DNA of 64,000 nucleotides. Origin: Ornithinimicrobium sp. Its GTDB lineage: Bacteria > Actinomycetota > Actinomycetes > Actinomycetales > Dermatophilaceae. The stretch is from positions 6,636 through 70,635 of the forward strand of contig NZ_JBPCKQ010000114.1 of assembly GCF_051004135.1 (NCBI RefSeq). The letters are read 5' to 3'. The notes beneath the pieces were generated by a model that made no database searches, had not been told where the DNA came from, and saw nothing but the letters and a program-made list of their open reading frames with translations. The position numbers and the translations under genes were made by a program. Each line of letters opens with the position of its first letter. Within the stretch, counting starts at the first letter, position 1. Below are positions 1-64,000 of this stretch, piece after piece.

Positions 1-905
1 GGGGGCTGCAGTCGTTCGACGAAGTCGCGGATCAGGTGGTTGACCTTCACCGGGTCACGGGCGAGCAGCCCGTGGCCGGCACCTTCTAGCAGCACCAACT
101 CGGCCCCGGTCAGCCCGGCGATCCGCTGACCCACGATGGTGCTGCGGATCCGGTCCTGCGTGCCGTGCACCACCAGCACCGGGCAGGTCACCTGCGCGAA
201 GAGCGGCTCCAGGTCCTCGCAGCGCACGTCGTCGCACCCCAGTCGTGCGGCAGTGGCGTCCACCAGCATCTGCGGGTCGGTGTCGGCCGACCAGGCCATG
301 GCGTCCTCGCGCTGCTTGGTCGAGTGCGGCTCGGAGAACATCTGCTCGAAGAAGAACCGCCGGAAGTCGGCGAAGTCGCCCTTCAGCCAGTAGTGCCGGT
401 TGTACTTCGCCCACCCCTGCGTGGTCCCCAGCCGCTCCTCGAAGCCGTGGTGCTCCCGCTCGGGCTGGCTGACGTTGACCCCGCACGAGGGCGACAGCGC
501 CACGACGCCGCTGACCCGTTCGGGCCGGGACTGCGCGGCCAGCAGTGCCCACGTCACCCCGCAGGACAGTCCCACCAGCACGGCCCGATCCGTGCCGGTG
601 GCGTCCAGGACCGCCAGCGCGTCCTGCACCAGCACGTCGTTGGTGTATGCCGCCGCTCCGGCCGGGCGGTCCGAGCCACCGGTGCCCCGGCCGTCGTAGG
701 TGAGCACCCGGTAGTGCCGGGCCAGGTAGGAGACCTGCGCCTTCCAGAAGCGGGAGTCGAAGATCTGCCAGGTGGGCAGCAGCAGCAGGGTGGTCGCACC
801 GCTGCCGTGGACCGCCCAGGACAGGCGCACGCCGTCGTGCTCGGCGACCCCGGTAGCGTCCGGGGGACGGGCCGGAAGGGCCTCCTGCTGCTGCGTAGGT
901 GTCAT
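1..905 (-). CDS. Alpha/beta-fold hydrolase, runs off the left edge (partial; missing from the ORF track because it has no stop in the window)
   Basis: Hand translation from ATG at 905: MTPTQQQEALPARPPDATGVAEHDGVRLSWAVHGSGATTLLLLPTWQIFDSRFWKAQVSYLARHYRVLTYDGRGTG...EGAGHGLLARDPVKVNHLIRDF; frame stays open to position 1. Confidence 0.85.
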   Translation of the reverse strand, partial: MTPTQQQEALPARPPDATGVAEHDGVRLSWAVHGSGATTLLLLPTWQIFDSRFWKAQVSYLARHYRVLTYDGRGTGGSDRPAGAAAYTNDVLVQDALAVLDATGTDRAVLVGLSCGVTWALLAAQSRPERVSGVVALSPSCGVNVSQPEREHHGFEERLGTTQGWAKYNRHYWLKGDFADFRRFFFEQMFSEPHSTKQREDAMAWSADTDPQMLVDATAARLGCDDVRCEDLEPLFAQVTCPVLVVHGTQDRIRSTIVGQRIAGLTGAELVLLEGAGHGLLARDPVKVNHLIRDFVERLQP

Positions 906-912
906 CGCACCC

Positions 913-1992
913 TCACACCCTGACCTCGAAGACGTTGTTGAAGGGCGTGGCGGCCACCGTGCGGAACCGGGTGAACCCGGCGGCCTCGACGACCTGCCGG
1001 ATCCGGGCCGGGCCGGCCTGGGTGCCGAGCGCGGCACCCACGTCCTGGGACAGCGACGCCGGCGTGCACAGCAGCGTGGAGAAGGCGTAGTACACCCGAC
1101 CCACCGCGTTGAGGTTGTCCTCCACGCGGTCGCCGGCGGCCGGTTCGACGATCATCCAGGACCCACCGGGGGCCAGGATGGCGCGCACGTGCCGGGCGGC
1201 GCCGACCGGGTCGCCCATGTCGTGCAGGCAGTCGAACATGGTGACCAGGTCGTAGCCCTCTGCCGGGTGCTCGGCGGCACCCGCGACCTGGAAGTCGACC
1301 CGGCCCGTCAGACCGGCGTCGGCGGCGCGCTCCCGGGCCACGTCGATGGACTCGGCGTGGTAGTCGGTGCCGGTGAACGTGCTGCGCTCGAAGGCCTGGG
1401 CCATCAGCACGGTGGAGGCGCCGTAGCCGCAGCCGATGTCGGCGACCCGTCCGCCGCGGCGCAGGGTCTCCACCACGCCGTCGAGCGCCGGCAGCCAGGT
1501 CGAGGTGAGGCTGTTCAGGTAGCTGGGCCGGAAGAAGCGCTCGCATCCCAGGTGGACGTCGACGTTGTGCTCGTGCCAGCCGTAGCCGGTCTCGCCGCGG
1601 GCAGCGCCGAGGATGGCCGGGGTGTCCCGGATGGTGCCGTGCGCGAGCTGGAACAGGCCGGGCAGGTATGCCGGCGAGGTCTCGTCGGTGAACGCGACCA
1701 CGTGCTCGGGGGGCAGGGTGTAGGTGCCGTCGGCCGGGTCGTACTCCACGTAGTCGCCGGCCGCCTGCGCGTTGAGCCACTCGCGGGCGTACGGCTCACC
1801 GGTGCCGGTGCGCCCGGCGAGATCGGCCGGAGTGAGGGGGCCGGCCTCGGCCATGGCCCGGTAGTAGCCCAGCTCGTCGCCGAGCACCACCAGTGCACCG
1901 TTCAACGCGGCCCCCACCTCCCCTACCGCTCGGAAGACGAAGGACATGAGCTTGTCCTCATCGATGGTGACGGTGTCTGTGGCGAGTGACAT
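913..1992 (-). CDS. Class I SAM-dependent methyltransferase with N-terminal winged-helix domain (Rv2258c-like)
   Basis: VADIGCGYG SAM-binding motif, YAREWL winged-helix segment, FDCLHDMGDP motif. Confidence 0.9.
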   Translation of the reverse strand: MSLATDTVTIDEDKLMSFVFRAVGEVGAALNGALVVLGDELGYYRAMAEAGPLTPADLAGRTGTGEPYAREWLNAQAAGDYVEYDPADGTYTLPPEHVVAFTDETSPAYLPGLFQLAHGTIRDTPAILGAARGETGYGWHEHNVDVHLGCERFFRPSYLNSLTSTWLPALDGVVETLRRGGRVADIGCGYGASTVLMAQAFERSTFTGTDYHAESIDVARERAADAGLTGRVDFQVAGAAEHPAEGYDLVTMFDCLHDMGDPVGAARHVRAILAPGGSWMIVEPAAGDRVEDNLNAVGRVYYAFSTLLCTPASLSQDVGAALGTQAGPARIRQVVEAAGFTRFRTVAATPFNNVFEVRV

Positions 1993-2302
1993 GGCAAGAC
2001 CTCTCTGATGGTCAACTGTGGACGACCAGGCCGTTCCTGGCTATCCCCGGTTTCCTCAGGCTCGCCTGCGGGGGGTCGGCACCGCATCCGGTGACCCCCC
2101 TAGTCCTCGGGACCCGGCGAAGCTCGATCGACCGCCCGCCGGCCCGGTAGGGCGGTGCTTGGCCGAAGGGACACTTGCTGAGGCGCCAGTCCCGCGAAGA
2201 CATCTCCTGGAGCGCACGCCACGGTGGCACCGCGCCCAGCCCCCATCCCGCACCGCCGCCCGCTCGGGCGCGGTTCTCGCATGTCCCCATGACGGAGTAC
2301 CC

Positions 2303-3825
2303 ATGACCCCCACTGCCCGCCCGGACGTCGTCGGCGGCACCCCCCAACCGGAGTCGGACTTCTCCGTCCGGGCCGCGCTGCGCTCGCCCAAGCGGCTGCG
2401 CACCGAGGTCCTGGCCGGGCTCGTGGTGGCGCTGGCGCTGATCCCCGAGGCGATCTCGTTTGCCATCCTGGCCGGCGTCGATCCGCGGGTGGGACTGTTC
2501 GCCTCGTTCACCATGGCCGTCACGATCTCGATCGTGGGCGGGCGACGAGGCATGATCTCCGGCGCCACTGCCGCGATCGCCCTGGTCATCGCGCCGGTTG
2601 CTCGCGACTACGGGCTGGACTACCTGATCGCCACCGTCATCCTGGCCGGGATCCTGCAGATCGTGCTCAGCGTGCTGGGTGTCGCCAAGCTCATGCGCTT
2701 CCTGCCGCGCAGCGTGATGGTGGGCTTCGTCAATGCGCTGGCCATCCTGATCTTCAGCGCGCAGGTTCCCACCTGCTCGGCGTTCCGTGGCTGGTCTACC
2801 CGATGGTCGCCGTCGGCCTGCTGTTCATGGTCTACCTGCCCCGGGTGACCGACACCGTGCCGGCCCCGCTGATCGCCATCATCGTGCTGACTGCGACCGT
2901 CATCGTCTTCTCCATCCGGGTCCCCACCGTCGGTGACCAGGGCGAGCTGCCCGACAGCTGGCCCTCCCTCATCTTCCCCGACGTGCCGTTGACGCTGGAG
3001 ACGCTGCAGATCATCGCGCCCTACGCGTTTGCTGCGGCGCTGGTCGGCCTGCTGGAGTCGCTGATGACGGCCAAGCTGGTCGACGACGTCACCGACTCGC
3101 ACTCCATCAAGACCCGCGAGGCCTGGGGTCAGGGAGTCGCCAACGTGGTGACCGGCTTCTTCGGTGGCATGGGCGGCTGCGCGATGATCGGGCAGACGAT
3201 GATCAACGTGAAGGTCTCCGGTGCGCGGACCCGCATTTCGACCTTCCTCGCCGGCGTCTTTCTGCTGGTGCTCGTGGTCGGGCTGGGTGACCTCGTCGCG
3301 ATCATCCCGATGGCTGCCCTCGTGGCCGTGATGATCATGGTCTCGGTCGGCACGATGGACTGGCACAGCGTGCACCCGTCCACCCTGCGCCGGATGCCGG
3401 CCAGCGCCACCACGATCATGCTGACCACGGTTGCGGTGACCGTGTACACCCACAACCTGGCCTACGGCGTCATCTCAGGTGTCGTCGTCGCCATGGTCTT
3501 CTTCGCCCGGCGGGTCTCCCACTTCACCGAGGTCATCGACATCGCGCACCCCGACGAGGACACGCGGGTGTATGCGGTGCGCGGCGTCCTGTTCTTCGCC
3601 TCCAGCAACGACCTGGTCTACCAGTTCGACTACACCGGCGACCCGAACAACATCGTGATCGACCTGAGCGATGCGCAGATCTTCGACTCCTCCACGGTGG
3701 CAGCCCTGGATGCCATCGAGCTGAAGTATCAGCGCAAGGGCAAGCGCGTGGAGATCGTCGGACTCAACACCGCCAGCCAGGCCTGGCACGGGCCGCTGTC
3801 CGGTCAGCTGGGCGCCGGGCACTGA
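2303..3825 (+). pseudogene. SulP-family anion transporter with STAS domain, frameshifted near 2768
   Basis: N-half ([19 protein letters not shown]) is in ORF 2018-2848 and C-half plus STAS in ORF 2803-3825; adding one C to CAGGTTCCC(C)ACCTG restores QVPHLLGVPWLVYPM. Confidence 0.85.
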
Positions 3826-3830
3826 GGTCA

Positions 3831-3864
3831 CGGTTGCGCATCACCTGGGCGTGGGCCGCAACCG
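3831..3864. terminator. Possible hairpin terminator after sulP
   Basis: 8-bp inverted repeat CGGTTGCG/CGCAACCG just after the stop; long loop and no U-tract. Confidence 0.35.
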
Positions 3865-3968
3865 CCGAACCACGATCGTGCGTTTAAGGTGAGACAGCAC
3901 AGACACACAGAGGGGGTCGACGAATGCGGCAGCAAAGGTATGCCGGGGTGCCGCGAGCGCTCCGACGG

Positions 3969-4712
3969 ATGCAGGTCGAGCGACGCGACCTGGTCAAGGG
4001 CGGGCTGGGTCTGATGACCGGCGCCCTGCTCGGCGGTCTCAGCGACGACGGCGACGACTTCATCAAGCCCGAGCCGGAGCCCGAGCTGGAGCCCGAACCC
4101 GAACCCGAACCCGAGTCCACGACATACCGGCGCGGTGACGGGGGAGAGGGGGTCCGTGCCCTCCAGGGGCAGCTCGCGACGGCCGGCTACTGGCTCGGCG
4201 AGGCCGACGGCGGCTACGGCCACCTCACCCAGCAGGCGGTGTTCGCGTGTCAGAAGGCCAATGGCCTGGTGCGCGACGGCGTCGCCGGGCCCAACGTCAA
4301 GCAGGCGCTGGCCACGGCATACCGCCCGGAGCCGGTGGACGGCGGCGACCATGTCGAGGTCCACCTGGACTCCCAGCTGATCCTCCTGGTGCGGGGCGGC
4401 GGCACCAGCATGGTGCTCAACACCTCGACGGCCAACGGCGAGGAGTACGAGTTCAAGGGGCGCACCTACACGGCTCGCACGCCGACCGGCGACTTCGCCG
4501 TGTGGTATGTCGACGGCACCGGCTGGCGGGACGGCGAGCTGGGCGAGATGTGGCGGCCCATGTTCTACAGCGGCAACTACGCGATCCACGGCTCGCGGTC
4601 GATCCCGCCGCAGCCGGCGTCGCACGGGTGCGCACGCGTCTCGGTCGCCGCCATGGACATGATCTGGCGCGACGGACTGATGAGCATGGGCACTCGGGTG
4701 CTCGTGCTGTGA
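3969..4712 (+). CDS. L,D-transpeptidase (YkuD) with peptidoglycan-binding domain and Tat-like signal
   Basis: ERRDLVK twin-arginine, PE-repeat linker, PG-binding YRRGD...LQGQL...DG.YG..T..AV, catalytic HGS...SHGC. Confidence 0.88.
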   Translation: MQVERRDLVKGGLGLMTGALLGGLSDDGDDFIKPEPEPELEPEPEPEPESTTYRRGDGGEGVRALQGQLATAGYWLGEADGGYGHLTQQAVFACQKANGLVRDGVAGPNVKQALATAYRPEPVDGGDHVEVHLDSQLILLVRGGGTSMVLNTSTANGEEYEFKGRTYTARTPTGDFAVWYVDGTGWRDGELGEMWRPMFYSGNYAIHGSRSIPPQPASHGCARVSVAAMDMIWRDGLMSMGTRVLVL

Positions 4713-4954
4713 GCGGCGAGGACGAGGCGCGCTACCTCACCGTCGACGGTCGACGCTGGCGACGCCAAGACCCTGCTCTGCCGGACCACGTCGCACGCAG
4801 GCTGCGCTCGCACCGCCGGCGGGTCGGCGTCGCCAAGCACGGCCTGGGCGAGCGCGGCACCCCGTGGTGGGAGCAGTCAGCCGAGCAACGGCGCGAACGG
4901 TGGGAGCACGCGTTGGCAGAGCTGGACCAAGATGGCCTCAGTCGACCACCATGA
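4709..4954 (+). CDS. Small conserved actinobacterial protein (often mis-annotated as biopolymer transporter Tol), probably internally shortened
   Basis: GTG overlaps the upstream stop; YLTVDGRRWRRQDPALP...AKHGLGERGTPWWEQ matches family motifs from memory. Confidence 0.6.
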   Translation: MSGEDEARYLTVDGRRWRRQDPALPDHVARRLRSHRRRVGVAKHGLGERGTPWWEQSAEQRRERWEHALAELDQDGLSRPP

Positions 4955-5822
4955 TCGGCGACCTCGACTCGTGCAGCACTCCCATGCTGGTCGAGCCCAG
5001 AACGGCACCGGCCAGGCTGCCTTGACCGTGGGTGCCCAGCACCAGCAGCCCGCCCTGCTCGCCGGCCTGGACCAGACCCTCGACGGGGTGGCCCTCGATC
5101 ACCGTGCCCCTGATCTCGACGTCGTCCAGCGCGGCAGTGGCGCGCTCCAGCAGGTCCTGGTTGACCTTCTCGGCGGTGGCCTTGTGGTCCGCGGCCGCCT
5201 CCTCCACTGAGCTGTAGCCGGCCGGCTTGCGGTTGCCTGAGGGTGGCGCCCAGACGGTGGCCAGCAGCAGGGGGGCGCCCCACTCCCGTGCCACGACTGC
5301 CGCCGCGTCCACGGCACGCTCGGAGCCACCGGTGCCGTTGACCCCGACCACGACCGGGCGCTCGGCGCCCGGCAGCGTGCTGGTGCCGTCCCGGACGATG
5401 ACGACCGGACAGCGGGAGTAGCCGGCGATCGAGTATGCGGTGGAGCCCAGGAGGAGGGTGCCGACCCGGCTGCGCCCGTGGCTGCCGAGGACCATCATCG
5501 AGGCGTGCGTGGACCGCTCACCGAGCGCGACCTTGGCGCTGAACAGCGATCCGGCGGTGTCGACCTCCAGGTCCGGGAAGTCCTCGAGGACCTTGTCCCG
5601 GCCCTCGCCGGCCACCTCCTTGGCATCGGCGATGACCTCCTCGGTCTTCCACAGTCCGCTTCCGGCGTCCTGGGTGTAGGTGATCCGCTCGGCGGCGTGC
5701 AGCACCACCAGCTTGCGGCCCTGGCGGTCGGCGGCCCGGGCGGCCCACTGCAGGGCGGCCTCGGAGGGGGACGAGCCGTCGTAGCCGACGACGATCGGAC
5801 GGTTGGCTGCTACGGATGCCAT
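4938..5822 (-). CDS. Universal stress protein, two USP domains
   Basis: PIVVGYDGS...AAL.WA, VLGSHGRS...LLGSTA, second domain PVVVGVNG...LGTHG...LGSTS; RBS GAAGGAG before ATG 5822. Confidence 0.92.
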   Translation of the reverse strand: MASVAANRPIVVGYDGSSPSEAALQWAARAADRQGRKLVVLHAAERITYTQDAGSGLWKTEEVIADAKEVAGEGRDKVLEDFPDLEVDTAGSLFSAKVALGERSTHASMMVLGSHGRSRVGTLLLGSTAYSIAGYSRCPVVIVRDGTSTLPGAERPVVVGVNGTGGSERAVDAAAVVAREWGAPLLLATVWAPPSGNRKPAGYSSVEEAAADHKATAEKVNQDLLERATAALDDVEIRGTVIEGHPVEGLVQAGEQGGLLVLGTHGQGSLAGAVLGSTSMGVLHESRSPIMVVD

Positions 5823-5929
5823 GGTCACTCCTTCGTTGGGGGTTTAGCAGCAGCCTAGTTCCCTGCTGCTGACCGTCTCGCGGGGGCGGGGCGGGGTCTG
5901 GGCGTGCGGGCAGGGGCTGCCAGGGCCGC

Positions 5930-6000
5930 TCAGTCGGCGATCATGAGGGCTCGGACCCGTCATACCCGACGACGACCGGTCGAGTGGGGGAGGATGCCAT
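5930..6000 (-). pseudogene. Remnant of a second, tandem USP gene (first 19 codons fused to last codons)
   Basis: MASSPTRPVVVGYDGSEPS followed out of frame by ATG ATC GCC GAC TGA (MIAD*); RBS region nearly identical to that of the intact USP. Confidence 0.8.
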
Positions 6001-6107
6001 GGTCGAACTCCTTCGGTTGGGGGTGTGACCGATCGTAGTAGCGGGCGCACCGACCGCGCCATCGTCCGGGAGTGCGCGAGCGACCCCGGTTGCGGCAGAG
6101 TGGACCC

Positions 6108-7748
6108 ATGGCTCTGACTGATCTCCCCGAGTGGCATGCGCTGACCGAGCACCACGAGCGGGTCAAGGGGGTGCACCTGCGTGACCTGTTCGCCGAGGAT
6201 CCTGGCCGGGGGGAGCGGATGACCGCCGAGGTGGGCGAGCTCTTCCTGGACTACTCCAAGCACCGGGTCACCGACGAGACCCTGCGTCTGCTGGTCGAGC
6301 TCGCCGCGGCCCGCGGGCTACGCGAGCGGACCGAGGCCATGTTCACCGGCGAGCACATCAACACGACCGAGGACCGGGCCGTGCTGCATACCGCATTGCG
6401 GGCCGCGCCCGACGCGACGATCGAGGTCGACGGCGACAACGTCGTGCCCGACGTCCGCGAGGTGCTGGACCGGATGCGGACCTTCGCCGACCAGGTCCGC
6501 AGTGGGGAGTGGACCGGGCACACCGGCCAGCCGATCACTACCGTGGTCAACATCGGCATCGGCGGCTCCGACCTCGGCCCGGCCATGGCCTACCAGGCGC
6601 TGCGCGACCACAGCGACCGCGACCTGGACTTCCGCTTCGTCTCCAACGTCGACGCCACCGACGTCGTCGAGGCCACCCGCGACCTGGACCCGGCCACCAC
6701 GCTGTTCATCATCGCCTCCAAGACCTTCACGACCATCGAGACGCTGACCAACGCGACGACGGCCCGGGAGTGGCTGGTGGCCGCCCTCGGCGACGAGGCG
6801 GTGGCCAAGCACTTCGTCGCGGTCTCCACCGCGGACGACAAGGTCGCCGACTTCGGCATCGACACCGACAACATGTACGGCTTCTGGGACTGGGTCGGCG
6901 GGCGCTACTCCTTCACCTCGGCGATCGGGCTGTCCCTGATGGTGGCCATCGGCCCGGACAGCTATGAGGACATGCTGGCCGGCTTCCGGGAGATGGACGA
7001 GCACTTCCGCACCGCGCCACTGGAGTCCAACCTGCCGGTGCTGATGGGGGTGCTGGGTGTCTGGTACGGCAACTTCTTCGGTGCCGAGACCCACGCGGTG
7101 CTGCCCTACAGCCAGTACCTGAAGCGCTTCCCCGCATACCTGCAGCAGCTGGACATGGAGAGCAACGGCAAGTCGGTCACCCTGGACGGCTCACCGGTCG
7201 GCGTGCAGACCGGCCCGATCGTCTGGGGGGAGCCCGGCACCAACGGCCAGCACGCCTTCTACCAGCTCATCCACCAGGGCACCAAGCTCGTGCCGGCCGA
7301 CTTCATCGGGGTGGTGCAGCCGTTCCACCCCGGCGAGGGGTCTCTGGGTGACCACCACGACCTGCTGACGGCCAACCTGTTCGCGCAGACCGAGGCCCTC
7401 GCCGGCGGCAAGACGGCCGAGGAGGTCGAGGCGGACGGGGCCACCGGCTCGCTGGTGGCGCACAAGACCTTCCAGGGCAACAGCCCCACCTCGACGCTGC
7501 TGGTCGACCGGCTGACCCCGCACACCCTCGGGATGCTGGTCGCGCTCTATGAGCACAAGGTCTTCGTGCAGGGCGTGATCTGGGGCATCAACAGCTTCGA
7601 CCAGTGGGGCGTCGAGCTCGGCAAAGTGCTCGCCAAGGTGATCGAGCCCGAGCTCACTGCCGACGAGGCGCCGGAACTCGACCACGACGCCTCCACCAAC
7701 GCGCTGATCCGCCGCTACCGCGCGGCGCGGGGTCGCTCGACCGACTGA
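6108..7748 (+). CDS. pgi: Glucose-6-phosphate isomerase
   Basis: [68 protein letters not shown]. Confidence 0.98.
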
Positions 7749-7756
7749 GGCGAACC

Positions 7757-9241
7757 TCAGCTGTGAGCACCCAGCTCGCTCAGGCTCGCCTCCTGCATAC
7801 TGCCCTGGTCGTCGCTCCACCGCACGGTGCCCGACCCAGCCGCCAGGTCGGCCCGCAGCTCGGCCACGGCGTCGCCCTGCCGCCACGTCATCGTCAACGT
7901 GTCCTTGCCCCCCTCGGTCTCCAGCTCGCCGTCGAACGCCGCGTGCGAGCCGCGCAGCCGGATCAGACCGAACAAGGCCCGCACCACCGGACGCTGCACG
8001 GACTCCTGCACCTCCTCGCGGGTGTAGTGCGCTCGGTTGACGTCGCGGCCGATCCCGGTCCGCTCCAGCTCGTCGGTGTCGTTGCGGCCGGCGAGCAGCC
8101 CGACGTAGTAGACCTGCGGGATGCCCGGGGTCCAGAACTGCAGGGCACGCGCCAGCAGATAGCGGTCGTCGTCGGCTCCCAGGGCGTCGTAGAAGGTGCA
8201 GTTGACCTGGTAGAGGTCGACGTTGGAGGCCGCGGCGCCGGTGGCGTCCTTGGAGGTGCCGCCGCTGGCCTCGTGGATCGAGTCGACCAGCGCGTCGATC
8301 TGCTCCGGGGTGAGCAGCCCCTCCCGGGACGGGTCGTTGCCGTCGGCGCCGACGTCGATCACCCCGATGCCGTCGTGGGTGTCCAGCACCGTGATGGAGT
8401 TGGTGGGGCGCACGTCCAGCCAGGCCAGCAGCGGGTCGGCGTCGGCCTCGTGCAGCGCGTGCAGGATCAGCGGCGGGAGCGCGAAGTCGTAGACGTAGTC
8501 GACCTGCGCCGCGATCTCGACCTGCCGCTGGTAGTAGGAGTGCACCTCGACCAGCACGGTCAGCTCCCGCTCGTGACACCAGGCGCTGATCTCGTCGATG
8601 AAGTCGAACGTCTCGGGGGTCATGAACGAGGTCAGCCCCGGTGTCTTCACCGCATACCCGACCGCGTCGAGCCGCACCCGGCTGACCTTCGCCTGCGCCA
8701 GCGCCTCGACCACCCGCAGCAGGTAGTCGCGGGTCACCTGCTGGCGCACGTCGAGGTCGATCTGCTCGCCGGTGAAGGTCGTCCAGATCAGCCGCTTGGT
8801 GCCGTTCTCGCGCGTGTAGGGGGTGAACGGCAGGCCGGGACGGGGGCGGTAGAGCAGCATCAGCTGCTCCTCGGTCGCGCCGTCCGGGAACGCGCCGTCA
8901 TAGGTCAAGAACATGCCGGCGTATGCCGAGTCCTCGCCCTTGTCCAGCCAGTCCTGGAACTGCACGGACGAGGAGGAGACGTGGTTGACGATGACATCGA
9001 CCATGACGTCGTGGGTTTCTCCGATGGCCGCCACGTCGTCCCAAGAGCCGAGTCTCTCGTCGACCTCGGTATGGTCCTGCGGGTCGAAGCCCGCGTCGGC
9101 CCCGTCGTAGGGGCGGAAGAACGGCAGCAGGTGCACGCCGTTGAACAGACCCTCCAGCGGACCGTCCAGCACCTGCTGCAGCGTGCGGAGGTCACCGCCC
9201 AGGCGGTCGGCATACGCGATCAGCTCGACGTCGTGCGGCAC
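7757..9241 (-). CDS. gtfA: Sucrose phosphorylase (GH13_18)
   Basis: GVHLLPFF, DAGFDP, RLDAVGY, VEVH, TVLDTHDGIG; specificity loops YRPRP and SNVDLYQVN as in Bifidobacterium sucrose phosphorylase. Confidence 0.88.
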   Translation of the reverse strand: MPHDVELIAYADRLGGDLRTLQQVLDGPLEGLFNGVHLLPFFRPYDGADAGFDPQDHTEVDERLGSWDDVAAIGETHDVMVDVIVNHVSSSSVQFQDWLDKGEDSAYAGMFLTYDGAFPDGATEEQLMLLYRPRPGLPFTPYTRENGTKRLIWTTFTGEQIDLDVRQQVTRDYLLRVVEALAQAKVSRVRLDAVGYAVKTPGLTSFMTPETFDFIDEISAWCHERELTVLVEVHSYYQRQVEIAAQVDYVYDFALPPLILHALHEADADPLLAWLDVRPTNSITVLDTHDGIGVIDVGADGNDPSREGLLTPEQIDALVDSIHEASGGTSKDATGAAASNVDLYQVNCTFYDALGADDDRYLLARALQFWTPGIPQVYYVGLLAGRNDTDELERTGIGRDVNRAHYTREEVQESVQRPVVRALFGLIRLRGSHAAFDGELETEGGKDTLTMTWRQGDAVAELRADLAAGSGTVRWSDDQGSMQEASLSELGAHS

Positions 9242-9320
9242 GATGGCCTCCTTGTCACCGGTGGGATACCGACGCTATCGGCTCCGGGGCGAGGGGGCGA
9301 GGCTCGGCGTCAGGCGGGCG

Positions 9321-9800
9321 TCACCGGTCGACGCGCAACGGTCTGCCGTCCCGGCCGTGGCCGTCGGCCACGATTTCGGCGACGACCGACAGCGCGATCT
9401 CGCCCGGCGCACTGCCACCTGTGTTGAGCCCGGCCGGGACGTGCAGTTTGGCCAGACCGGGGACGGCCTGCGCCGCCAATTGCGCCAGCAGTCCCTCGGC
9501 GCGTCCTCGACTGGCCAGCATCGCCACGTAGGCCGCCTTGGAGGCGAGCGCGAACCGCAGGACCGGCAGGGCGTCGGGAGCGTCGTGATCACAGATCACG
9601 ACGGCATCCCCGGCGCCAAGGGGCAGGTCCGTGATCTCGGTGAGTCCGCGACCGTCCACATCGGCCTCGATGAGCACCACCTGGCGGCCGGTCGTCCGCG
9701 CGATCGAGGTGATGGCCTGTGAGATCGGGTTGCGGGTCAACAGCACCACCCGACCGCTCATCCTGGCCTCGTCCGCCCAGGGCTGCTCGCGCTGTGTCAT
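9321..9800 (-). CDS. Stand-alone XdhC/CoxI C-terminal Rossmann-domain protein
   Basis: AVVICDHD, AAYVAMLASR, HVPAGLNTGGSAPGEIALSVVAEI. Confidence 0.8.
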   Translation of the reverse strand: MTQREQPWADEARMSGRVVLLTRNPISQAITSIARTTGRQVVLIEADVDGRGLTEITDLPLGAGDAVVICDHDAPDALPVLRFALASKAAYVAMLASRGRAEGLLAQLAAQAVPGLAKLHVPAGLNTGGSAPGEIALSVVAEIVADGHGRDGRPLRVDR

Positions 9801-9920
9801 GCGTCCAGCCTGTCATGCAGCATGCCGGCCCCGGAGCGGTCGCCGGAAGCCGTTGCGGTGGAGCGGCTCCTGCCGTGACGTCATACTCGAGATTCCTCGG
9901 ACCAGCACGGAGGTGAGGTC

Positions 9921-10136
9921 ATGACCGACAGCACGTCGCAGAGTTCTGCCCGCGGGCGCCCGCCCGACGTCGAGCAGGGGATGCGTGCGGTGCAACAGGC
10001 CGCCGAGCGAGCTGCCGAGGCTGCCGAGCGCGGCGAGGGGGAGGAGTCCGACCGCGAGATCGCGGCCCTTCGTCATGCGCTGGCACTCGCACTGGACACG
10101 TTGGGAGTGCCGCCGCCTCGCTCGGACTACCCCTGA
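9921..10136 (+). CDS. Hypothetical protein, 71 aa
   Basis: RBS GGAGGTG upstream, GC-type codon usage, helical charged sequence; no family recognised. Confidence 0.6.
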   Translation: MTDSTSQSSARGRPPDVEQGMRAVQQAAERAAEAAERGEGEESDREIAALRHALALALDTLGVPPPRSDYP

Positions 10137-10172
10137 GCAGCCGTCCTCGGGACCGGTGACCCGGCACCGGGG

Positions 10173-11190
10173 TCAGATAATGCCGAAGGCGATCAGCAGC
10201 GAGCGGACTCCGAGACCGATCGCGACCAGGGCGACCAGACCGCCGACGACGTTGGCGCCGGTGCTGTTGACGTGCTTGCCCAGCAGGACGCTGCGGTTCA
10301 TCACGACCAGCAGGAAGACCGCGATGATCGGCAGGATCAGCCCGTTGGCGGCCTGCGCGAAGACGATCAGCTCGGTGGGGCTGGAGCCGATGATCGCGAA
10401 GGTCACCCCGACGAGCACGATGACACCCCAGATGGCCTTGAACTTGGGGTCGGAGAGGTCGCGGCGCCAGCCGAAGGCGCCGGCGGTCGCGTAGGCGGCG
10501 GCCAGCGGCGCGGTGATCGAGCTGGTGACGCCCGCCGCCAGGAGTCCGAAGGCGAAGAAGTACTTGGCCGCCGGGCCGAGCAGCGGCTCGAGCTGGGTCG
10601 CCATGTCGGCGGCGCTCTCGACCCCCGGCCGGTCCCGAACAGCGCGGCTGCTGCCGTGGTCAGGATGGCCAGGATGGCCAGGCCGCCGAGGCCGATCGAC
10701 AGGCGTGTGTCCAGCCTGGCCTCCTTGACCGCCTGATCGGTGGGCACGTCCTCGGACCACTTGTCCTGCACCGAGCGGGCGTGCAAAAACAGGTTGTATG
10801 GCACTACGGTCGTACCGATGAGCGCCATGATCGTCAGGACGGACCCGGACGGGGCGCGGGGGATGAACCCGGCGAACAGATCGCCCAGGTCGGGCGTGAC
10901 CATGGCGGCGGTCACCAGGAAGACGATCCCCATGGAGACCACCAGCCAGACCAGCACCCGCTCGACGACGCGATAGCTGCCGGTGGCCAGCAGCCCGGCT
11001 GCCAGCACGGCCACGATGGCGGCCCACACCGCGGTGCTGCCCCGAAGACGGCGTCGAGGGCCAGCGAGACGCCGATCAGGTTGCCACCCTCGAAAGCTGC
11101 CGTGCCGATGGTGATCGCGGCCACGACCAGGGCGATCGCGCCGAACTTGAACACCGGGTTGGTGAACGTCGTGCGCACGACTCCGGCCAT
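10173..11190 (-). pseudogene. NRAMP-family divalent metal transporter, 5'-truncated with two frameshifts
   Basis: Three frames give ITIGTAAFEGGNLIG, LIGTTVVPYNLFLHA and GLLAAGVTSSITAPLAAAY; -1 slips in G runs near 11040 and 10624; the N-terminal GPG/TM1-2 region is absent. Confidence 0.85.
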
Positions 11191-11244
11191 CCCGCCTGCT
11201 CGGATCCCGCCTGATCAACTCCATACGAACACGCTAGACGCGAC

Positions 11245-11687
11245 CAGAACATCGCCATCGATCGCGACGAGATCACCGTCGTCCTCGTCCTGCCCGACAT
11301 CGAGCTCGCCGACGGCACCGGTGACGCCGAGGCCGAGCCACCCGAGCCGGCCGCGCCACCGCCTTCCGGGAGGAGACCCGGGACGCCAGGATGACGATCG
11401 CCCGGGAGGCGGAGCGGCGGTTCGGCCGCAAGATCTCCTGGGGCGTCGTCCTGGGCGAGCACCGCGCGCTGTTCACCCACCTCGCCGCCCCGGTGATGAC
11501 CCGGCTGAGGCGGCCGCAGCGCAGGGTGCTGGACACCTTGATCGAGTCCGGCGTCGCCCGATCGCGCTCCGAGGCCCTGGCGTGGTGCGTGCGCCTGGTG
11601 GAGCAGCACGAGGACGAGTGGCTGTCCGAGCTGCGCGAGGCGATGGCCCACGTCGCGGGGGTCCGCGAGCGAGGTCCCGCCGCCTGA
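11245..11687 (+). pseudogene. Conserved actinobacterial hypothetical protein, 5'-truncated and frameshifted
   Basis: IAIDRDEITVV..., frameshift near 11338, then AFREETRDARMTIAREAERRFGRKISWGV...LFTHLAAPVMTRLRRPQRRVLDTLIESGVARSRSEALAWCVRLV; no start codon or RBS. Confidence 0.7.
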
Positions 11688-11770
11688 GCGCCGACGCCCG
11701 GTGACGCCTCAACCGCCGCACGACGAGGCATTTGATCACCCGGCTGGGAAGGACCGCTGCCTCGCGGCGC

Positions 11771-11893
11771 TCAGCGCAGCACGACGTTGAGCAGCACGGT
11801 CAGCGCGATGGACAGCATGAGCGAGACCAGGATCATCATCAGGCATCCGGGTGCTCTGCCCAGCACCCGCACCTCTGTATTGCCGATCCGCAT
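11771..11893 (-). CDS. Small single-pass membrane protein, 40 aa (below the ORF-track cutoff)
   Basis: MRIGNTEVRVLGRAPGCLMMILVSLMLSIALTVLLNVVLR*, clean GC3 codon usage. Confidence 0.7.
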   Translation of the reverse strand: MRIGNTEVRVLGRAPGCLMMILVSLMLSIALTVLLNVVLR

Positions 11894-11956
11894 AGGTCCA
11901 GTCTGCGGTCGCGGTGTGACGGCTGCACACCGAGCCGGTCGAGTGGAGCGCTCGGA

Positions 11957-12470
11957 TCAGCGCAGCGGGTCGAAGGGACGCAGGGCGCTGGGCGACTGCC
12001 CGGTGGTCATCGCCTCGGCCAGCAGTCGCCCGGTCGCGGGCCCCAGGGTGATGCCCCATATGCCGTGACCGCCCGCAGCGAACACCCGCGGCGAGCGGGT
12101 GGCGCCGATCAGCGGCAGGCCGTCCGTGGTGACCGGGCGGGAGCCGACCCACTCCTCGCGTCGCGAGTCCAGGTCGGCACCCGCGAGCAGCGGGCGAGCC
12201 GCGTCGGCGTCAGCCGCGATCCGCCGGGAGTCCAGACCGGCCTCGGGGCGGGCGAACTCCATCATCCCGGCCACGCGCAGGCCGTCCCCGAGTGGTGTGC
12301 AGGCGACCCGTGCCGCGGGCAGGTAGACCGGTCCGCTGGGCACTCGATCCACGTTGACGGTGAAGCTGTAGCCGCGGCCCGCCTGCACCAGTCGCCGGAG
12401 GCCGAACGGCCGGGCCAGCCGCCCCAACCAGGCGCCGGTGGCGAGCACCACCGCGTCGAAGTCGTCGACA
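11957..12470 (-). pseudogene. C-terminal fragment of an FAD-dependent D-amino-acid dehydrogenase/oxidase
   Basis: DAVVLATGAW, AGRGYSF, LRVAGMMEF, WVGSRPVTTDGLPLIG, GGHG.WGITLGP; N-terminal GxGxxG half missing. Confidence 0.85.
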
Positions 12471-12761
12471 CTGCCCTGCGCGGTGCACGGACTGGGTGCG
12501 CAGCCGGTGCTGGGGCCGCTGGCCGGGTTGCGCGAGCACGACGAGCGCACCGGCACGGCATACCTGCAGACGCTGGCCGCCTGGCTGGACCACCCGGGCG
12601 AGCCGGGTATGGACGCCCGGGCCCTCCACGTCCACCCCAACACCGTGCGCTACCGGATGCAGCGGATGGCCGAGCTGGTCGAGCTGGCCCTCGCCGACCC
12701 GGAGGTCCGGCTCGCCCTGCAGCTGCAGCTGCGCGCGCTCGGTATGCCCTCGCCTGGCTGA
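12471..12761 (+). pseudogene. C-terminal HTH fragment of a PucR-family regulator
   Basis: LREHDERTGTAYLQTLAAWLDHPG...ARALHVHPNTVRYRMQR...RLALQLQL; no N-terminal domains. Confidence 0.85.
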
Positions 12762-12765
12762 TCGG

Positions 12766-13259
12766 TCAGGCCGGCGGTTGGTCCGCCCACAGGTCGGGGC
12801 CGAAGACCTCGTAGCGGATCCGGTCGGCCGGGACGCCGCGCTGCAGCAGGCTGGAGCGCACCAGGCGCATGAAGGGCAGCGGTCCGCTGGTGTTGGCCTG
12901 CACTCCCTCGGGCAGCGGCACCTGGCCGAGGTCCATCCACCCCTCCCGTGCGTGCTCCAGCGCGCCCTCGACGTCCTCGTACCATGTGTAGGTCGTGAAG
13001 TCGTCGATCTGCAACCGGGTGCCGGAGGAAGCCGGCTCCAGCACCAAGGAGATGATGTCGTGTGCCGCGTCGAGGCGCCGGACGACGCGGGGTCGATCAG
13101 CTGGACGGCGTAGGCGAGCACGGAGGCGGCCAGGGCCTTGCTCTGCTCCCCGGTGGCCTGTTCTGCGTGCTCGGCGACGACACCGGCCGTGGCGCGGACC
13201 ACGGCCTCGGAGGGAGGGGACAGCAGTGACTGCGTTGGCCCGGCTGAGGTCACAGACAT
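12766..13259 (-). pseudogene. hmp: Flavohemoglobin remnant with about three internal deletions
   Basis: Globin start EAVVRATAGVVAEHAEQ|ATGEQSKALAASVLAYAVQLIDP, then VVRRLDAAHDIISLVLEP, then NAD-domain end GPLPFMRLVRSSLLQRGVPADRIRYEVFGPDLW. Confidence 0.8.
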
Positions 13260-13344
13260 GGCTGGTCCCTCTCGACGACGATCGGTCACCCCACCGAAGG
13301 CCTATGACGTGCCGTAGCAGTCGGGGTGCTCGATCCGGGTCGCA

Positions 13345-13372
13345 CAATCCAACGCCGACCCTGAACCGTACT
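13345..13372 (+). promoter_or_regulatory. SigK-like ECF promoter, probably autoregulatory
   Basis: CAATCC-N15-CCGTA(CT); ATG at 13380 lies 9 nt after the -10 element. Confidence 0.7.
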
Positions 13373-13379
13373 GATGGAC

Positions 13380-13955
13380 ATGGTTGTCGTGTCGCGAGCT
13401 GACCGGGCGCAGGACGCCGCCCTGCTGGCTGGGCTGGGACTCGACGACCCGGACGTCTCTGCGGCATTCGTGCGACGGTTCCAGGGTGCCGTCTACGGTA
13501 TGGCGGTGGCCATCACGCGGGACTCCGGTATGGCCGAGGACGTCAGCCAGGAGGTGTTCGTGCGGGCCTGGCGGGCGGCCGGCTGCTATGACGTCCGCCG
13601 CGCCTCGGTGCTGACCTGGCTGCTGGTGATCACCCGCAACACGGCCATCGACGCCGTGCGCGCCCGGCGGAGCACGCCGACTGATGACGAGCTGCTGGGC
13701 CACCTGCTCAGCGAGACGATGCGGTCGCCCGATCTGGAGGAGCACGCCCTGCACCGCCTGGAGACCGAGCACGCGGTCCGTCGGCTGCACACGATCGCCC
13801 CCGAACAGGCCCGCGCGGTGGTGCTGGCTGTGCTCGGTGGATGCACCGCGGCGCAGGTGGGAGAGCGCGAGGGGATTCCGCTGGGGACCGCCAAGACCCG
13901 GATCCGCGCCGGCCTGCGCCGGATGCGGCAGGCCGTGGAGGTCGAGCATGACTGA
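13380..13955 (+). CDS. ECF RNA polymerase sigma factor, SigK-like
   Basis: AEDVSQEVFVRAWR, SVLTWLLVITRNTAIDAVR, region 4 GIPLGTAKTRIRAGL; alternative start 13374. Confidence 0.92.
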   Translation: MVVVSRADRAQDAALLAGLGLDDPDVSAAFVRRFQGAVYGMAVAITRDSGMAEDVSQEVFVRAWRAAGCYDVRRASVLTWLLVITRNTAIDAVRARRSTPTDDELLGHLLSETMRSPDLEEHALHRLETEHAVRRLHTIAPEQARAVVLAVLGGCTAAQVGEREGIPLGTAKTRIRAGLRRMRQAVEVEHD

Positions 13956-14613
13956 GCCCCAGTCGCATCCTGAGGAGGACCGGATCCTGCAGCTGGCCCT
14001 GGGCGAGGTCACTGGGCCGGACCGGGACGAGCTCACCGTGCACCTGGCCGCCTGCCCCCCGTGCCGCAAGGACTACGACGAGCTGGCCACGGCGATCGAG
14101 CAGACCCTGGCTGCTGTGCCCCGGCTCGCCCCGCCCGCCGGCTTCGAGGACAGGGTCCTCGGCGCTCTGTATACGGGGTCGTCCTCGCCCGGCCGCAGGA
14201 GGCTGCGGTGGCGGGCCGCGCTACCGGCTGTTGCCGCGGCGGTGATCGGGCTGTTGGCCGGCGTCGGGCTCACCCTCAGGCTCACCGGGGACGAGCCGCC
14301 CCGGAGCGACCAGGTGGTCGTCGCGACCGGAGCCGCCGCGCTCACCACCCCCGCCGGTGTCGACGTGGGCAGCGTCTCCCGCAGCCTGGATCGGGGCACG
14401 CCGGTGCTCGTGGTCGAGGTCAGTGACGGACCGGCGGGCAACCGCTATCTGTGCCGCCTCGTGCTGAGCGACGGGAGCACCCGGGACGTCGGTGAGTGGG
14501 AGCTGGACCCGCAGCGAGCGAACAGCTGGGTGGTGCCCTCGCCCGACCCGGGCGTGCAGGGCGTGCAGCTGATCGGCGAGTCCGGCGCGGTGTGGTCCTC
14601 GGCCGACCTGTGA
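13948..14613 (+). CDS. Membrane anti-sigma factor with zinc-finger (ZAS) domain
   Basis: HLAACPPC (HxxxCxxC), one TM helix, extracytoplasmic domain with a single Cys; overlaps the sigma stop codon. Confidence 0.88.
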   Translation: MTEPQSHPEEDRILQLALGEVTGPDRDELTVHLAACPPCRKDYDELATAIEQTLAAVPRLAPPAGFEDRVLGALYTGSSSPGRRRLRWRAALPAVAAAVIGLLAGVGLTLRLTGDEPPRSDQVVVATGAAALTTPAGVDVGSVSRSLDRGTPVLVVEVSDGPAGNRYLCRLVLSDGSTRDVGEWELDPQRANSWVVPSPDPGVQGVQLIGESGAVWSSADL

Positions 14614-14621
14614 GCCTCCTG

Positions 14622-14649
14622 CAATCCCGATGGGCCGTGCCGACGTACT
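14622..14649 (+). promoter_or_regulatory. Second SigK-like promoter, upstream of the cupredoxin gene
   Basis: CAATCC-N15-ACGTA(CT); ATG at 14657 lies 9 nt after the -10 element. Confidence 0.7.
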
Positions 14650-14656
14650 ACTAGGC

Positions 14657-15220
14657 ATGAACCTGACCCATCGCTCCCGCTTCGCTCGGTCGACACCCGC
14701 TCTGCGCATGCGCGGTCCGGCTGCTGTCCTGGCCGCCGTGCTCCTCGTCGCCGGCTGCGGGGGCGAGGCGCAGGAGGATTCCGCCGCGGAGCCTGCCGAG
14801 CCTGCCGCGACCTCTGCCGAGTCCGAGCCATCGGCCAGCGCGTCAGAGTCAGCCAGCGAGTCCGAGTCGCCCGAGGCCGCCGAGTCCGAGTCGCCCGAGG
14901 CCGCCGAGTCCGAGTCCGAGTCCGAGTCGGAGTCCTCCGAGACGGCCACCGATGACACCGAGGCCGCGGCGGCGGAGATGGTCATCACGATCGTCGACTT
15001 CACCTTCGAGGTGCCCGAGACCATTGCCCCAGGGGCTGAGATCACCGTGGTCAACCAGGACGGCGTCGGACACACCGTCACCTCCGACGAGGAGGGCATC
15101 TTCGACGTCCCCGTCGGTCCGGGTGAGGAGGTCACCTTCACCGTGCCCGACGAGGCCGGGGAGTTCCCCTTCCACTGCACGCCGCACCCCAACATGACGA
15201 GCACGCTGGTCATCGGATGA
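14657..15220 (+). CDS. Cupredoxin (type 1 copper) lipoprotein with acidic low-complexity stalk
   Basis: Lipobox LVAGC; ligands GH(TV)...FHCTPHPNM. Confidence 0.88.
   Translation: MNLTHRSRFARSTPALRMRGPAAVLAAVLLVAGCGGEAQEDSAAEPAEPAATSAESEPSASASESASESESPEAAESESPEAAESESESESESSETATDDTEAAAAEMVITIVDFTFEVPETIAPGAEITVVNQDGVGHTVTSDEEGIFDVPVGPGEEVTFTVPDEAGEFPFHCTPHPNMTSTLVIG
14857..14940 (+). repeat. Coding tandem repeat (GCCGAGTCCGAGTCGCCCGAGGCC x2 plus GAGTCC units) encoding a Ser/Glu/Ala linker
   Basis: Directly visible; translates as ESESPEAAESESPEAAESESESES. Confidence 0.8.
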
Positions 15221-15648
15221 GGGCGCTCGAGCTCCCGGTGCGGTTGGCCGTGGCGGCCGCGCTGACCATCGACGCCGTGGTCCACCTGCGGCTGGCGTCC
15301 AACTACCAGCTGGCCGCGCCCGGCGGCATCGGCGGTGGCAACCTGTTCCGCGTCCAGGCGGTGGCTGCCATCCTGATCGGGATCTACCTGCTGGTCCGGC
15401 CGAGCCGGCTCGCCTACGCAGTCGCAGCACTCGTGCTGCTGTCGGCGTTCTTCGCGGTGCTGCTCTACCGGTATGTCGAGGTGCCCTCGATCGGTCCGAT
15501 CCCGTCGATGTACGAGCCGATATGGTATGCCGAGAAGGCCGTCAGCGCGGTTGCCGAAGGCTTCGGGGCGCTCCTCGCAATAGTGGGTGTGGCGCTGAGT
15601 GGGCGCACCGCGCGCGAGCGCAACACCGAGACATCATCAGCGCGCTGA
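15217..15648 (+). CDS. Membrane protein with about 4 TM helices, coupled to the cupredoxin gene
   Basis: ATGA overlap; DAVVHL, GNLFRVQA, MYEPIWYAEK motifs of a conserved actinobacterial family. Confidence 0.8.
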   Translation: MRALELPVRLAVAAALTIDAVVHLRLASNYQLAAPGGIGGGNLFRVQAVAAILIGIYLLVRPSRLAYAVAALVLLSAFFAVLLYRYVEVPSIGPIPSMYEPIWYAEKAVSAVAEGFGALLAIVGVALSGRTARERNTETSSAR

Positions 15649-15693
15649 TCGTCGCTGCGGCTGCAGGACCATCCTTGCCGAGATAGTGTGATT

Positions 15694-15709
15694 ATCGAAA
15701 TATCTCGAT
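15694..15709. promoter_or_regulatory. Near-palindromic operator candidate
   Basis: ATCGAAATATCTCGAT, 14/16 symmetric, AT-rich, 20 nt upstream of GTG 15729. Confidence 0.45.
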
Positions 15710-15728
15710 GATCCATCCAAGGAGTCCT

Positions 15729-16109
15729 GTGTCCGGCACCGACCGTAGCCAACGCTTCGCCGACGCCCTCCAATCCCTGGAGTCAGGTGACCAGGAGGAC
15801 CTGCTCGCCCAGTTTGCCGACGGTGCCGAGCTCAGGCGACCGGAGCGCAAGCACGGCCCGGGCGTCTCCGCAGACGCGTCCACCTTCTGGCAGCAGTACC
15901 TGGCGGAGTTCGAGCAGATCGAGACGACCTTCGACCGGATCGTGGAGCAAGGGGATGAAGCAGTGCTGGAGTGGCACTCCACCGGGCAGCTCGCGGCGGG
16001 GCGGGACATCGACTACGCGGGAGTATCGCTGCTCACCTTCGAGGGCGACGCGGTCAGCCGGTTCGCGACCTACTACGACACCGCAGCGTTCATCGACCCG
16101 GTCGAGTAG
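15729..16109 (+). CDS. SnoaL/NTF2-like domain protein
   Basis: RBS AAGGAG then GTG; FWQQYLAEF, AVLEWHSTG, YAGVSLLTF, FATYYDTAAF. Confidence 0.8.
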   Translation: MSGTDRSQRFADALQSLESGDQEDLLAQFADGAELRRPERKHGPGVSADASTFWQQYLAEFEQIETTFDRIVEQGDEAVLEWHSTGQLAAGRDIDYAGVSLLTFEGDAVSRFATYYDTAAFIDPVE

Positions 16110-16168
16110 CTGCCGGTCGGTTTGGCGGCCGTCCGGAAGCGGGGGAGCCGGCACGGTGTTGCACCCTC

Positions 16169-16606
16169 ATGAGTGCAGCGCAGATCCCCGGCAAGTACCT
16201 CGACTTCTTGGCCGAGCGCCGCAAGGGTGTGCTGATCACGCTCAAGCGAGACGGCCGCCCGCAGACGTCCAACGTGCTCTACCACTTCGACCCGTCCACC
16301 GGGCAGGCACGGGTCTCGGTGACGGCCGACCGGGCCAAGACCCGCAACGCGGTCCGCGACCCCCGGGTAGGGCTGCACGTCAACAGTGACGACTTCTGGA
16401 GCTACACGGTGCTCGAGGGCACCGCACGGGTCGGTGCCGCCGCCCGCGACCCGCACGACGCGGCGGCCGACGACCTGGTCGCGCTCTACCGGCACCTGGC
16501 CGGCGAGCACGACCACTGGGCGAAGTTCCGCGAGGTCCAGGTCTTGGAGCAGCGGCTGGTCCTCACGATCGAGGCCGAGCGGGCCTACGGCATGGTTCTT
16601 GGTTGA
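16169..16606 (+). CDS. PPOX-class F420-dependent oxidoreductase
   Basis: GVLITLKRDGRPQTSNV, RAKTRNAVRDPRV. Confidence 0.88.
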   Translation: MSAAQIPGKYLDFLAERRKGVLITLKRDGRPQTSNVLYHFDPSTGQARVSVTADRAKTRNAVRDPRVGLHVNSDDFWSYTVLEGTARVGAAARDPHDAAADDLVALYRHLAGEHDHWAKFREVQVLEQRLVLTIEAERAYGMVLG

Positions 16607-16615
16607 GGGCGACCC

Positions 16616-18334
16616 TTACTGGTAGGAGATCATCAGGGGCGTCGGCTCCCTGGTCATCGTCTGCTCCGGCGTCAGCATGGGTGCGTCCTCGTCGTAGAAG
16701 TTCTTCCACCCGAAGGGCACCCCGGCGGGAGCGGCCCCGGTGACCGCCTGCCAGGTGTCGTCCTTGAGGTGCGGCGCGCCCTGCCCGTCCATGTGGATCA
16801 GGACCTGCACCTGGTCCCGGCCCAGCTCGATCTCGTCGGTGTCCTGCAGCATCGAGAGCCGGAACTGGTGCAGCACGAGCAGCTTCTGCGGCAGCTTCTC
16901 CTGCGCGGTGAGGTCGGCCAGCCAGTCGATGACCGAGTTGACCTCCTCGGCTTCGACCCTGCCGATCTGGCCCAGCGGGCGCTGGGTGGAGGTCAGCCGC
17001 CACTCCGGGTCCAGCGCCAGGCCCACGTGCGGCATCCGCAGCAGGTCCTCGTAGATCTTGGCCTGGTCCAGGAAGTTGGCCCGGCCGGGCTGCAGGTCCA
17101 GGACGACGTAGACGCCTTCCTCGCCGGCCCGCTCCACCCAGGGGCGCAGCTCCTCGACGCTCTCCTCGAAGGAGTAGTCACCGTCCGCGCCGGCGGAGGC
17201 CTGGGCGACCGTCGCGATGATCTCGAACGCCGGCACCACGGGCTCGGAGCTGAGCGAGTCGTAGTCCGAGGCGATCTCCTGCGCTCGCTCGATGCTGGCC
17301 TCCAGATCCTGCTCCCCGAGGACCCCCAGCCCCGGGGTCCCGGGATGGCCGTAGAGCGCCACCAGCCGACGGCCCGGGAACAGAACCTGGCCCCCTTCGG
17401 GCAACAGCGTGCCCGTGGCGGCGACCTCCAGCCGTCCGCTGAGCCGGTCCACCGGGGCGAAGCCCGGTCCGACGGCAAGCACCCGGGCCGGGGGCTTGCC
17501 GGACAGGGCCTCGATCGCAGCGGGGTCGGCGCGCAGGTCCTGCGTCGCGACCTGGATGATCTCGGCGCCGACGGCCTGTGCCGAGGCGGTCGCGGACGCC
17601 ACGGCGGGGGCGGGAGTGCCCCTGCGTAGGAGCACCGCGAGACCGGCGGCAGCGGGGGCAGGGGAGACCTCCGGCAGGTCGTCAGCCGCGGTCACGACCT
17701 CGACGTCGGCCAGCTCACCCAGCGCGCTTCCGGTCTGCGGTCCCATCGCCAGCACGCTCTCGGCGCCCAGCCGGGCGATCTCTGCTCGCTGAGCCGTCGC
17801 GTCGACCGTCGCCGAGGCCGTGCTGGCCGCCCCGTCGGGAGGCGCCGTGCTGGAGGCGTCGTCACTCGGCGCTGACGTGGCGCTCGCGCCGTCCCCGGCG
17901 GCGGCCGGAGCTGCGTCGAGCAGCAGCAAGGGCACCCCGAGCCCCGCGGCCTGCTCGGCTCCGTCGCGCACTCCCGCCTGGTCGCCCGCCTGCGCGACGA
18001 CGACGACCGGCGACGTCCGGAACAGCTGCCGGCTCACGCCCACGGACACCGCCCCAGGCTCGACGGCGTCCACCACGGCCACCGGCGGGCCTGCGTCGTT
18101 GAGCTCGGGGACCAGCGGTGCCGGCGCGTCGGAGTCCTCGTCGCCGCCGGAGTCCTGGTCGCCGCCGGAGTCCTGGTCGCGCGCCGAGCCACCCGCCTGG
18201 TCGGGGTCGTTCGAGTCGGTACTGCATCCCGTCGCGGTCAGCAGGAGCACGACGCTCAAGGTGGTGGCGATCGATGTCGCCGACCACCGGTCCCAGCGTG
18301 CGGCGATGCGGCGTGCACGAGTCCTGCCCAGCAT
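16616..18334 (-). CDS. Lipoprotein with low-complexity N-terminus and a C-terminal glycoside-hydrolase-like domain of unknown function
   Basis: Lipobox TATGC; RLVALYGHPG, VPAFEIIATVA, VVLDLQPGR, ALDPEWRL, LHQF, HMDGQG, GWKNFYDED. Confidence 0.75.
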   Translation of the reverse strand: MLGRTRARRIAARWDRWSATSIATTLSVVLLLTATGCSTDSNDPDQAGGSARDQDSGGDQDSGGDEDSDAPAPLVPELNDAGPPVAVVDAVEPGAVSVGVSRQLFRTSPVVVVAQAGDQAGVRDGAEQAAGLGVPLLLLDAAPAAAGDGASATSAPSDDASSTAPPDGAASTASATVDATAQRAEIARLGAESVLAMGPQTGSALGELADVEVVTAADDLPEVSPAPAAAGLAVLLRRGTPAPAVASATASAQAVGAEIIQVATQDLRADPAAIEALSGKPPARVLAVGPGFAPVDRLSGRLEVAATGTLLPEGGQVLFPGRRLVALYGHPGTPGLGVLGEQDLEASIERAQEIASDYDSLSSEPVVPAFEIIATVAQASAGADGDYSFEESVEELRPWVERAGEEGVYVVLDLQPGRANFLDQAKIYEDLLRMPHVGLALDPEWRLTSTQRPLGQIGRVEAEEVNSVIDWLADLTAQEKLPQKLLVLHQFRLSMLQDTDEIELGRDQVQVLIHMDGQGAPHLKDDTWQAVTGAAPAGVPFGWKNFYDEDAPMLTPEQTMTREPTPLMISYQ

Positions 18335-18461
18335 GTGTCATCCCATCGACAGCGGTTCGGACGGCTTCGACCCAGGGGGTATGCCGATCTTCCACCCCAT
18401 CATGAGTGACAGGGGCGACCAACACGACCACGAACACGCCCGGCTGAGGCAGAGTGTCCCC

Positions 18462-20255
18462 ATGCACTACGTCGGCGTCGACCTGGCCTGGGGTGAGAAG
18501 CGACCGACCGGGGTGGCGGTCGTGGACCCCGACGGCCGCTTGCTGCACGTGTCCGCGCAGACCACGGACGAGACGATCACCGGCGCCCTGACGACCTACA
18601 CGCAGGGTCCGTGCCTGGTCGCGATCGACGCCCCGCTGATCGTGGTCAACCCGACCGGCACCCGCCCGGGGGAGGCGGCGCTCAACCGGGACTTCGCCCG
18701 GTTCGACGCCGGAGCGCACCCGGCCAACACCGGCAAGCCCGAGTTCGCCGGGGTCCCCCGCGGGGCGCGGCTGGCCCGGGCGATGCACCTGGACATGGAT
18801 CCGCGGTCCGGTCGGGAGCGCCGGGCGATCGAGGTCTATCCCCACCCGGCGACCGTGGCGCTGTTCGGGCTGGGCCGGACGCTGAAGTACAAGCAGAAGC
18901 CGGGGCGCACGCTTGCCGCGCTGCGCGAGGCGCTGCTGGAGCTGATGCGCCGGATCGAGGGGCTCGCGGATGCGCCGACCCCCCTGCAGGTGCGCGACCA
19001 CCCCGACTGGTGCGAGCTGCGCCGGCGCGTCGAGACCGCGCAGCGCAAGAGCGACCTGCGCAAGGTCGAGGACCCGGTGGACGCCGTGCTGTGCGCCTAC
19101 CTCGCCCGGTATGCCGACCAGCACCCGGCGCGCGTCACGACCTACGGGGACTTCGCCACCGGCTACATCGTGACCCCCACCCTGCCCGAGGACCAACGGC
19201 CGGACCCTCGGGCGCCGAAGCAGCCCCCGGTCACGGCGGCACCGGCCCCGGGCACGGGGGATGTCGGGCCCGACCTGGTGCACTCGGCCGTGCAGGCCTA
19301 CGCCGCCCTCCACCCGGCGGTCATCGCCGCCACGACGGCATACGTCGAGCTGGTGACGACGCTGCTGGACGAGGCGGGCATCAACTACCTGAGCGTGACC
19401 GGGCGGACCAAGAGCGTGGCCTCGTTTGCCGGCAAGGCCAACCGGAGGGTGGACGGGAGGCTCGCCTTCGCCGACCCGATGCGCGAGATCACCGACCAGA
19501 TCGGGGTGCGCGTGATCACCTACGTGCACAGCGACGTCGCGGCGGTCGCCGACCTGCTGGCCGACCAGCTGCGCGTGCTCGACGACCGCGACATGGGACA
19601 GGAGACCGCGCAGGAGGGGAGGTTCGGCTACGCCAGCCGGCACGTCCTTGTCTCCCTTGACCCCGCCCGGCAGGAGGCGGGAGAGCACGCCGACCTGCGC
19701 GAGCACACCGCATCGGTGCAGGTGCGTACCGTGCTGCAGCACGCCTGGGCCGAGTTCGAGCACGACATCCGCTACAAGGGGACGATCCCGGCCGAGCAGG
19801 CTCCCGACCTGGACCGCCGGTTCACCCTGGCGGCCGGGCTGTTGGAGCTGGCCGACCGGGAGTTCTCCACCATCCGGGACCGGCTCCAGGCCAGCATGAC
19901 CGGGCAGCGCCCGGAGGCCGACGCCGACCCGCGGATCAGCGCCCAGGACCTTGCGTCGTTCCTGTCCGGTCGCTTCGCCGACGCCGGCTGGTCCCGCACC
20001 GAGCACTACGCCTGGGTCTCGGGGCTGCTGCTGGAGCTCGGCATCACCTCGCTCGACGAGCTGGGTCGCCTGCTCGGCTCCGTCGACAGCGCCGCCATCA
20101 GCGAGCGGATGGGCTATCGCTACCCACCGGGTGCAGTGCGCCGGCTGGACGACGCGCTGCTGGCCGTCTTCGCCGAGCGGTATCTCGAGCTGCACGGCAA
20201 CGAGGGACGGGTGCCGCAGCTGCGGACCCGGCTGGTCCGGCTGCGCGGCACGTGA
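18462..20255 (+). CDS. DUF429 (RNase H-like fold) plus RelA/SpoT synthetase fusion, RelZ-like small alarmone synthetase
   Basis: N-term YVGVDLAW, IDAPL, IEVYPH, DAVLCA; C-term RTKSVASF, DQIGVRV, GYASRH, QVRTVLQHAWAEFEHDIRYK. Confidence 0.88.
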   Translation: MHYVGVDLAWGEKRPTGVAVVDPDGRLLHVSAQTTDETITGALTTYTQGPCLVAIDAPLIVVNPTGTRPGEAALNRDFARFDAGAHPANTGKPEFAGVPRGARLARAMHLDMDPRSGRERRAIEVYPHPATVALFGLGRTLKYKQKPGRTLAALREALLELMRRIEGLADAPTPLQVRDHPDWCELRRRVETAQRKSDLRKVEDPVDAVLCAYLARYADQHPARVTTYGDFATGYIVTPTLPEDQRPDPRAPKQPPVTAAPAPGTGDVGPDLVHSAVQAYAALHPAVIAATTAYVELVTTLLDEAGINYLSVTGRTKSVASFAGKANRRVDGRLAFADPMREITDQIGVRVITYVHSDVAAVADLLADQLRVLDDRDMGQETAQEGRFGYASRHVLVSLDPARQEAGEHADLREHTASVQVRTVLQHAWAEFEHDIRYKGTIPAEQAPDLDRRFTLAAGLLELADREFSTIRDRLQASMTGQRPEADADPRISAQDLASFLSGRFADAGWSRTEHYAWVSGLLLELGITSLDELGRLLGSVDSAAISERMGYRYPPGAVRRLDDALLAVFAERYLELHGNEGRVPQLRTRLVRLRGT

Positions 20256-20258
20256 GGC

Positions 20259-21263
20259 TCACTCGTTGAGCAGGCCCTCCGAGACCAGCCACTCCTTGGC
20301 CACGACGGCCGAGTCCATCCCGTCGACGTCGACCTTGGCGTTGAGCTCCAGCATGGCCTCGTTGGTGATCTTGGGGTTGATCTTGCCGAAGATCTCTGCG
20401 ATCTCGGGGTGCGCCTCGATCAGGTCGGTCTGCACGACCGGGGTGACGTTGTAGAGCGGGAAGTAGTCCTTGTCGTCCTCGAGCACCCGCAGGTCAAGGG
20501 CCAGGATGCGCCCGTCGGTCGTGAACACCTCACCGAAGTTGCAGTCCCCGTCGGCCGTGGCCTGATAGATCACACCGGTGTCCAGGGTGGTCACCTCGCC
20601 AATGTCGGCGTCGGTCAGGTCGTAGGTCTTCAGCATGTTGGGGAAGCCGTCGTTGCGGCTGGCGAACTCGCTCTCGACGCAGAACGTCACCTCCTCCTTG
20701 GGCAGGCTCGCCAGCTCGGACAGCTTGGTGATGCCGAGCTCCTTGGCCTTGTCCTCCCGGATGGCGAAGGCGTAGGTGTTGTTCATCGGCGCCGGGGGCA
20801 GCCAGGTCAGTCCGTTCTCCAGGTCCTCGTCACGGACCGCCTCGAACTGGGCCTGCTCACCGGGGATCGGCTTCTCGTGGCCGAGGTAGCTCAGCCAGCC
20901 GGTGCCGGTGTATTCATAGGAGATGTCGATGTTGCCGTTGAGCAGGCCCTCCCGGACGCCGTTGCTGCCCGGGGTGTTGCTCTGGTTGGTGACGTCGGCG
21001 CCGGCAGTGCTGAGGACCGTGGCCAGCAGGTTGCCCAGGATCAGCTGCTCGGTGAAGTTCTTGCCCGCGACCGTGATCTCGACGCCCTCGAGCGACTCGT
21101 AGTGCTGGATCGCGCCCGGCTCGGCCTGCAGCACGGCTCCGTTGGCCGACCGCAGTCCACAGCCGCTCGCGAGCACTGCCACGGCAGACAGGGCGAGCAG
21201 TCCGGTGAGTGCGCGGCCCGGTCGGCCGCTCGTGGGGGACGTGCTGTGTGTATGCGGATTCAT
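20259..21263 (-). CDS. Glycine betaine/osmoprotectant ABC transporter substrate-binding lipoprotein
   Basis: Lipobox LASGC; VAGKNFTEQLILG, YEYTGTGW, NNTYAFA, GEVFTTDGRI, YFPLYN. Confidence 0.92.
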   Translation of the reverse strand: MNPHTHSTSPTSGRPGRALTGLLALSAVAVLASGCGLRSANGAVLQAEPGAIQHYESLEGVEITVAGKNFTEQLILGNLLATVLSTAGADVTNQSNTPGSNGVREGLLNGNIDISYEYTGTGWLSYLGHEKPIPGEQAQFEAVRDEDLENGLTWLPPAPMNNTYAFAIREDKAKELGITKLSELASLPKEEVTFCVESEFASRNDGFPNMLKTYDLTDADIGEVTTLDTGVIYQATADGDCNFGEVFTTDGRILALDLRVLEDDKDYFPLYNVTPVVQTDLIEAHPEIAEIFGKINPKITNEAMLELNAKVDVDGMDSAVVAKEWLVSEGLLNE

Positions 21264-22075
21264 CGGAGTCCTTTCGGTGCTGCGACCAGCTCGACCAGTC
21301 GGGCGAGCCAGTCGACGAACAGGGCGAGTGCCGCGACCAGGATGGCCCCTACGACCAGGACGGACGTCTGGGCGAGGGTGATGCCGGTGGTGATGGGGGC
21401 GCCCAGGCCGCCTCCACCGATGAACGCCACCAGGGTGGTGGTGCCCACGATGAGCACCAGCGCGATGCGGATGCCGGCGACGATGACCGGCAGGGCCAGC
21501 GGGAGCTCCACCTTCAGCAGGGTGGACATGCTGGACATGCCCATGCCCCTGCTGGCCTCCACCAGCTTGGGGTCGACCCCCTGCAGCCCGGCGACGGTGT
21601 TGGCCACGATCGGCAGCACGCCGTAGACGACCAGGGCGATGATGGAGGCCTGCACGCCGAGGCCGAAGATCGCCGCCGAGATGCCGATGAGACCGATCGC
21701 CGGCGCGGCCTGGCCGAAGCCGGCCACGGTCATGATCGGCACCGCGAACCGGCGCAACGGTCCCCGGGTCAGCGCGATCCCGAGGGGCACGGCGACCAGC
21801 ACCACGATCAGCGTGGCGCTGAGGGCGACCGTCATGTGCTCGCGAAACAGCGTCGTCAGCGGTCCCGCGCTGAGCTGGACCCGCTCGGACTCGGTCAGCT
21901 CGGCGGTGCGCACATAGATCAGGCACCCGATGACTGCGATCAGGCACAGGGCGGGCTGGGCGACCCACTGGATCAGCGGCGTCTTCTCCTCGGGGCGCTG
22001 CTGGGCCTCGACGTCGCCCTCCATGTCGAGCTCGTGCTCGCCGCCCTTCTGGCGGGTGTCGGTCTGCGCGCTCAT
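21260..22075 (-). CDS. Osmoprotectant ABC permease
   Basis: EAA loop EASRGMGMS, KVELPLALPVIVAGIR, FIGGGGLG. Confidence 0.92.
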   Translation of the reverse strand: MSAQTDTRQKGGEHELDMEGDVEAQQRPEEKTPLIQWVAQPALCLIAVIGCLIYVRTAELTESERVQLSAGPLTTLFREHMTVALSATLIVVLVAVPLGIALTRGPLRRFAVPIMTVAGFGQAAPAIGLIGISAAIFGLGVQASIIALVVYGVLPIVANTVAGLQGVDPKLVEASRGMGMSSMSTLLKVELPLALPVIVAGIRIALVLIVGTTTLVAFIGGGGLGAPITTGITLAQTSVLVVGAILVAALALFVDWLARLVELVAAPKGLR

Positions 22076-23313
22076 CGAGTGTCCTCCTCGACGTCCTCCA
22101 AGGTGACCTCCGAGGCCCGGATCTTGCCGGCTTGGATCTCCTCCATCGCCTGCATGATGGTCTCGACGCGCAGCACCCCTTCGTACTTGTTCTTGGCCCC
22201 GGTGACCACGACGACGCCGTGGCTCGCCGTGAGCATCAGGTCCAGGGCGTCGTTGAGGGTGGAGGTCAGGCTGAGCACCTCGACGTCGTGGTCGCGCTCG
22301 ACCTTGTCCACGTCCGTGCTCTGGACCTGGTCCACGGGGATCCAACGCTGCGGCCGATCCTTGTGGTCGAGCGCAAGCACGTGCTTGCGACCGAGGTCGC
22401 GGGCCTTGGTGACCACGTCGTCCGCGTCGTCCCCAGGCTTGATCCAGGCAGCCTCGTGCAGCTCGACGTCGCGCACCCGGGTGAGGGTCAGCTGCTTCAA
22501 GGCTGCGCCGGCACCCACGAAGCTGCGGACGAAGTCACTTGCCGGGTTGGTCAGGATCTGCTCGGGAGTGTCGTACTGGACGATCTCGGATCCGATGTTG
22601 AGGATGGCTATGCGGTCGCCGAGCTTGACCGCCTCGTCGAAGTCGTGCGTGACGAAGACGATGGTCTTGCGCAGCTCGACCTGCAGGCGCAGCAGCTCGT
22701 CCTGCAGCCGCTGTCGGGTGATCGGGTCGACGGCGCCGAACGGCTCGTCCATCAGCAGCACCGGCGGGTCGGCTGCGAGAGCTCGGGCCACGCCGACCCG
22801 CTGCTGCTGACCGCCGGACAGCTCACGCGGGTAGCGGTCCTTGTAGATGCTCGGGTCCAGCGAGACCAGCTCGAGCAGCTCGGCGACCCGGTCGTCGACA
22901 CGCTGCTTGTCCCACTTGAGCAACCGGGGGATCAGGGCGATGTTGTCACCGACCGTGTAGTGCGGGAACAACCCGGCGCCCTGGATCACGTATCCGATGT
23001 GCCGGCGCAGCTCGTCGGCGTCCTTGTCGGTCACGTCCTCGTCGCCGATCAGGATGCGGCCGCTGGTGGGCTCGATCAGCCGGTTGATCATCTTCATGGT
23101 CGTCGTCTTGCCACAGCCCGAAGGGCCGACCAGCATCACGATCTCACCGGCCGGAATGGTCAGGTTGACGTTGTCGACCGCGGGCTGTTCGGTCCCGGCG
23201 TACTTCTTGGTGACGTCCTGAAGCACGATCTGCTCACCGTGCACACTGTCCGGAGCATGCTTGCCCGGTGTCTCGGTCGAGGTCTTCTGCTCGGTCATGG
23301 TGGTGTCAGACAC
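22072..23313 (-). CDS. Osmoprotectant ABC ATP-binding subunit (OpuCA/OsmV-like) with C-terminal CBS-like region
   Basis: GPSGCGKTT, LSGGQQQRVGVARAL, LLMDEPFGA, FVTHD. Confidence 0.95.
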   Translation of the reverse strand: MSDTTMTEQKTSTETPGKHAPDSVHGEQIVLQDVTKKYAGTEQPAVDNVNLTIPAGEIVMLVGPSGCGKTTTMKMINRLIEPTSGRILIGDEDVTDKDADELRRHIGYVIQGAGLFPHYTVGDNIALIPRLLKWDKQRVDDRVAELLELVSLDPSIYKDRYPRELSGGQQQRVGVARALAADPPVLLMDEPFGAVDPITRQRLQDELLRLQVELRKTIVFVTHDFDEAVKLGDRIAILNIGSEIVQYDTPEQILTNPASDFVRSFVGAGAALKQLTLTRVRDVELHEAAWIKPGDDADDVVTKARDLGRKHVLALDHKDRPQRWIPVDQVQSTDVDKVERDHDVEVLSLTSTLNDALDLMLTASHGVVVVTGAKNKYEGVLRVETIMQAMEEIQAGKIRASEVTLEDVEEDTR

Positions 23314-23956
23314 GGATGCCCCTTGAGGTTGTGACCCGCTTGAAGATGGTGAGCGCGAGGTCGAGGACGATGGCCAGCAGGATGATCGCGACGGTGCCGA
23401 GGACGACGGACTCGATGGCGTTGGCGCCACCGGTCCTGGAGATGCCGGAGAAGATGAAGTTGCCCAGACCCGGACCCTGGACGTAGGCCGCGATCGCGGC
23501 GATGCCCATCAGCATCTGCCCGGAGACCCGGACGCCGGTCATGATCACCGGCCAGGCCATCGGGATCTCGAGTTTGCGCAGGGTGGTGAAGCGGTTCATC
23601 CCCATGCCCTTGGCCGACTCGATCAGGGTCTGGTCGACCCCCTGCAGCCCGACGATGGCGTTGCGCAGGATGGGCAGCATCCCGTAGAAGACCAAGGCGA
23701 GCACCGACAGGAGCACGCCATCGGGGATGGCGCCGGTGAGCACGCCCAGCATGGCGAAAGAGGGGATGGTCAAGCCGATGGCGCTGAGCGCGTTGGCCGC
23801 GCCGGAGGCTGATGACGAACGGTAGACCAGGACGGCCAACACGACGCCGGCCACGGTGGCGAAGAACAGGGACTGGATCACGAGCCAGATGTGCTGCCAA
23901 CCGTTGGCCGAGATCACCGCCCAGTTCTCTTGGACGAAGACAAAGAAGTCGCTCAT
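23306..23956 (-). CDS. Osmoprotectant ABC permease
   Basis: ESAKGMGM, LEIPMAWPVIMTGVR, GPGLG. Confidence 0.92.
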   Translation of the reverse strand: MSDFFVFVQENWAVISANGWQHIWLVIQSLFFATVAGVVLAVLVYRSSSASGAANALSAIGLTIPSFAMLGVLTGAIPDGVLLSVLALVFYGMLPILRNAIVGLQGVDQTLIESAKGMGMNRFTTLRKLEIPMAWPVIMTGVRVSGQMLMGIAAIAAYVQGPGLGNFIFSGISRTGGANAIESVVLGTVAIILLAIVLDLALTIFKRVTTSRGIRV

Positions 23957-24005
23957 CGCTCCCTCGCTGTTGGAGACGCGGTGGAAGGGCTGTCACCCCT
24001 TTGGG

Positions 24006-24021
24006 TGTGAAGTAAGTTACA
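24006..24021. promoter_or_regulatory. CRP/GlxR-like binding site candidate upstream of the ABC operon
   Basis: TGTGA-AGTAAG-TTACA versus consensus TGTGA-N6-TCACA (one mismatch). Confidence 0.5.
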
Positions 24022-24210
24022 CCGCTTTCCTGTGACGATCACGGCTGCACGCACACTTGATACCGAAATGAGATATTTGCGGGAGCGTTTGACATCACCT
24101 CGCGTGGGTGCCTGACCTGCCACGATGCGACTCAGTCGGGGGCTCGGGCGCGGCTGATCTCCCGCCCGCTCGCCCCGTGCGCCGTCGGGCCGTGCGGCAG
24201 AATCGGTGTC

Positions 24211-24629
24211 GTTCACCTGCTGCTGATCGCCGACACCCACGTGCCCACCCGGGCGCGAGCGCTGCCCGACCAGGTCTGGGCAGAGGTGGAGCGGGCCGAC
24301 CTCGTCCTGCACGCCGGTGACTGGGTGGTGCCCGAGCTGCTCGATGAGCTGCAGCGACGTACCGCGCGTTTGCTCGGCTGCCACGGGAACCGGAGACGCC
24401 CGGCGTCGCGAGAGCCGGATGCGCGCGGCATACCCCGAACCCGGACCTGCTGGTCTTCGGGCACAGCCACATCCCGTGGGACAGCACGCACGAGGGTCTG
24501 CGGCTGCTCAACCCGGGCTCCCCGACGGATCGGCGCCGGCAGCCGCACTGCACGTACCAGACGGTGACCATCCGCGACGGCCGCCTCGAGGAGGTCGTGC
24601 TGCACCGGCTGCCCCCGCGGACCCGATAG
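24211..24629 (+). pseudogene. YfcE/Vps29-type metallophosphoesterase with internal deletion and frameshifts
   Basis: LLIADTHVP, LHAGDW, GCHGN, then jumps out of frame to GDARRRESR...LVFGHSHIPWD...NPGSPTDRRRQP; VHE motif segment and a clear start are missing. Confidence 0.8.
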
Positions 24630-24645
24630 CGGAGCGGGTAGCAGC

Positions 24646-25818
24646 TTAGGCCTCGAGGACGGGCGGCAGTCCTTGACCCACACCGATGCAGATGGCGGCC
24701 ACGCCGACCCCACCGCCCCGGGCCCGCAGGGCGTGCGCGAGGTGACCGACGATGCGAGCGCCGGAGGCCCCGAGCGGGTGCCCGATCGCGATCGCGCCGC
24801 CGTGCACGTTGACCTTGTCCGGGTCCAGGTCGGGCCAGCCCTGCAGGCAGGCCAGGCTTTGCGAGGCGAACGCCTCGTTGAGCTCGACCAGGTCGACGTC
24901 GGCCCAGCTCTTGCCGGCCCGGGCCAGCGCCCGGTCGGCCGCCGCGACGGGGGCGACGCCGAAGACGTCGGGGTCGTTGCCCGCCACTGCGCGCGAGATG
25001 ATCCGCGCCAGGGGCTCAGCCCGCAGGCGCGCATCCTCGGAGGCGATGAGCAGCGCCGACGCGCCGTCGTTGAGCGGTGAGGAGTTGCCGGCGGTCACGG
25101 TGCCGCCCTCGGGTCGGAAGACGGGCTTCAGCCGCGCCAGGGACGCGGTCGTGCTGGCGGGCCGGATGCCCTCGTCGCGGGTCAGCTGCGTGCCCGGAAC
25201 GGGCACCACCTCGGCGTCGTAGTCCCCCCGGGTCCAGGCACGGTCGGCCAGGAGGTGGCTGCGTGCGGCGAAGGCGTCCTGGCTCTCCCGCGGTATGCCG
25301 TGCAGGTCGGCGAGCTTCTCGGCCGACTCCCCGAGTGGGATCGTCCACTGCGCCGGCATCCGCGGGTTGACCATCCGCCACCCCAGTGTCGTGGAGTGCA
25401 GCGTCTCGGGCCTGGCCGGGTAGGGCCGATCGGGCTTCTGCAGCACCCACGGTGCCCGGCTCATCGACTCCACCCCGCCGGCGATCACGACTTGCGCGTC
25501 GCCGGTCTCGATCGCCCTGGAGGCCTGGATCACGGCCTCCATGCCGGACCCGCAGAGCCGGTTGAGCGTGGCCCCCGGAACGGACGTCGGCAGTCCAGCC
25601 AGCAGCGACGACATACGGGCGACGTTGCGGTTGTCCTCGCCGGCCCCGTTGGCGTTGCCCAGCAGGACGTCGTCGACCCGGGCCGGGTCCAGGCCCGGTA
25701 TGCGGTCCAGCAGGGCTCGCAGGACGTGCGCGGCCAGGTCGTCGGGCCGCACGGCGGCCAGACCCCTGCCGTAACGGCCGAACGGGGTGCGCACGGCGTC
25801 GTAGACGAAGCTGCTCAC
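24646..25818 (-). CDS. Thiolase (acetyl-CoA C-acyltransferase, PcaF/PaaJ-like)
   Basis: RTPFGRYG, NRLCGSG, GGVESMSRAP, NEAFA, GHPLGASG, CIGVGQG. Confidence 0.93.
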   Translation of the reverse strand: MSSFVYDAVRTPFGRYGRGLAAVRPDDLAAHVLRALLDRIPGLDPARVDDVLLGNANGAGEDNRNVARMSSLLAGLPTSVPGATLNRLCGSGMEAVIQASRAIETGDAQVVIAGGVESMSRAPWVLQKPDRPYPARPETLHSTTLGWRMVNPRMPAQWTIPLGESAEKLADLHGIPRESQDAFAARSHLLADRAWTRGDYDAEVVPVPGTQLTRDEGIRPASTTASLARLKPVFRPEGGTVTAGNSSPLNDGASALLIASEDARLRAEPLARIISRAVAGNDPDVFGVAPVAAADRALARAGKSWADVDLVELNEAFASQSLACLQGWPDLDPDKVNVHGGAIAIGHPLGASGARIVGHLAHALRARGGGVGVAAICIGVGQGLPPVLEA

Positions 25819-26252
25819 TCGGGCTCGACCACGACCGCATACGAGCCCACGCCGACCAGCTGGTCCCCGGCGACATCGCGGCCCTCGTCGCCGAGCAGCA
25901 GGCGCACGACGGTCCCCGTGCCGGGGTCGAAGTCCACGTCGAGGACATGGCCGCACTCGTCGCCGTCGGTGCTCAGCACCCGCTTGCCGATCAGGGAGTG
26001 GTCCTTGCCGCGCAGCGCGGCGAGTTGCTCGTCGGCCGTGGTGACCGCGGCCGGGGACTCGATCGTGACCGCGTCGATCCCGAACGACTTGATCGAGGAC
26101 CAGGGGAGCGTGTCGCCGGAACGGGCCGAGCCCAGCTCCAGGGCCACCACGGATCCGGCGGAGGGCTCCACGACGAAGCCGTCGATCCGACCCACGGTCT
26201 CGGCAGTGGAGGTGCTGACCACCGTGCGGCCCTGGGCCTCGGAGAACTTCAT
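25815..26252 (-). CDS. Tandem PRC-barrel domain protein
   Basis: GRTVVSTSTAETVGRIDGFVV; second barrel IGKRVLSTDGDECGHVLDVDFD. Confidence 0.85.
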   Translation of the reverse strand: MKFSEAQGRTVVSTSTAETVGRIDGFVVEPSAGSVVALELGSARSGDTLPWSSIKSFGIDAVTIESPAAVTTADEQLAALRGKDHSLIGKRVLSTDGDECGHVLDVDFDPGTGTVVRLLLGDEGRDVAGDQLVGVGSYAVVVEPE

Positions 26253-26842
26253 CGCTCCTGCCCCCCGAGCCGGTCCCGGAAGTCCTCGACCGCGGTGCCG
26301 AAGCCCGCCAGGTCGTCTCGGATGAAGTCCCTGACTCCGGCCGGCACGACGAGGTACTCCCCGGATGCGGACAGGGTGTCCGGCAACGGCACCAGGACGG
26401 TGGCGCTCTGGTGACCCAGCGCCGGTGCAGGGCGAATCTCATAGCCCATCACGTCGCACCTCGCGGTGCGGCCGCGGTCGACCTCGATGATCGCATCGAC
26501 CACGGTGCCCAGCTCGGTCCCCTCGTCGGTGATCACCTGGGATCCGAGCACGTCGCCACCGGAGCCACCCGCCCCGTGGGATCCGTGCAGCACGGTGTCC
26601 ACGGGCGTGAGCGCCTCGTCGTCGGTCACGATGACGGCGTCGTTGCCGAGGGCCAGCACGTTGGACCAGGGCAACGCGGTATGCAGTGGCCCGGCGAACA
26701 GGCCCCGGCCGGCCAGGGTGAAGCCGCCGACCTCGCCACCGCCGGCCCAGAACACCAGGTCCTTGACCTGGGCGATGTCCTCGCCGCCCAGCGTGACCAC
26801 TGGCCGCCCGGTCGTCTCGCTCGCCCGCATCAGCCGGCTCAA
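26249..26842 (-). CDS. Tandem PRC-barrel domain protein
   Basis: GRPVVTLGGEDIAQVKDLVF; VLGSQVITDEGTELGTVVDAII; TTG start overlaps the upstream stop (alternative ATG 26830). Confidence 0.85.
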   Translation of the reverse strand: MSRLMRASETTGRPVVTLGGEDIAQVKDLVFWAGGGEVGGFTLAGRGLFAGPLHTALPWSNVLALGNDAVIVTDDEALTPVDTVLHGSHGAGGSGGDVLGSQVITDEGTELGTVVDAIIEVDRGRTARCDVMGYEIRPAPALGHQSATVLVPLPDTLSASGEYLVVPAGVRDFIRDDLAGFGTAVEDFRDRLGGQER

Positions 26843-26988
26843 GTGGAATCACCCTCACCGCGTGGCCGGCTGCCACGCTGCTCGATGATGACCCCGCCGC
26901 GGCGTCGTCGTGACTGCACCACCAGAGCGACCAGCACCAGGATCCCGATGACGACCAGGACCACGATCAACCAGGCCCACCACTCCAT
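26839..26988 (-). CDS. Small single-pass membrane protein, 49 aa (below the ORF-track cutoff)
   Basis: RBS GGAGG; MEWWAWLIVVLVVIGILVLVALVVQSRRRRGGVIIEQRGSRPRGEGDST*. Confidence 0.8.
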   Translation of the reverse strand: MEWWAWLIVVLVVIGILVLVALVVQSRRRRGGVIIEQRGSRPRGEGDST

Positions 26989-27082
26989 CTGCTACCTCCA
27001 TCGGCACTGCGCCACGGGCAACGGCGGGGGCCGAGCCTCGGTCCACCCAGGATACGAGGTCGAGGCTGGTCAGGGCCAGGGG

Positions 27083-29146
27083 TCACCGGCCCGACAGGCG
27101 CTCCAGGCGCAGGAACTCCAGGTGCCGTTCGTACTGGTCCAGGCAGTCCTGGATGACCTGCCCACGGCTGTAGCCCATGACGTCGTAGCCCAGGCTGCCG
27201 TCGCTGGAGTGCACCTCCAGCCGGGCGTAGGTGTCGCGGTCGCGGGCCATCCGGCCGCCGTAGGCCGGCACCGGAGCCGAGTCGATCTCCACGCAGTAGC
27301 GGAACGGGTGTGGGTCGTCCGTCGAGGTCCGCAGCACCACATTGCTCGGCGGGGGACTGTCCGGCTCGGCGTCCCCACCGGGGGAGTTGCGCACCACCTC
27401 AGCCTGCACACCCCGCTCGGTGAGCTCGGTCGCCACCTCGCGCAGTGCGGGCTCCACCACCTCGTCGAGGTACTCACCGGCCCCTTCCTCGTCGACGAAG
27501 CTCAGTGCCCGGGACAGTCGGCCGCGCCAGGCCCGGGCGTCCGTGCCGTCGCCGCCGCGGGCCGAGAGCATCATCGGCAGTGCGTGCCGGCTGCTGTCGA
27601 CCCGCATGCCCTCGAGCTGGAGGGCCTTCCACAACCCGAGCATGATCAGGAACATCACGAAGGCGAACGGAAGCCCCATGATGACCGTGGCGTTCTGCAG
27701 CGCCGGCACCCCGCCGACGATCAGCATCGCGATGGTCAGCAGGCCGGTGACGACCGCCCAGACGATCCGCAGCGGTGCACCGGCGTCGTCGTGCACGGTG
27801 CGCAGGTGCGAGCTCAGGTTGGCCATGACCAGAGCACCGGAGTCGGCCGAGGTGACGTAGAACAGCAGCCCGACCAGGGTGGACAGCCCGATCAGGAATG
27901 TCGCCCCGGGGTAGGCCTGCAGCAGGGTGTAGAAGCCCTGCTGCGGCACGTTCATCGCCAGCTCGCCGAACGCGGAGTCGCCCGCGCGGATCTGCTCGAT
28001 CGCGCTGTTGCCGAAGATCGAGACCCACATCACGATGTAGCTGAACGGGATGATCATCGTGCCGAGCACGAACTGCCGGATGGTGCGGCCCCGCGAGATG
28101 CGGGCCAGGAACAGCCCCACGAACGAGGCCCAGGCGATCCACCAGGCCCAGAAGAACAGCGTCCAGCCGCTCATCCATGCGGCGGCGTCGCTGTAGGCGA
28201 AGGTCTCCATTGTCATGCCCGGGAAGGAGCGGACGAAGTCGCCGATATTCATGACCAGGGAGTTGAGCAGGAAGGACGTCTTGCCGGTCACCAGGATCCA
28301 GCCGGCCAGCGCGATCGCGAGCAGCACGTTGAGCTGGGACAGCAGGCGGATGCCCTTGTCGACCCCGGTGGTGGCCGAGATGGCGGCGATCACCACGGCC
28401 AGCACGATCAGCCCGATCTGGGCTCCGATGCTCTCCTCGATCCCGAACATCAGCTCCAGGCCGAAGTTGAGCTGCACCACGCCGATGCCCAGGCTGGTCG
28501 CCACGCCGAACACGGTGCCCAGCACGGCCGCGGTGTCGACGGCGTGCCCCAGCCCGCCGTCCATCCGCTTGCCGAAGATCGGGTACAGGGCGGAGCGGAT
28601 GGCCAGCGGGCGGTGCAACCGGTAGGCGAAGTAGCCCAGGGTGATGCCCATCAGGGCATACATCGCCCAGCCGGTGATGCCGTAGTGGAACAGCGTCCAC
28701 ACCGTCGCGTCCCGGGCGGCCTCGACGGTGCCGCCCTCGCCGACCGGTGGCGCGAGATACTGCGTCACCGGCTCGGCGACGCTGAAGAACATCAGGTCGG
28801 TGCCGATGCCGGCCGCGAACAGCATCGCGGCCCAGGAGAACATCGAGAACTCCGGGGTGGAGTGGTCCGGGCCGAGCCTGACGTGGCCGTAGCGGGACAG
28901 GCCGAGGAAGAGCACGTAGATCAGCACCAGCGTGGACAGCGCGACGTAGAACCAGCCGAACCAGGTGGTGGTCCAGCCGACCGCGCTGCCGATCACCGAG
29001 ACGGCCTGGTCGGCGGAGACCATCGCCCAGATCGCCACGACCAGCACCCCCACCACGGAGGCGGTGAAGACGACTCTGTTGACCCGGTAGACCGGAGTGT
29101 CGGGCGTGGGTGTCTCGGTGGGTGGTGCCTGCGAGGTGGTGCTCAT
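27083..29146 (-). CDS. betT: BCCT-family choline transporter with C-terminal extension
   Basis: [39 protein letters not shown]; downstream of betA. Confidence 0.92.
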
Positions 29147-30924
29147 CGGGGGACTCCGATCTCGTGGTGCGCGGTGCGCTCTGGGGCAGGGTGGGCCCCG
29201 GCTGCGCTGGGCGGGTCGGTGGTGGCGTTCCACGCGTCGTTGCGCGGGTCCCCCGGTGGGTAGAGCGGCATACCCCTGCCGTGCAGATAGAACGGCACGT
29301 CCTCCGGCGGCAGCGGGGTGTGCCCGGCGATCAGGTCGGCCGCACGTTCGGCGACCATCATCACGGGGGCGTAGATGTTGCCGTTGGGCACGACCGGGAA
29401 GACCGAGGCGTCGACGACCCGCAGCCCCTGCACCCCGTGCACCCGCATCGTCGCGGGGTCGACCACGCTCATCGGGTCGGTGCCCATCTTCGCGCTGCAC
29501 GAGGGGTGCAGAGCGGTCTCGGCATCCTGCGCGACCCAGTCGACGATCTCCTCGTCGGTGCTGACCTGGGGTCCGGGGGACAGCTCGCCACCGCTGAAGG
29601 GGGCGAATGCCGGTTGCTCCAGGATCGTGCGCGCGGCGCGGACCATCTCGATCCACTCCTGCCGGTCGGACTCGGTGGACAGGTAGTTGAACCGGATCGC
29701 CGGGTGCTCCAACGGGTCGGTCGAACGGATCTTGACCGAGCCCCTGCAGTCGGAGAACATCGGGCCGATGTGCACCTGGTAGCCGTGCTCACTGGCGGGC
29801 TTGGTCCCGTCGTAGCGGATGGCGATCGGCAGGAAGTGGAACATCAGGTTGGGACGGCTGACCTCGTCGTTGCTGCGGACGAAGCCGCCGGCCTCGAAGT
29901 GGTTGGAGGCGCCGACCCCGCTGCGCAGGAAGAGCCACTCGGCACCGATCCGCGGCTTGTGCCGGTGCTTGAGCCAGGGGGCGATCGAGACGGGCTGGGT
30001 GCTCTCGTGCTGGATGTAGACCTCGAGGTGGTCCTGCAGGTTGGCCCCCACGCCGGGCAGGTCGACCACGGGGGCGACGCCGGCGGCGCGCAGCTCCTCG
30101 GGATCGCCGATCCCGGTCAGCTGCAGCAGCTGTGGGGAGTTGAACGCCCCACCGCACAGGATCACCTCACCGGCGGCGGCGCTGCGCCGGGCGCGGCCGG
30201 CGACGACGTAGTCGACTCCGGTCACCCGGGTGCCCTGGGTATGCAGTGAGGTCACCTGGGCCAGCGTGCGCACGTCGAGGTTGGGGCGGTTCCGGACCGG
30301 ATGCAGGTAGGCCCGCGCGGCGCTGAGCCGGCGCCCCTGGTGCACGTTGCGGTCGAACTTGGCGAAGCCCTCCTGGCGATACCCGTTGACGTCGTCGGTC
30401 AGCGGGTAGCCGGCCTGCTGGACCGCCTCGAAGAAGGCACCGAACAGCGGCGTCGTCGCCGGACCGCGCTCCAGCACGAGGGGACCGGACCCGCCGCGCC
30501 AGTCATCGGCCCCGGCCAGACAGCTCTCCATCCGCTTGAAGTAGGGCAGGCAGTGCGCGTGGTCCCAGTCCGCCATCCCCTCCTCCTGCGCCCAGCCCTG
30601 GTAGTCCATCGGGTTGCCGCGCTGGAAGATCGTCCCGTTGATGCTGCTGGAGCCGCCCAGCACCTTGCCGCGGGCGTGCACGACGCGGCGCCCGCCCATG
30701 AACGGCTCGGGCTCGGACGCGTAGCGCCAGTCGTAGAAGCGGCTGCCGATCGGGTAGGGCAGCGCCGCGGGCATGTGGATGAACGGGTCCATCCGGAAGT
30801 CGCTGTGCCCGGCCTCCAGCACCAGCACGCTCGTGCCCGCGTCGTTGGACAGCCGGTTGGCCAGGGCACACCCGGCCGAGCCCCCACCGACGATCACGTA
30901 GTCGTAGCTCGTGCGGCCTGCCAT
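29143..30924 (-). CDS. betA: Choline dehydrogenase (GMC oxidoreductase)
   Basis: [52 protein letters not shown]. Confidence 0.95.
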
Positions 30925-30953
30925 GGGGGCTCCTTGCCTTCGGTGCGCGGGTC

Positions 30954-32447
30954 TTAGTCGAACCAGCCGGTGCGGACCGGCCGGGTGTTGTGCCAGACGT
31001 GTTTGGTCTCGCGGTACTCCGCCAGCCCGGCCAGCCCGAGCTCGCGGCCGATGCCGGACTGCTTGAAGCCGCCCCACTCGGCCTGCGGCACGTAGGGGTG
31101 GTAGTCGTTGATCCAGATGGTGCCGTGCCGCAGTCGCGCGGCGACCCGCTCGGCGCGACCGGCGTTCTCGGTCCACACCGCGCCGGCCAGGCCGTAGATC
31201 GTGTCGTTGGCCAGGGCCACCGCGGCGTCCTCGGCCTTGTCCCGGTCGGCGCCGGAGAAGGTCTCCACGGTCAGCACCGGGCCGAACGACTCCTCCTGGA
31301 CGCACTGCATACCGGTCTCGCACCCGTCCAGCACGGTAGGAAGGTAGTAGAACCCGTCGGCGAGCTCGGGGTGTTCGGTGTCGTCGGGTCGGGTGCCTCC
31401 CGCGCGGAGCACGGCGCCCTCCTCGAGCGCGGCGGCGACGTAGGCCTCGACCTTGTCGCGGTGCCCCTCGCTGATCAGCGGGCCGGTCTGCGCGGTGTCG
31501 CTGAACGGACCGCCCAGCCGTATGCCGTCGGCCACCTTCGCGATCTGGTCGACCACCTGGTCGTGCACCGACTCCTCGACGATCAGCCGGGCGCCCGCGG
31601 AGCAGACCTGGCCGGAGTCCAGGAAGATCGCGGTCAGTGCGTTGTCGATGGCGGCGTCGAGGTCGGCGTCGGCGAAGATCACGTTGGGGTTCTTGCCGCC
31701 GAGCTCCAGGGCGACCCGCTTCACCGTGTCGGCGGCGGCTGCCATGATCCGCTTGCCGGTGGACAGGCCACCGGTGAAGGAGACCAGATCGACGTCGGGG
31801 GAGGTGGTCGGTGGGGCGCCGACGCTGGCGCCGGTGCCGAGCACGAGGTTGGCGACCCCGTCGGGCAGGCCGACGTCGGCAAGGGCCTGCATCAGCCAGA
31901 TGCTGGTCGAGGGGGTCAGCTCACTGGGCTTGAGCACGAAGGTGTTGCCGGCGGCCAGGGCCGGGGCGACCTTCCACGAGGTCTGCAGCAGCGGGAAGTT
32001 CCACGGCGTGATCAGCGCGCAGACCCCGACCGGCTCGTGGACGACCCGGCTGGCGACGCTCGGCATACCGGTGTCCACCACCCGGCCGGCGTCGGCCCCG
32101 GCCAGGTCCGCGAAGTGCCGAAAAACCGCCTCGATGTCGGCCATGTCGGTTTGGCTCTCGACCATCCGTTTGCCGGTGTCGAGGGACTCCAGCCGGGCCA
32201 CCTCGTCGGCCTCGGCCGCGAGCGTGTCAGCCAGCCGGCGCAGCAGCGCGGCCCGCTCGGGGGCGGGCGTGCTCGGCCAGGGTCCGGTGTCGAACGCGCG
32301 CCGTGCAGCCGCGACCGCGGCCTGGGCGTCCTGCTCGGTGCACTCCGGCACGGTGACGACCTCGGTGCCGTCGGCCGGGCAGCGGATCGTGCGGGTGCCG
32401 CCCTGGGCTGCCTGCCGCCACTGCCCGCCGACGAAGATGCCTGCCAT
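30954..32447 (-). CDS. betB: Betaine aldehyde dehydrogenase
   Basis: [40 protein letters not shown]; upstream of betA. Confidence 0.9.
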
Positions 32448-32532
32448 GAGTGGACTCTAGCGAGGTCAGCGGCCTCGTAGGTTTCGGTGCGGTATCGAGA
32501 TCGTCCGGCAACGTTGGTTCTAATCTGGTGCC

Positions 32533-33300
32533 ATGCCCTTCACCAACCCGCTGCGCGCCCGCGGTGCCCGCGGTGACTCCCTGCACGGCGTGTGGTCCTG
32601 GTCCCGAGACCCGCTGGTTCTCGAGACTCTGGCTGCATGCGGTGCGCACTACGTGTGCATCGACCTGCAGCACGGCCCCGCGGAGCTCGGCGACGTCGCG
32701 ACGCTGGCCGCGGTCGTCCAGGGCCAGGGCGCTGCGCCGATCGTGCGGGTGCCCGGGCACAACCCGGCCGTCATCGGCAAGGTTCTCGACGCCGGAGCCT
32801 TCGGCGTCGTCGTGCCGCTCGTGGACACGGCGGAGCAAGCGGCGGCCGCAGTCGCTGCTTGTCGCTATCCGCCGCACGGTCACCGCTCCTACGGTCCGTT
32901 CCGTGCTGCCACGGCATACGGATCGCTGGACGCGGGCGTGCTCGGTGACGCCTTCGTCGCCGTGATGATCGAAACCCGGTCGGGGCTCGAGCAGGTGGAG
33001 CAGATCGTCGGGACGCCGGGGCTGGATGCGATCTACGTCGGCCCGGCCGACCTCTCCCTCGCACTGGGCCTGCCCGTCGCCTTCGAGCACGAGATGGGCG
33101 AGCACGCCGAGGCCCTGGTGCGCATCCGCGAGGCGTGCGCGCGGTACGGCGTCACCGCCGGGATCCACTGCGCGGACGGCGCCATGGCCGCCCGGCGTCT
33201 GGAGCAGGGCTTTGCCATGGTGACGGTGGCCACCGATCTGGCCCTGGTCGCGCAGGGCGCGCGGGCGGAGCTGGAGTTGCTGTCCCACTTGCGCCGCTGA
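32533..33300 (+). CDS. HpcH/HpaI-family aldolase
   Basis: IDLQHG, PIVRVP, VLDAGA.GVVVP, MIET, YVGPADLS. Confidence 0.9.
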   Translation: MPFTNPLRARGARGDSLHGVWSWSRDPLVLETLAACGAHYVCIDLQHGPAELGDVATLAAVVQGQGAAPIVRVPGHNPAVIGKVLDAGAFGVVVPLVDTAEQAAAAVAACRYPPHGHRSYGPFRAATAYGSLDAGVLGDAFVAVMIETRSGLEQVEQIVGTPGLDAIYVGPADLSLALGLPVAFEHEMGEHAEALVRIREACARYGVTAGIHCADGAMAARRLEQGFAMVTVATDLALVAQGARAELELLSHLRR

Positions 33301-33417
33301 CGTGCGATCGTTCGATCAGGACAAGCATCTGCCGCTCGCTTACGATGCAAGTAGGCCGGGCCGTCACTGATGTCGGAGCCGGACCCCTTCCCACACCACA
33401 GACAGCAAAGGATCTAC

Positions 33418-33960
33418 ATGTCTGACCTCACCGTCCGCTCGATGCACGACCTGGGCCTCGCATCCTGGTTCGGCGGTTCGCTGATGGGCGCCGTCGGCCT
33501 CAACGGTGCCGCCGCGCAGGCGCGCGACCCGCAGGAGCGCACCCGGCTGTCCTCAAAGGGCTGGGCCCGCTGGGCACCCGTGCAGGCAGCGGCCATCGGG
33601 GTGCACGCCATCGGTGGCGTGGGCCTGCTCGCCACCAACCGGACCCGGGTGCAGCGCGACCCCGACTCGGCCACCAACACCCAGGTCAAGACCGCGCTGA
33701 CCATCGCCGCAGTAGGTGTCACCGCATACTCCGGTATGCAGGGTCGCAAGGTCGCGAAGCTGCAGGACGAGGGCTCCGCGGGTGCTACCGAGCCCAGCCT
33801 CGGTGCCAGCGATGAGCTGCAGAGCGCCCAGAAGAAGCTCCGGGCGCTGCAGTGGGCCATCCCGGCCGTGACGGGAGTGCTGCTGGTGCTGGCAGCCCAA
33901 CAGGGTGAGCAGCAGCGGCAGGCCCTCGGCGTCCTGGAGGCCAAGCGCCGCTGGCGCTGA
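33418..33960 (+). CDS. Conserved actinobacterial membrane protein of unknown function
   Basis: RSMHDLGLASWFGGSLMGAVGLNGAA...LQWAIPAVTG...GEQQR. Confidence 0.8.
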   Translation: MSDLTVRSMHDLGLASWFGGSLMGAVGLNGAAAQARDPQERTRLSSKGWARWAPVQAAAIGVHAIGGVGLLATNRTRVQRDPDSATNTQVKTALTIAAVGVTAYSGMQGRKVAKLQDEGSAGATEPSLGASDELQSAQKKLRALQWAIPAVTGVLLVLAAQQGEQQRQALGVLEAKRRWR

Positions 33961-33978
33961 CCCACCCCTGACGCACCG

Positions 33979-34015
33979 ACGAGCACGCCGTCCCGGCTAG
34001 GGGCGGCGTGCTCGT
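33979..34015. terminator. Hairpin between convergent genes, likely bidirectional terminator
   Basis: 12-bp perfect stem ACGAGCACGCCG/CGGCGTGCTCGT. Confidence 0.7.
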
Positions 34016-34029
34016 GCAGTGCGTGGGCC

Positions 34030-36489
34030 TCAGCCGAGCCGGCCGGTGGCCACCCGGGCGATCGGGGCCGGTGCCGGGGCGCCGGAGCCGTCCCGCTTGC
34101 CGGTGGCCTCGGGCAGGTCGAGCGCGACCCCGTTGGCGGAAGCGGCCCGGGGGGGAGCGGCACCCGCCCAGCCCAGCAGCAGGGTGTCCTCGCCGCGCAC
34201 GAACCGGTGGCACCGCACGCCGCTGGTGGCCCGGCCCTTGGCCGGGTACTCCGCATACGGCGTGACCTTGACCGACCCGGCCTCGGTGCCGGGCAGCGAC
34301 CCGGAGGAGCCTGCGACGGTGACCACCACGTTGTCCGCCGACGGCTCGACCGCGGTGAAGCCGATCACCCTGGCCCCGGTGTCGAGCTTGATGCCGGCCA
34401 TGCCGCCGCCGGCCCGGCCCTGCGGGCGCACCGCCTCGGCGGAGAACCGCAGCAGCTGGGCGTCGCTGGTCACGAAGACCAGGTCCTCGGCCCCCGTGGT
34501 CAGCTCGAGCGCACCGACCACATGGTCGCCGTCCCTGAGTGCCATGACCTCGAACGCCTCCCGGTTGCCCGGCACGTCCGGGTTGACCCGCTTGACCACC
34601 CCCTGCGCCGTCCCGAGCGCGAGCCCCGGCCCCTCGCTGGTGAGCGTGCACAAGCCGAGCGGCTGCTCTCCGCCGGGCAGGTCCACGAAGGCCGCGAGGG
34701 GTGCCCCGCCGGACAGTGACGGTGCCCCGTTGGTCGGCGGCAGCGTCGGAAGCTCCATGGCGGACAGGCGGACCACCCGGCCACCGGAGGTGAGTAGCCC
34801 GACGGCAGCTCGGGTAGTGGTGCGCACGGCGGAGACGACGACGTCGTGCTTGTGCCGGTCGTCGCCGCTGCCCAGTGGCTCGTCCGACGAGGTGCGGGCC
34901 AACAGGCCGGTCGAGGACACCAGCACCCAGCACGGGTCGTCGGCGACCTCCATGGGGGTCACCGAGGCGGTCGTCGCCGTGCGGCCGGAGCTCTCCAGCA
35001 ACACCGTGCGGCGGGGCGTGCCGTGCTCCTTGGCGACCTGGGCCAGCTCGTCGGAGACCAGAGCCCGCAGCAGGGCCGGGTCTGCCAGCAGCGCTCGCAA
35101 CCGCTCGATCTCAGCGCGCAGCTCGTCGCGCTCGGTCTCCAGCTCGATCCTGGAGAACTTGGTCAGCCGTCGCAGCTGCAGGTCCAGGATGTAGCTCGCC
35201 TGCAGCTGGGACAGGTCGAAGACCGACATCAGCCGCTCGCGAGCGGTGGCCGCGTCGTCGCTGCCGCGGATCAGCTGGATCACCTCGTCGATGTCCAGGA
35301 TCGCGATGAGCAGACCCTCGACCAGGTGCAGCCGCTCCTCGCGGCGGCGCAGCCGGTATGCCGTGCGCCGGCCCACGACGTCGGTGCGGAAGTCGACGTA
35401 GACGCTCAGCAGGGCGCGCAGCCCCAGGGTCTGCGGCTGGCCCTGCACCAGGGCGACGTTGTTGATGCCGAACGACTCCTCCATCGGGGTCAGCTTGTAG
35501 AGCAGCTCGAGGACCGCCTCGGGGTTGAAGCCGTTCTTGATCTCGACGACCAGCTGCATCCCCTTGGTGCGGTCGGTGAGGTCGTTGATGTTGGCGATGC
35601 CCTGCAGCTTCTTGGCGAGCACGAGCTGCTTGACCTTCTCGATCACCTTCTCGGGTCCGACCAGGTAAGGCAGCTCGGTCACCACGATCCCCTTGCGGCG
35701 GGGGGTGATCGACTCGATCCGTGCGGTGGCGCGCGTCTTGAACGACCCGCGACCCGCCTCATACGCCTCCCGGATGCCCTCGAGGCCCACGATGGTGCCA
35801 CCGGTGGGCAGGTCCGGGCCGGGCACGAAGCGCATCAGCGCATCCAGGTCGGCGTCCGGGTGCTCGATCAGGTGCCGGGCGGCGCCGATCACCTCGACCA
35901 GGTTGTGCGGGGCCATGTTGGTGGCCATCCCGACGGCGATGCCCGACGCGCCGTTGACCAGCAGGTTGGGGTAGGCAGCGGGCAGCACAGCGGGCTGCAT
36001 CAGCTGCTCGTCGTAGTTGGGGACGAAGTCGACCGTCTCCTCATCCAGGGACCCGGTCATCAGCAGGGCGGCCAGCGACATTCGTGCCTCGGTGTAGCGC
36101 GAGGCTGCGGGTCCGTCGTCCAGCGAACCGAAGTTGCCGTGCCCGTCGACCAACGGCAGTCGCATGGTGAACGGCTGGGCCATTCGGACCATGGCGTCAT
36201 AGATCGCACCGTCGCCGTGCGGGTGGTACTTGCCCATCACCTCACCGACCACTCGGGAGCACTTGACATGGGCCCGGTCGGGTCGCAGTCCCAGCTCGGA
36301 CATGCCGAACAGGATCCGGCGCTGCACCGGCTTGAGCCCATCGCGAGCATCCGGCAACGCGCGGGAGTAGATCACCGAGTAGGCGTACTCCAGGAAGGCA
36401 CCTGACATCTCGGACTCGACGTCGACGTCGATGATCTTCTCCTCGAAGTCACCGAGGTCGTCGGGGGCGGGGCGGGGACGGCGGGCCAT
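34030..36489 (-). CDS. parC: Type IIA DNA topoisomerase subunit A (actinobacterial Topo IV/GyrA paralogue)
   Basis: [29 protein letters not shown]...AASRYTE catalytic Tyr, C-terminal pinwheel repeats; not in a dnaA-gyrB context. Confidence 0.9.
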
Positions 36490-36684
36490 GCGTGCGGGTG
36501 CTCCTCGGGCAGATGAGTCAGGCATGCCGATCGTATGTCGCAGATGGAGTCCCGTGGTGGCGGACGCGCGGCTGGACGAGACCAGATCGTGACACGACCG
36601 CTGCAACACAGGGGTATCAGGGAAGCCTCTACTTCAGTGATAGTTGTCCCCATGAGAGCGTCTTCTCCGAGTAAGGAGTTCACC

Positions 36685-37383
36685 ATGAGCACTGCCACCA
36701 CTCGCCGGTCGGTCGTCCTAGGAGGGTTGGGTGCCCTGGGCGCCGGGCTGGCTACGATCTCGGTCGCCGCACCGGCAGCGGCTGCGACGACATACCGCCG
36801 CGGCGACCGGGGCTCGGGCGTCGCCTCGCTCCAACAGTCGCTCGCCGCCCGCGGCTACTGGTGTGGGAGAGCCGACGGTGTCTTCGGTCATCTCACCCAA
36901 CAGGCCGTCTGGGCTCTGCAGAAGCGACACGGCCTGGTGCGTGACGCGATCGTGGGCTCCCACACGCGCTACGCCCTGGCCCACGACAGCGCGCTGGCCC
37001 CGGCGGGCGGCTCGGGCAGTCGGTTCGAGGTGCACCTGGACAAGCAGCTGGCGCTCGACGTGCGGGACGGCCGCACCTATCGCACGCTCAACACCTCGAC
37101 CGGCAACGGCGAGCCCTACCTCTACTACGGGCGTCGCTACAACGCGCACACCTACCGCGGCACCTTCTCGGTGCACAGCACCTACAGCAGCGGCTGGCAG
37201 AAGGGGCCCCTGGGCTCGCTCTACCGCCCCCTGTACTTCGACAGGGGCCGGGCGCTGCACGGCTCGACCTCGATCCCGCCCTACCCCGCCTCCCACGGCT
37301 GCTGCCGGCTGTCGACCGCGGTGACCGATCTGATCTGGAGCAGCGGAGTCCTCCGGCGGGGCTCGCGGGTGATCGTGGTCTGA
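36685..37383 (+). CDS. L,D-transpeptidase with peptidoglycan-binding domain and Tat signal (paralogue of 3969-4712)
   Basis: RBS AAGGAG; TRRSVVL, AAA cleavage site, TTYRRGD, ALHGS...SHGC. Confidence 0.9.
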   Translation: MSTATTRRSVVLGGLGALGAGLATISVAAPAAAATTYRRGDRGSGVASLQQSLAARGYWCGRADGVFGHLTQQAVWALQKRHGLVRDAIVGSHTRYALAHDSALAPAGGSGSRFEVHLDKQLALDVRDGRTYRTLNTSTGNGEPYLYYGRRYNAHTYRGTFSVHSTYSSGWQKGPLGSLYRPLYFDRGRALHGSTSIPPYPASHGCCRLSTAVTDLIWSSGVLRRGSRVIVV

Positions 37384-37408
37384 CGCCGACCAACTGACGA
37401 TCTACGGT

Positions 37409-38626
37409 ATGCCGATGGGCAGCGTTCTCTTCCAGGGTGGCACGGTCGTGGACGGCACCGGTGCGCAGCCTGCGACCGCGGATGTGCACGTCGTCGACGG
37501 TGTGGTGGCGCAGGTCGGACCAGGACTGGGCGTCGAGGCCGACGAGGTGGTCGACTGTGCGGGGGCCACCGTGCTGCCCGGCCTGTTCGACTGCCACGTG
37601 CACGTGCTCTTCGACCGGGTCAACACGCTGCAGGTGCTGCAGACGCCGTTCTCCTACCCCTACTACCAGGCGGTTCACCACCTGCAGGCCACGCTCGAGA
37701 CGGGCGTCACCTGGGTCCGCGACGCCGGTGGCGCCGACCTGGGCGTGGCCCAGGCGGTGCGCGACGGCCTGATCGCCGGCCCGCGGATGCAGATCGCGGT
37801 CAACATGATCAGCCAGACCGGCGGGCACGGTGACGGCCACCAGCTGTGCGGAGCCGACGTGCCGTTGTTCGCCGAGCACCCCGGCCGGCCGCGATCGGTC
37901 GTGGACGGACCCGATGAGGTTCGGCGAGTGGTGCGCGAGCTGGTGCGGGCCGGGGCCGATGTCATCAAAGTGGCCACCAGCGGTGGGGTGCTCTCGCCCA
38001 AGAGTGACCCTCGCCGCGGGCACTTCCGGGATGACGAGATCGCGGCGCTGGTGGCCGAGGCCACGGCTGCCGGGCTGTTCGTCATGGCGCACGCACAGGC
38101 CACAGACGGCATCAAGGCCGCCGTCCGGGGCGGCATTCGCTCCATCGAGCACGGCATCTACCTCGACGACGAGGCGATCGAGATGATGCTGGCCCACGGC
38201 ACCTGGCTGGTGCCGACGCTGTCCGCTCCGCGAGCGGTGATCGCGCAAGCCGACGCCGGCGTGCCGCTGCCGGACGCGGTGGTCGCCAAGGCGCGGATGG
38301 TCACCGAGGCGCACGACGACTCGGTGCGCCGGGCAATGGCGGCCGGGGTCAGGGTGGCGATGGGCACCGACAGCGGCGTCGGTGCGCACGGGGCCAACCT
38401 GGACGAGCTCGGCCTGATGGCCGATCTCGGGATGAGCCCGCTGGACGCCTGGGTCGCCACGACCTCGAGCGCCGCGGACCTGCTCGGGGTGGGGGAGCGG
38501 TTCGGCACTCTTGAGCCGGGCAAGCGCGGTGATGTCGTGGTGCTCGGCGGTGCGTCTGACGACCTGTCCGGGCTGGGGGAGCGGGTCCGGTCGGTCCATC
38601 AGGACGGGGTGCGCGTCAGCGGTTGA
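37409..38626 (+). CDS. Metal-dependent amidohydrolase (Xaa-Pro dipeptidase-like)
   Basis: PGLFDCHVH, GADVIKV, AHA, SIEHG, MGTDSG. Confidence 0.9.
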   Translation: MPMGSVLFQGGTVVDGTGAQPATADVHVVDGVVAQVGPGLGVEADEVVDCAGATVLPGLFDCHVHVLFDRVNTLQVLQTPFSYPYYQAVHHLQATLETGVTWVRDAGGADLGVAQAVRDGLIAGPRMQIAVNMISQTGGHGDGHQLCGADVPLFAEHPGRPRSVVDGPDEVRRVVRELVRAGADVIKVATSGGVLSPKSDPRRGHFRDDEIAALVAEATAAGLFVMAHAQATDGIKAAVRGGIRSIEHGIYLDDEAIEMMLAHGTWLVPTLSAPRAVIAQADAGVPLPDAVVAKARMVTEAHDDSVRRAMAAGVRVAMGTDSGVGAHGANLDELGLMADLGMSPLDAWVATTSSAADLLGVGERFGTLEPGKRGDVVVLGGASDDLSGLGERVRSVHQDGVRVSG

Positions 38627-38905
38627 ACATGCCGGACGGCTGCACGACCGGCTGAAGGGCGGCGAAGCCTTCGGCATACGACTGCGGTGTCACGTCCCTG
38701 AGGATCAGCCGCTGCAGGATGAAGCCGGGAGGAGTACCGCCTCGTCCCGGACCGCCTCGGCCCAGCCGTTGACAGCGATCCGGGTGAGGTCGACCTCGTG
38801 GGCCTGGGCTCGCTGGACGATCAGACCCGTGAGCAGCTGCAGGGTCTCCGCCGGCGCGGGCACCGGGTCGCGTTCGAGCACCTGCGCCACGACACCGGCG
38901 ATGAG
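38616..38905 (-). pseudogene. C-terminal fragment of a TetR/AcrR-family regulator
   Basis: RIAVNGWAEAVRD followed after a frameshift by LPGFILQRLILRDVTPQSYAEG; HTH absent. Confidence 0.5.
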
Positions 38906-38936
38906 CCCGCCTGCCTGGCCCGTGTGCCGGGATGGC

Positions 38937-39557
38937 TCAGCCGGACGACCAGGGCACGCCGAACCGGCCTCGGTGGGCCACCTGGTCCAGACCTCGGCGG
39001 CCGCGACGCAGACTGGCCGAGCGCCGGTCGGGCACGGCATAGCCCATCGCCACCACCCCCACCAGGCGCCGGTCGTCGGGCACGCCCAGTGCTGACCTGG
39101 CCTGCTGCGTGCGCTCGGCGCTGACCCCGAAGAACAGCCCACCGAGCCCCTCGTCGACCGCTGTCAGCAGCATCAGCAGGGCCGCCATGCCCGTGTCGAC
39201 GTCCCAGTAGGGGATCGGCCACCGCGCCTCGCCCTGGTCGGTCCAGCCCTTGTCGGGCTCGGCGTAGCGGCGCAGGTAGGCGCCCTTGTCGGAGCAGCAC
39301 ACGATCAGGCACGGCGCGGTGCGCACGCCAAGCAGCCAGGCGTCGGCCGGCTGCGCGGGCTCCGTGGTCGCGGCCCAGAACGCCTCGCGATCCGCCGCCT
39401 CGGTGAGGACCACGAAGTCCCACCCCTGGCTGAACCCCGCCGACGGCGCCCGGATCGCGTGCTCCAGCGCCTGCTGCAGCACGTCCCCCGGCACCGGCCG
39501 GTCCGGGTCGTAGGCTCGGACCATGCGACGTCGACGCACCACCCGGGCCAGCTCCAT
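38937..39557 (-). CDS. Nitroreductase family protein
   Basis: RRRRMVRAY, RAPSAGFSQGWDF, DTGMAALLMLLTAVDEGLG. Confidence 0.9.
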   Translation of the reverse strand: MELARVVRRRRMVRAYDPDRPVPGDVLQQALEHAIRAPSAGFSQGWDFVVLTEAADREAFWAATTEPAQPADAWLLGVRTAPCLIVCCSDKGAYLRRYAEPDKGWTDQGEARWPIPYWDVDTGMAALLMLLTAVDEGLGGLFFGVSAERTQQARSALGVPDDRRLVGVVAMGYAVPDRRSASLRRGRRGLDQVAHRGRFGVPWSSG

Positions 39558-39610
39558 AGGCCCGACTATCGCAGGAGGGGCTGACGTATGCCGATGAGGC
39601 GTCTCCCCGG

Positions 39611-39927
39611 ATGAGGCTGCGGACGTCGGTGGCTGGGTGGATGTCGATGCTCGGACGGGTGGTGTCGACCGTCGTGGTCGGTGCCGTCACGGTTCTCGCG
39701 GCAACACCGACCTGGACCTGCCCTGCTTCGTCAGCAGCGACGCCTACCCCTCCCTGGTCGCCGCGACCCGGCCGGCGACCGGGCTGACCCTCGCGGCGTG
39801 CTCGGGCTGCGCGCCGGACCCCTGGGTGGTAGGTCGCCGGGGCACCTCCCTGTTCGACGCCTACCACCCCAGCGCCGTCGGCCACCGCGACGGGTTCGCC
39901 CCGTTGGTCGCCCAGGCCCTGGGCTGA
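39611..39927 (+). pseudogene. Secreted SGNH/GDSL hydrolase remnant with large internal deletion(s)
   Basis: Signal-like start, then CFVSSDAYPSLVA...LAACSG joined directly to the C-terminal DPW...DAYHPSAVGH; GDS block missing. Confidence 0.65.
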
Positions 39928-39955
39928 GCTCACCAGCCCCGGGGGTGCTGACCGG

Positions 39956-41719
39956 TCATCCGTCCCGCAGGTCCGACACGGTCGTCAACGTGTAGCCGCC
40001 CGCCCGAAGCGTGTTCACGATCTGCGGCAGCGCGTCCCGGGTGTGGTAGCCGCCCAGATGGGAGAGCACGATGGTGCCGTTGCTCGGCAGCGGGCTGACC
40101 ACCCGGCTGACGATCTGGTTGGTGGTGGTGGCCGGGTCCCAGTCGATGGTGTCCCGGTTCCACATCACCGTCTTGGTGTAGCCGACCGACGCCGCCACCT
40201 CACGCACAAAGCTGTTGTGCGAGCCGTAGGGCGGTCGCCAGTAGGGGTTCGTCGGCATGCCGGTCAGCCCCTCGAGGGTTCGTTCGGCGTCGCGGAGCTC
40301 GGTGCGAATGAAGGTGGAGGTCATCCGCACCCGGCACGGGCCCGAGCTCGGCGAGCCGCCGCCACCGGAGACGAGGTCGCAGTGGTGCACCGTGTGGTTG
40401 CCGAGCTCGAACAGCTCCGGATGCGCCGCGATCGCCGCCATGACCTTCCGGCCTTCCGTGGTGACGGCCATCGCCGCGGTGGGGAAGAACGTGGTGCACA
40501 CCTGGTGGTCGACGAGATACTGCACGATGCTGCGCGCAGGGTCGAGGCGTCCGCCCATGTCGAGCGTGAAGGCCACCTTCCTGCCGGCGCCGGGCACCGA
40601 GTCGAACACCTGCTCGGAGCCGGTCGTCGGCCGAGTCCCTGCCCAGCAGACCCCGAGCCGACGCTGCACCTGCCGGGCGACGTCGTCGGTCTGCGCCCGC
40701 TCGCCCCCGAGCAGGTATGCGGTACGCGGGGTGATCCGGACCAGCTCGGCAGGCACTCCGTCGGTCAGGCCCGTGCCCGCGGACAACAGCACCGGCCCAT
40801 GGGTGACCCGCACCACGGGGCCCGACGCCAACGCGTCCGGCCAGTCCCGACCCGTGGCCAGCACCGCTGCCGGACGGTCGGTGCCGAACACCCGGCGGGA
40901 AACCGCGAGGGCGGTCGTGTAGCGGGTGCGGCCCCAGACCCGCTCCGTCGTGGCGATCCCGTCGAGCTGCGTCGCGACGGACGCGGACACCGCGCCCGGG
41001 CCGCCGATGACCATGATCCGCTCTGGGTGCAGCCGCTCAAGCTCGGTGCGGGTGCTCGGCGGCAGGCTGGTGGCGCCGGTCAACAGCATCGGTGCGTTCT
41101 GGATCCCGGCTGCAGCTCCACCGGAGAGGGCATCGGGGAAGTCCGCACCGGTCGAGACGTAGACGACTTTTGAGCCACGCGGATGAGTGGTGCGCGACAG
41201 CGCCGCTGCCGTGGCGTACCGATCGGCGCCGGAGATGCGGGTCACCGTGCCCGCGGTGAAGGCGCCGAGGTCGCGGCGGACCGCCTCGGACACGGCGCTC
41301 GAACCTCCCACCACGACGATGCGGCCGGGACGCAGTCGGCGGAGCTCGGTCTGCGTCACACCTGGGACCGAGTCCCGCCCGGTGAACAGGACCGGACCGT
41401 TCAGCCGGGCCCCGGCCGGCCCGGCCGCCAGTCCGTCGGGGAAGTCGGCGCCGGTCACCACGAAGACGACGGGCTTCCCGGCGGCGAAGAAGCGCCGGCT
41501 CACCGCGGCCGCCGTGCCGTAGCGACTGGACCCGGCAAGTCGCTCCAGATGGAAATCCACGTCGCCTGCGGTGCTCTGCGCGGGCGGTGGCGCCTGCGGT
41601 GACGCAGCGCTCGAGGTGCCCCAGCCGAGGCCACCCGCCAGGGCCAGTACGAGGAGCACGGCGAGCGCCGTCGGCGGACGCAGCCGACTTGGCCAAGCAA
41701 GAGTGTTCGCGGACCTCAC
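39956..41719 (-). CDS. Secreted protein with three cell-wall-binding-2 repeats and a CE4/NodB polysaccharide deacetylase domain
   Basis: RBS GGAGG then GTG; RLAGSSRYGTA, GADFPD (x2) and GRDWPD; TLDMG, GNHTVHH, WRPPYG, DTIDW, LSH. Confidence 0.88.
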   Translation of the reverse strand: MRSANTLAWPSRLRPPTALAVLLVLALAGGLGWGTSSAASPQAPPPAQSTAGDVDFHLERLAGSSRYGTAAAVSRRFFAAGKPVVFVVTGADFPDGLAAGPAGARLNGPVLFTGRDSVPGVTQTELRRLRPGRIVVVGGSSAVSEAVRRDLGAFTAGTVTRISGADRYATAAALSRTTHPRGSKVVYVSTGADFPDALSGGAAAGIQNAPMLLTGATSLPPSTRTELERLHPERIMVIGGPGAVSASVATQLDGIATTERVWGRTRYTTALAVSRRVFGTDRPAAVLATGRDWPDALASGPVVRVTHGPVLLSAGTGLTDGVPAELVRITPRTAYLLGGERAQTDDVARQVQRRLGVCWAGTRPTTGSEQVFDSVPGAGRKVAFTLDMGGRLDPARSIVQYLVDHQVCTTFFPTAAMAVTTEGRKVMAAIAAHPELFELGNHTVHHCDLVSGGGGSPSSGPCRVRMTSTFIRTELRDAERTLEGLTGMPTNPYWRPPYGSHNSFVREVAASVGYTKTVMWNRDTIDWDPATTTNQIVSRVVSPLPSNGTIVLSHLGGYHTRDALPQIVNTLRAGGYTLTTVSDLRDG

Positions 41720-41888
41720 GGGGCACCTCCAGGTAGGTGAGCGGGCACGTCGTCGGACCCGCTCACCAGTAAGACGCTGCGCAGTCCTCCAGGGTTGGCC
41801 AACAGCGAGCCAGGACCGAGCCAAGCGCCAGCAAACTGAGTAAGATATGAGTAAATCCGCAACGGTGTGGACGCAGGGAGGCGCGAGC

Positions 41889-42407
41889 ATGGTGAGAGAG
41901 CTCCCGACAGCGGTGGACCCGACCGCGAGCGTCGGGGTGCACACGGCATACCTCGCACACTGCGACGCGCTGGTCCGCCGGACGAGGCAGTTGGTCGGGG
42001 ACCCGCAGCTGGCCGAGGACCTGGTCACCGAGGCGTTCGCCCGCCTGCTGACGCACTGGGACACGGTGCGTAGCCCCCGACCGTGGCTCTATGCCACGAC
42101 CGCCCACCTGGTCAGCGACCATTGGCGCAAGCGGGGCCGTGAGGCCGCGGCCTATGACAGGCTGCAGCAGGGGGTGGTCCGCGCAGTGGAGCAGCCGGAT
42201 GTCCTCGACCGGGTGGACCTGCTCTGGGTCCGTGCCGCGGTGGAGCAACTGCCGGCGCGACTCCGTCTGACGGTGGTGTTGCACTACTTCCTCGACCTGC
42301 CCGTCGCCGAGGTGGCCCTGCGCCTGGGCAAGTCCGAGGGAGCGGTCAAGCGGGACCTGCACGACGCCCGGATGCTGCTTGCGCTCAGGATGCACGGGAC
42401 CCGTTGA
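41889..42407 (+). CDS. ECF sigma factor with no adjacent anti-sigma
   Basis: AEDLVTEAFARL, WLYATTAHLVSDHWR, region 4 EVALRLGKSEGAVKRDLHDAR. Confidence 0.88.
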   Translation: MVRELPTAVDPTASVGVHTAYLAHCDALVRRTRQLVGDPQLAEDLVTEAFARLLTHWDTVRSPRPWLYATTAHLVSDHWRKRGREAAAYDRLQQGVVRAVEQPDVLDRVDLLWVRAAVEQLPARLRLTVVLHYFLDLPVAEVALRLGKSEGAVKRDLHDARMLLALRMHGTR

Positions 42408-42447
42408 CCGTCCCTGGCCCACCGGTCGATCTGGGATGCTGGACCCC

Positions 42448-45096
42448 ATGACCGATCGGGGCGACCTACCGCCGGGATACCCGAAGCAGTGGGAGGCCGA
42501 CGTCGTGCTGACCGACGGCTCAGTGGCCCGGGTGCGCCCGATCGTGCCCGAGGACACCGAGGGGATCCATCGGTTCCACGCCGGCCAGTCGCAGGAGTCG
42601 ATCTATCTGCGCTTCTTCGCACCCATCCCTCGTCTCTCGGACCGCGACGTGCACCGCTTCACCCACGTCGACTACGACGCACGGGTCGCCCTCGTCGTGC
42701 TGGTCCGGGACGAGATCGCCGGCATCGGCCGCTACGACCGGCTGGACGGAGACGAGGCGAGTACCGCCGAGGTGGCCTTCAACGTCTCCGATGCCCACCG
42801 CGGGCGTGGCATCGGCTCGGTGTTGTTGGAGCACCTGGCGGATATCGGCCGGGAGCGCGGGGTGCGCCGGTTCGTGGCCGACGTGCTGCCACGCAACCGC
42901 CGGATGATCGGGGTCTTCCGCGACGCCGGCTACGAGGTGGCGCACAGCTTCGACGACGGCGTCATCGTCGTCTCCTTCGACATCGAGCCCACGGAGGCGT
43001 CCCGGGTCGTGCGGCTGGCCCGGGAGCACCGGACCGAAGCGGTCAGCGTGCGCCGGGTGCTGACCCCGTCCTCGGTGGCGGTGATCGGGGCGTCCCGCGA
43101 CGATCGGTCCATCGGCCGGGCACTGCTGCAGCACGTCCACGAGGCCGGCTTCACCGGTCCGGTGTATGCGGTGAACCCGCGGGCCGAGCAGATCGACGGG
43201 CACCTCGTGCATGCTCGGGTGAGCGACATCGGCGCCCCCGTCGACCTCGCCGTCATCGCGGTGCCGGCGGCGACCGTGCCGGCCGTGGTGCGGGAGTGTG
43301 CCGAGGCCGAGGTGGGCGCGATCATCGTGGTCTCCGCAGGCTTCGCCGAGGACGGACCAGAGGGCCAGGCTCGACAGGACGAGCTGCTGCGAGCCGCCCG
43401 CGGGGCAGGCATGCGGGTGCTGGGTCCCAACAGCTTCGGCCTGATCAACACCGACCCGCAGCACTGTCTCAACGCCTCGCTGTCGCCGCGGATGCCCGTG
43501 GCCGGCGCACTGGGCCTGTTTGCGCAGTCCGGCGCCCTCGGCATCGCGATTCTGGCCTCGGCCGAGCGCCGCGGGCTCGGGATCTCGACCTTCGCCTCGG
43601 CCGGCAACCGGGTCGACATCTCCGGCAACGACCTGATGCAGTACTGGCTCGACGACGATGCCACCGGAGCGGTCGGGCTCTACCTGGAGAGCATGGGCAA
43701 CCCGCGCAAGTTCTCCCGGATCGCCCGCAAGCTCGCCGCCCGCAAGCCGGTGATCGTGGTCAAGTCCGGCATCGGCGCCTTCGGGACGCCCCCGGGACAC
43801 CGGGTGCGGCTGACCCGCCAGCGCCCGGAGGCCTTCGCCGCGATGCTGCGGCAGGCAGGGGTGATCCGGGTGGAGAACACCCACCAGCTCTTCGACGTCG
43901 CCCAGCTGGTCGTCCACCAACCCCTGCCCGCCGGTCCGCGGGTCGCGGTGGTCACCAACTCCGCCGCGCTGGGCGCGCTGGCTGCCGACGCCGCCCAGTC
44001 GTGGGATCTGCATGTCGGCCAAGAGCCGTCCACCGTATCCGCCCTGGCAGGCGTCGAGGAGTTCGCGGGCGCCGTGCGGGACGCCCTGGCCGATCCGGCG
44101 GTGGACTCCGTCGTCGCCAGCTTCATCCCACCGCTGTCCGGCTGCGACTCCGAGGTCGTCGAGGCGGTGACCCGGGTGGCAGCCGAGGCGGACAAGCCGT
44201 GTGTGGCCACCTTCTTGGGGATGCGGGGACTCACGTCGGGCAGCCGGCTGCCGACCTACTCGATGCCGGAGGACGCCGTGCGGGCGCTCGCCGCAGCGAC
44301 CCGGTATGCCGAGTGGGTGGCGCGCCCCTACGGCACCCGGGTGCGGCCCGAGGGGATCAACCGGCGCAAAGCGCACCATCTCGTCGAGACATATCTGTCC
44401 CAGCATCCCGAGGGCGGCGAGCTGGACGGGGACCTGACCAGCACGCTGTTGGGGGCCTACGGCATCCAGGTGTGGCCGGCCTACCCGGTGCACTCCGCGC
44501 AGGAGGCGGCGCAGGTGGCGACAAGGGTCGGTGTCCCCGTGGTGCTCAAGGCCACCTCCGAGCTGGTGCGTCACCAGGCTGGGCACCAGTGGGTGCACAC
44601 CAGGGTCCACGGCGCACGGGCCTGTGCGGCTGCCTACACCGAGCTGGCGGCCGCGCTCGACGAGCTGGGTCTGGAGGGAATCGTGGTGCAGGACCACGCC
44701 CCGCAGGGCGTGGCCGTCGAGGTCACCTCCGCCGAGGATCCGCTGTTCGGTCCCGTGGTCGGCTTCGGGATCGCCGGGCTGCCCTCGGAGATGCTGGGCG
44801 ACGTGGCGCACCGCTTCCCCCCGCTGACCGACCTGGACATCACCGAGATGATCGCCTCCGTGCGCGCGGCGCCGCTGCTGGACGGGTGGCGCGGCGCGAT
44901 GCCCGTCGACCACGGCGCACTCGCCGACCTGATCGCCCGGGTGGCGGTGCTCGCCGACGAGCTGCCCGAGATCGCGCACCTGCAGCTCAACCCGGTGCAG
45001 GCGCACCCCGACGGGGTCGCCGTGCTCGGGGCGCAGGTGCGGGTCGCCCCCGAGCCCGGGCGCACCGACACCGGACGCCGGGCGCTGAGCGACTGA
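42448..45096 (+). CDS. GNAT plus CoA-binding/acyl-CoA-synthetase-like protein lysine acetyltransferase (N-terminal GNAT type Pat)
   Basis: DVVLTDG, SIYLRFF, GIGRYDR, AEVAF, RGRGIGSVLLEHL; VAVIGASR, GMRVLGPNSFG, QSGALG; C-terminal ATP-grasp-like region. Confidence 0.9.
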   Translation: MTDRGDLPPGYPKQWEADVVLTDGSVARVRPIVPEDTEGIHRFHAGQSQESIYLRFFAPIPRLSDRDVHRFTHVDYDARVALVVLVRDEIAGIGRYDRLDGDEASTAEVAFNVSDAHRGRGIGSVLLEHLADIGRERGVRRFVADVLPRNRRMIGVFRDAGYEVAHSFDDGVIVVSFDIEPTEASRVVRLAREHRTEAVSVRRVLTPSSVAVIGASRDDRSIGRALLQHVHEAGFTGPVYAVNPRAEQIDGHLVHARVSDIGAPVDLAVIAVPAATVPAVVRECAEAEVGAIIVVSAGFAEDGPEGQARQDELLRAARGAGMRVLGPNSFGLINTDPQHCLNASLSPRMPVAGALGLFAQSGALGIAILASAERRGLGISTFASAGNRVDISGNDLMQYWLDDDATGAVGLYLESMGNPRKFSRIARKLAARKPVIVVKSGIGAFGTPPGHRVRLTRQRPEAFAAMLRQAGVIRVENTHQLFDVAQLVVHQPLPAGPRVAVVTNSAALGALAADAAQSWDLHVGQEPSTVSALAGVEEFAGAVRDALADPAVDSVVASFIPPLSGCDSEVVEAVTRVAAEADKPCVATFLGMRGLTSGSRLPTYSMPEDAVRALAAATRYAEWVARPYGTRVRPEGINRRKAHHLVETYLSQHPEGGELDGDLTSTLLGAYGIQVWPAYPVHSAQEAAQVATRVGVPVVLKATSELVRHQAGHQWVHTRVHGARACAAAYTELAAALDELGLEGIVVQDHAPQGVAVEVTSAEDPLFGPVVGFGIAGLPSEMLGDVAHRFPPLTDLDITEMIASVRAAPLLDGWRGAMPVDHGALADLIARVAVLADELPEIAHLQLNPVQAHPDGVAVLGAQVRVAPEPGRTDTGRRALSD

Positions 45097-45102
45097 GATG
45101 GA

Positions 45103-45702
45103 ATGATGGTCGGCATGCCTGGACGTCGACCTGCCGCCGTGCTTCCCGAAGGCCTGCGCCGCGACATCGCCGAGGCGGGCTACCTGCCCGCGGTGGTCCA
45201 CGACATCGTGGCGATGGCGATCGGCCCCGAGACCGTGGTCACCCACCTGGTCCACCAGGAGATGACCATGGACGAGGAGGCCGTCCGACGCCACCTCACG
45301 GTCCTGGTGCTCACCGAGCACCGGCTGATCATCGGCCATGCCGACGACCACGAGTCGGGCGAGCCGGACCGGCAGCACCTGGCCACCGCCACCACCGAGG
45401 TGGTCCCGGTCCGCTCCGTGCGTGGGGTGATGCTCACCCACGTCGTGCCCGACCCGCAGCACTACCGCGGCGGGCTGGGCGGTCGGGCCGTGACGATGAC
45501 CCTGGGCTGGGGCTCGGTCTCCCGGTTGGACCTGGTGCCCGCGGTCTGCTCGGATCCCACCTGCGAGGGGGACCACGGCTACGAGGGCACCGTCGCCGGC
45601 GACGACATCTCGCTGCGCGTCGCGGCCGACTCCGACGGCGAGGCAGCCCTGGCCCGGGCCCTGCACTTCGCCCAGGAGCTGTCTGCGCGCCTGGGTCGCT
45701 GA
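45103..45702 (+). CDS. DUF5998 family protein
   Basis: AGYLPAVV, RRHLTVLVLT..RLII.HADD, LGWG...RLDL.PA.C.DP.CEGDHGY.G. Confidence 0.85.
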   Translation: MMVGMPGRRPAAVLPEGLRRDIAEAGYLPAVVHDIVAMAIGPETVVTHLVHQEMTMDEEAVRRHLTVLVLTEHRLIIGHADDHESGEPDRQHLATATTEVVPVRSVRGVMLTHVVPDPQHYRGGLGGRAVTMTLGWGSVSRLDLVPAVCSDPTCEGDHGYEGTVAGDDISLRVAADSDGEAALARALHFAQELSARLGR

Positions 45703-45706
45703 CCCC

Positions 45707-46882
45707 ATGACGCGTCCGACTCCCGAGCACGGCTGCGCCCCCCCGCCGTATGCCGTGAGCCTGCGCGACGTGCTACCCGCCCTGATCCGCTCTCTCGGGG
45801 TGGCCCCGGCCGCCGGGGACGAGCCCTGGCCCGTGCCCGTCCTGGAGCTTCCGCCCGCCCGCACCGCCGTGGTCGTGCTGATCGACGGGCTGGGCGCCCG
45901 CCAGCTGGCGCGCCGCAGCGGACATGCCCCCTACCTGCGCAGCCTCACGCCGCTGGCCCCGGAGGTGCGCAGCGGCTTCCCCTCCACGACCGCGGTCAGC
46001 CTCGCGAGTCTTGGCACGGGCAGGCTGCCCGGGGAGCACGGCCTGGTCGGCTGGCAGGTGCGGCTGCCGGGCACCGACCGGCTGCTCAACCACCTGTCGT
46101 GGGCGGGCGGTCCGCACCCCACGACATACCAGCCGGGGCCGACCCTGCTGGAACGGGCTGCCCAGGCCGGCGTCCAGGTGAGCACCGTCGCCCAGCCGGA
46201 GTTCCAGGGGTCCGGGCTGACCCGGGCGGCGCTGCGCGGTGGGCGGTTCGTGCCCGCCCGGACCCTGGACGAGCGGGTGCGGGCGACCGTGCGGGAGTCG
46301 GCCCGTGCTCGCCAGCATCCGCAGCCGGCCCTGATCTACCTCTATGTCGGGGAGGTCGACCGGGCCGGCCACGAGCACGGCCCGGACTCCCTGGCCTGGG
46401 GAGCGGCCGTCGAGGAGGTCGACGCCGCCCTGGCCGCCCTGGCCCGAGCGCTGTCGCCCGGCACCTCGCTCACCCTGACCGCCGACCACGGCATGGTCGA
46501 GGCACCCGAGGCGCTGCGCCGCGATCTGGCCCACGACAGCGGTCTCGACGACGGCGTCGCACTGCTCGGCGGCGAGCCCCGGGTGCCCTACGCCTACTGC
46601 CGCCCCGGTGCCGCCGAGGACGTCCTGCAGCGGTGGCGGGCCCTGCTGGGCGAGCACGCCGCGCACGTGCTCAGCCGGACCGAGCTGATCGAGACCGGCT
46701 GGCTGGGGCCGGTGCGGGAGGAGGTGGCGGGCCGGATCGGTGACGTCGTGGCCGTCCTGGACGGGGGAGCGACGGTCCTGGACTCCCGGCTGCTGCGGCC
46801 GCAGGTGGTGGCCCTGCGCGGACATCACGGCTCGCTGAGCGACGAGGAGACCCTGATTCCGCTGCTGCACGACCCGGCCTGA
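45707..46882 (+). CDS. Alkaline-phosphatase superfamily (nucleotide pyrophosphatase/phosphodiesterase) protein
   Basis: VLIDGLG, FPSTTAVS, EVDRAGHEHG, TADHG, GHHGS. Confidence 0.88.
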   Translation: MTRPTPEHGCAPPPYAVSLRDVLPALIRSLGVAPAAGDEPWPVPVLELPPARTAVVVLIDGLGARQLARRSGHAPYLRSLTPLAPEVRSGFPSTTAVSLASLGTGRLPGEHGLVGWQVRLPGTDRLLNHLSWAGGPHPTTYQPGPTLLERAAQAGVQVSTVAQPEFQGSGLTRAALRGGRFVPARTLDERVRATVRESARARQHPQPALIYLYVGEVDRAGHEHGPDSLAWGAAVEEVDAALAALARALSPGTSLTLTADHGMVEAPEALRRDLAHDSGLDDGVALLGGEPRVPYAYCRPGAAEDVLQRWRALLGEHAAHVLSRTELIETGWLGPVREEVAGRIGDVVAVLDGGATVLDSRLLRPQVVALRGHHGSLSDEETLIPLLHDPA

Positions 46883-46918
46883 GCGTGTCGGTCGGCGACC
46901 GATCGTAGACTGGCCGCC

Positions 46919-47608
46919 GTGGCCGAACTCGTCTTCTTCACCGGGACCATGGACTGCGGCAAGTCCACCCTGGCGCTGCAGATGGACCACAACCACGCCG
47001 CTCGGGGGCGCAGCGGCCTGATCTTCTCCCAGCACGACCGGGCCGGCACCGCCCAGCTGTCCTCCCGACTCGGGCTCTCCAGGGAGGCGCTCGAGGTCGG
47101 CGACGACACCGACTTCTGGGAGCTGGTCGTCGACCAGGTGACGCACGGGCGCCGGGTGGACTACCTGATCTGCGACGAGGCCCAGTTCTACCGTCCCGGG
47201 CAGGTCGAGCAGCTGGCCCGGCTGGTCGATGAGATGGGGATCGACGTCTTCGCGTTCGGCATCACCGCGGACTTCCGGGCCGAGCTGTTCCCCGGGTCGC
47301 GCCGGCTGATCGAGCTTGCCGACCGGACCTCGGTGCTGCAGGTCGAGGCGCTGTGCTGGTGCGGGCGGACCGCCACGCACAACGCCCGCACGGTCGACGG
47401 TGTCATGGTGGTCCAGGGCGAGCAGGTCCTGGTGGGCGACGTCGGGGGAGAGCTTGCCGGCGACGACCGGATGAGTGTGGAGTACGAGGTGCTCTGTCGG
47501 CGGCACTACATGCGGCGGATGACCGCCCACGCGGCGTCGGCGCAGGCCGCATCGCCGGACGTGCTGCCCTTCGACCTCGACCTGTGCCCGCTGCCGCGCG
47601 TGCGGTGA
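46919..47608 (+). CDS. tdk: Thymidine kinase
   Basis: GTMDCGKST, ICDEAQF, FGITADFR, LCWCG, YEVLCRRH. Confidence 0.93.
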   Translation: MAELVFFTGTMDCGKSTLALQMDHNHAARGRSGLIFSQHDRAGTAQLSSRLGLSREALEVGDDTDFWELVVDQVTHGRRVDYLICDEAQFYRPGQVEQLARLVDEMGIDVFAFGITADFRAELFPGSRRLIELADRTSVLQVEALCWCGRTATHNARTVDGVMVVQGEQVLVGDVGGELAGDDRMSVEYEVLCRRHYMRRMTAHAASAQAASPDVLPFDLDLCPLPRVR

Positions 47609-47612
47609 GGCG

Positions 47613-49016
47613 ATGAGCGACCCGCCTCCCTCCCCGATCACCGGCGCCTCGGCGCGACCGTCCGCCTCCCGCACCGCCCGAGTGGGCGGGTCGCTGAGCC
47701 GCGGGGCGCGGGCGGCGGGCCACGGCACGGCGCATGCCGGCATCGCCACGGTGCGCGCGGCGCAGCGGGCCAGCCGCTCGGGCGGGGCAGGGGCCACCGG
47801 GCTCAACCGCCTGATGGAGGTGCATGCGCTGCACAACGGCGGCGACGCCGTCGTGGCCATCGCCCTGGCCGGGTCGCTGTTCTTCACCCTGCCCGTCGGG
47901 GAGGCCCGCGGCCAGGTGGCGTTGTTCCTCCTGCTCACCCTGCTGCCCTTCAGCGTCATCGCCCCGTTCGTCGGGCCGTTGCTGGACCGCTTCCGCCACG
48001 GGCGGCGGTGGGCGATCGGCGCGACCACTGCGCTGCGGGCGGCGCTGTGCCTCACCCTGGCCGCCACGATCGGCCAGGAGTCCTGGTGGCAGTTCCCGGC
48101 CGCGTTGGCCATCCTGATCCTGTCCAAGGCCTACAACGTGACGCGCTCCAGCGCCACGCCACGGCTGTTGCCGGACGGCATGTCGCTCACCTCGGCCAAC
48201 GGCCGGATGTCGATGGCCGGCGTGGTCGGAGCCACGGTCGCGGTCCCCGTGGCGGCGGGGGCCGCCCAGCTGGGCGCCGAGTGGGCCTTGCGCTTCGGCT
48301 TCGTGGTCTTCGCCGTCGGGACGGTGCTGGCCGTCCGGCTGCCGGCCCGGGTCGACTCGACCCGGGGGGAGCAGGAGGTGCCGATCACGCAGTACGCGGG
48401 TGGGCGCAGCCCGCTGTCGGTCCCGCTGGTGGTGGTGACAGCGCTGCGCGCCAACGCCGCGCTGCGGATGCTGTCCGGCTTCCTGACCATCTTCATGGCG
48501 TTCCTGCTGCGCAGCGACCCCCCGCCCGGCTGGGACTACGGATTCACGGTGCTGATCGGCGTCGTGGTGGCCGCGGCCGGCGTCGGGGCGACCCTGGGCA
48601 CGATCCTGGGGGCACGGATCCGGAAGGTCGACCCGATGACGCTGGTCCAGGTCACGTTGTTGGTCAATGTGCTCTTCGCGGTGCTGGCGGCGGTGCGATT
48701 CGGGATGGTGACCCTGGTGCTGCTCAGCCTGGTGGCCGGGACCTGCCAGCAGCTGGGCAAGTTCGCCCTCGACGCCACGATTCAGCAGCACGTGAGCGAG
48801 CAGCGGCGCACCAGTGTGTTCGGCAGGTCCGAGACCCTGATCCAGGTGTCGTGGGTGATCGGTGGTGGTCTGGGCGTGGTCCTGCCCACGGACGCGACCA
48901 TCGGGATGGGCGTGGTGGCCGGTCTGCTGTGTGTCTCGCTGGCGTGGGTGGTGGCCGGGGCGCACAAGCAGCACGACGGGCGGCTCAGCGGCCGCGGTCG
49001 CGCGCGCCGAACATGA
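47613..49016 (+). CDS. MFS transporter (conserved actinobacterial family)
   Basis: GDAVVAIALAGSLFF, PFVGPLLDRF, about 12 TM helices. Confidence 0.88.
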   Translation: MSDPPPSPITGASARPSASRTARVGGSLSRGARAAGHGTAHAGIATVRAAQRASRSGGAGATGLNRLMEVHALHNGGDAVVAIALAGSLFFTLPVGEARGQVALFLLLTLLPFSVIAPFVGPLLDRFRHGRRWAIGATTALRAALCLTLAATIGQESWWQFPAALAILILSKAYNVTRSSATPRLLPDGMSLTSANGRMSMAGVVGATVAVPVAAGAAQLGAEWALRFGFVVFAVGTVLAVRLPARVDSTRGEQEVPITQYAGGRSPLSVPLVVVTALRANAALRMLSGFLTIFMAFLLRSDPPPGWDYGFTVLIGVVVAAAGVGATLGTILGARIRKVDPMTLVQVTLLVNVLFAVLAAVRFGMVTLVLLSLVAGTCQQLGKFALDATIQQHVSEQRRTSVFGRSETLIQVSWVIGGGLGVVLPTDATIGMGVVAGLLCVSLAWVVAGAHKQHDGRLSGRGRARRT

Positions 49017-50151
49017 TGTCGTCCCAGCTGGGGACGCTGGGTCTCGCGCGCTTGCGGCCGGCGTAGCCCGCGTCCTCGGACTCCTGGGTCGGTGCTGGCG
49101 CCCCCTGGCCCTCGCCGTCCGGCTCGCTCTCGCCGCCCTGCTCGTCGTCGGGGTCGCCGAAGAAGTCCGCCAGCGTGGCCTCGCGCGAAGTCTCGTGGTC
49201 CTCCTTGGGGTCCTCCTCGGGGTGTGCATCCTCGGGGTCGGCCTCGCTCCGGTCGGCGTGCCCGTGCGCGGAGGGCGGCAGGCCCATCGTGTCGGGGTCG
49301 TAGGGGAAGTCCTCCAGGGGTAGCGCCTCCCCGGGCGGGGCACCACCGCCGGGGACGCTGACCGGGTCGTGACTGCCGGCCTCGGTGTCGCCGGTGCCGA
49401 TGCGCACGGCGTCGGCTCCCTCGGCGGAAGCGTCGCGGTCCGAGTGCTCCCCGGACCGTGCGCGACCCTGGCGCGGCCGCCGGCTGCGCCCGCGCTTGCG
49501 GCTGCGCTCGCGCATGGAGGTCATCAGGTCCTCCGGGGAGTCGGTCTGCCCGCCGAAGACCGTCTCGGCGTTGACGTCGCGGGGCAGTGTCTGCTCGTCC
49601 TCGCTCAACCAACGCGCCTCGTCGTCCAGGGCGTCGGTGGACCGGGCGCTCGGGTCGAAGCGCCACGAGGCCTGTCGGCTGCGCTGACCCGCGACGAAGG
49701 TCACCACCACACTCCACTGTCCGCCCTCGGGCCGGGTGGCGTCCCACCGCACGCGCTCCATGTCGACGCCGCGCGCAGCCAGCCGCTGCTCCACCCGTCC
49801 CTGCAGTGACGGGGGCGGACCGGTCCGGTCGTGCGTGCGGACGTGTGCAGCACAGGCCATGAGGGCTACGTGCTCCCGCTCGGCGAGGATCGGTCCCTCG
49901 TAGCGCTGCACCCGCTGTTGCTCCCAGTCCGTCTGCTCGGAGATCTCCTCAGAGCTCAGCCCCGCGCGGATCATCGACTGGACCTCGCGGGGGGTGACCG
50001 GGGTGGTCGGACGCTCGGCGTCGGCGCGGCTGCGCCGCAGGGCAGTCTGCAGGCGCTCGTCGAGGGCGACGGCATACTCCGTCCCCTCGTCGTCGGCCAT
50101 CATCAGGTGGGTGCCGTCGGCGTGCACCCCGATGAACCGCAACTGGTCCAT
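48985..50151 (-). CDS. sepH: Septation protein SepH (DUF3071)
   Basis: L.FIGVHADG.HL, TPREVQSMIRAG, RYEGPILAERE, disordered C-terminus ending RPSVPSWDDIMFG. Confidence 0.88.
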   Translation of the reverse strand: MDQLRFIGVHADGTHLMMADDEGTEYAVALDERLQTALRRSRADAERPTTPVTPREVQSMIRAGLSSEEISEQTDWEQQRVQRYEGPILAEREHVALMACAAHVRTHDRTGPPPSLQGRVEQRLAARGVDMERVRWDATRPEGGQWSVVVTFVAGQRSRQASWRFDPSARSTDALDDEARWLSEDEQTLPRDVNAETVFGGQTDSPEDLMTSMRERSRKRGRSRRPRQGRARSGEHSDRDASAEGADAVRIGTGDTEAGSHDPVSVPGGGAPPGEALPLEDFPYDPDTMGLPPSAHGHADRSEADPEDAHPEEDPKEDHETSREATLADFFGDPDDEQGGESEPDGEGQGAPAPTQESEDAGYAGRKRARPSVPSWDDIMFGARDRGR

Positions 50152-50279
50152 GCCACTCCCTCTCGTGCCGTGTGTCCGTTGCCGGCCTGTCCCACTCTGC
50201 CACTGGTGAACCCTGGGTCCACGCAGGCCACGCCGGGTGGCCGGCCCGCCGCCCGGTGACAGGTACCTTGTCCTACACC

Positions 50280-50635
50280 ATGGTGGCCCCCAGCGCAGAC
50301 CTGCAGCTCGCCCTCGACGTCATCGGCGTGTTCGTCTTCGCCCTCTCCGGTGCGCTGGTCGGGGTCCGCCGCGGGTTGGACATGGTCGGTGTGGTGGTGC
50401 TGGCGGGGGTGGCCGGGCTGGCCGTCTTCTCGGTCGGCCCGAGCTGCTGCGCCGGGAGCTGTATGCCGTGCCCGCCCTGATCGGTGCCGTGCTCGTGGTG
50501 GTCGCGTTCGAGACCGGCCACCTGGGTGCGGGCATCGTCTGGGCTTCGGTCATGCTGGTGTTCCTGATCCGGATGGTCGCGGTGACCCTCGACCTCAACG
50601 CCCCGACCGCACTGCGCACAGGAGACCTGCCATGA
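50280..50635 (+). pseudogene. Trimeric intracellular cation channel (UPF0126) protein with internal deletion
   Basis: LDVIGVFVFALSGALVG...LDMVGVVVLAGVAGL jumps out of frame to GRPELLRRELYAVPALIG; roughly 90 codons missing. Confidence 0.85.
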
Positions 50636-51822
50636 CCTCGCCGCCCGCCGACCCTGTCGACCCCCGAGACGCGCTCGAGCCCGTTGACCCGGTGCTGGAC
50701 CCCGAGCCCGCGACGAATCTCACCGATGAGACCTCGCCCTACGACGCCATCGTGCTGGTCTCCTTCGGTGGACCGGAGTCCCCGGATGAGGTGATGCCGT
50801 TCCTGCGCCGGGTCACGGGCGGCCGGGGCATCCCCGACGAGCGGCTCGCCGAGGTCGCCGAGCACTACCACCATTTCGGCGGGCGCAGCCCCATCAACGA
50901 CCAGAACCGCGCGCTGCTGGAGGCGCTGCGGGCCGAGCTGGACCGGCGCGGCATCCCCACGCCCGTGCTCTGGGGCAACCGCAACTGCGCCCCGTTCCTC
51001 ACCGACACCCTGCGCGAGGCGGACGCGGCCGGGCGCTCCTGCGTCGTCGCGGTCACCACCAGCGCCTACTCCTGCTACAGCTCCTGCCGGCAGTACCGCG
51101 AGGACCTGGCCACGGCAGTCGAGGAGCTGCGGCTGGAGGGTGGCACGCTGCACGTGGACAAGGTGCGGCAGTACTGGAACCATCCCGGCTTCGCGGCCGT
51201 CAACGTGCGCCTGGTCACCGACGCCGTCCGGGAGGTGCAGGCCAGCACCGGCGAGCTGCCCCGCATCGTCTGCGTCACCCACTCCATCCCCGACCCGATG
51301 GACGACACCTCCGGGTCCGGCGAAGACGAGGGCAACCTCTACAGCGCGCAGCACGCCGCGCTCACCCAGGCCATCGCCGAGGAGGTGTCGGTGACCCTGG
51401 ACCAGCAGGTGCGGGCAGACCTGGCCTACTGCTCCCGCTCCGGACCACCCTCCCAACCCTGGCTGGAGCCCGACGTCAACGACCACCTGCGCGCGCTGCA
51501 CGCCGACGGGGTCCGGCACGTGGTCGTGGCGCCGATCGGCTTCGTCTCCGACCACATGGAGGTCGTCTTCGACCTCGACACCGAGGCCCGGGAGACCGCC
51601 GACGAGCTCGGCCTGGGCATGGTCCGGGTGCCCACCGTGGGCATCGACCCGGAGTTCGTCAGCGGGTTGGTCGACCTGGTGCTGGAGCGGGCCGGGGAGG
51701 CACGCGGTGACGACGTCGAGCGGCCCGCGTGGCCGGTCCCGCAGGCCCGGCCCTCGACCTGCCGGCCGGGGTGCTGTCCCAACCTGCGGGTGGCCAAGCC
51801 CGCCTTGTGCGGGATGGACTGA
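50632..51822 (+). CDS. hemH: Ferrochelatase (coproporphyrin ferrochelatase)
   Basis: LVSFGGPE, HYHHFGGRSPIN, WGNRN, THSIP, WLEPD, PIGFVSDHMEVVFDLD. Confidence 0.93.
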   Translation: MTSPPADPVDPRDALEPVDPVLDPEPATNLTDETSPYDAIVLVSFGGPESPDEVMPFLRRVTGGRGIPDERLAEVAEHYHHFGGRSPINDQNRALLEALRAELDRRGIPTPVLWGNRNCAPFLTDTLREADAAGRSCVVAVTTSAYSCYSSCRQYREDLATAVEELRLEGGTLHVDKVRQYWNHPGFAAVNVRLVTDAVREVQASTGELPRIVCVTHSIPDPMDDTSGSGEDEGNLYSAQHAALTQAIAEEVSVTLDQQVRADLAYCSRSGPPSQPWLEPDVNDHLRALHADGVRHVVVAPIGFVSDHMEVVFDLDTEARETADELGLGMVRVPTVGIDPEFVSGLVDLVLERAGEARGDDVERPAWPVPQARPSTCRPGCCPNLRVAKPALCGMD

Positions 51823-51824
51823 GC

Positions 51825-52715
51825 ATGTCCTGGCCGCCGGCCCTCCACGAGCTGCCGGACCACGAGATGGTCCTGCTCGAGGAGCTGGCGGTGTCGCTGG
51901 CCACCCGGGCCGGCCGGTTCGTGCGCGACGGGCGGCCCACCCGCGTGGACGTCGCACAGACCAAGACCACCGAGCTGGACGTCGTGACCGAGATGGACAC
52001 CCGGTGCGAGACGCTGCTGCGTGAGCAGCTGGCCCGGCACCGGTCCGAGGACGCCGTCCTCGGGGAGGAGGACGGGCTGACCGGGGGTGACAGCGGACTG
52101 ACCTGGGTGCTCGACCCCATCGACGGCACCGTCAACTACCTCTACGGCTACCCCGCGTATGCCGTGTGCGTGGCGGTCGTGGCGGGTGACCCGACCACCC
52201 CGGGCGGCTGGGCGCCGCTCGCCGGTGCGGTGCACCACCCGGCGCTGGACGAGGTGTTCCACGCCCGCTGCGGGGGTGGAGCGCGGGTGGACCGCCCCGC
52301 GGGGCCCGGGAGCTCGGCATACACCTCCGGGCGCTCGTTGGGACCGCTCGGACGCACGGTCGACGGTGGCCCGGCCCTGCTCGAGCGAGCCCTGGTCGGC
52401 ACCGGGTTCAGCTATGACGTGCTGGCCCGACAGGACCAGGGTGCGATCGCCGCCGAAGTGCTGACTTTGGTCCGGGACCTGCGCCGCAGCGGCTCCGCGG
52501 CGCTCGATCTGTGCCACGTGGGGGCCGGCCGGCTGGACGGCTACTACGAGCGCGGCCTGCACCCCTGGGACATGGCCGCGGCGGCACTGGTGGTCACCGA
52601 GGCCGGCGGCGTGGTCTCGGGGCTGGACGCACCGCCCTCGGGCGAGATGGTGCTGGCCACGACCCCGGAGCTGCACGAGGACCTGCACGCGCTGCTGCGA
52701 CGACTGCACCACTGA
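51825..52715 (+). CDS. Inositol monophosphatase family protein
   Basis: DVVTEMD, LGEE, WVLDPIDGTVNY, RRSGSAALDL, WDMAAA. Confidence 0.93.
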   Translation: MSWPPALHELPDHEMVLLEELAVSLATRAGRFVRDGRPTRVDVAQTKTTELDVVTEMDTRCETLLREQLARHRSEDAVLGEEDGLTGGDSGLTWVLDPIDGTVNYLYGYPAYAVCVAVVAGDPTTPGGWAPLAGAVHHPALDEVFHARCGGGARVDRPAGPGSSAYTSGRSLGPLGRTVDGGPALLERALVGTGFSYDVLARQDQGAIAAEVLTLVRDLRRSGSAALDLCHVGAGRLDGYYERGLHPWDMAAAALVVTEAGGVVSGLDAPPSGEMVLATTPELHEDLHALLRRLHH

Positions 52716-52783
52716 GGGCCCCGGCGACCCCTGTTTGGCCGACCCGGCGAGGCGGTGGTGGCAATGCGGGCCGGGATGAGGCA

Positions 52784-52809
52784 CAATCCCCGCGCAGCCT
52801 GCGGACGAA
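52784..52809 (+). promoter_or_regulatory. Third match to the SigK-like promoter motif, upstream of DUF4193
   Basis: CAATCC-N15-ACGAA, with ATG at 52819 again 9 nt later. Confidence 0.45.
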
Positions 52810-52823
52810 GCCCACCCGATGAG

Positions 52824-52838
52824 GGCACAAATTGTGCC
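52824..52838. promoter_or_regulatory. Palindromic operator candidate
   Basis: GGCACAA-A-TTGTGCC, perfect 7-bp arms. Confidence 0.55.
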
Positions 52839-52932
52839 TGTTCGACGTTCACAGGCCAACGACCCGTGGACGGTCCCGCATCTCCGCCCACCAGCGATCA
52901 GCAGCGACCAGAAGTGAGGACAGGAAACGGTC

Positions 52933-53232
52933 ATGGCAACCGACTACGACGCTCCTCGGAAGACCGAGGACGACATCAACGAGGACTCCCTTGAGGAGTT
53001 GAAGGCCAGGCGGTCCGACAAGAGCACCAGCAACGTCGACGTCGACGAGACCGAGCACGCGGAGGGCTTCGAGCTCCCCGGGGCGGACCTGTCGGGCGAG
53101 GAGCTGTCGGTCCGGGTGCTGCCGCGCCAGGCCGACGAGTTCACCTGCTCCAAGTGCTTCCTGGTGCATCACCGCAGCCAGCTGGCCGGCGAGCTCTCCG
53201 GCATGCCGGTCTGCACCGAGTGCGCGGCCTGA
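52933..53232 (+). CDS. DUF4193 family protein
   Basis: [43 protein letters not shown]...C..C. Confidence 0.93.
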
Positions 53233-53261
53233 GCCTGCCTGCAGCGGGCTACGGTGGGGTG

Positions 53262-53786
53262 GTGAGCACCGAGGACGTGCCCGTGCTGCTGCACCGGTTG
53301 GACGAGGGGCTCCCCGTGCCGGCTCAGGCCCACCCCGGGGACGCCGGCCTGGACCTGCACGCGCGCGACGGCGTGGACCTGGCGCCCGGGGAACGGGCCC
53401 TGGTGGGCACCGGGGTCGCGCTCGCCCTGCCGCACGGCTATGCGGGCTTCGTGCACCCCCGCTCCGGGCTGGCCGCCCGGCACGGCATCACCATCGTCAA
53501 CGCCCCCGGCACACTCGATGCCGGCTACCGCGGCGAGATCAAGGTCTGCCTGCTCAACACCGACGCCCGCGAGGCGTTCACGGTGCGCCGAGGGGACCGC
53601 ATCGCCCAGCTCGTGGTGCAGCCGATCTGCTCGGTGGCCTTCACGACCGTGGCCCGGCTGCCCGGCAGCGACCGAGGCCTGCAGGGGCACGGCGACTCCG
53701 GGGGGTTCGGCGGCGTCCCGATTGCCGACCCCACCCGCCCAGCCGGCGCCGATCCGACATACCCCGCTTCGACCAGCAAGGACTGA
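53262..53786 (+). CDS. dut: dUTP diphosphatase
   Basis: [37 protein letters not shown]. Confidence 0.95.
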
Positions 53787-53795
53787 GACCGCACC

Positions 53796-54503
53796 GTGGC
53801 CCTCTTCGGCAAGCGCAAGAACGCCCAGCCCGACCTGCTCGACCCCGAGCCGGCACCCGTGCCGGAGGGGCAGCCGGGGGTGGACCGGGACTGGGAGCGC
53901 CCAGTGGACGGTCCCTTCGACATCGGCGAGCGACCCGAGCTGGGCCAGCGGCTGGACCTCGGGGCGCTGCGCCTCCCGTCGCGGAGTGGCATGGAGCTGC
54001 GGCTGGACGTCGAGCAGGGCACCTCGAGGATCGTGGGGGTGACCTGCGGGCTGGGCCTGGACAAGGTGCAGCTGCAGGCCTTCGCCGCGCCCCGCTCGGC
54101 CGGCATCTGGACCGAGATCCGCCGCGCCCTGGTCGAGGGGATCGTCCAGTCGGGGGGTTCCGCCGACCCGGCAGACGGCCTCTTCGGCCCCGAGCTGCGC
54201 ACCCGGATGCCCGGCCGCGCGGCCGACGGTCGGGTCGCCTACCAGCCGGCCCGGTTTCTCGGCGTCGACGGGCCGCGGTGGTTCCTGCGGGTCGTGGTCA
54301 ACGGCCCGGCGGCCACCGACGAGGAGGCGCTGCGCACCGTCCACGAGTTCATCCGCGAGGTGGTCGTCGACCGGGGGGACGAGCCACGCCCACCGCGCGA
54401 GCTGCTGGAGCTGCGCCCGCCGCAGCAGGTGCTCGATGCCGCCGCGCGCCGGGCCGCCGAGTCCGCCGCGAGCACCCCGGACACGGGGACGGAGCAGCCG
54501 TGA
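53796..54503 (+). CDS. DUF3710 domain protein
   Basis: LDLGAL, LQAFAAPRS.GIW, GLFGPEL, FLGVDGPRWFLR, VVDRG.EP.PPRELL.L. Confidence 0.9.
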   Translation: MALFGKRKNAQPDLLDPEPAPVPEGQPGVDRDWERPVDGPFDIGERPELGQRLDLGALRLPSRSGMELRLDVEQGTSRIVGVTCGLGLDKVQLQAFAAPRSAGIWTEIRRALVEGIVQSGGSADPADGLFGPELRTRMPGRAADGRVAYQPARFLGVDGPRWFLRVVVNGPAATDEEALRTVHEFIREVVVDRGDEPRPPRELLELRPPQQVLDAAARRAAESAASTPDTGTEQP

Positions 54504-54865
54504 GCCTGGTCGACCGGGTCCGGGACCGGCTGGGCCAGGACCAGGCGACGGTGGAGGCGGCCGACCTGTCCCGGGAGTGCGCCCGGCCCGGGTGCGTGCG
54601 GATCGCCGAGCTGACCGAACGGTGCTGGGGCCGGGTCACCGGCACCGTGCACAGTCTGGCGGTGCCGCCCCACGGGTCGGCCCCGGAGCTGCGGGCCGAG
54701 CTCTACGACGGCAGTGGCGTCCTGGGACTGGTGTGGCTGGGGCGCAGCGCGATCAACGGCATCGAGCCGGGCTCCTACCTGACGGTCACCGGCCGGGTGG
54801 CCGTCCAGGACGACCGACTGCTGATGTACAACCCCGGCTACGACCTGCTGCCCGCGCATGTCTGA
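54500..54865 (+). CDS. OB-fold nucleic-acid-binding domain protein
   Basis: VTGTV, AELYDGSG, VWLGR..I.GIEPG, MYNP.YDL. Confidence 0.88.
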   Translation: MSLVDRVRDRLGQDQATVEAADLSRECARPGCVRIAELTERCWGRVTGTVHSLAVPPHGSAPELRAELYDGSGVLGLVWLGRSAINGIEPGSYLTVTGRVAVQDDRLLMYNPGYDLLPAHV

Positions 54866-55541
54866 GGCCGATCCGGCCGCCGAGGAGGTGCGCGCGGTCC
54901 AGACGGTGGAGGCGGTCATCCGGTCCCGGCTGTCCGAGCTGCTCGGCGGATGGTACGGCTCGATCGAGACGGCGCTGCCGACGGCGGTCTTCGTCGTCGT
55001 CTGGCTCTGGCGCGACGAGGTGCGTCCGGCTCTGCTGGCGGCAGCGGCCATCACTCTGATCCTGATCGGGGTGCGGCTGGCCATCGGCGGATCGCTGCGC
55101 TACGTGCTGTCCTCACTCGTCGGCATCGCGCTGGCGGCGTTCTTCGCGCTGCGCAGTGGCAACGCGCAGGATGCCTTCCTGCCCGGAATCCTGGCCAGCA
55201 TGGGGTACGGCGTGCTGGCGCTGGTCTCGATCGTGACCCGGTGGCCGATGATCGGCTTCCTGGTCGCCGCGGGCGACCCGCACTACGCCGAGCATCCCAC
55301 CGCCTGGCGGCGGGATGCTCCGCTGGTGGCTGTCTGCGCCCGGCTGACCTGGGTGCTGGCGGCGCTGTTCGCGATCCGGGTGGCGATCATGCTGCCGCTC
55401 TACCTGGCCGCCGAGGTGGCCTGGCTCGGAGTCGCCAAGATCACGCTGGGCTGGCCGGCATACCTGATCGCCGTGCTGGTCATGGGGATCATGCTGACCA
55501 CCGGTCGCACGCCGGTCCAGGACCCGGCGACGGAGGAGTAG
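54858..55541 (+). CDS. DUF3159 membrane protein
   Basis: GG..GSIETALPT.VF, FLPGIL, RWP.IG, LGWP. Confidence 0.88.
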   Translation: MSEADPAAEEVRAVQTVEAVIRSRLSELLGGWYGSIETALPTAVFVVVWLWRDEVRPALLAAAAITLILIGVRLAIGGSLRYVLSSLVGIALAAFFALRSGNAQDAFLPGILASMGYGVLALVSIVTRWPMIGFLVAAGDPHYAEHPTAWRRDAPLVAVCARLTWVLAALFAIRVAIMLPLYLAAEVAWLGVAKITLGWPAYLIAVLVMGIMLTTGRTPVQDPATEE

Positions 55542-55560
55542 CGGAGCGCCGTCCGGGGAC

Positions 55561-56253
55561 TCAGTCCTCGTCCTCGTCGAACTCCCGGTGGTGCGTGTCG
55601 GGGTTGAGGGTCAGCGCCAGGTCGCCCTCGGCTTGCGGGGGGCACATGAACAGCACCTCGTCGCCGACCTCCAGCAGCTCGTCCGGCAGCGGGGACAGAG
55701 CACGGCCGTCGCGCAGGATGGTGACCATGGTGGTGTCCTCCGGCAGTGGGACGTCGCCCACCCGGTGCCCCACGTGCGGGCTGGAGTCGGGCATGGTCAG
55801 CTCCACCATGTGCACGTTGCCCTGCTGGAACTCGAACAGTCGCACCAGGTCGCCGACGGCCACGGCCTCCTCGACCAGCGCGGTCATCAGCCGAGGTGTG
55901 GACACGGCCACGTCGACCCCCCATGCGTCGGTGAACAGCCACTCGTTGCGGGGGTTGTTGACCCTGGCCACGGTGCGGTTGACGCCGAACTCGGTCTTGG
56001 CCAGGAACGAGACCACGAGGTTGACCTTGTCATCGCCGGTCGCGCAGACCACGTGGTCGTAGGTCTCCATCCGGGCCTGGGCCAGGGTGCTCAGCTCACA
56101 CGCGTCACCGCGCAGCCACTCCGCGGCCGGCATCCGGGCGGTGCGCTCGTCGTCGGACTCCGAGTCGATGAGCAGCACGTCGTGGTCGTTGTGGATCAGC
56201 TCGCGGGCGATGGAGCGGCCGACGCTCCCGGCCCCGATGACGGCGACTCGCAC
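55561..56253 (-). CDS. trkA: TrkA/KtrA-type potassium uptake regulatory subunit (RCK-N plus RCK-C)
   Basis: IGAGSVG, GDACE, ATGDDKVNLV, ARVNNP. Confidence 0.92.
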   Translation of the reverse strand: MRVAVIGAGSVGRSIARELIHNDHDVLLIDSESDDERTARMPAAEWLRGDACELSTLAQARMETYDHVVCATGDDKVNLVVSFLAKTEFGVNRTVARVNNPRNEWLFTDAWGVDVAVSTPRLMTALVEEAVAVGDLVRLFEFQQGNVHMVELTMPDSSPHVGHRVGDVPLPEDTTMVTILRDGRALSPLPDELLEVGDEVLFMCPPQAEGDLALTLNPDTHHREFDEDED

Positions 56254-56286
56254 GGTGGGTCCTTCCTGCCTGCTTTGTCCGGTGGT

Positions 56287-56949
56287 CTAGTCCTGTGGTG
56301 GCGGCGCGTCGAGCTGGTGCTCCAGCTCGGGCAGCCGATCGCGCTGCACGACGAGGTGCCCCTCGTCGCCGTCCTGGTAGACCGTCTCCGGGGTGGGCAG
56401 CTGGGCGTCGCCCCGGCGGGTGATGAACGCGATCCGCCCCTGCGCGAAGTCCTCGATGGCGGAGAGTCGTCGGCCGACCCAGCCCTCGTCCAGATGGATC
56501 TGGGCGAGGACCAGCTTGCCGGTCGGGTCGAAGTAGTCGGGGGTGGACCCCTGCGGCAGCAGGTGGTGCAGGGTCTGGTCGGCGGCCCATCGCACGGTGG
56601 CGACCGTGGGGATGCCCAGCCGCTCGAAGATCTCGGCCCGTCCCGGGTCGTAGATGCGCGCCACCACCCGTTGCACACCGAAGGTCTCGCGGGCCACGCG
56701 AGCCGCGATGATGTTGGAGTTGTCGCCGCTGCTCACCGCGGCGAAGGCGTACGCCTGCTCGACCCCGGCCCGCCTCATGACGTCGCGGTCGAACCCGACC
56801 CCCTTGACCTGATGTCCGCCGAAATCCTTGGACAACCGGCGGAACGCGATCGGGTTCTGGTCGATGACAGCGACGTCGTGGCCGCGTCGCTCGAGGCTCG
56901 TCGCCAGGGTGGCGCCGACCCGCCCGCAGCCCATAATCACGAAGTGCAC
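56287..56949 (-). CDS. trkA: TrkA-type potassium uptake regulatory subunit
   Basis: MGCGRVG, GVGFDR, SSGDNSNI, ARIYDP. Confidence 0.92.
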   Translation of the reverse strand: MHFVIMGCGRVGATLATSLERRGHDVAVIDQNPIAFRRLSKDFGGHQVKGVGFDRDVMRRAGVEQAYAFAAVSSGDNSNIIAARVARETFGVQRVVARIYDPGRAEIFERLGIPTVATVRWAADQTLHHLLPQGSTPDYFDPTGKLVLAQIHLDEGWVGRRLSAIEDFAQGRIAFITRRGDAQLPTPETVYQDGDEGHLVVQRDRLPELEHQLDAPPPQD

Positions 56950-56988
56950 GTGCCGACGCTAGCGTGCCACTCCTAGAATCGGCATCCT

Positions 56989-58983
56989 ATGGCTCTTCCG
57001 CGGCGGTTGCTTGAGCGTGCCTTCATCGGTCGCGCGCTGCGCAGCGACCGGTTGAGCGACACCCTGCTGCCCAAGCGGCTGGGTATGCCGGTCTTCGCCA
57101 GCGACGCCCTGTCCTCGGTGGCCTACGCCCCCGACGAGATCGTGCTGACCCTGGCGCTGGCCGGTGGCGCAGCCGTGTTCTACCAGTCCTGGGAGGTCAC
57201 CCTCGCGGTGTGCCTGGTGATGGCGGTCATCGTGGCGTCCTACCGGCAGAACGTGCGTGCCTACCCCAGCGGCGGGGGTGACTACGAGGTCGCCACGGTC
57301 AACCTCGGTCACACGGCCGGCCTGGGGGTCGGCGCCGCGCTGATGGTCGACTACGTGCTCACCGTCGCCGTCTCGGTCTCCGCCGGCGTGCAGAACGCCG
57401 CCTCCGCGCTGGAGTTCGTGCGCGGCTACGAGGCCGCTGTCGCCGCGGGGCTGGTGGCCCTGCTGACCCTGCTCAACCTGCGCGGTGTGCGCGAGTCGGG
57501 CCGGGCGCTGGCCGTGCCCGTCTACGCCTTCCTCGGCTCGCTCGCCCTGATGATCGGGGTCGGCATGGTGCAGTGGGCCACCGGCTCGCTGGCCCGCGCC
57601 GAGAGCGCCCGGTACGAGCTGCTGCCGGCACCGGGCTACGACACGCTGACCGCCTTCGGCCTCGGCGTGCTGATCCTGCGAGCCTTCGCCTCCGGCACGG
57701 TCGCGCTCACCGGGGTGCAGGGCGTGGCCAACGGTGTCCCGGCGTTCCAGCGGCCCAAGAGCCGCAACGCCGCGACCGTGCTGCTGGTCATGGCGGCCAT
57801 CTCCATCACGATCTTGCTCACGGTCATCTCTTTGGTGCGCGCCTCCGGCATCCAGATGGCGGTGGAGCCGCAGGAGCAGCTGCGCTTCGAGGGGGAGCCG
57901 GTCGGCCCCGACTTCGTGCAGGACACGGTGCTCAGCCAGGTGGCCGAGGTGGTCTTCGGTCCCGAGAGCCTGGGGTTGCTGCTGGTCTCGATCACCACCG
58001 GCGTGATGCTCGTGGTGGCCGCGAACACCGCCTTCAACGGCTTCCCCCAGCTGACCTCGCGGCTGTCCCGGGACGGCTTCCTGCCCAGCATCCTGCACAG
58101 CCGCGGACTGCGGCTGGCCTACTCCAACGGCATCCTGCTGCTGGCCGCCGGTGCCCTGGCCCTGGTGCTCATCTACCAGGCGACCGTCACCGAGCTGATC
58201 CAGATGTATCTGGTGGGGGTGTTCATCTCGTTCACGATCAGCCAGATCGGGATGGTCCGTCACTGGAACCGGCAGATGCGTCTGGAGCTGGCCCTGTGGG
58301 CCCGGCGAAGCAAGCAGCGCAGCCGGGCGATCAACATCGTGGGTGCCACCGTCTCCGCGACCGTGCTGGTCGTGGTGATCGTCACCCGCTTCACCCAAGG
58401 AGCAGGCCTGGCCCTGCTCGCAATCGCGACCCTCTGGATGGTGATGACCGTGGTCTACCGGATGCACCGTGACATCGCGCAGGAGACAGCGCTACCACAG
58501 GACGAGCGGGTGCAGCCGGTGCCCTCCCGTGTCTCCGTGCTGGTCTACCTCGAGCGGCTGGACCGCCCGGCCATGCAGGCCATCGCCTACGCCCGGGCGC
58601 TGCGCCCGCACGTCCTGGAGGCCGTGCACGTCGACCTCGCCCCGGAGCCCAGCCAGGCGCTGCGCGAGGACTGGGACCGGCACGACATTCCGGTCACCCT
58701 GCGCTTCCTGGAGTCGCCCTACCGGGAGACCGTGCGCCCCGTGGTCGACTACGTGCGCCGACTGCACCGGGACCGTCCGCGAGACATCGTGGTGGTCTAC
58801 CTGCCCGAGTTCGTCTCGGCCAACCCGGTGGTGCGCTGGGTCCGGGACCGCAGTCAGGACCGGCTGCAGCGCGAGCTGATGCGCACACCGGGGGTCGTGG
58901 TGGCGAGCGTTCCGTGGCAGGGCTCCTCGCTGGAGGGCAAGGGCGAGGAGCAGGGCGAGCCGAGCTCGAGCCGTGCCGACTGA
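56989..58983 (+). CDS. APC-family permease (KimA/YdaO-like, probable K+ or amino-acid importer)
   Basis: FASDALSSVAYA, SYRQ...AYPSGGGDY, LTGV.GVANGVP.F, ANTAFNGFP, C-terminal cytoplasmic domain. Confidence 0.9.
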   Translation: MALPRRLLERAFIGRALRSDRLSDTLLPKRLGMPVFASDALSSVAYAPDEIVLTLALAGGAAVFYQSWEVTLAVCLVMAVIVASYRQNVRAYPSGGGDYEVATVNLGHTAGLGVGAALMVDYVLTVAVSVSAGVQNAASALEFVRGYEAAVAAGLVALLTLLNLRGVRESGRALAVPVYAFLGSLALMIGVGMVQWATGSLARAESARYELLPAPGYDTLTAFGLGVLILRAFASGTVALTGVQGVANGVPAFQRPKSRNAATVLLVMAAISITILLTVISLVRASGIQMAVEPQEQLRFEGEPVGPDFVQDTVLSQVAEVVFGPESLGLLLVSITTGVMLVVAANTAFNGFPQLTSRLSRDGFLPSILHSRGLRLAYSNGILLLAAGALALVLIYQATVTELIQMYLVGVFISFTISQIGMVRHWNRQMRLELALWARRSKQRSRAINIVGATVSATVLVVVIVTRFTQGAGLALLAIATLWMVMTVVYRMHRDIAQETALPQDERVQPVPSRVSVLVYLERLDRPAMQAIAYARALRPHVLEAVHVDLAPEPSQALREDWDRHDIPVTLRFLESPYRETVRPVVDYVRRLHRDRPRDIVVVYLPEFVSANPVVRWVRDRSQDRLQRELMRTPGVVVASVPWQGSSLEGKGEEQGEPSSSRAD

Positions 58984-60286
58984 GTCGCCCGGGCCGGCCG
59001 CGCCGGAGGTGGGGGACCGGGTCGAGCTGAGCATCGGGCGCTGGGCACACGGTGGGCACGGCGTGGCCCGGTATGCCGGGCGCGTCGTCTTCGTGCGGCA
59101 CACCCTCCCAGGCGAGCGGGTCGTCGCCGAGGTCACCGGGTCTGGCAAGGGCGGGCGCTTCCTGCGCGCCGACGCAGTGCACGTCCTGCAGGCGGCACCG
59201 GAGCGGGTGCCACCGCCGTGCCCGTGGTCCGGGCCCGGCCGGTGCGGGGGGTGCGACCTGCAGCATGTGGACCTCGCGGCGCAGCGCCGGCTCAAGGCCG
59301 GGGTGGTGGCAGAGCAGCTCAGCCGCCTCGCCGGGGTGGACCTGGCCGTGCAGCTCGGCGAGGAGGTGGTCTGCGAGCCGGTGCCGGGCGACGAGGACGG
59401 GCTCGGTTGGCGGACCCGGGTGGAGTTCGCGGTGGACGAGGACGGTCGTCCGGGGCTGCGCCGACACCGCTCGAGGGAGGTGGTGCCGGTCGACGACTGC
59501 CTGATCGCCGACCGGCGGGTGATCGGGACCGGGGTGCTCGGCCGGCGGCACCCGGACGTCGAGGCGCTCGACGTCATCGCCCCCGGGGCCGGTCCGGCCG
59601 TCGTCGTCCCGCTGCCGGCGCGGGACTCGCAGGTCCCCACGGTGGTCGAGCCGGTCGAGCTGGGCCGCGACGGGGACGGTGACCCGGACATCGTGGAGTT
59701 CGGGGTTGCCGCCCGCGGCTTCTGGCAGGTGCACCCCGGGGCCGCCGCGACGTTCGTGGCGACCGTGCTGGCCGGGCTGGACCCACAGCCGGGGGAGTCG
59801 GCCCTGGACCTGTATGCCGGGGTCGGGCTGTTCGCCGCGGCGCTGGCCGAGCGGGTCGGACCGACGGGGGAGGTGGTCGCCGTCGAGTCGGACCCGGTGG
59901 CCGTGCAGCACGGCCAGGACAACCTGCGGCACTGGCCGCACGCCGAGCTGCGCCGGGACCGGGTCGACCGGGCGGTGCGCGTGATGAGTCGGCAGGGCAC
60001 GGGGGAGCGCTGGGACCTGGTGGTGCTCGACCCACCCCGCATCGGTGCGGGGCGACGGGTCGTCGAGGGCGTGGTCGCGCTGGGTCCGCGAGCGGTCGCC
60101 TACGTGGCCTGTGACCCGGCTGCCCTCGGCCGCGACACGGCATACCTGGTCGGGCTGGGGTGGGCCCTGACCCGGCTGCGGGTGCTGGACGCCTTCCCGA
60201 TGACCCACCACGTGGAGTGTGTGGCCGTGTTCGAGCCGGTGCGACAGACTGGTGGCCTGGGTGCGCCCGGCGCGCGACCGCGGTAG
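58973..60286 (+). CDS. TRAM-domain RNA (uracil-5)-methyltransferase, RlmD/TrmA-like
   Basis: HGGHGVAR, C......CGGC..QH, FWQVH, DLYAGVGLF, LDPPR, YVACDPA, DAFPMTHHVEC. Confidence 0.9.
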   Translation: MPTESPGPAAPEVGDRVELSIGRWAHGGHGVARYAGRVVFVRHTLPGERVVAEVTGSGKGGRFLRADAVHVLQAAPERVPPPCPWSGPGRCGGCDLQHVDLAAQRRLKAGVVAEQLSRLAGVDLAVQLGEEVVCEPVPGDEDGLGWRTRVEFAVDEDGRPGLRRHRSREVVPVDDCLIADRRVIGTGVLGRRHPDVEALDVIAPGAGPAVVVPLPARDSQVPTVVEPVELGRDGDGDPDIVEFGVAARGFWQVHPGAAATFVATVLAGLDPQPGESALDLYAGVGLFAAALAERVGPTGEVVAVESDPVAVQHGQDNLRHWPHAELRRDRVDRAVRVMSRQGTGERWDLVVLDPPRIGAGRRVVEGVVALGPRAVAYVACDPAALGRDTAYLVGLGWALTRLRVLDAFPMTHHVECVAVFEPVRQTGGLGAPGARPR

Positions 60287-60288
60287 AG

Positions 60289-60308
60289 TTATCTTGACGT
60301 CAAGATAA
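60289..60308. promoter_or_regulatory. Perfect 20-bp palindrome (operator) upstream of acnA
   Basis: TTATCTTGACGTCAAGATAA is its own reverse complement; abuts a -10-like TAGAGT at 60284-60289. Confidence 0.75.
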
Positions 60309-60338
60309 GCGTTCAGGACGGATGCAAAGGAGCACGGG

Positions 60339-63200
60339 ATGAGTGGGACGAACAGTTTCGGAGCGTTGGGGAGCCTGGAGGTCGGTGACGCGAGCTACCA
60401 GATCTATCGCCTGAGGGGGGTCGAGGGTCTCGAGGAGGCCGCCGACCTGCCCTACTCGCTCAAGGTGCTGCTGGAGAACCTGCTGCGCACCGAGGACGGC
60501 GAGAACATCACCGCCGACCACGTCCGGGCGCTCGCCGAGTGGGACGCCGACGCGGAGCCGGACACCGAGATCCAGTTCACGCCGGCCCGGGTGATCATGC
60601 AGGACTTCACCGGGGTGCCGTGCATCGTCGACCTGGCGACCATGCGCGAGGCGATGTCGGAGCTGGGGGGCGACCCCGACAAGATCAACCCGCTGGTGCC
60701 CACCGAGCTCGTGATCGACCACTCGGTGATCGTCGATGTGTTCGGCCGGCCCGACGCGTTCGAGCGCAACGTGGAGATCGAGTACCAGCGCAACGGGGAG
60801 CGCTACCAGTTCCTTCGCTGGGGGCAGAAGGCGTTCGAGGACTTCAAGGTCGTGCCGCCGGGCACGGGCATCGTGCACCAGGTCAACATCGAACACCTGG
60901 CCCGCTCGGTGATGACGCGGGACATCGACGGGTCCGTCACGGCATACCCCGACACCTGCGTGGGCACCGACAGCCACACCACCATGGTCAACGGGCTCGG
61001 CGTGCTCGGCTGGGGCGTCGGCGGGATCGAGGCAGAGGCCGCGATGCTCGGTCAGCCCGTCTCCATGCTGATCCCACGGGTGGTCGGCTTCAAGCTGAGC
61101 GGGTCGATCCCGGCCGGCGCCACCGCGACCGACGTGGTGCTGACGATCACCGAGATGCTGCGCGAGCACGGCGCCGTCGGCAAGTTCGTCGAGTTCTACG
61201 GCAAGGGCGTCTCCGCCGTGCCGCTGGCCAACCGGGCCACCATCGGCAACATGTCCCCGGAGTTCGGCTCGACCTGCGCGATCTTCCCGATCGACGAGGT
61301 GACCCTGGAGTACCTGCGGCTGACCGGGCGCTCCGACGAGCAGGTCGACCTGGTCGAGGCCTACGCCAAGGAACAGGGGATGTGGCTGGCCGACGGGGAG
61401 ACGCAGGAGGCGCGCTACAGCGAGCGCCTCGAGCTGGACCTGTCGACCGTCGTGCCCTCGATCGCCGGGCCGAAGCGGCCGCAGGACCGGGTCGACGTCT
61501 CGCGGGCCAAGGAACAGTTCCGCTCCGACCTGCGCAACTACGTCGACCACCACGACCCGGACCACACGGGCAACTCCTCGGCGCTGGACGACGAGATCGA
61601 GAGCAGCTTCCCTGCCTCGGACTCCCCGTCGCACGACGCGACCGATGACCAGACCGCGGCTGCGCGGCCCAAGCTGACGCCGGTCCCGGACGGCGGGGTG
61701 GGTGACCGCGTCAGCAAGCCGGTGCCGGTGACCGTCGACGGCCAGACCTTCGAGATCGACCACGGCATCGTCTCGATCTCCTCGATCACCAGCTGCACCA
61801 ACACCTCCAACCCCTCGGTGATGATGGCCGCGGCGATGCTGGCCAAGAACGCCGTGGACCGCGGGCTGACCGTGCCGCCGTGGGTCAAGACCTCGATGGC
61901 ACCCGGCTCCAAGGTGGTCACCGGCTACTTCGAGGCGGCCGGCATGTGGCCCTACCTGGAGAAGCTGGGCTACCACCTGGTCGGCTACGGCTGCACCACG
62001 TGCATCGGCAACTCCGGGCCGCTGGTCGAGGAGATCTCGGCAGCGATCAACGACAACGACCTGGCCGTCACCTCGGTGCTGTCCGGCAACCGCAACTTCG
62101 AGGGCCGGATCAACCCCGACGTGCAGATGAACTACCTGGCCTCGCCGCCGCTGGTCATCGCCTACGGCCTGGCCGGCACGATGGACTTCGACTTCGAGAC
62201 CGAGCCGCTGGGTGTCGACACCGAGGGCAGCGAGGTGTTCCTGAGCGACATCTGGCCGGACGCCGACGAGGTGGAGCGGACCATCGCGGGGTCGATCTCG
62301 CGGCAGATGTTCACCGACGACTACTCCGACGTCTTCGCCGGTGACGAGCGGTGGAAGGGCCTGCCCACCCCCGAGGGCGGCACCTTCGACTGGGCGCAGG
62401 ACTCGACCTACGTGCGCAAGCCTCCGTACTTCGACGGGATGGGCGCCGAGCCCGAGGCGGTGACCGACATCGAGGGTGCCCGGGTGCTGGCGCTGCTGGG
62501 CGACTCGGTCACCACCGACCACATCAGCCCCGCGGGCTCGATCAAGGCCGACAGCCCGGCCGGGCGCTACCTGGCCGACCACGGCATCGAGCGCAAGGAC
62601 TTCAACTCCTACGGCTCCCGGCGTGGCAACCACGAGGTGATGATCCGCGGCACGTTCGCCAACATCCGGCTGCGCAACCTGCTGCTCGACGGGGTCGAGG
62701 GTGGTTTCACCCGCAACCTGCTGGAGGACGACAGCGATGCCGAGCCGGTCGCCATCTTCGACGCGGCGCAGGCGTATGCCGAGGCGCAGGTGCCGCTGGT
62801 CGTGCTCGCGGGCAAAGAGTATGGGTCCGGCTCCTCGCGCGACTGGGCGGCCAAGGGCACCCGGCTGCTCGGGGTCAAGGCGGTCATCGCGGTGTCCTAC
62901 GAGCGGATCCACCGGTCCAACCTGATCGGGATGGGCGTGCTGCCGCTGCAGTTCCCCGAGGGTGAGAGCGCCGAGTCGCTTGGCCTGGACGGGACCGAGA
63001 CGTTCTCGATCAGCGGCGTCACGGAGCTGAGCGACGGCATACCGGACACCGTGCGCGTCACTGCGGCACGCAGTGGTAGCGGCGACGCCGGCGGCGACGC
63101 CGTGGAGTTCGACGCGGTTGTGCGCATCGACACCCCCGGCGAGGCCGCCTACTACCGCAACGACGGGATCTTGCAGTACGTCCTGCGTTCCCTCACCTGA
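60339..63200 (+). CDS. acnA: Aconitate hydratase A
   Basis: [67 protein letters not shown]. Confidence 0.98.
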
Positions 63201-63296
63201 GGTTTTGCTCGGGAGTTTGCGCACGCCCACCCGTTTTGCTGATACGGAGTGGGGCCTGGCACGAGCACTGAACAGGCACGACATACCCTTGACCCG

Positions 63297-64000
63297 GTGA
63301 CCACCGGGCGACGGGCGGGGCCCGAGCCCACAGCGGAGGCGGACCGGGACTCGGACGCCGACGTCCGTCGAGGTCTGGTCCTGACCGTCCTGGTCGTGCC
63401 GCTGTTCATGGCATTGATGGGCGTCAGCATCGTCAACGTCTCGCTGCCGGCGATCCAGGAGGGGCTGGGCGCCTCCACCGCACAGCTGCAGTGGGTGCTG
63501 TCCGGCTACTCGCTGACCTTCGGGCTGCTGCTGGTGCCGGCCGGTCGTCTCGGCGACGTCTTCGGCCGGCGCACGCTGTTCCTTGCCGGGGTCTCGCTGT
63601 TCGTGCTGGCCTCCGCAGCCTCGGCGCTGGCGCCCTCGCCTACCCTGCTCAACGTCGCCCGGCTGGTGATGGGCGTGGGGTCCGGGCTGTTCAACCCGCA
63701 GATCGTCGGCATGATCCAGCAGTACTTCTCCGGGGCCGCGCGGGCTCGGGCCTTCGGGGTGATCGGCTCGTTCATCGGGCTGGCGCTGGCGACCGGGCCG
63801 CTGCTCGGCGGGGTGATCCTGCAGACGCTGGGGCCGGACCTGGGCTGGCGGATGGTGTTCGGGGTCAACGTTCCGGTGGGGCTGCTGGCCGTGGTGCTCG
63901 CGCTGCGCTGGCTGCCGCGTCCGGTGCATGCGGAGCGGCCTCACGGGCGGGTCGACCTGGACCCGCTGGGCATCGTGGTCTTCGGCGCCGCGGTGCTCCT
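63297..64000 (+). CDS. DHA2 (EmrB/QacA-type) MFS transporter, runs off the right edge (partial)
   Basis: SIVNVSLP.I...L, LQWVLSGY.L.FG..LV.AGRLGDVFGRR, ARLVMGVG, GPLLGG. Confidence 0.88.
   Translation, partial: MTTGRRAGPEPTAEADRDSDADVRRGLVLTVLVVPLFMALMGVSIVNVSLPAIQEGLGASTAQLQWVLSGYSLTFGLLLVPAGRLGDVFGRRTLFLAGVSLFVLASAASALAPSPTLLNVARLVMGVGSGLFNPQIVGMIQQYFSGAARARAFGVIGSFIGLALATGPLLGGVILQTLGPDLGWRMVFGVNVPVGLLAVVLALRWLPRPVHAERPHGRVDLDPLGIVVFGAAVL

Follow-up and report, generated by a model that had tools for sequence, protein, structure and literature searches.

A genome-wide, non-palindromic DNA word of Dermatophilaceae that may be a self-DNA signal read on one strand

Introduction

Why does the genome of an Ornithinimicrobium, like those of many Dermatophilaceae, carry one short DNA word about once per kilobase? 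The question arises from a 64,000-nt stretch of Ornithinimicrobium sp. (GTDB lineage Bacteria; Actinomycetota; Actinomycetes; Actinomycetales; Dermatophilaceae), namely positions 6,636 to 70,635 of the forward strand of contig NZ_JBPCKQ010000114.1, assembly GCF_051004135.1 (hereafter the window), in which a sequence-only reading had counted about 55 copies of the hexamer GCATAC or its complement GTATGC.

Results

That count was exact, and the coordinates listed with it match; the plus strand of the window carries 25 GCATAC and 30 GTATGC, against a zero-order expectation of 17.5, and the same-composition control GCATAG/CTATGC occurs 2 + 3 times, which confirms the over-representation. Genome-wide, 2736 copies of GCATAC compare with 573-1039 expected under Markov orders 0-3. 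The hexamer did not hold up as the unit; it is the core of a longer word of 8-11 bases with two tolerant positions, CGGCATAC, in its fuller form CACGGCATACC. In the position matrix around CATAC, C occupies position -3 in 86-91% of cases, G is preferred to C at -2 and to A at -1, A is found at -4 (41%) and C at +1 (54-57%). This family-specific word can be written C-[G>C~T]-[G>A>T>C]-CATAC, CACGGCATACC being its consensus, and 53 of the 55 window hexamers lie within C-B-G-CATAC. Six positions of CGGCATAC are essential and two graded, a pattern as would be expected for a site read by a protein; one-off variants at the essential positions are no more frequent than expected (2394 observed, 2440 expected) and form no halo. 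Copies in the window are listed below by coordinates, strand and form.

645..652, minus, CGGCATAC
1666..1673, minus, CGGCATAC
3570..3577, minus, CCGCATAC variant
3938..3945, minus, CGGCATAC
4120..4127, plus, CGACATAC variant
4315..4322, plus, CGGCATAC
4505..4512, minus, CGACATAC variant
5433..5440, minus, CCGCATAC variant
5958..5965, plus, CGTCATAC variant
6384..6391, plus, CTGCATAC variant
7132..7139, plus, CCGCATAC variant
7793..7800, plus, CTGCATAC variant
8650..8657, plus, CCGCATAC variant
8921..8928, minus, CGGCATAC
9208..9215, plus, CGGCATAC
9879..9886, plus, CGTCATAC variant
12556..12563, plus, CGGCATAC
15471..15478, minus, CGACATAC variant
15525..15532, minus, CGGCATAC
18379..18386, minus, CGGCATAC
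19109..19116, minus, CGGCATAC
19336..19343, plus, CGGCATAC
21250..21257, minus, CCGCATAC variant
24426..24433, plus, CGGCATAC
25293..25300, minus, CGGCATAC
25609..25616, plus, CGACATAC variant
25698..25705, minus, CCGCATAC variant
25835..25842, plus, CCGCATAC variant
26679..26686, minus, CTGCATAC variant
29266..29273, plus, CGGCATAC
30239..30246, minus, CTGCATAC variant
31305..31312, plus, CTGCATAC variant
31520..31527, minus, CGGCATAC
32061..32068, plus, CGGCATAC
32912..32919, plus, CGGCATAC
33722..33729, plus, CCGCATAC variant, left arm of a close inverted pair inside a gene
33734..33741, minus, CTGCATAC variant, right arm of the same pair
34251..34258, plus, CCGCATAC variant
35356..35363, minus, CGGCATAC
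35757..35764, plus, CCTCATAC variant
36533..36540, minus, CGACATAC variant
36788..36795, plus, CGACATAC variant
37407..37414, minus, CGGCATAC
38672..38679, plus, CGGCATAC
39586..39593, minus, CGGCATAC
40715..40722, minus, CCGCATAC variant
41944..41951, plus, CGGCATAC
43164..43171, minus, CCGCATAC variant
44304..44311, minus, CGGCATAC
45748..45755, minus, CGGCATAC
46122..46129, plus, CGACATAC variant
50070..50077, plus, CGGCATAC
50461..50468, minus, CGGCATAC
52157..52164, minus, CGGCATAC
52315..52322, plus, CGGCATAC
53755..53762, plus, CGACATAC variant
55456..55463, plus, CGGCATAC
57083..57090, minus, CGGCATAC
59071..59078, minus, CGGCATAC
59812..59819, minus, CGGCATAC
60138..60145, plus, CGGCATAC
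60940..60947, plus, CGGCATAC, within the aconitase gene
62774..62781, minus, CGGCATAC, within the aconitase gene
63035..63042, plus, CGGCATAC, within the aconitase gene
63279..63286, plus, CGACATAC variant, downstream of aconitase

Relative to dinucleotide shuffles of the window, exact CGGCATAC occurs 36 times against 1.27 +/- 1.13, and CBDCATAC 65 times against 6.0 +/- 2.4. CGGCATAC is the strongest 8-mer outlier of the 3.53-Mb genome (1736 observed, 85-137 expected, z >130). A codon-preserving shuffle, in which the amino acids and codon pool of each gene are kept, had been named beforehand as a possible refutation; under it the excess persists, with 1367 copies of CGGCATAC against 154 +/- 12 (8.9-fold, z 97) and 2087 of GCATAC against 622 +/- 22, and the control GCATAG is depleted (239 observed, 356 expected).

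CGGCATAC occurs in all six reading frames and also in DNA without a called ORF; 22% of its copies lie in DNA not assignable to an ORF. Its favoured frames encode Tyr-Ala and Ala-Tyr. Protein sites that permit the word are filled by it at 18-55%, by way of the rare codons TAT, ATA and GTA: occupancy by the exact word is 55% at X-Y-A-[ADEGV] sites, 54% at RHT, 46% at VCR (GTA required) and 18% at X-G-I-[HLPQR] (ATA required). Although the word makes up 0.75% of the genome, its copies contain 38% of the TAT and 40% of the ATA codons, as the earlier claim that copies force rare codons would have it. Action at the DNA level and active maintenance, both proposed in that reading, were likewise borne out.

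The two orientations of CGGCATAC are equally common genome-wide (879 and 857 copies), with no heterogeneity among contigs (p 0.98) and a correlation with GC skew of -0.03, and they are balanced also in genomes G249, G017, G104 and G221. Because the word has no replication polarity it is neither a KOPS nor a classical Chi site, and the earlier argument from lack of strand skew stands. In a relative, a different word, GTGGGGGA, is skewed 17:1.

Copies in the same orientation avoid one another over distances up to about 0.8 kb, whereas copies in opposite orientation do not: below 600 bp, same-orientation pairs reach 0.5-0.7 of expectation and opposite-orientation pairs 1.0-1.2, convergent pairs lying close to expectation and divergent pairs slightly above it. 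For adjacent copies 20-800 bp apart the probability of sharing an orientation is 0.35, against 0.556 +/- 0.065 for 120 control words, independently of gene boundaries; the corresponding values are 0.31 for another genus, 0.40 for G017, 0.25 for G221 and, with no clear strand alternation, 0.46-0.54 for G104, which uses the dialect CGGCGTAC. Permissive sites are occupied at 0.28 where a same-strand neighbour lies within 500 bp, at 0.38 where there is none and at 0.51 where the neighbour is on the opposite strand.

The word is confined to Dermatophilaceae, with control levels in 234 genomes from 21 further families of the order, and we found no report of it from Actinobacteria in the literature; its description as a lineage-specific, non-palindromic, genome-wide motif was thus correct. 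Within the family its distribution is bimodal. Other lineages carry 1000-4200 copies of the single-letter dialects CGGCATCC and CGGCGTAC, and close relatives may be entirely without the word; in one genome of the same genus, with 73.6% GC, 152 kb contain 2 copies. On an aconitase tree at least 6-9 changes are required. Where a relative is without the word, the orthologous position shows CGGCGTAG, CGGCGTAC or CGGCGAAG; creation of the word therefore takes two synonymous steps, sometimes with a Phe-to-Tyr change. Only 23-35% of sites are common to a same-genus genome.

Among the 9-15 kb tracts that lack the word are contigs encoding an integrase, an IS30-like HTH protein and a group II intron reverse transcriptase; contigs bearing integrase, transposase or intron have no copies. 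In relatives, the full 11-mer stands in inverted pairs that fold into hairpins immediately 3' of the aconitase stop codon (-44.7 kcal/mol, z -8.3).

No protein that reads the word was found among the candidates. ComEC, an import channel, is encoded in this genome, and ComEC together with T2SSE-type (pilus-type, Tad/T4P-type) ATPases occurs whether or not a genome carries the word; AdnAB is universal and shows no association with the word, and RecBCD is absent from this genome (RecC was not found). No column of AdnA, AdnB or ComEC was linked to the trait beyond permutation, in a test that predates the finding of the dialects. Documented natural transformation in Dermatophilaceae was not found in the literature. 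DNA methyltransferases were searched as three families, PF01555, PF00145 and PF02384; this genome (G000) lacks PF01555 and PF00145, its sole PF02384 match is a type I HsdM, and no member of these families occurs in carriers G074, G084 and G335. Nor is any single-step precursor depleted as a product of deamination or very-short-patch repair would require (CGGCGTAC 0.74-0.95, CGGCACAC 0.6-0.8, CGGCATGC 0.8-0.9; each about 140-340 copies against 1736). The methylation-linked variants of the earlier proposal, repair included, thus found no support.

Discussion

The reading we favour, tentatively and at a probability of roughly 40%, is that the word marks self DNA: it would be read on a single strand, and a drive tied to recombination would spread it, much as with an uptake sequence or Chi. 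Neisseria and Haemophilus have self-DNA tags that it resembles, and the likeness to an uptake sequence seen earlier was well founded. The DUS of Neisseriaceae (PMC3630211) and USS of Pasteurellaceae (PMC1939737) are likewise short, non-palindromic, present about once per kilobase, equal in both orientations without replication polarity, located within genes in every frame, some frames being favoured, missing from recently acquired DNA, varied by single-letter dialects among relatives, and paired as hairpins after genes. Unlike them, the word belongs to a Gram-positive actinobacterium without documented competence and shows orientation-specific interference between neighbours, whereas the uptake receptors known so far are reported to be orientation-blind (PMC1939737); and DUS dialects follow phylogeny (PMC3630211), whereas the word is patchy between close relatives.

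Chi, the regulatory word of RecBCD/AddAB, is an over-represented 5-8-mer enriched in core DNA; a moving enzyme reads it on a single strand, and such reading would account for the word's separate series on each strand. The Chi sites known so far are polar, and the word has no replication-strand skew; RecC is absent here, the ubiquitous AdnAB shows no trait-linked feature, and the 12-20-fold excess, as far as we know, clearly surpasses that of Chi sites described so far. KOPS/SRS, which orient FtsK/SpoIIIE, are also asymmetric 8-mers read by a DNA-handling protein, but KOPS are strongly skewed toward the terminus. HIP1 (GCGATCGC) of cyanobacteria is a family-level 8-mer in large excess imposed on coding DNA (PMC5861425); it is palindromic and its sites are reported to be conserved between genomes, whereas the word is asymmetric and strand-alternating and its sites turn over.

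A mere by-product of composition, codon-pair or amino-acid usage, to which the Tyr-Ala and Ala-Tyr frames might point, is refuted by the synonymous shuffle and by the near-absence from the same-genus genome of 73.6% GC; the excess also survives the Markov and dinucleotide-shuffle nulls, the word is found in all frames, and we give this account practically no credence. A classical uptake sequence, bound as double-stranded DNA and in either orientation by a surface receptor (pilus- or ComEA-associated) and spread by uptake bias alone, would match the density, equal orientations, use of all frames, absence from mobile DNA, dialects and hairpin pairs, as well as the presence of ComEC and Tad/T4P-type ATPases. 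The model for such a receptor is ComP, which binds DUS, and we know of no ComP-like receptor for the word. We consider this reading unlikely, since an orientation-blind receptor predicts interference for either orientation, whereas depletion is seen only for neighbours in the same orientation, and the tested competence genes do not vary with the trait.

It is quite unlikely that the word is bound by an abundant protein that structures the chromosome, with selection on resident DNA preserving the sites: the very high copy number and the graded tolerance of two positions would suit a protein site, but 65-77% of sites are not common within the genus, very close relatives can differ by loss or switching of the trait, site-by-site selection would hardly raise occupancy to 55% in the face of codon bias, and same-strand exclusion has no evident reason. 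The precedent is HIP1, with a 15-300-fold excess and such a proposed role (PMC5861425). A methylation- or repair-linked word, maintained by an orphan methyltransferase with biased very-short-patch-type repair or serving as a one-strand mark of old and new DNA, is improbable given the family searches, the undepleted precursors and orthologous states mostly two steps away; a one-strand mark does need independent, evenly spaced series on each strand, as observed, and the CpG-transition product of the dialect CGGCGTAC is CGGCATAC. HIP1, by contrast, is reportedly linked to methyltransferases (Elhai 2015). Equally hard to credit is a loading or recognition word for a translocase that would move chromosomal double-stranded DNA between cells and spread the word by transfer bias, on the model of FtsK-like TraB of actinomycete conjugative elements with its 8-bp clt repeats; gamma domains of FtsK/TraB read asymmetric 8-mers, and a distribution so patchy and labile would suit a mobile driver, yet a directional pump predicts depletion of convergent pairs also, against what was found.

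The favoured self-DNA signal, working like DUS/USS or a non-polar Chi, fits neither class cleanly, known uptake receptors being reported as orientation-blind and known Chi sites being polar. The complete word would be recognised, strand-specifically or directionally, by a protein acting during DNA import or end processing for homologous recombination. Reading on one strand would give each strand its own series of copies, and a new copy would gain little where the same strand already has one inside a single tract of processing or recombination, about 0.8 kb long, which would explain depletion in the same orientation and none in the opposite. Upkeep would rest on molecular drive, not on benefit site by site: recognised in this way, DNA bearing the word would be recombined more often into relatives, and the word would spread.

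The over-represented hexamer is the core of a longer word

By exact count, the plus strand of the window carries 25 copies of GCATAC and 30 of GTATGC against a zero-order expectation of 17.5, and five of the control GCATAG/CTATGC; the hexamer excess described in the sequence-only reading is real, and the copies lie at the positions it listed. The excess also holds genome-wide: in G000, the Ornithinimicrobium genome holding the window (3.53 Mb in 253 contigs, 70.3% GC, with the window on contig C114), 2736 hexamers were counted where Markov nulls of orders 0-3 predict 573-1039. The hexamer is nevertheless not the unit that it had been taken for, since 53 of the 55 window copies sit within the longer C-B-G-CATAC. 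A position matrix gave C at -3 of CATAC in 86-91% of copies, A at -4 in 41% and C at -5 in ~52%; adjacent to CATAC, G was preferred over C at -2 and over A at -1, and C was found at +1 in 54-57%. The consensus of the full word is CACGGCATACC. The matrix was flat beyond -5 and +1, with no conservation of the kind expected from an extended REP- or MITE-type repeat.

The 8-mer CGGCATAC, hereafter the word, is the strongest 8-mer outlier of the genome, AT-island noise aside: Markov nulls predict 85 copies (order 2) or 137 (order 3), and 1736 are present. A one-mismatch scan revealed that positions 1 and 4-8 are essential; variants at these positions occurred at 0.4-2.6 of expectation and, when pooled, numbered 2394 against 2440 expected, leaving no halo of one-off sequences. 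At position 2, G was preferred, followed by C or T, and A was not tolerated; at position 3, preference fell in the order G, A, T, C. The window holds 36 exact copies of the word (1.27 ± 1.13 expected) and 65 of the variant family CBDCATAC (6.0 ± 2.4 expected). Dense arrays, which might mark a regulator gene, were not found in G000, where the maximum was 6 copies per 400 bp.

Only one close inverted pair of copies was found in the window:

33722-33741: two variant copies, CCGCATAC-tccg-GTATGCAG, within the ORF at 33355-33957 and not after a gene

Immediately 3' of the aconitase stop codon, Knoellia aerolata and a Dermatophilaceae metagenome-assembled genome (MAG) each have two full-consensus copies in inverted arrangement, which form a hairpin (-44.7 kcal/mol, z -8.3). 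Separately, the palindrome GTGCGCAC was seen 10 times in 13 kb, against 1.0 expected, at G072:C1:3714800-3727800 (locus L150), in a genome which uses the alternative word CGGCGTAC.

The excess is maintained under coding-sequence nulls

A crude codon-likelihood method called 2224 ORFs in G000, covering 74% of the genome. Within them the word occurred 1367 times, against 154 ± 12 after within-gene synonymous codon shuffling (z 97) and 68 under a codon permutation null; GCATAC occurred 2087 times against 622 expected, and the control GCATAG was depleted. The excess thus withstands the synonymous shuffling which, according to the sequence-only reading, might have abolished it. Copies were found in all six frames, with 608 as G-TAT-GCC-G on the coding strand, 330 as N-CG-GCA-TAC and 50-124 in each of the remaining four; by these crude gene calls, a further 388 (22%) lay outside ORFs. 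The claim that copies force otherwise rare codons was also borne out; word copies span 0.75% of the genome yet contain 38% of its TAT codons and 40% of its ATA codons. Occupancy was defined as the share of sites carrying the exact word where the peptide permits it by synonymous change.

Occupancy of permissive peptide sites by the exact word in G000
X-Y-A-[ADEGV]: 55%
RHT: 54%
VCR: 46% (GTA required)
[CGRS]MP: 34%
[APST]AY: 33.5%
X-G-I-[HLPQR]: 18% (ATA required; DGIP 19/25, HGIP 17/20)

Neighbouring copies avoid the same orientation

The word is balanced between the strands of G000 (879 vs 857; contig heterogeneity p 0.98), and its orientation is uncorrelated with GC skew (-0.03), in agreement with the earlier statement that there is no strand skew and hence no Chi- or KOPS-type polarity. 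Balance was found in every G000 contig and in 50-100-kb bins of the compared genomes G249, G017, G104 and G221. A strong polarity in two genera was considered and rejected as a display artefact; match listings showed '+' only for some genomes, but the DNA itself was balanced (122/117 in G104, 20/22 in G221). As a side observation, the G-rich 8-mer GTGGGGGA occurs 17 times on the plus strand of G221:C1:1-100000 (loci L200-L204) vs 1 for its complement; it is a candidate for the family's true polar word of the KOPS type.

Neighbouring copies nonetheless favoured opposite orientations. Same-orientation pairs less than 600 bp apart occurred at 0.5-0.7 of the random expectation, which was regained by ~1 kb; opposite-orientation pairs stood at 1.0-1.2, and at 1.3-1.5 for the exact word at 200-600 bp. 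Adjacent copies 20-800 bp apart shared orientation with a probability of 0.35, vs 0.556 ± 0.065 for 120 control words of similar abundance, the next lowest of which gave 0.456. This alternation was seen inside genes, between genes whatever their strand, and in unassigned DNA. Three further genomes replicated it: G249 (another genus, 400 kb; 0.31), G017 (same genus, complete; 0.40) and G221 (0.25, n=20). Occupancy of permissive sites also varied with the neighbours within 500 bp: it was 0.38 where there was no neighbour, 0.28 beside a same-orientation copy, 0.51 beside an opposite-orientation copy and 0.35 where both were present. Among pairs less than 100 bp apart in G000, convergent arrangements exceeded divergent ones (108 vs 69). 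The strand-wise exclusion argues, in our view, for a directional or single-strand reading of the word, whereby each strand would need its own series of copies and little would be gained from a second one in the same tract.

Some tracts of G000 lack the word

At about one copy per kb expected, five tracts of 9-15 kb in G000 are free of the word; they are probably recently acquired DNA:

C72: carries a phage-type (tyrosine) integrase
C160: word-free tract
C63: carries an IS30-like HTH protein and a SARP-type regulator
C27, first 9 kb: carries a group II intron reverse transcriptase
C145:42460-51588: carries a sarcosine-oxidase-like cluster

The word and its dialects are patchy within one family

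In a first sample, 380-2340 copies were found in 24/24 genomes of the same genus; the window's aconitase shares 85% identity with its Ornithinimicrobium sediminis counterpart. The word was at control level in sixteen genomes of sixteen other families, and none of the 234 genomes of 21 other families in an order-wide sample exceeded control. Within Dermatophilaceae (301 genomes, 67 genera), counts were bimodal, from ~20 to 5400, and they varied within genera. Some relatives instead carry a single-letter alternative, or dialect. CGGCATCC reaches 3300-4200 copies (baseline 450-650) in G075, G058, G096, G054 and Humibacillus sp. DSM 29435, and CGGCGTAC reaches 1000-3900 (baseline 150-600) in G072, G104, G101, G077, G236, G073, MAG AS08 and Pedococcus sp. 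5OH_020. Some lineages have none of the three, among them the same-genus genome G323, two Janibacter species and Intrasporangium calvum; no replacement word was found in G323, whose leading 8-mers are only 4-5-fold enriched. In another genome of 70% GC, AAAAAAAA/TTTTTTTT numbers 1037 in 400 kb (G249:C1:1-400000, loci L081-L100), a count which indicates at least one very long run of A or T, either an assembly oddity or an unusual element.

Carriage in large excess, the trait, requires at least 6-9 changes on the aconitase tree. It differs even between very close relatives, as in Terrabacter terrae (0.75 copies per kb) and Intrasporangium zincisolvens (0.04). Sites common to T. terrae and Humibacillus xanthopallidus are missing in I. 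zincisolvens, indicating loss of the trait followed by fast decay. Turnover is likewise evident against G017, with which only 23-35% of sites are shared at 74% nucleotide identity (random 8-mers are identical at 17.6%). Where relatives lack CGGCATAC at an orthologous site, they mostly have CGGCGTAG, CGGCGTAC or CGGCGAAG; on the coding strand, C-TAC-GCC-G or C-TTC-GCC-G changes to G-TAT-GCC-G. Gain of the word takes two synonymous steps to worse codons, at times plus a Phe-to-Tyr replacement, and several routes converge on it. The strength of the excess, the speed of change and the multiple routes of origin, together with the missing one-off halo, the absence of the word from foreign DNA and the existence of dialects, point to a drive which recognises the finished word, and not to site-by-site selection or mutational bias.

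Candidate readers and methyltransferases

RecBCD was rejected as the protein that reads the word; RecC (PF04257) is missing from G000 and its presence is uncorrelated with the trait. RecBCD is patchy in the family (27/74 genomes), and RecC is present in four other same-genus genomes (G012, G017, G020 and G323). ComEC and T2SSE ATPases were found in 74/74 genomes tested and, because both are universal, their presence or absence is uninformative. An ORF upstream of comEC, considered as ComEA, resembled by eye a DegV-family protein and gave no information on ComEA. Carriers and non-carriers alike have an intact AdnA/AdnB pair (UvrD helicase and PD-(D/E)XK nuclease domains). No column of AdnA, AdnB (N-terminal half) or ComEC was associated with the trait beyond permutation, although this test was weak because the carrier/non-carrier split predated the dialects and the negative class still contained dialect carriers. 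AdnA itself (C119:2572-9054, locus L135; loci L155-L184) shows ~50% identity between G000 and other genomes of the genus, vs ~80% for aconitase, so that, judged by sequence, this resection nuclease evolves unusually fast here.

Profile (HMM) searches for methyltransferases covered three families, PF01555, PF00145 and PF02384. G000 had neither PF01555 nor PF00145, and its one PF02384 match was a type I HsdM. In three carriers, G074, G084 and G335, all three families were missing. The methyltransferase link put forward in the sequence-only reading found no support among the families searched. An origin as a deamination or very-short-patch repair product of GCATGC or CGGCGTAC was rejected, given that these precursors are too little depleted and too few and that the orthologous states are usually two steps off. 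The palindrome GCATGC (the SphI site) is itself about two-fold under-represented in G000 (1634 vs ~3250 expected).

Discussion

To our knowledge, few genome-wide signature words have a known function, these being DUS, USS, Chi and KOPS, and HIP1 has gone unexplained for decades. DUS has a dedicated receptor, the minor pilin ComP. Most statistical hallmarks of DUS/USS are shared by the word: hyper-abundance (1736 vs 85-137), equal orientations (879/857) with no replication polarity, occurrence in all frames and in non-coding DNA, scarcity in recently acquired DNA, and dialects in related lineages (CGGCATCC, CGGCGTAC). In DUS/USS, dialects (PMC3630211) and a lack of orientation bias (PMC1939737) have been described. 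The word is unlike them in its host, its orientation-specific interference and its patchiness. Chi is skewed with replication, whereas the word is balanced in every contig. HIP1 is a palindrome (PMC5861425), whereas the reverse complement of CGGCATAC is GTATGCCG, and a related word that is palindromic, GGCATGCC, shows no excess (226 vs 308-340 expected). A literature search on these 8-mers, on uptake sequences in Actinobacteria and on an AdnAB Chi found no report of the word and nothing relevant.

Our tentative preference, at a probability of about 0.4, is for a self-DNA signal linked to recombination and read during import or end processing. A classical uptake receptor would account for the hallmarks shared with DUS/USS; being orientation-blind, it sits poorly with the orientation-specific interference, and we consider it unlikely. 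That interference, the strand-wise exclusion, is a concrete and testable constraint on any mechanism, including a nucleoid-protein site, as also suggested from the sequence at the outset, to which we give a slightly smaller chance. KOPS and SRS are strongly biased toward the terminus on both replichores, a skew that the word lacks. That it serves a conjugative translocase seems to us very unlikely. A link to methylation or repair, with G074, G084 and G335 carrying the word and none of the families searched, is just as unlikely.

On the favoured reading as a self-DNA signal, CGGCATAC and its dialects might be the first sequence-specific signal of this type for gene exchange beyond Proteobacteria, read on a single strand at import or end processing, steering homologous recombination toward kin across a Gram-positive actinobacterial family and, by being switched or lost between close relatives, raising recombination barriers; we hold this fuller proposal to be possible but rather doubtful. 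In practice, the word skews codon-usage statistics and marks foreign DNA in these genomes. Across an actinobacterial family it takes up as much as half of all permissive sites, and even close relatives can differ in dialect; were it to decide which DNA recombines, it would amount to sequence-tagged kin recognition in Gram-positive bacteria. The Dermatophilaceae include wastewater phosphorus removers, and the proposal, if true, would provide a handle on gene flow in the family.

Follow-up and report, generated by a model that had tools for sequence, protein, structure and literature searches.

The 64,000-nucleotide stretch of Ornithinimicrobium DNA analysed here (the window) contains two nearly identical promoter-like boxes, one in front of a sigma factor gene and the other in front of a gene for a copper protein. 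This raises the question of which sigma factor reads the boxes and what the genes behind them are for. The answer reached below is an autoregulated ECF sigma/anti-sigma switch whose regulon is very small and can be read. As a reading of the sequence, it is considered quite probable. The function of the target genes is proposed with considerably less confidence.

Gene organization and the promoter boxes

The locus consists of two pairs of genes on the + strand. The first pair encodes an ECF sigma factor of 191 aa (13380-13955; Pfam Sigma70_r2 and r4_2) and a single-pass zf-HC2 anti-sigma factor (13948-14613; Pfam zf-HC2). The start of the anti-sigma gene reaches into the stop of the sigma gene by an 8-nt overlap (junction ATGACTGA). 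The second pair encodes a cupredoxin lipoprotein of 187 aa (14657-15220; Pfam Cupredoxin_1 and Copper-bind) and a membrane protein of 143 aa with four transmembrane helices (4-TM protein; ORF 15217-15648), with an ATGA overlap at the junction. On these junctions, sigma and anti-sigma genes, as well as cupredoxin and 4-TM genes, are read as translationally coupled.

Both boxes described in the earlier note were found in place, together with the spacing to the ATG and the lack of a ribosome-binding site. The first, the predicted sigma-dependent promoter P1, is CAATCC-N15-CCGTACT at 13345-13372 (+ strand) before the sigma gene, with CAATCC at 13345-13350 and CGTA at 13367-13370 separated by 16 nt. 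The second, the predicted promoter P2, is CAATCC-N15-ACGTACT at 14622-14649 (+ strand) before the cupredoxin gene; it has the same 16-nt distance between CAATCC and CGTA and sits inside the 43-nt gap 3' of the anti-sigma gene. The ATGs at 13380 and 14657 are both separated from CGTAC by 8 nt, and neither is preceded by a Shine-Dalgarno sequence. A second in-frame ATG is located 5' of the sigma start, at 13374; it is not backed by the orthologues, the N-termini of which line up with ATG 13380 in the alignment. Due to the position of the ATG 8-9 nt past CGTA and the absence of a ribosome-binding site, the P1 and P2 mRNAs are probably leaderless, the start at 13380 included.

The expected number of motif matches, estimated with shuffles of the window, was 0. 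A genome-wide scan, a kind of check which the earlier note had suggested, returned just two matches to the strict pattern CAATCC-N15-(C/A)CGTACT in the entire genome (3,528,217 bp, 70% GC), and both are the boxes of this locus. In a genome scan with a PWM, P2 ranked first with 26.5 bits, while a third CAATCC...CGTA site as strong as P2, which lies on contig C168 before the gene for a DUF2231 membrane protein, and P1 reached 26.2 and 18.5 bits, respectively; the remaining matches were noise at 16.5 bits or below. The DUF2231 gene is a likely third target in the source genome. As scans of related genomes did not bring up this site, it is possibly species-specific or due to chance. A further site at C89:15628 was rejected as a chance match; it sits within a long ORF with a membrane-protein-like translation.

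The sigma factor and its anti-sigma factor

The sigma protein contains only the sigma-2 and sigma-4 domains within about 190 aa (Sigma70_r2, E 5e-18, and Sigma70_r4_2 in Pfam) and scored 64 bits with TIGR02937, the sigma70-ECF model (cut-off 42.9). Further hallmarks of ECF factors are the overlapping anti-sigma gene and the same motif before the sigma gene and the targets in the orthologous loci. By its sequence, the protein is an ECF (group 4) sigma-70 factor.

It had been called SigK-like, and the kinship with the SigK family was upheld: the best NCBIfam model was the SigK subfamily NF007228, and the best PDB matches were Mtb SigK and then R. sphaeroides RpoE (68.5 bits). However, the protein is not SigK itself. 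The score with NF007228, 125.6 bits, lies under the 226-bit cut-off, SigK residues Cys133 and Cys183 correspond to Arg and Ala (alignment to PDB 4nqw), and the 14 orthologues form a clade of their own in the tree (97/98), apart from 10 true SigK proteins (95/96). A true SigK with an adjoining RskA-like gene was located elsewhere in the genome (C21:4197-4742, 247.4 bits). On these comparisons the sigma factor is a paralogue of SigK.

The resemblance of the boxes to the SigK consensus, also pointed out earlier, applies to the -35 box and not to the -10 box. The SigK-type motif was derived from two true-SigK loci in other families, which carry CCAATCC-N15/16-CCGAAG upstream. The -35 box is common to both types of sites, whereas the -10 differs by one base, CGTA versus CGAA. 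Because of the near-identical -35 preference of two factors in the same genome, cross-recognition with true SigK is possible. The statement that SigK-RskA systems respond to extracytoplasmic redox was too strong: the signal of SigK-RskA is described as still unknown, and the redox-sensitive cysteines (Cys133/Cys183) are located in SigK itself (PMC7509140). A literature search joining ECF sigma factors with cupredoxins gave unrelated matches only.

The anti-sigma factor begins with a zinc anti-sigma (ZAS) domain, the predicted ligands of which, H7, H32, C36 and C39, were invariant in 13 anti-sigma sequences. These residues and the zf-HC2 match bear out the ZAS motif reported earlier, and the H-x3-C-x2-C motif with an upstream fourth ligand places the predicted domain in class I. 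A transmembrane helix at about residues 92-112 separates it from an outer domain, which was modelled by AlphaFold as an 8-stranded beta-sandwich (residues 127-220, pLDDT >90) and contains one invariant Cys, C169. In the Pfam scan no RskA family match was obtained at E<=0.01, the only match being zf-HC2. In the hhalign comparison with eight RskA proteins, the match had a probability of 98.9% with E 2.7e-17 over 191 columns, extending into the outer domain; the last ~35 residues did not align. From this profile comparison the anti-sigma factor is probably a divergent relative of RskA, with a complete predicted zinc site. Foldseek matched the outer domain weakly to Cu,Zn-SOD-like barrels (E of at least 0.009) with no metal ligands, and due to the weak fold matches and the lack of a conserved His it is not called a metal site. 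A word-based homologue search with the outer domain retrieved 10 proteins only.

The cupredoxin lipoprotein and its 4-TM partner

The translation of the cupredoxin gene begins with a signal peptide with the lipobox LVAGC, continues with an acidic Ser/Glu-rich stalk and ends in a C-terminal type-1 copper domain (His...HCTPHPNM); the lipoprotein nature and the long acidic stalk had both been recognized before. The matches to Cupredoxin_1 and Copper-bind exceeded their Pfam cut-offs. The His, Cys, His and Met residues align to those of amicyanin, the loop being HCTPHPNM versus HCTPHPFM, and are invariant in 12 cupredoxin orthologues, which substantiates the four ligands and the amicyanin-like loop of the earlier note. 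The copper domain also aligns to the C-terminal cupredoxin of NirK. The predicted site has the complete type-1 copper ligand set in canonical positions.

A cupredoxin gene preceded the 4-TM gene in every locus inspected. The 559 homologues of the 4-TM protein are all unnamed; the family is a large actinobacterial one, and its members, which number in the hundreds, are spread over Micrococcales and Nocardioidaceae. The protein itself matched no Pfam or NCBIfam model, a member-wise Pfam scan of the family gave only weak sub-threshold matches to DUF6713 (10/26 members) and MauE, and the best Foldseek match in the PDB had an E of 0.47. The AlphaFold model is a 4-helix bundle (pLDDT 85.5). According to the family alignment, D19 and H23 in TM1 are invariant, and two conserved loops, APGGIGxGNLFR and GPIPSMYEPxW, are predicted to face outward, on the same side as the exported cupredoxin. 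No cofactor motif was detectable in the protein besides the one invariant His and Asp.

With the same regulatory wiring, the output might instead be copper trafficking (delivery, import or sequestration, by analogy with CopC/CopD) with copper as the inducer. This version is rather doubtful, even though a predicted copper-binding domain tethered at the membrane beside a small membrane protein would suit it, as would the invariant His, Asp, Met and Tyr in or near the outward loops of the 4-TM protein. A type-1 site with the His-Cys-His-Met set and an amicyanin-type loop is a classical electron-transfer site, whereas copper chaperones have Met- or His-rich sites. Moreover, in one genus the same promoter type drives a cupredoxin gene and then a gene for a ferredoxin-reductase-type flavoprotein. 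No copper efflux or chaperone genes were found in the four-gene cassettes or among the other motif-linked genes examined.

Conservation of the motif and co-occurrence of the genes

The motif was detected before 14/14 orthologous sigma genes examined, with a spacer of 16/17 nt; two of these promoters deviated at a single position, the final base of the -35 box. Among 27 promoters from at least five genera, CAATCC and CGTA were invariant and the 16/17-nt spacers unconserved. As most of the 27 were found via the core pattern, part of the invariance of its letters results from this selection; an artefact is argued against by the near-100% motif rate at the loci found by protein homology. The ATG was located 9 nt past CGTA at 11 of the 12 sigma promoters (L085 being the remaining one) and 8-9 nt past CGTA at the cupredoxin promoters of the CAATCC...CGTA type, about 20 promoters overall.

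In the survey of 60 genomes of the genus, the sigma gene was present in 19 and the 4-TM gene in 24, and all 19 sigma-positive genomes also had the 4-TM gene (Fisher P=2e-11). The cupredoxin motif was kept in 7/7 inspected genomes with the two operons unlinked or more than 1 Mb apart, namely 6/6 sigma-positive genomes of the genus (one of which is also G005) and G006. Similarly, a P2-type motif preceded the cupredoxin orthologues in Ornithinimicrobium, Georgenia, Ruania and Ornithinicoccus, unlinked loci included. In the genomes having the cupredoxin/4-TM pair without the sigma, the motif was found in 0/3. Nine further genomes of the genus contained 2-4 motif matches each, with the cupredoxin gene matched in 9/9 and the sigma gene in 8/9; G310 had the match at the cupredoxin gene only. 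Extra matches in the relatives (L059-L061, L063, L067, L069 and others) were not followed by any consistent gene and were set aside as noise. A tblastx comparison of the flanks, addressing whether the cassette lies in a decayed region, resulted in high-GC noise only.

The sequence comparisons support a role of the CAATCC...CGTA boxes as cognate promoter for the neighbouring sigma. A core regulon made up of the sigma and cupredoxin/4-TM operons, which is what the earlier note had proposed, is likewise supported by the conservation of the motif, the co-occurrence of the genes and the loss of the motif in sigma-less genomes.

It is unlikely that true SigK, or both paralogues, reads these sites and that the cupredoxin operon is part of the SigK regulon. 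The true SigK on contig C21 (247 bits), and two true-SigK loci with the same -35 box and a -10 one base off, speak for such an arrangement, but the cupredoxin motif tracks the neighbouring sigma and not SigK. SigK is present without the paralogous sigma in several genomes of the genus, e.g. G311, G318, G307 and G316, and the motif is missing from the sigma-less genomes which keep the cupredoxin pair. In addition, the -10 is CGTA in 27/27 promoters, and SigK and the paralogous sigma form well-separated clades.

It is very improbable that the boxes serve a conventional transcription factor as its operator, or recur by chance, at genes with housekeeping promoters and ordinary leaders. In Arthrobacter and one Nocardioidaceae genome, the cupredoxin/4-TM pair does stand behind unrelated sequences that contain ribosome-binding sites, but no sigma-70-like promoter was found within 13100-16200. 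Two blocks separated by an unconserved spacer of fixed length (16/17 nt), at a fixed distance from the ATG, correspond to an ECF promoter and not to a palindromic operator. The sigma gene itself always has the motif upstream, and in the absence of the sigma the motif is gone as well.

Comparison with known systems

The SigK-RskA system of M. tuberculosis (mpt83-sigK-rskA cassette, ECF18/ECF19 clade) likewise consists of an ECF sigma and a single-pass anti-sigma factor with an outer domain. Its regulon is tiny, comprising its own operon and an exported lipoprotein, and the sites are conserved across actinobacteria (PMC7509140). The shape of the regulon and the -35 box are shared with the locus studied here, and the two anti-sigma factors are probably homologous, judging from the profile comparison. 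In contrast, the cargo of SigK is a FAS1-domain lipoprotein, whereas here it is a type-1 copper cupredoxin with a 4-TM protein; the -10 is CGAA for SigK and CGTA here, and Cys133/Cys183 of SigK are absent.

RpoE, from the RpoE-ChrR system of R. sphaeroides (ECF11), came second to SigK among the structural relatives of the sigma factor (68.5 bits). ChrR shares the His, His-x3-Cys-x2-Cys zinc ligand pattern with the anti-sigma factor. However, ChrR is soluble and has a cupin C-terminal domain, while the anti-sigma factor described here spans the membrane and has an outer beta-sandwich; the content of the regulon differs as well.

Amicyanin, known from the mau clusters of Paracoccus and Methylobacterium, ranked among the best matches of the copper domain to solved structures, with four aligned ligands and a nearly identical loop. 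Nevertheless, the cupredoxin reached 21.6 bits against the amicyanin equivalog cut-off of 110 bits and, unlike amicyanin, has a lipid anchor and a long acidic stalk, with the 4-TM protein as its fixed partner. Neither the cassette nor the neighbouring ORFs examined contained a methylamine dehydrogenase gene.

Discussion

The identities of the genes, the motif, its conservation and the co-occurrence of sigma and targets are established at the level of sequence, and the following mechanism is proposed. In the resting state, the sigma would be held at the membrane by the single-pass, probably RskA-related anti-sigma factor, with the zinc-binding domain inside the cell and the beta-sandwich, as a sensor domain, outside. 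The sigma may be released when the anti-sigma factor is proteolysed in a regulated manner or changes its conformation, and would then direct RNA polymerase to CAATCC-N16/17-CGTA promoters. Transcription from P1 would yield the sigma and anti-sigma transcript and create positive feedback, whereas P2 would drive the transcript of the lipid-anchored type-1 copper cupredoxin and the overlapping 4-TM gene. In the source genome, the freed sigma would also act on the DUF2231 membrane-protein gene of contig C168. The output would be an extracytoplasmic electron-transfer or copper-handling module, with the cupredoxin presumably docking on the outward loops of its 4-TM partner, and the switch may sense copper or redox. 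At the locus itself there was no specific link to copper besides the cupredoxin.

The wiring is clear and ordinary. ECF switches which regulate themselves and have their targets next to them are a textbook pattern, and therefore nothing in it is surprising in kind. A more far-reaching reading is put forward tentatively, at well below even chances: that the cupredoxin and the 4-TM protein are the two components of an undescribed redox module, located at the outer surface of the actinobacterial membrane and captured by a dedicated SigK paralogue. If so, the His/Asp pair of TM1 and the outward loops may be a docking or cofactor site between the blue-copper centre and the membrane, and the capture may have taken place in a few lineages, alongside exported Lipoprotein_15, YceI-like, CHRD and DUF2231 proteins.

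The signal and the physiological role of SigK-type systems have been described as unknown (PMC7509140). The sigma paralogue offers a minimal case of this type: its promoter is sharply delimited, its targets number two or three, and natural controls are on hand, the sigma being present in some genomes and absent from others and the targets being linked or unlinked. The CGTA versus CGAA difference in the -10 is a simple testable case of insulation between duplicated ECF sigmas, and through the promoter, a large and unnamed family of membrane proteins, always accompanied by a blue-copper protein in the loci inspected, becomes accessible from the side of its regulation. If the tentative reading is true, the captured cupredoxin/4-TM module and the exported proteins would define a stress response.

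Results

The earlier note had described the sequences CAATCC-N15-CCGTACT and CAATCC-N15-ACGTACT before an ECF sigma gene and a cupredoxin gene, and both were present exactly as claimed, at 13345-13372 (promoter P1) and 14622-14649 (promoter P2), respectively. Each copy is followed by an ATG without a Shine-Dalgarno sequence, the gap from CGTAC to ATG being 8 nt at both. The strict pattern, CAATCC-N15-(C/A)CGTACT, matched twice in the window compared with 0 expected from shuffles, and a genome-wide scan located it only at these two sites in the 3.53 Mb draft genome (70% GC). A sigma-70-like promoter and an intrinsic terminator were searched for in 13100-16200 and neither was found.

The four genes of the cassette (13380-15648) are all oriented in the same direction, on the plus strand. 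The sigma gene (13380-13955) encodes sigma-2 and sigma-4 domains only, scoring above the cut-off of the ECF superfamily model, and overlaps by 8 nt the anti-sigma gene (13948-14613) with its zf-HC2 motif. In the cupredoxin lipoprotein (14657-15220), an acidic Ser/Glu-rich stalk lies between the lipobox LVAGC and the cupredoxin domain at the C-terminus; its gene shares an ATGA overlap with that of the 4-TM protein (15217-15648), which has 143 aa and four predicted helices and for which the Pfam and NCBIfam searches gave zero matches. The next downstream gene, encoding a SnoaL_2 protein (15708-16109), was left out of the unit because an AT-rich region of its own, lacking the motif, lies upstream of it. 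This region between the 4-TM and SnoaL_2 genes (15660-15705) contains an inverted repeat, CGAGATA...TATCTCG, overlapping ATCGAAATATCTCGAT, which may serve the SnoaL gene as operator or promoter. On the other side of the cassette, immediately before the sigma promoter, 11960-13290 resembles a set of gene fragments that overlap one another, namely the C-terminal part of a DAO-type FAD oxidoreductase (11960-12643, minus strand), a PucR-type HTH piece (12438-12758, plus strand), and an ORF that ends at 12766 on the minus strand; by eye, the tail of this ORF looks like a flavin reductase C-terminus, with no Pfam match. The region may be decayed or represent a frameshifted assembly.

The case that the motif is the promoter of this sigma rests on comparative genomics, which was graded strong. 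The four-gene cassette is kept in Ornithinimicrobium sp. W1665, Georgenia deserti, G. alba and Ruania rhizosphaerae, with the motif preceding the sigma gene as well as the cupredoxin gene. Each of the 14 orthologous sigma loci examined has CAATC(C/T/G)-N16/17-CGTA before the sigma gene, with the start codon 9 nt after CGTA. Both cores were invariant in the 27 promoters collected, which is partly due to the search method; the loci were first found by protein homology, and nearly every locus found in this way had the motif. The spacer was unconserved in sequence and measured 16 nt in 16 promoters and 17 nt in 11.

Of the 60 genomes in the genus survey, 19 had the sigma and 24 the 4-TM gene, which was present in each of the 19 with the sigma (Fisher P = 2e-11). 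The sigma and cupredoxin operons were unlinked in about half of the sigma-positive genomes, lying more than 1 Mb apart where they were on one contig. The motif was nevertheless kept before the cupredoxin gene in 6/6 unlinked genomes inspected, G005 being one of these, and genome G006 is a further such case. Three genomes (93-99% complete) carried the cupredoxin/4-TM pair without the sigma, and the motif was absent in all three. In a fourth genome the pair was found with the motif and without the sigma, which may be merely unassembled since the assembly is only 75% complete. The core pattern occurred just 2-4 times per genome in nine further genomes of the genus, matching the cupredoxin gene in 9/9 and the sigma gene in 8/9. 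In G310 only the cupredoxin gene was matched, perhaps because the box before its sigma gene is a variant one. The wiring, in which the sigma would drive its own operon and the cupredoxin operon, can be regarded as established as far as sequence allows.

In the position-weight scan of the genome, the cupredoxin promoter reached 26.5 bits and the sigma promoter 18.5 bits; between them ranked an intergenic site with 26.2 bits, at position 6527 of C168, another contig of the same genome. All other sites had 16.5 bits or less. In the region C168:6527-7050, this site, CAATCC-N15-ACGTAT, is located about 40 nt upstream of an RBS-bearing gene encoding a 152-aa DUF2231 membrane protein. This gene is a good candidate and likely the third regulon member in this genome; the site was looked for in relatives and not found there. 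Near the end of the same contig (C168:29912-29955), the 14-nt unit GCAATCCCCGAACG is repeated three times in tandem directly before an ATG.

Accessory targets were detected among relatives at loci L087/L088, L080-L082, L115/L116, L150 and L168. There the motif precedes genes for various exported proteins: in one genus, and in a single Ornithinimicrobium genome, a Lipoprotein_15 protein encoded divergently from the sigma gene; in two genomes, a YceI-like protein; and in one, a CHRD-domain protein. In a third genus it is followed by a cupredoxin lipoprotein gene and then by one for a ferredoxin-reductase-type flavoprotein. At these accessory promoters, the leader measures 30-80 nt and includes a ribosome-binding site.

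The distance of 8-9 nt from CGTA to the start codon was found only at sigma promoters and at cupredoxin promoters of the window's type. Among the orthologues compared, the ATG at 13374, which is in frame, was not conserved, nor was the ATG at 14630. At ECF promoters, transcription starts a few nt downstream of the -10 element. The P1 and P2 transcripts probably begin at the start codon, given the fixed distance, the lack of an RBS, and the conservation of this codon rather than the upstream ones.

The description of the sigma as SigK-like was right for the wider family and wrong as to orthology. Its best match was the model of the SigK subfamily, at 125.6 bits compared with the cut-off of 226, and a true SigK with 247 bits, followed by an RskA-like anti-sigma gene, was located on another contig (C21:4197-5440). 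True SigK was present in 15 of 26 relatives' genomes; the window's sigma is rare (10/301 genomes and 3/101 genera of the order). Fourteen orthologues of the sigma and 10 true SigK proteins formed separate, well-supported clades in the tree. In the alignment, Cys133 and Cys183 of SigK, which modulate RskA binding (PMC7509140), are replaced by Arg and Ala.

Upstream of two true-SigK loci from other families, CCAATCC-N15/16-CCGAAG was found. Based on these two loci and the consensus given in the earlier note, the paralogues seem to share the -35 box and to differ at one -10 base, CGAA in SigK versus CGTA here. Within the genus, the upstream region of the C21 true SigK shares GTTCTGCC-N4/5-GGCGTAA and not the CCAATCC...CCGAAG of the two other families. 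A SigK-type motif, CAATCC-N15-ACGAAG, also occurs at 52784-52815 of the window; some 120 nt further downstream, at 52934, an ORF begins.

The anti-sigma residues H7, H32, C36 and C39, a complete predicted zinc-ligand set, were invariant in thirteen orthologues. In its AlphaFold model, a helical N-terminal domain is followed by a TM helix and then by an outer beta-sandwich of eight strands, which is modelled with confidence (residues 127-220). The anti-sigma profile matched that of RskA proteins adjoining true SigK genes with 98.9% probability (E 2.7e-17, 191 columns), reaching the first half of the outer domain; this profile-profile match suggests that the anti-sigma is a divergent RskA relative. 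The outer domain had a weak likeness to the Cu,Zn-superoxide-dismutase barrel (E 0.009-0.1), and in the orthologue alignment it contained no conserved histidines and only one invariant cysteine; no function was assigned on this basis.

In the alignment of the copper domain with amicyanin, the first His and the HC-x2-H-x2-M loop coincide. The copper ligand residues did not vary among 12 orthologues, some of them from Arthrobacter and Nocardioidaceae, where the genes lack this promoter. The 4-TM family comprises at least 559 clustered sequences, every one annotated as hypothetical; D19 and H23 of the first helix are invariant and two loops are strongly conserved. Due to the positive-inside N-terminus, these loops should face outward, on the cupredoxin side. 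The 4-TM gene was directly 3' of the cupredoxin gene at every locus inspected. At the Nocardioidaceae locus L056 (187-5109), the pair has an upstream ribosome-binding site instead of the motif; directly downstream lie genes for amine oxidase, DUF1365 and two cyclopropane-fatty-acid synthases, the same set that adjoins sigK in mycobacteria. Judging from these loci, the pair is an old, self-standing module that was captured by this sigma in some lineages.

Discussion

In the resting state, the membrane anti-sigma would keep the sigma inactive until some envelope signal sets it free. The freed sigma would then amplify its own operon and turn on a tethered blue-copper protein together with its membrane partner. 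Type-1 copper sites that have this loop serve in electron transfer. Because of this loop and the flavoprotein reductase gene 3' of the cupredoxin in one genus, extracytoplasmic electron transfer is favoured over copper trafficking, with low confidence.

The ECF regulon described here is real and its limits are unusually sharp; mechanistically, it is of an ordinary kind. What is new here is a distinct clade of SigK paralogues with its own apparent -10 specificity, and a regulon cargo that takes in an uncharacterised membrane-protein family.
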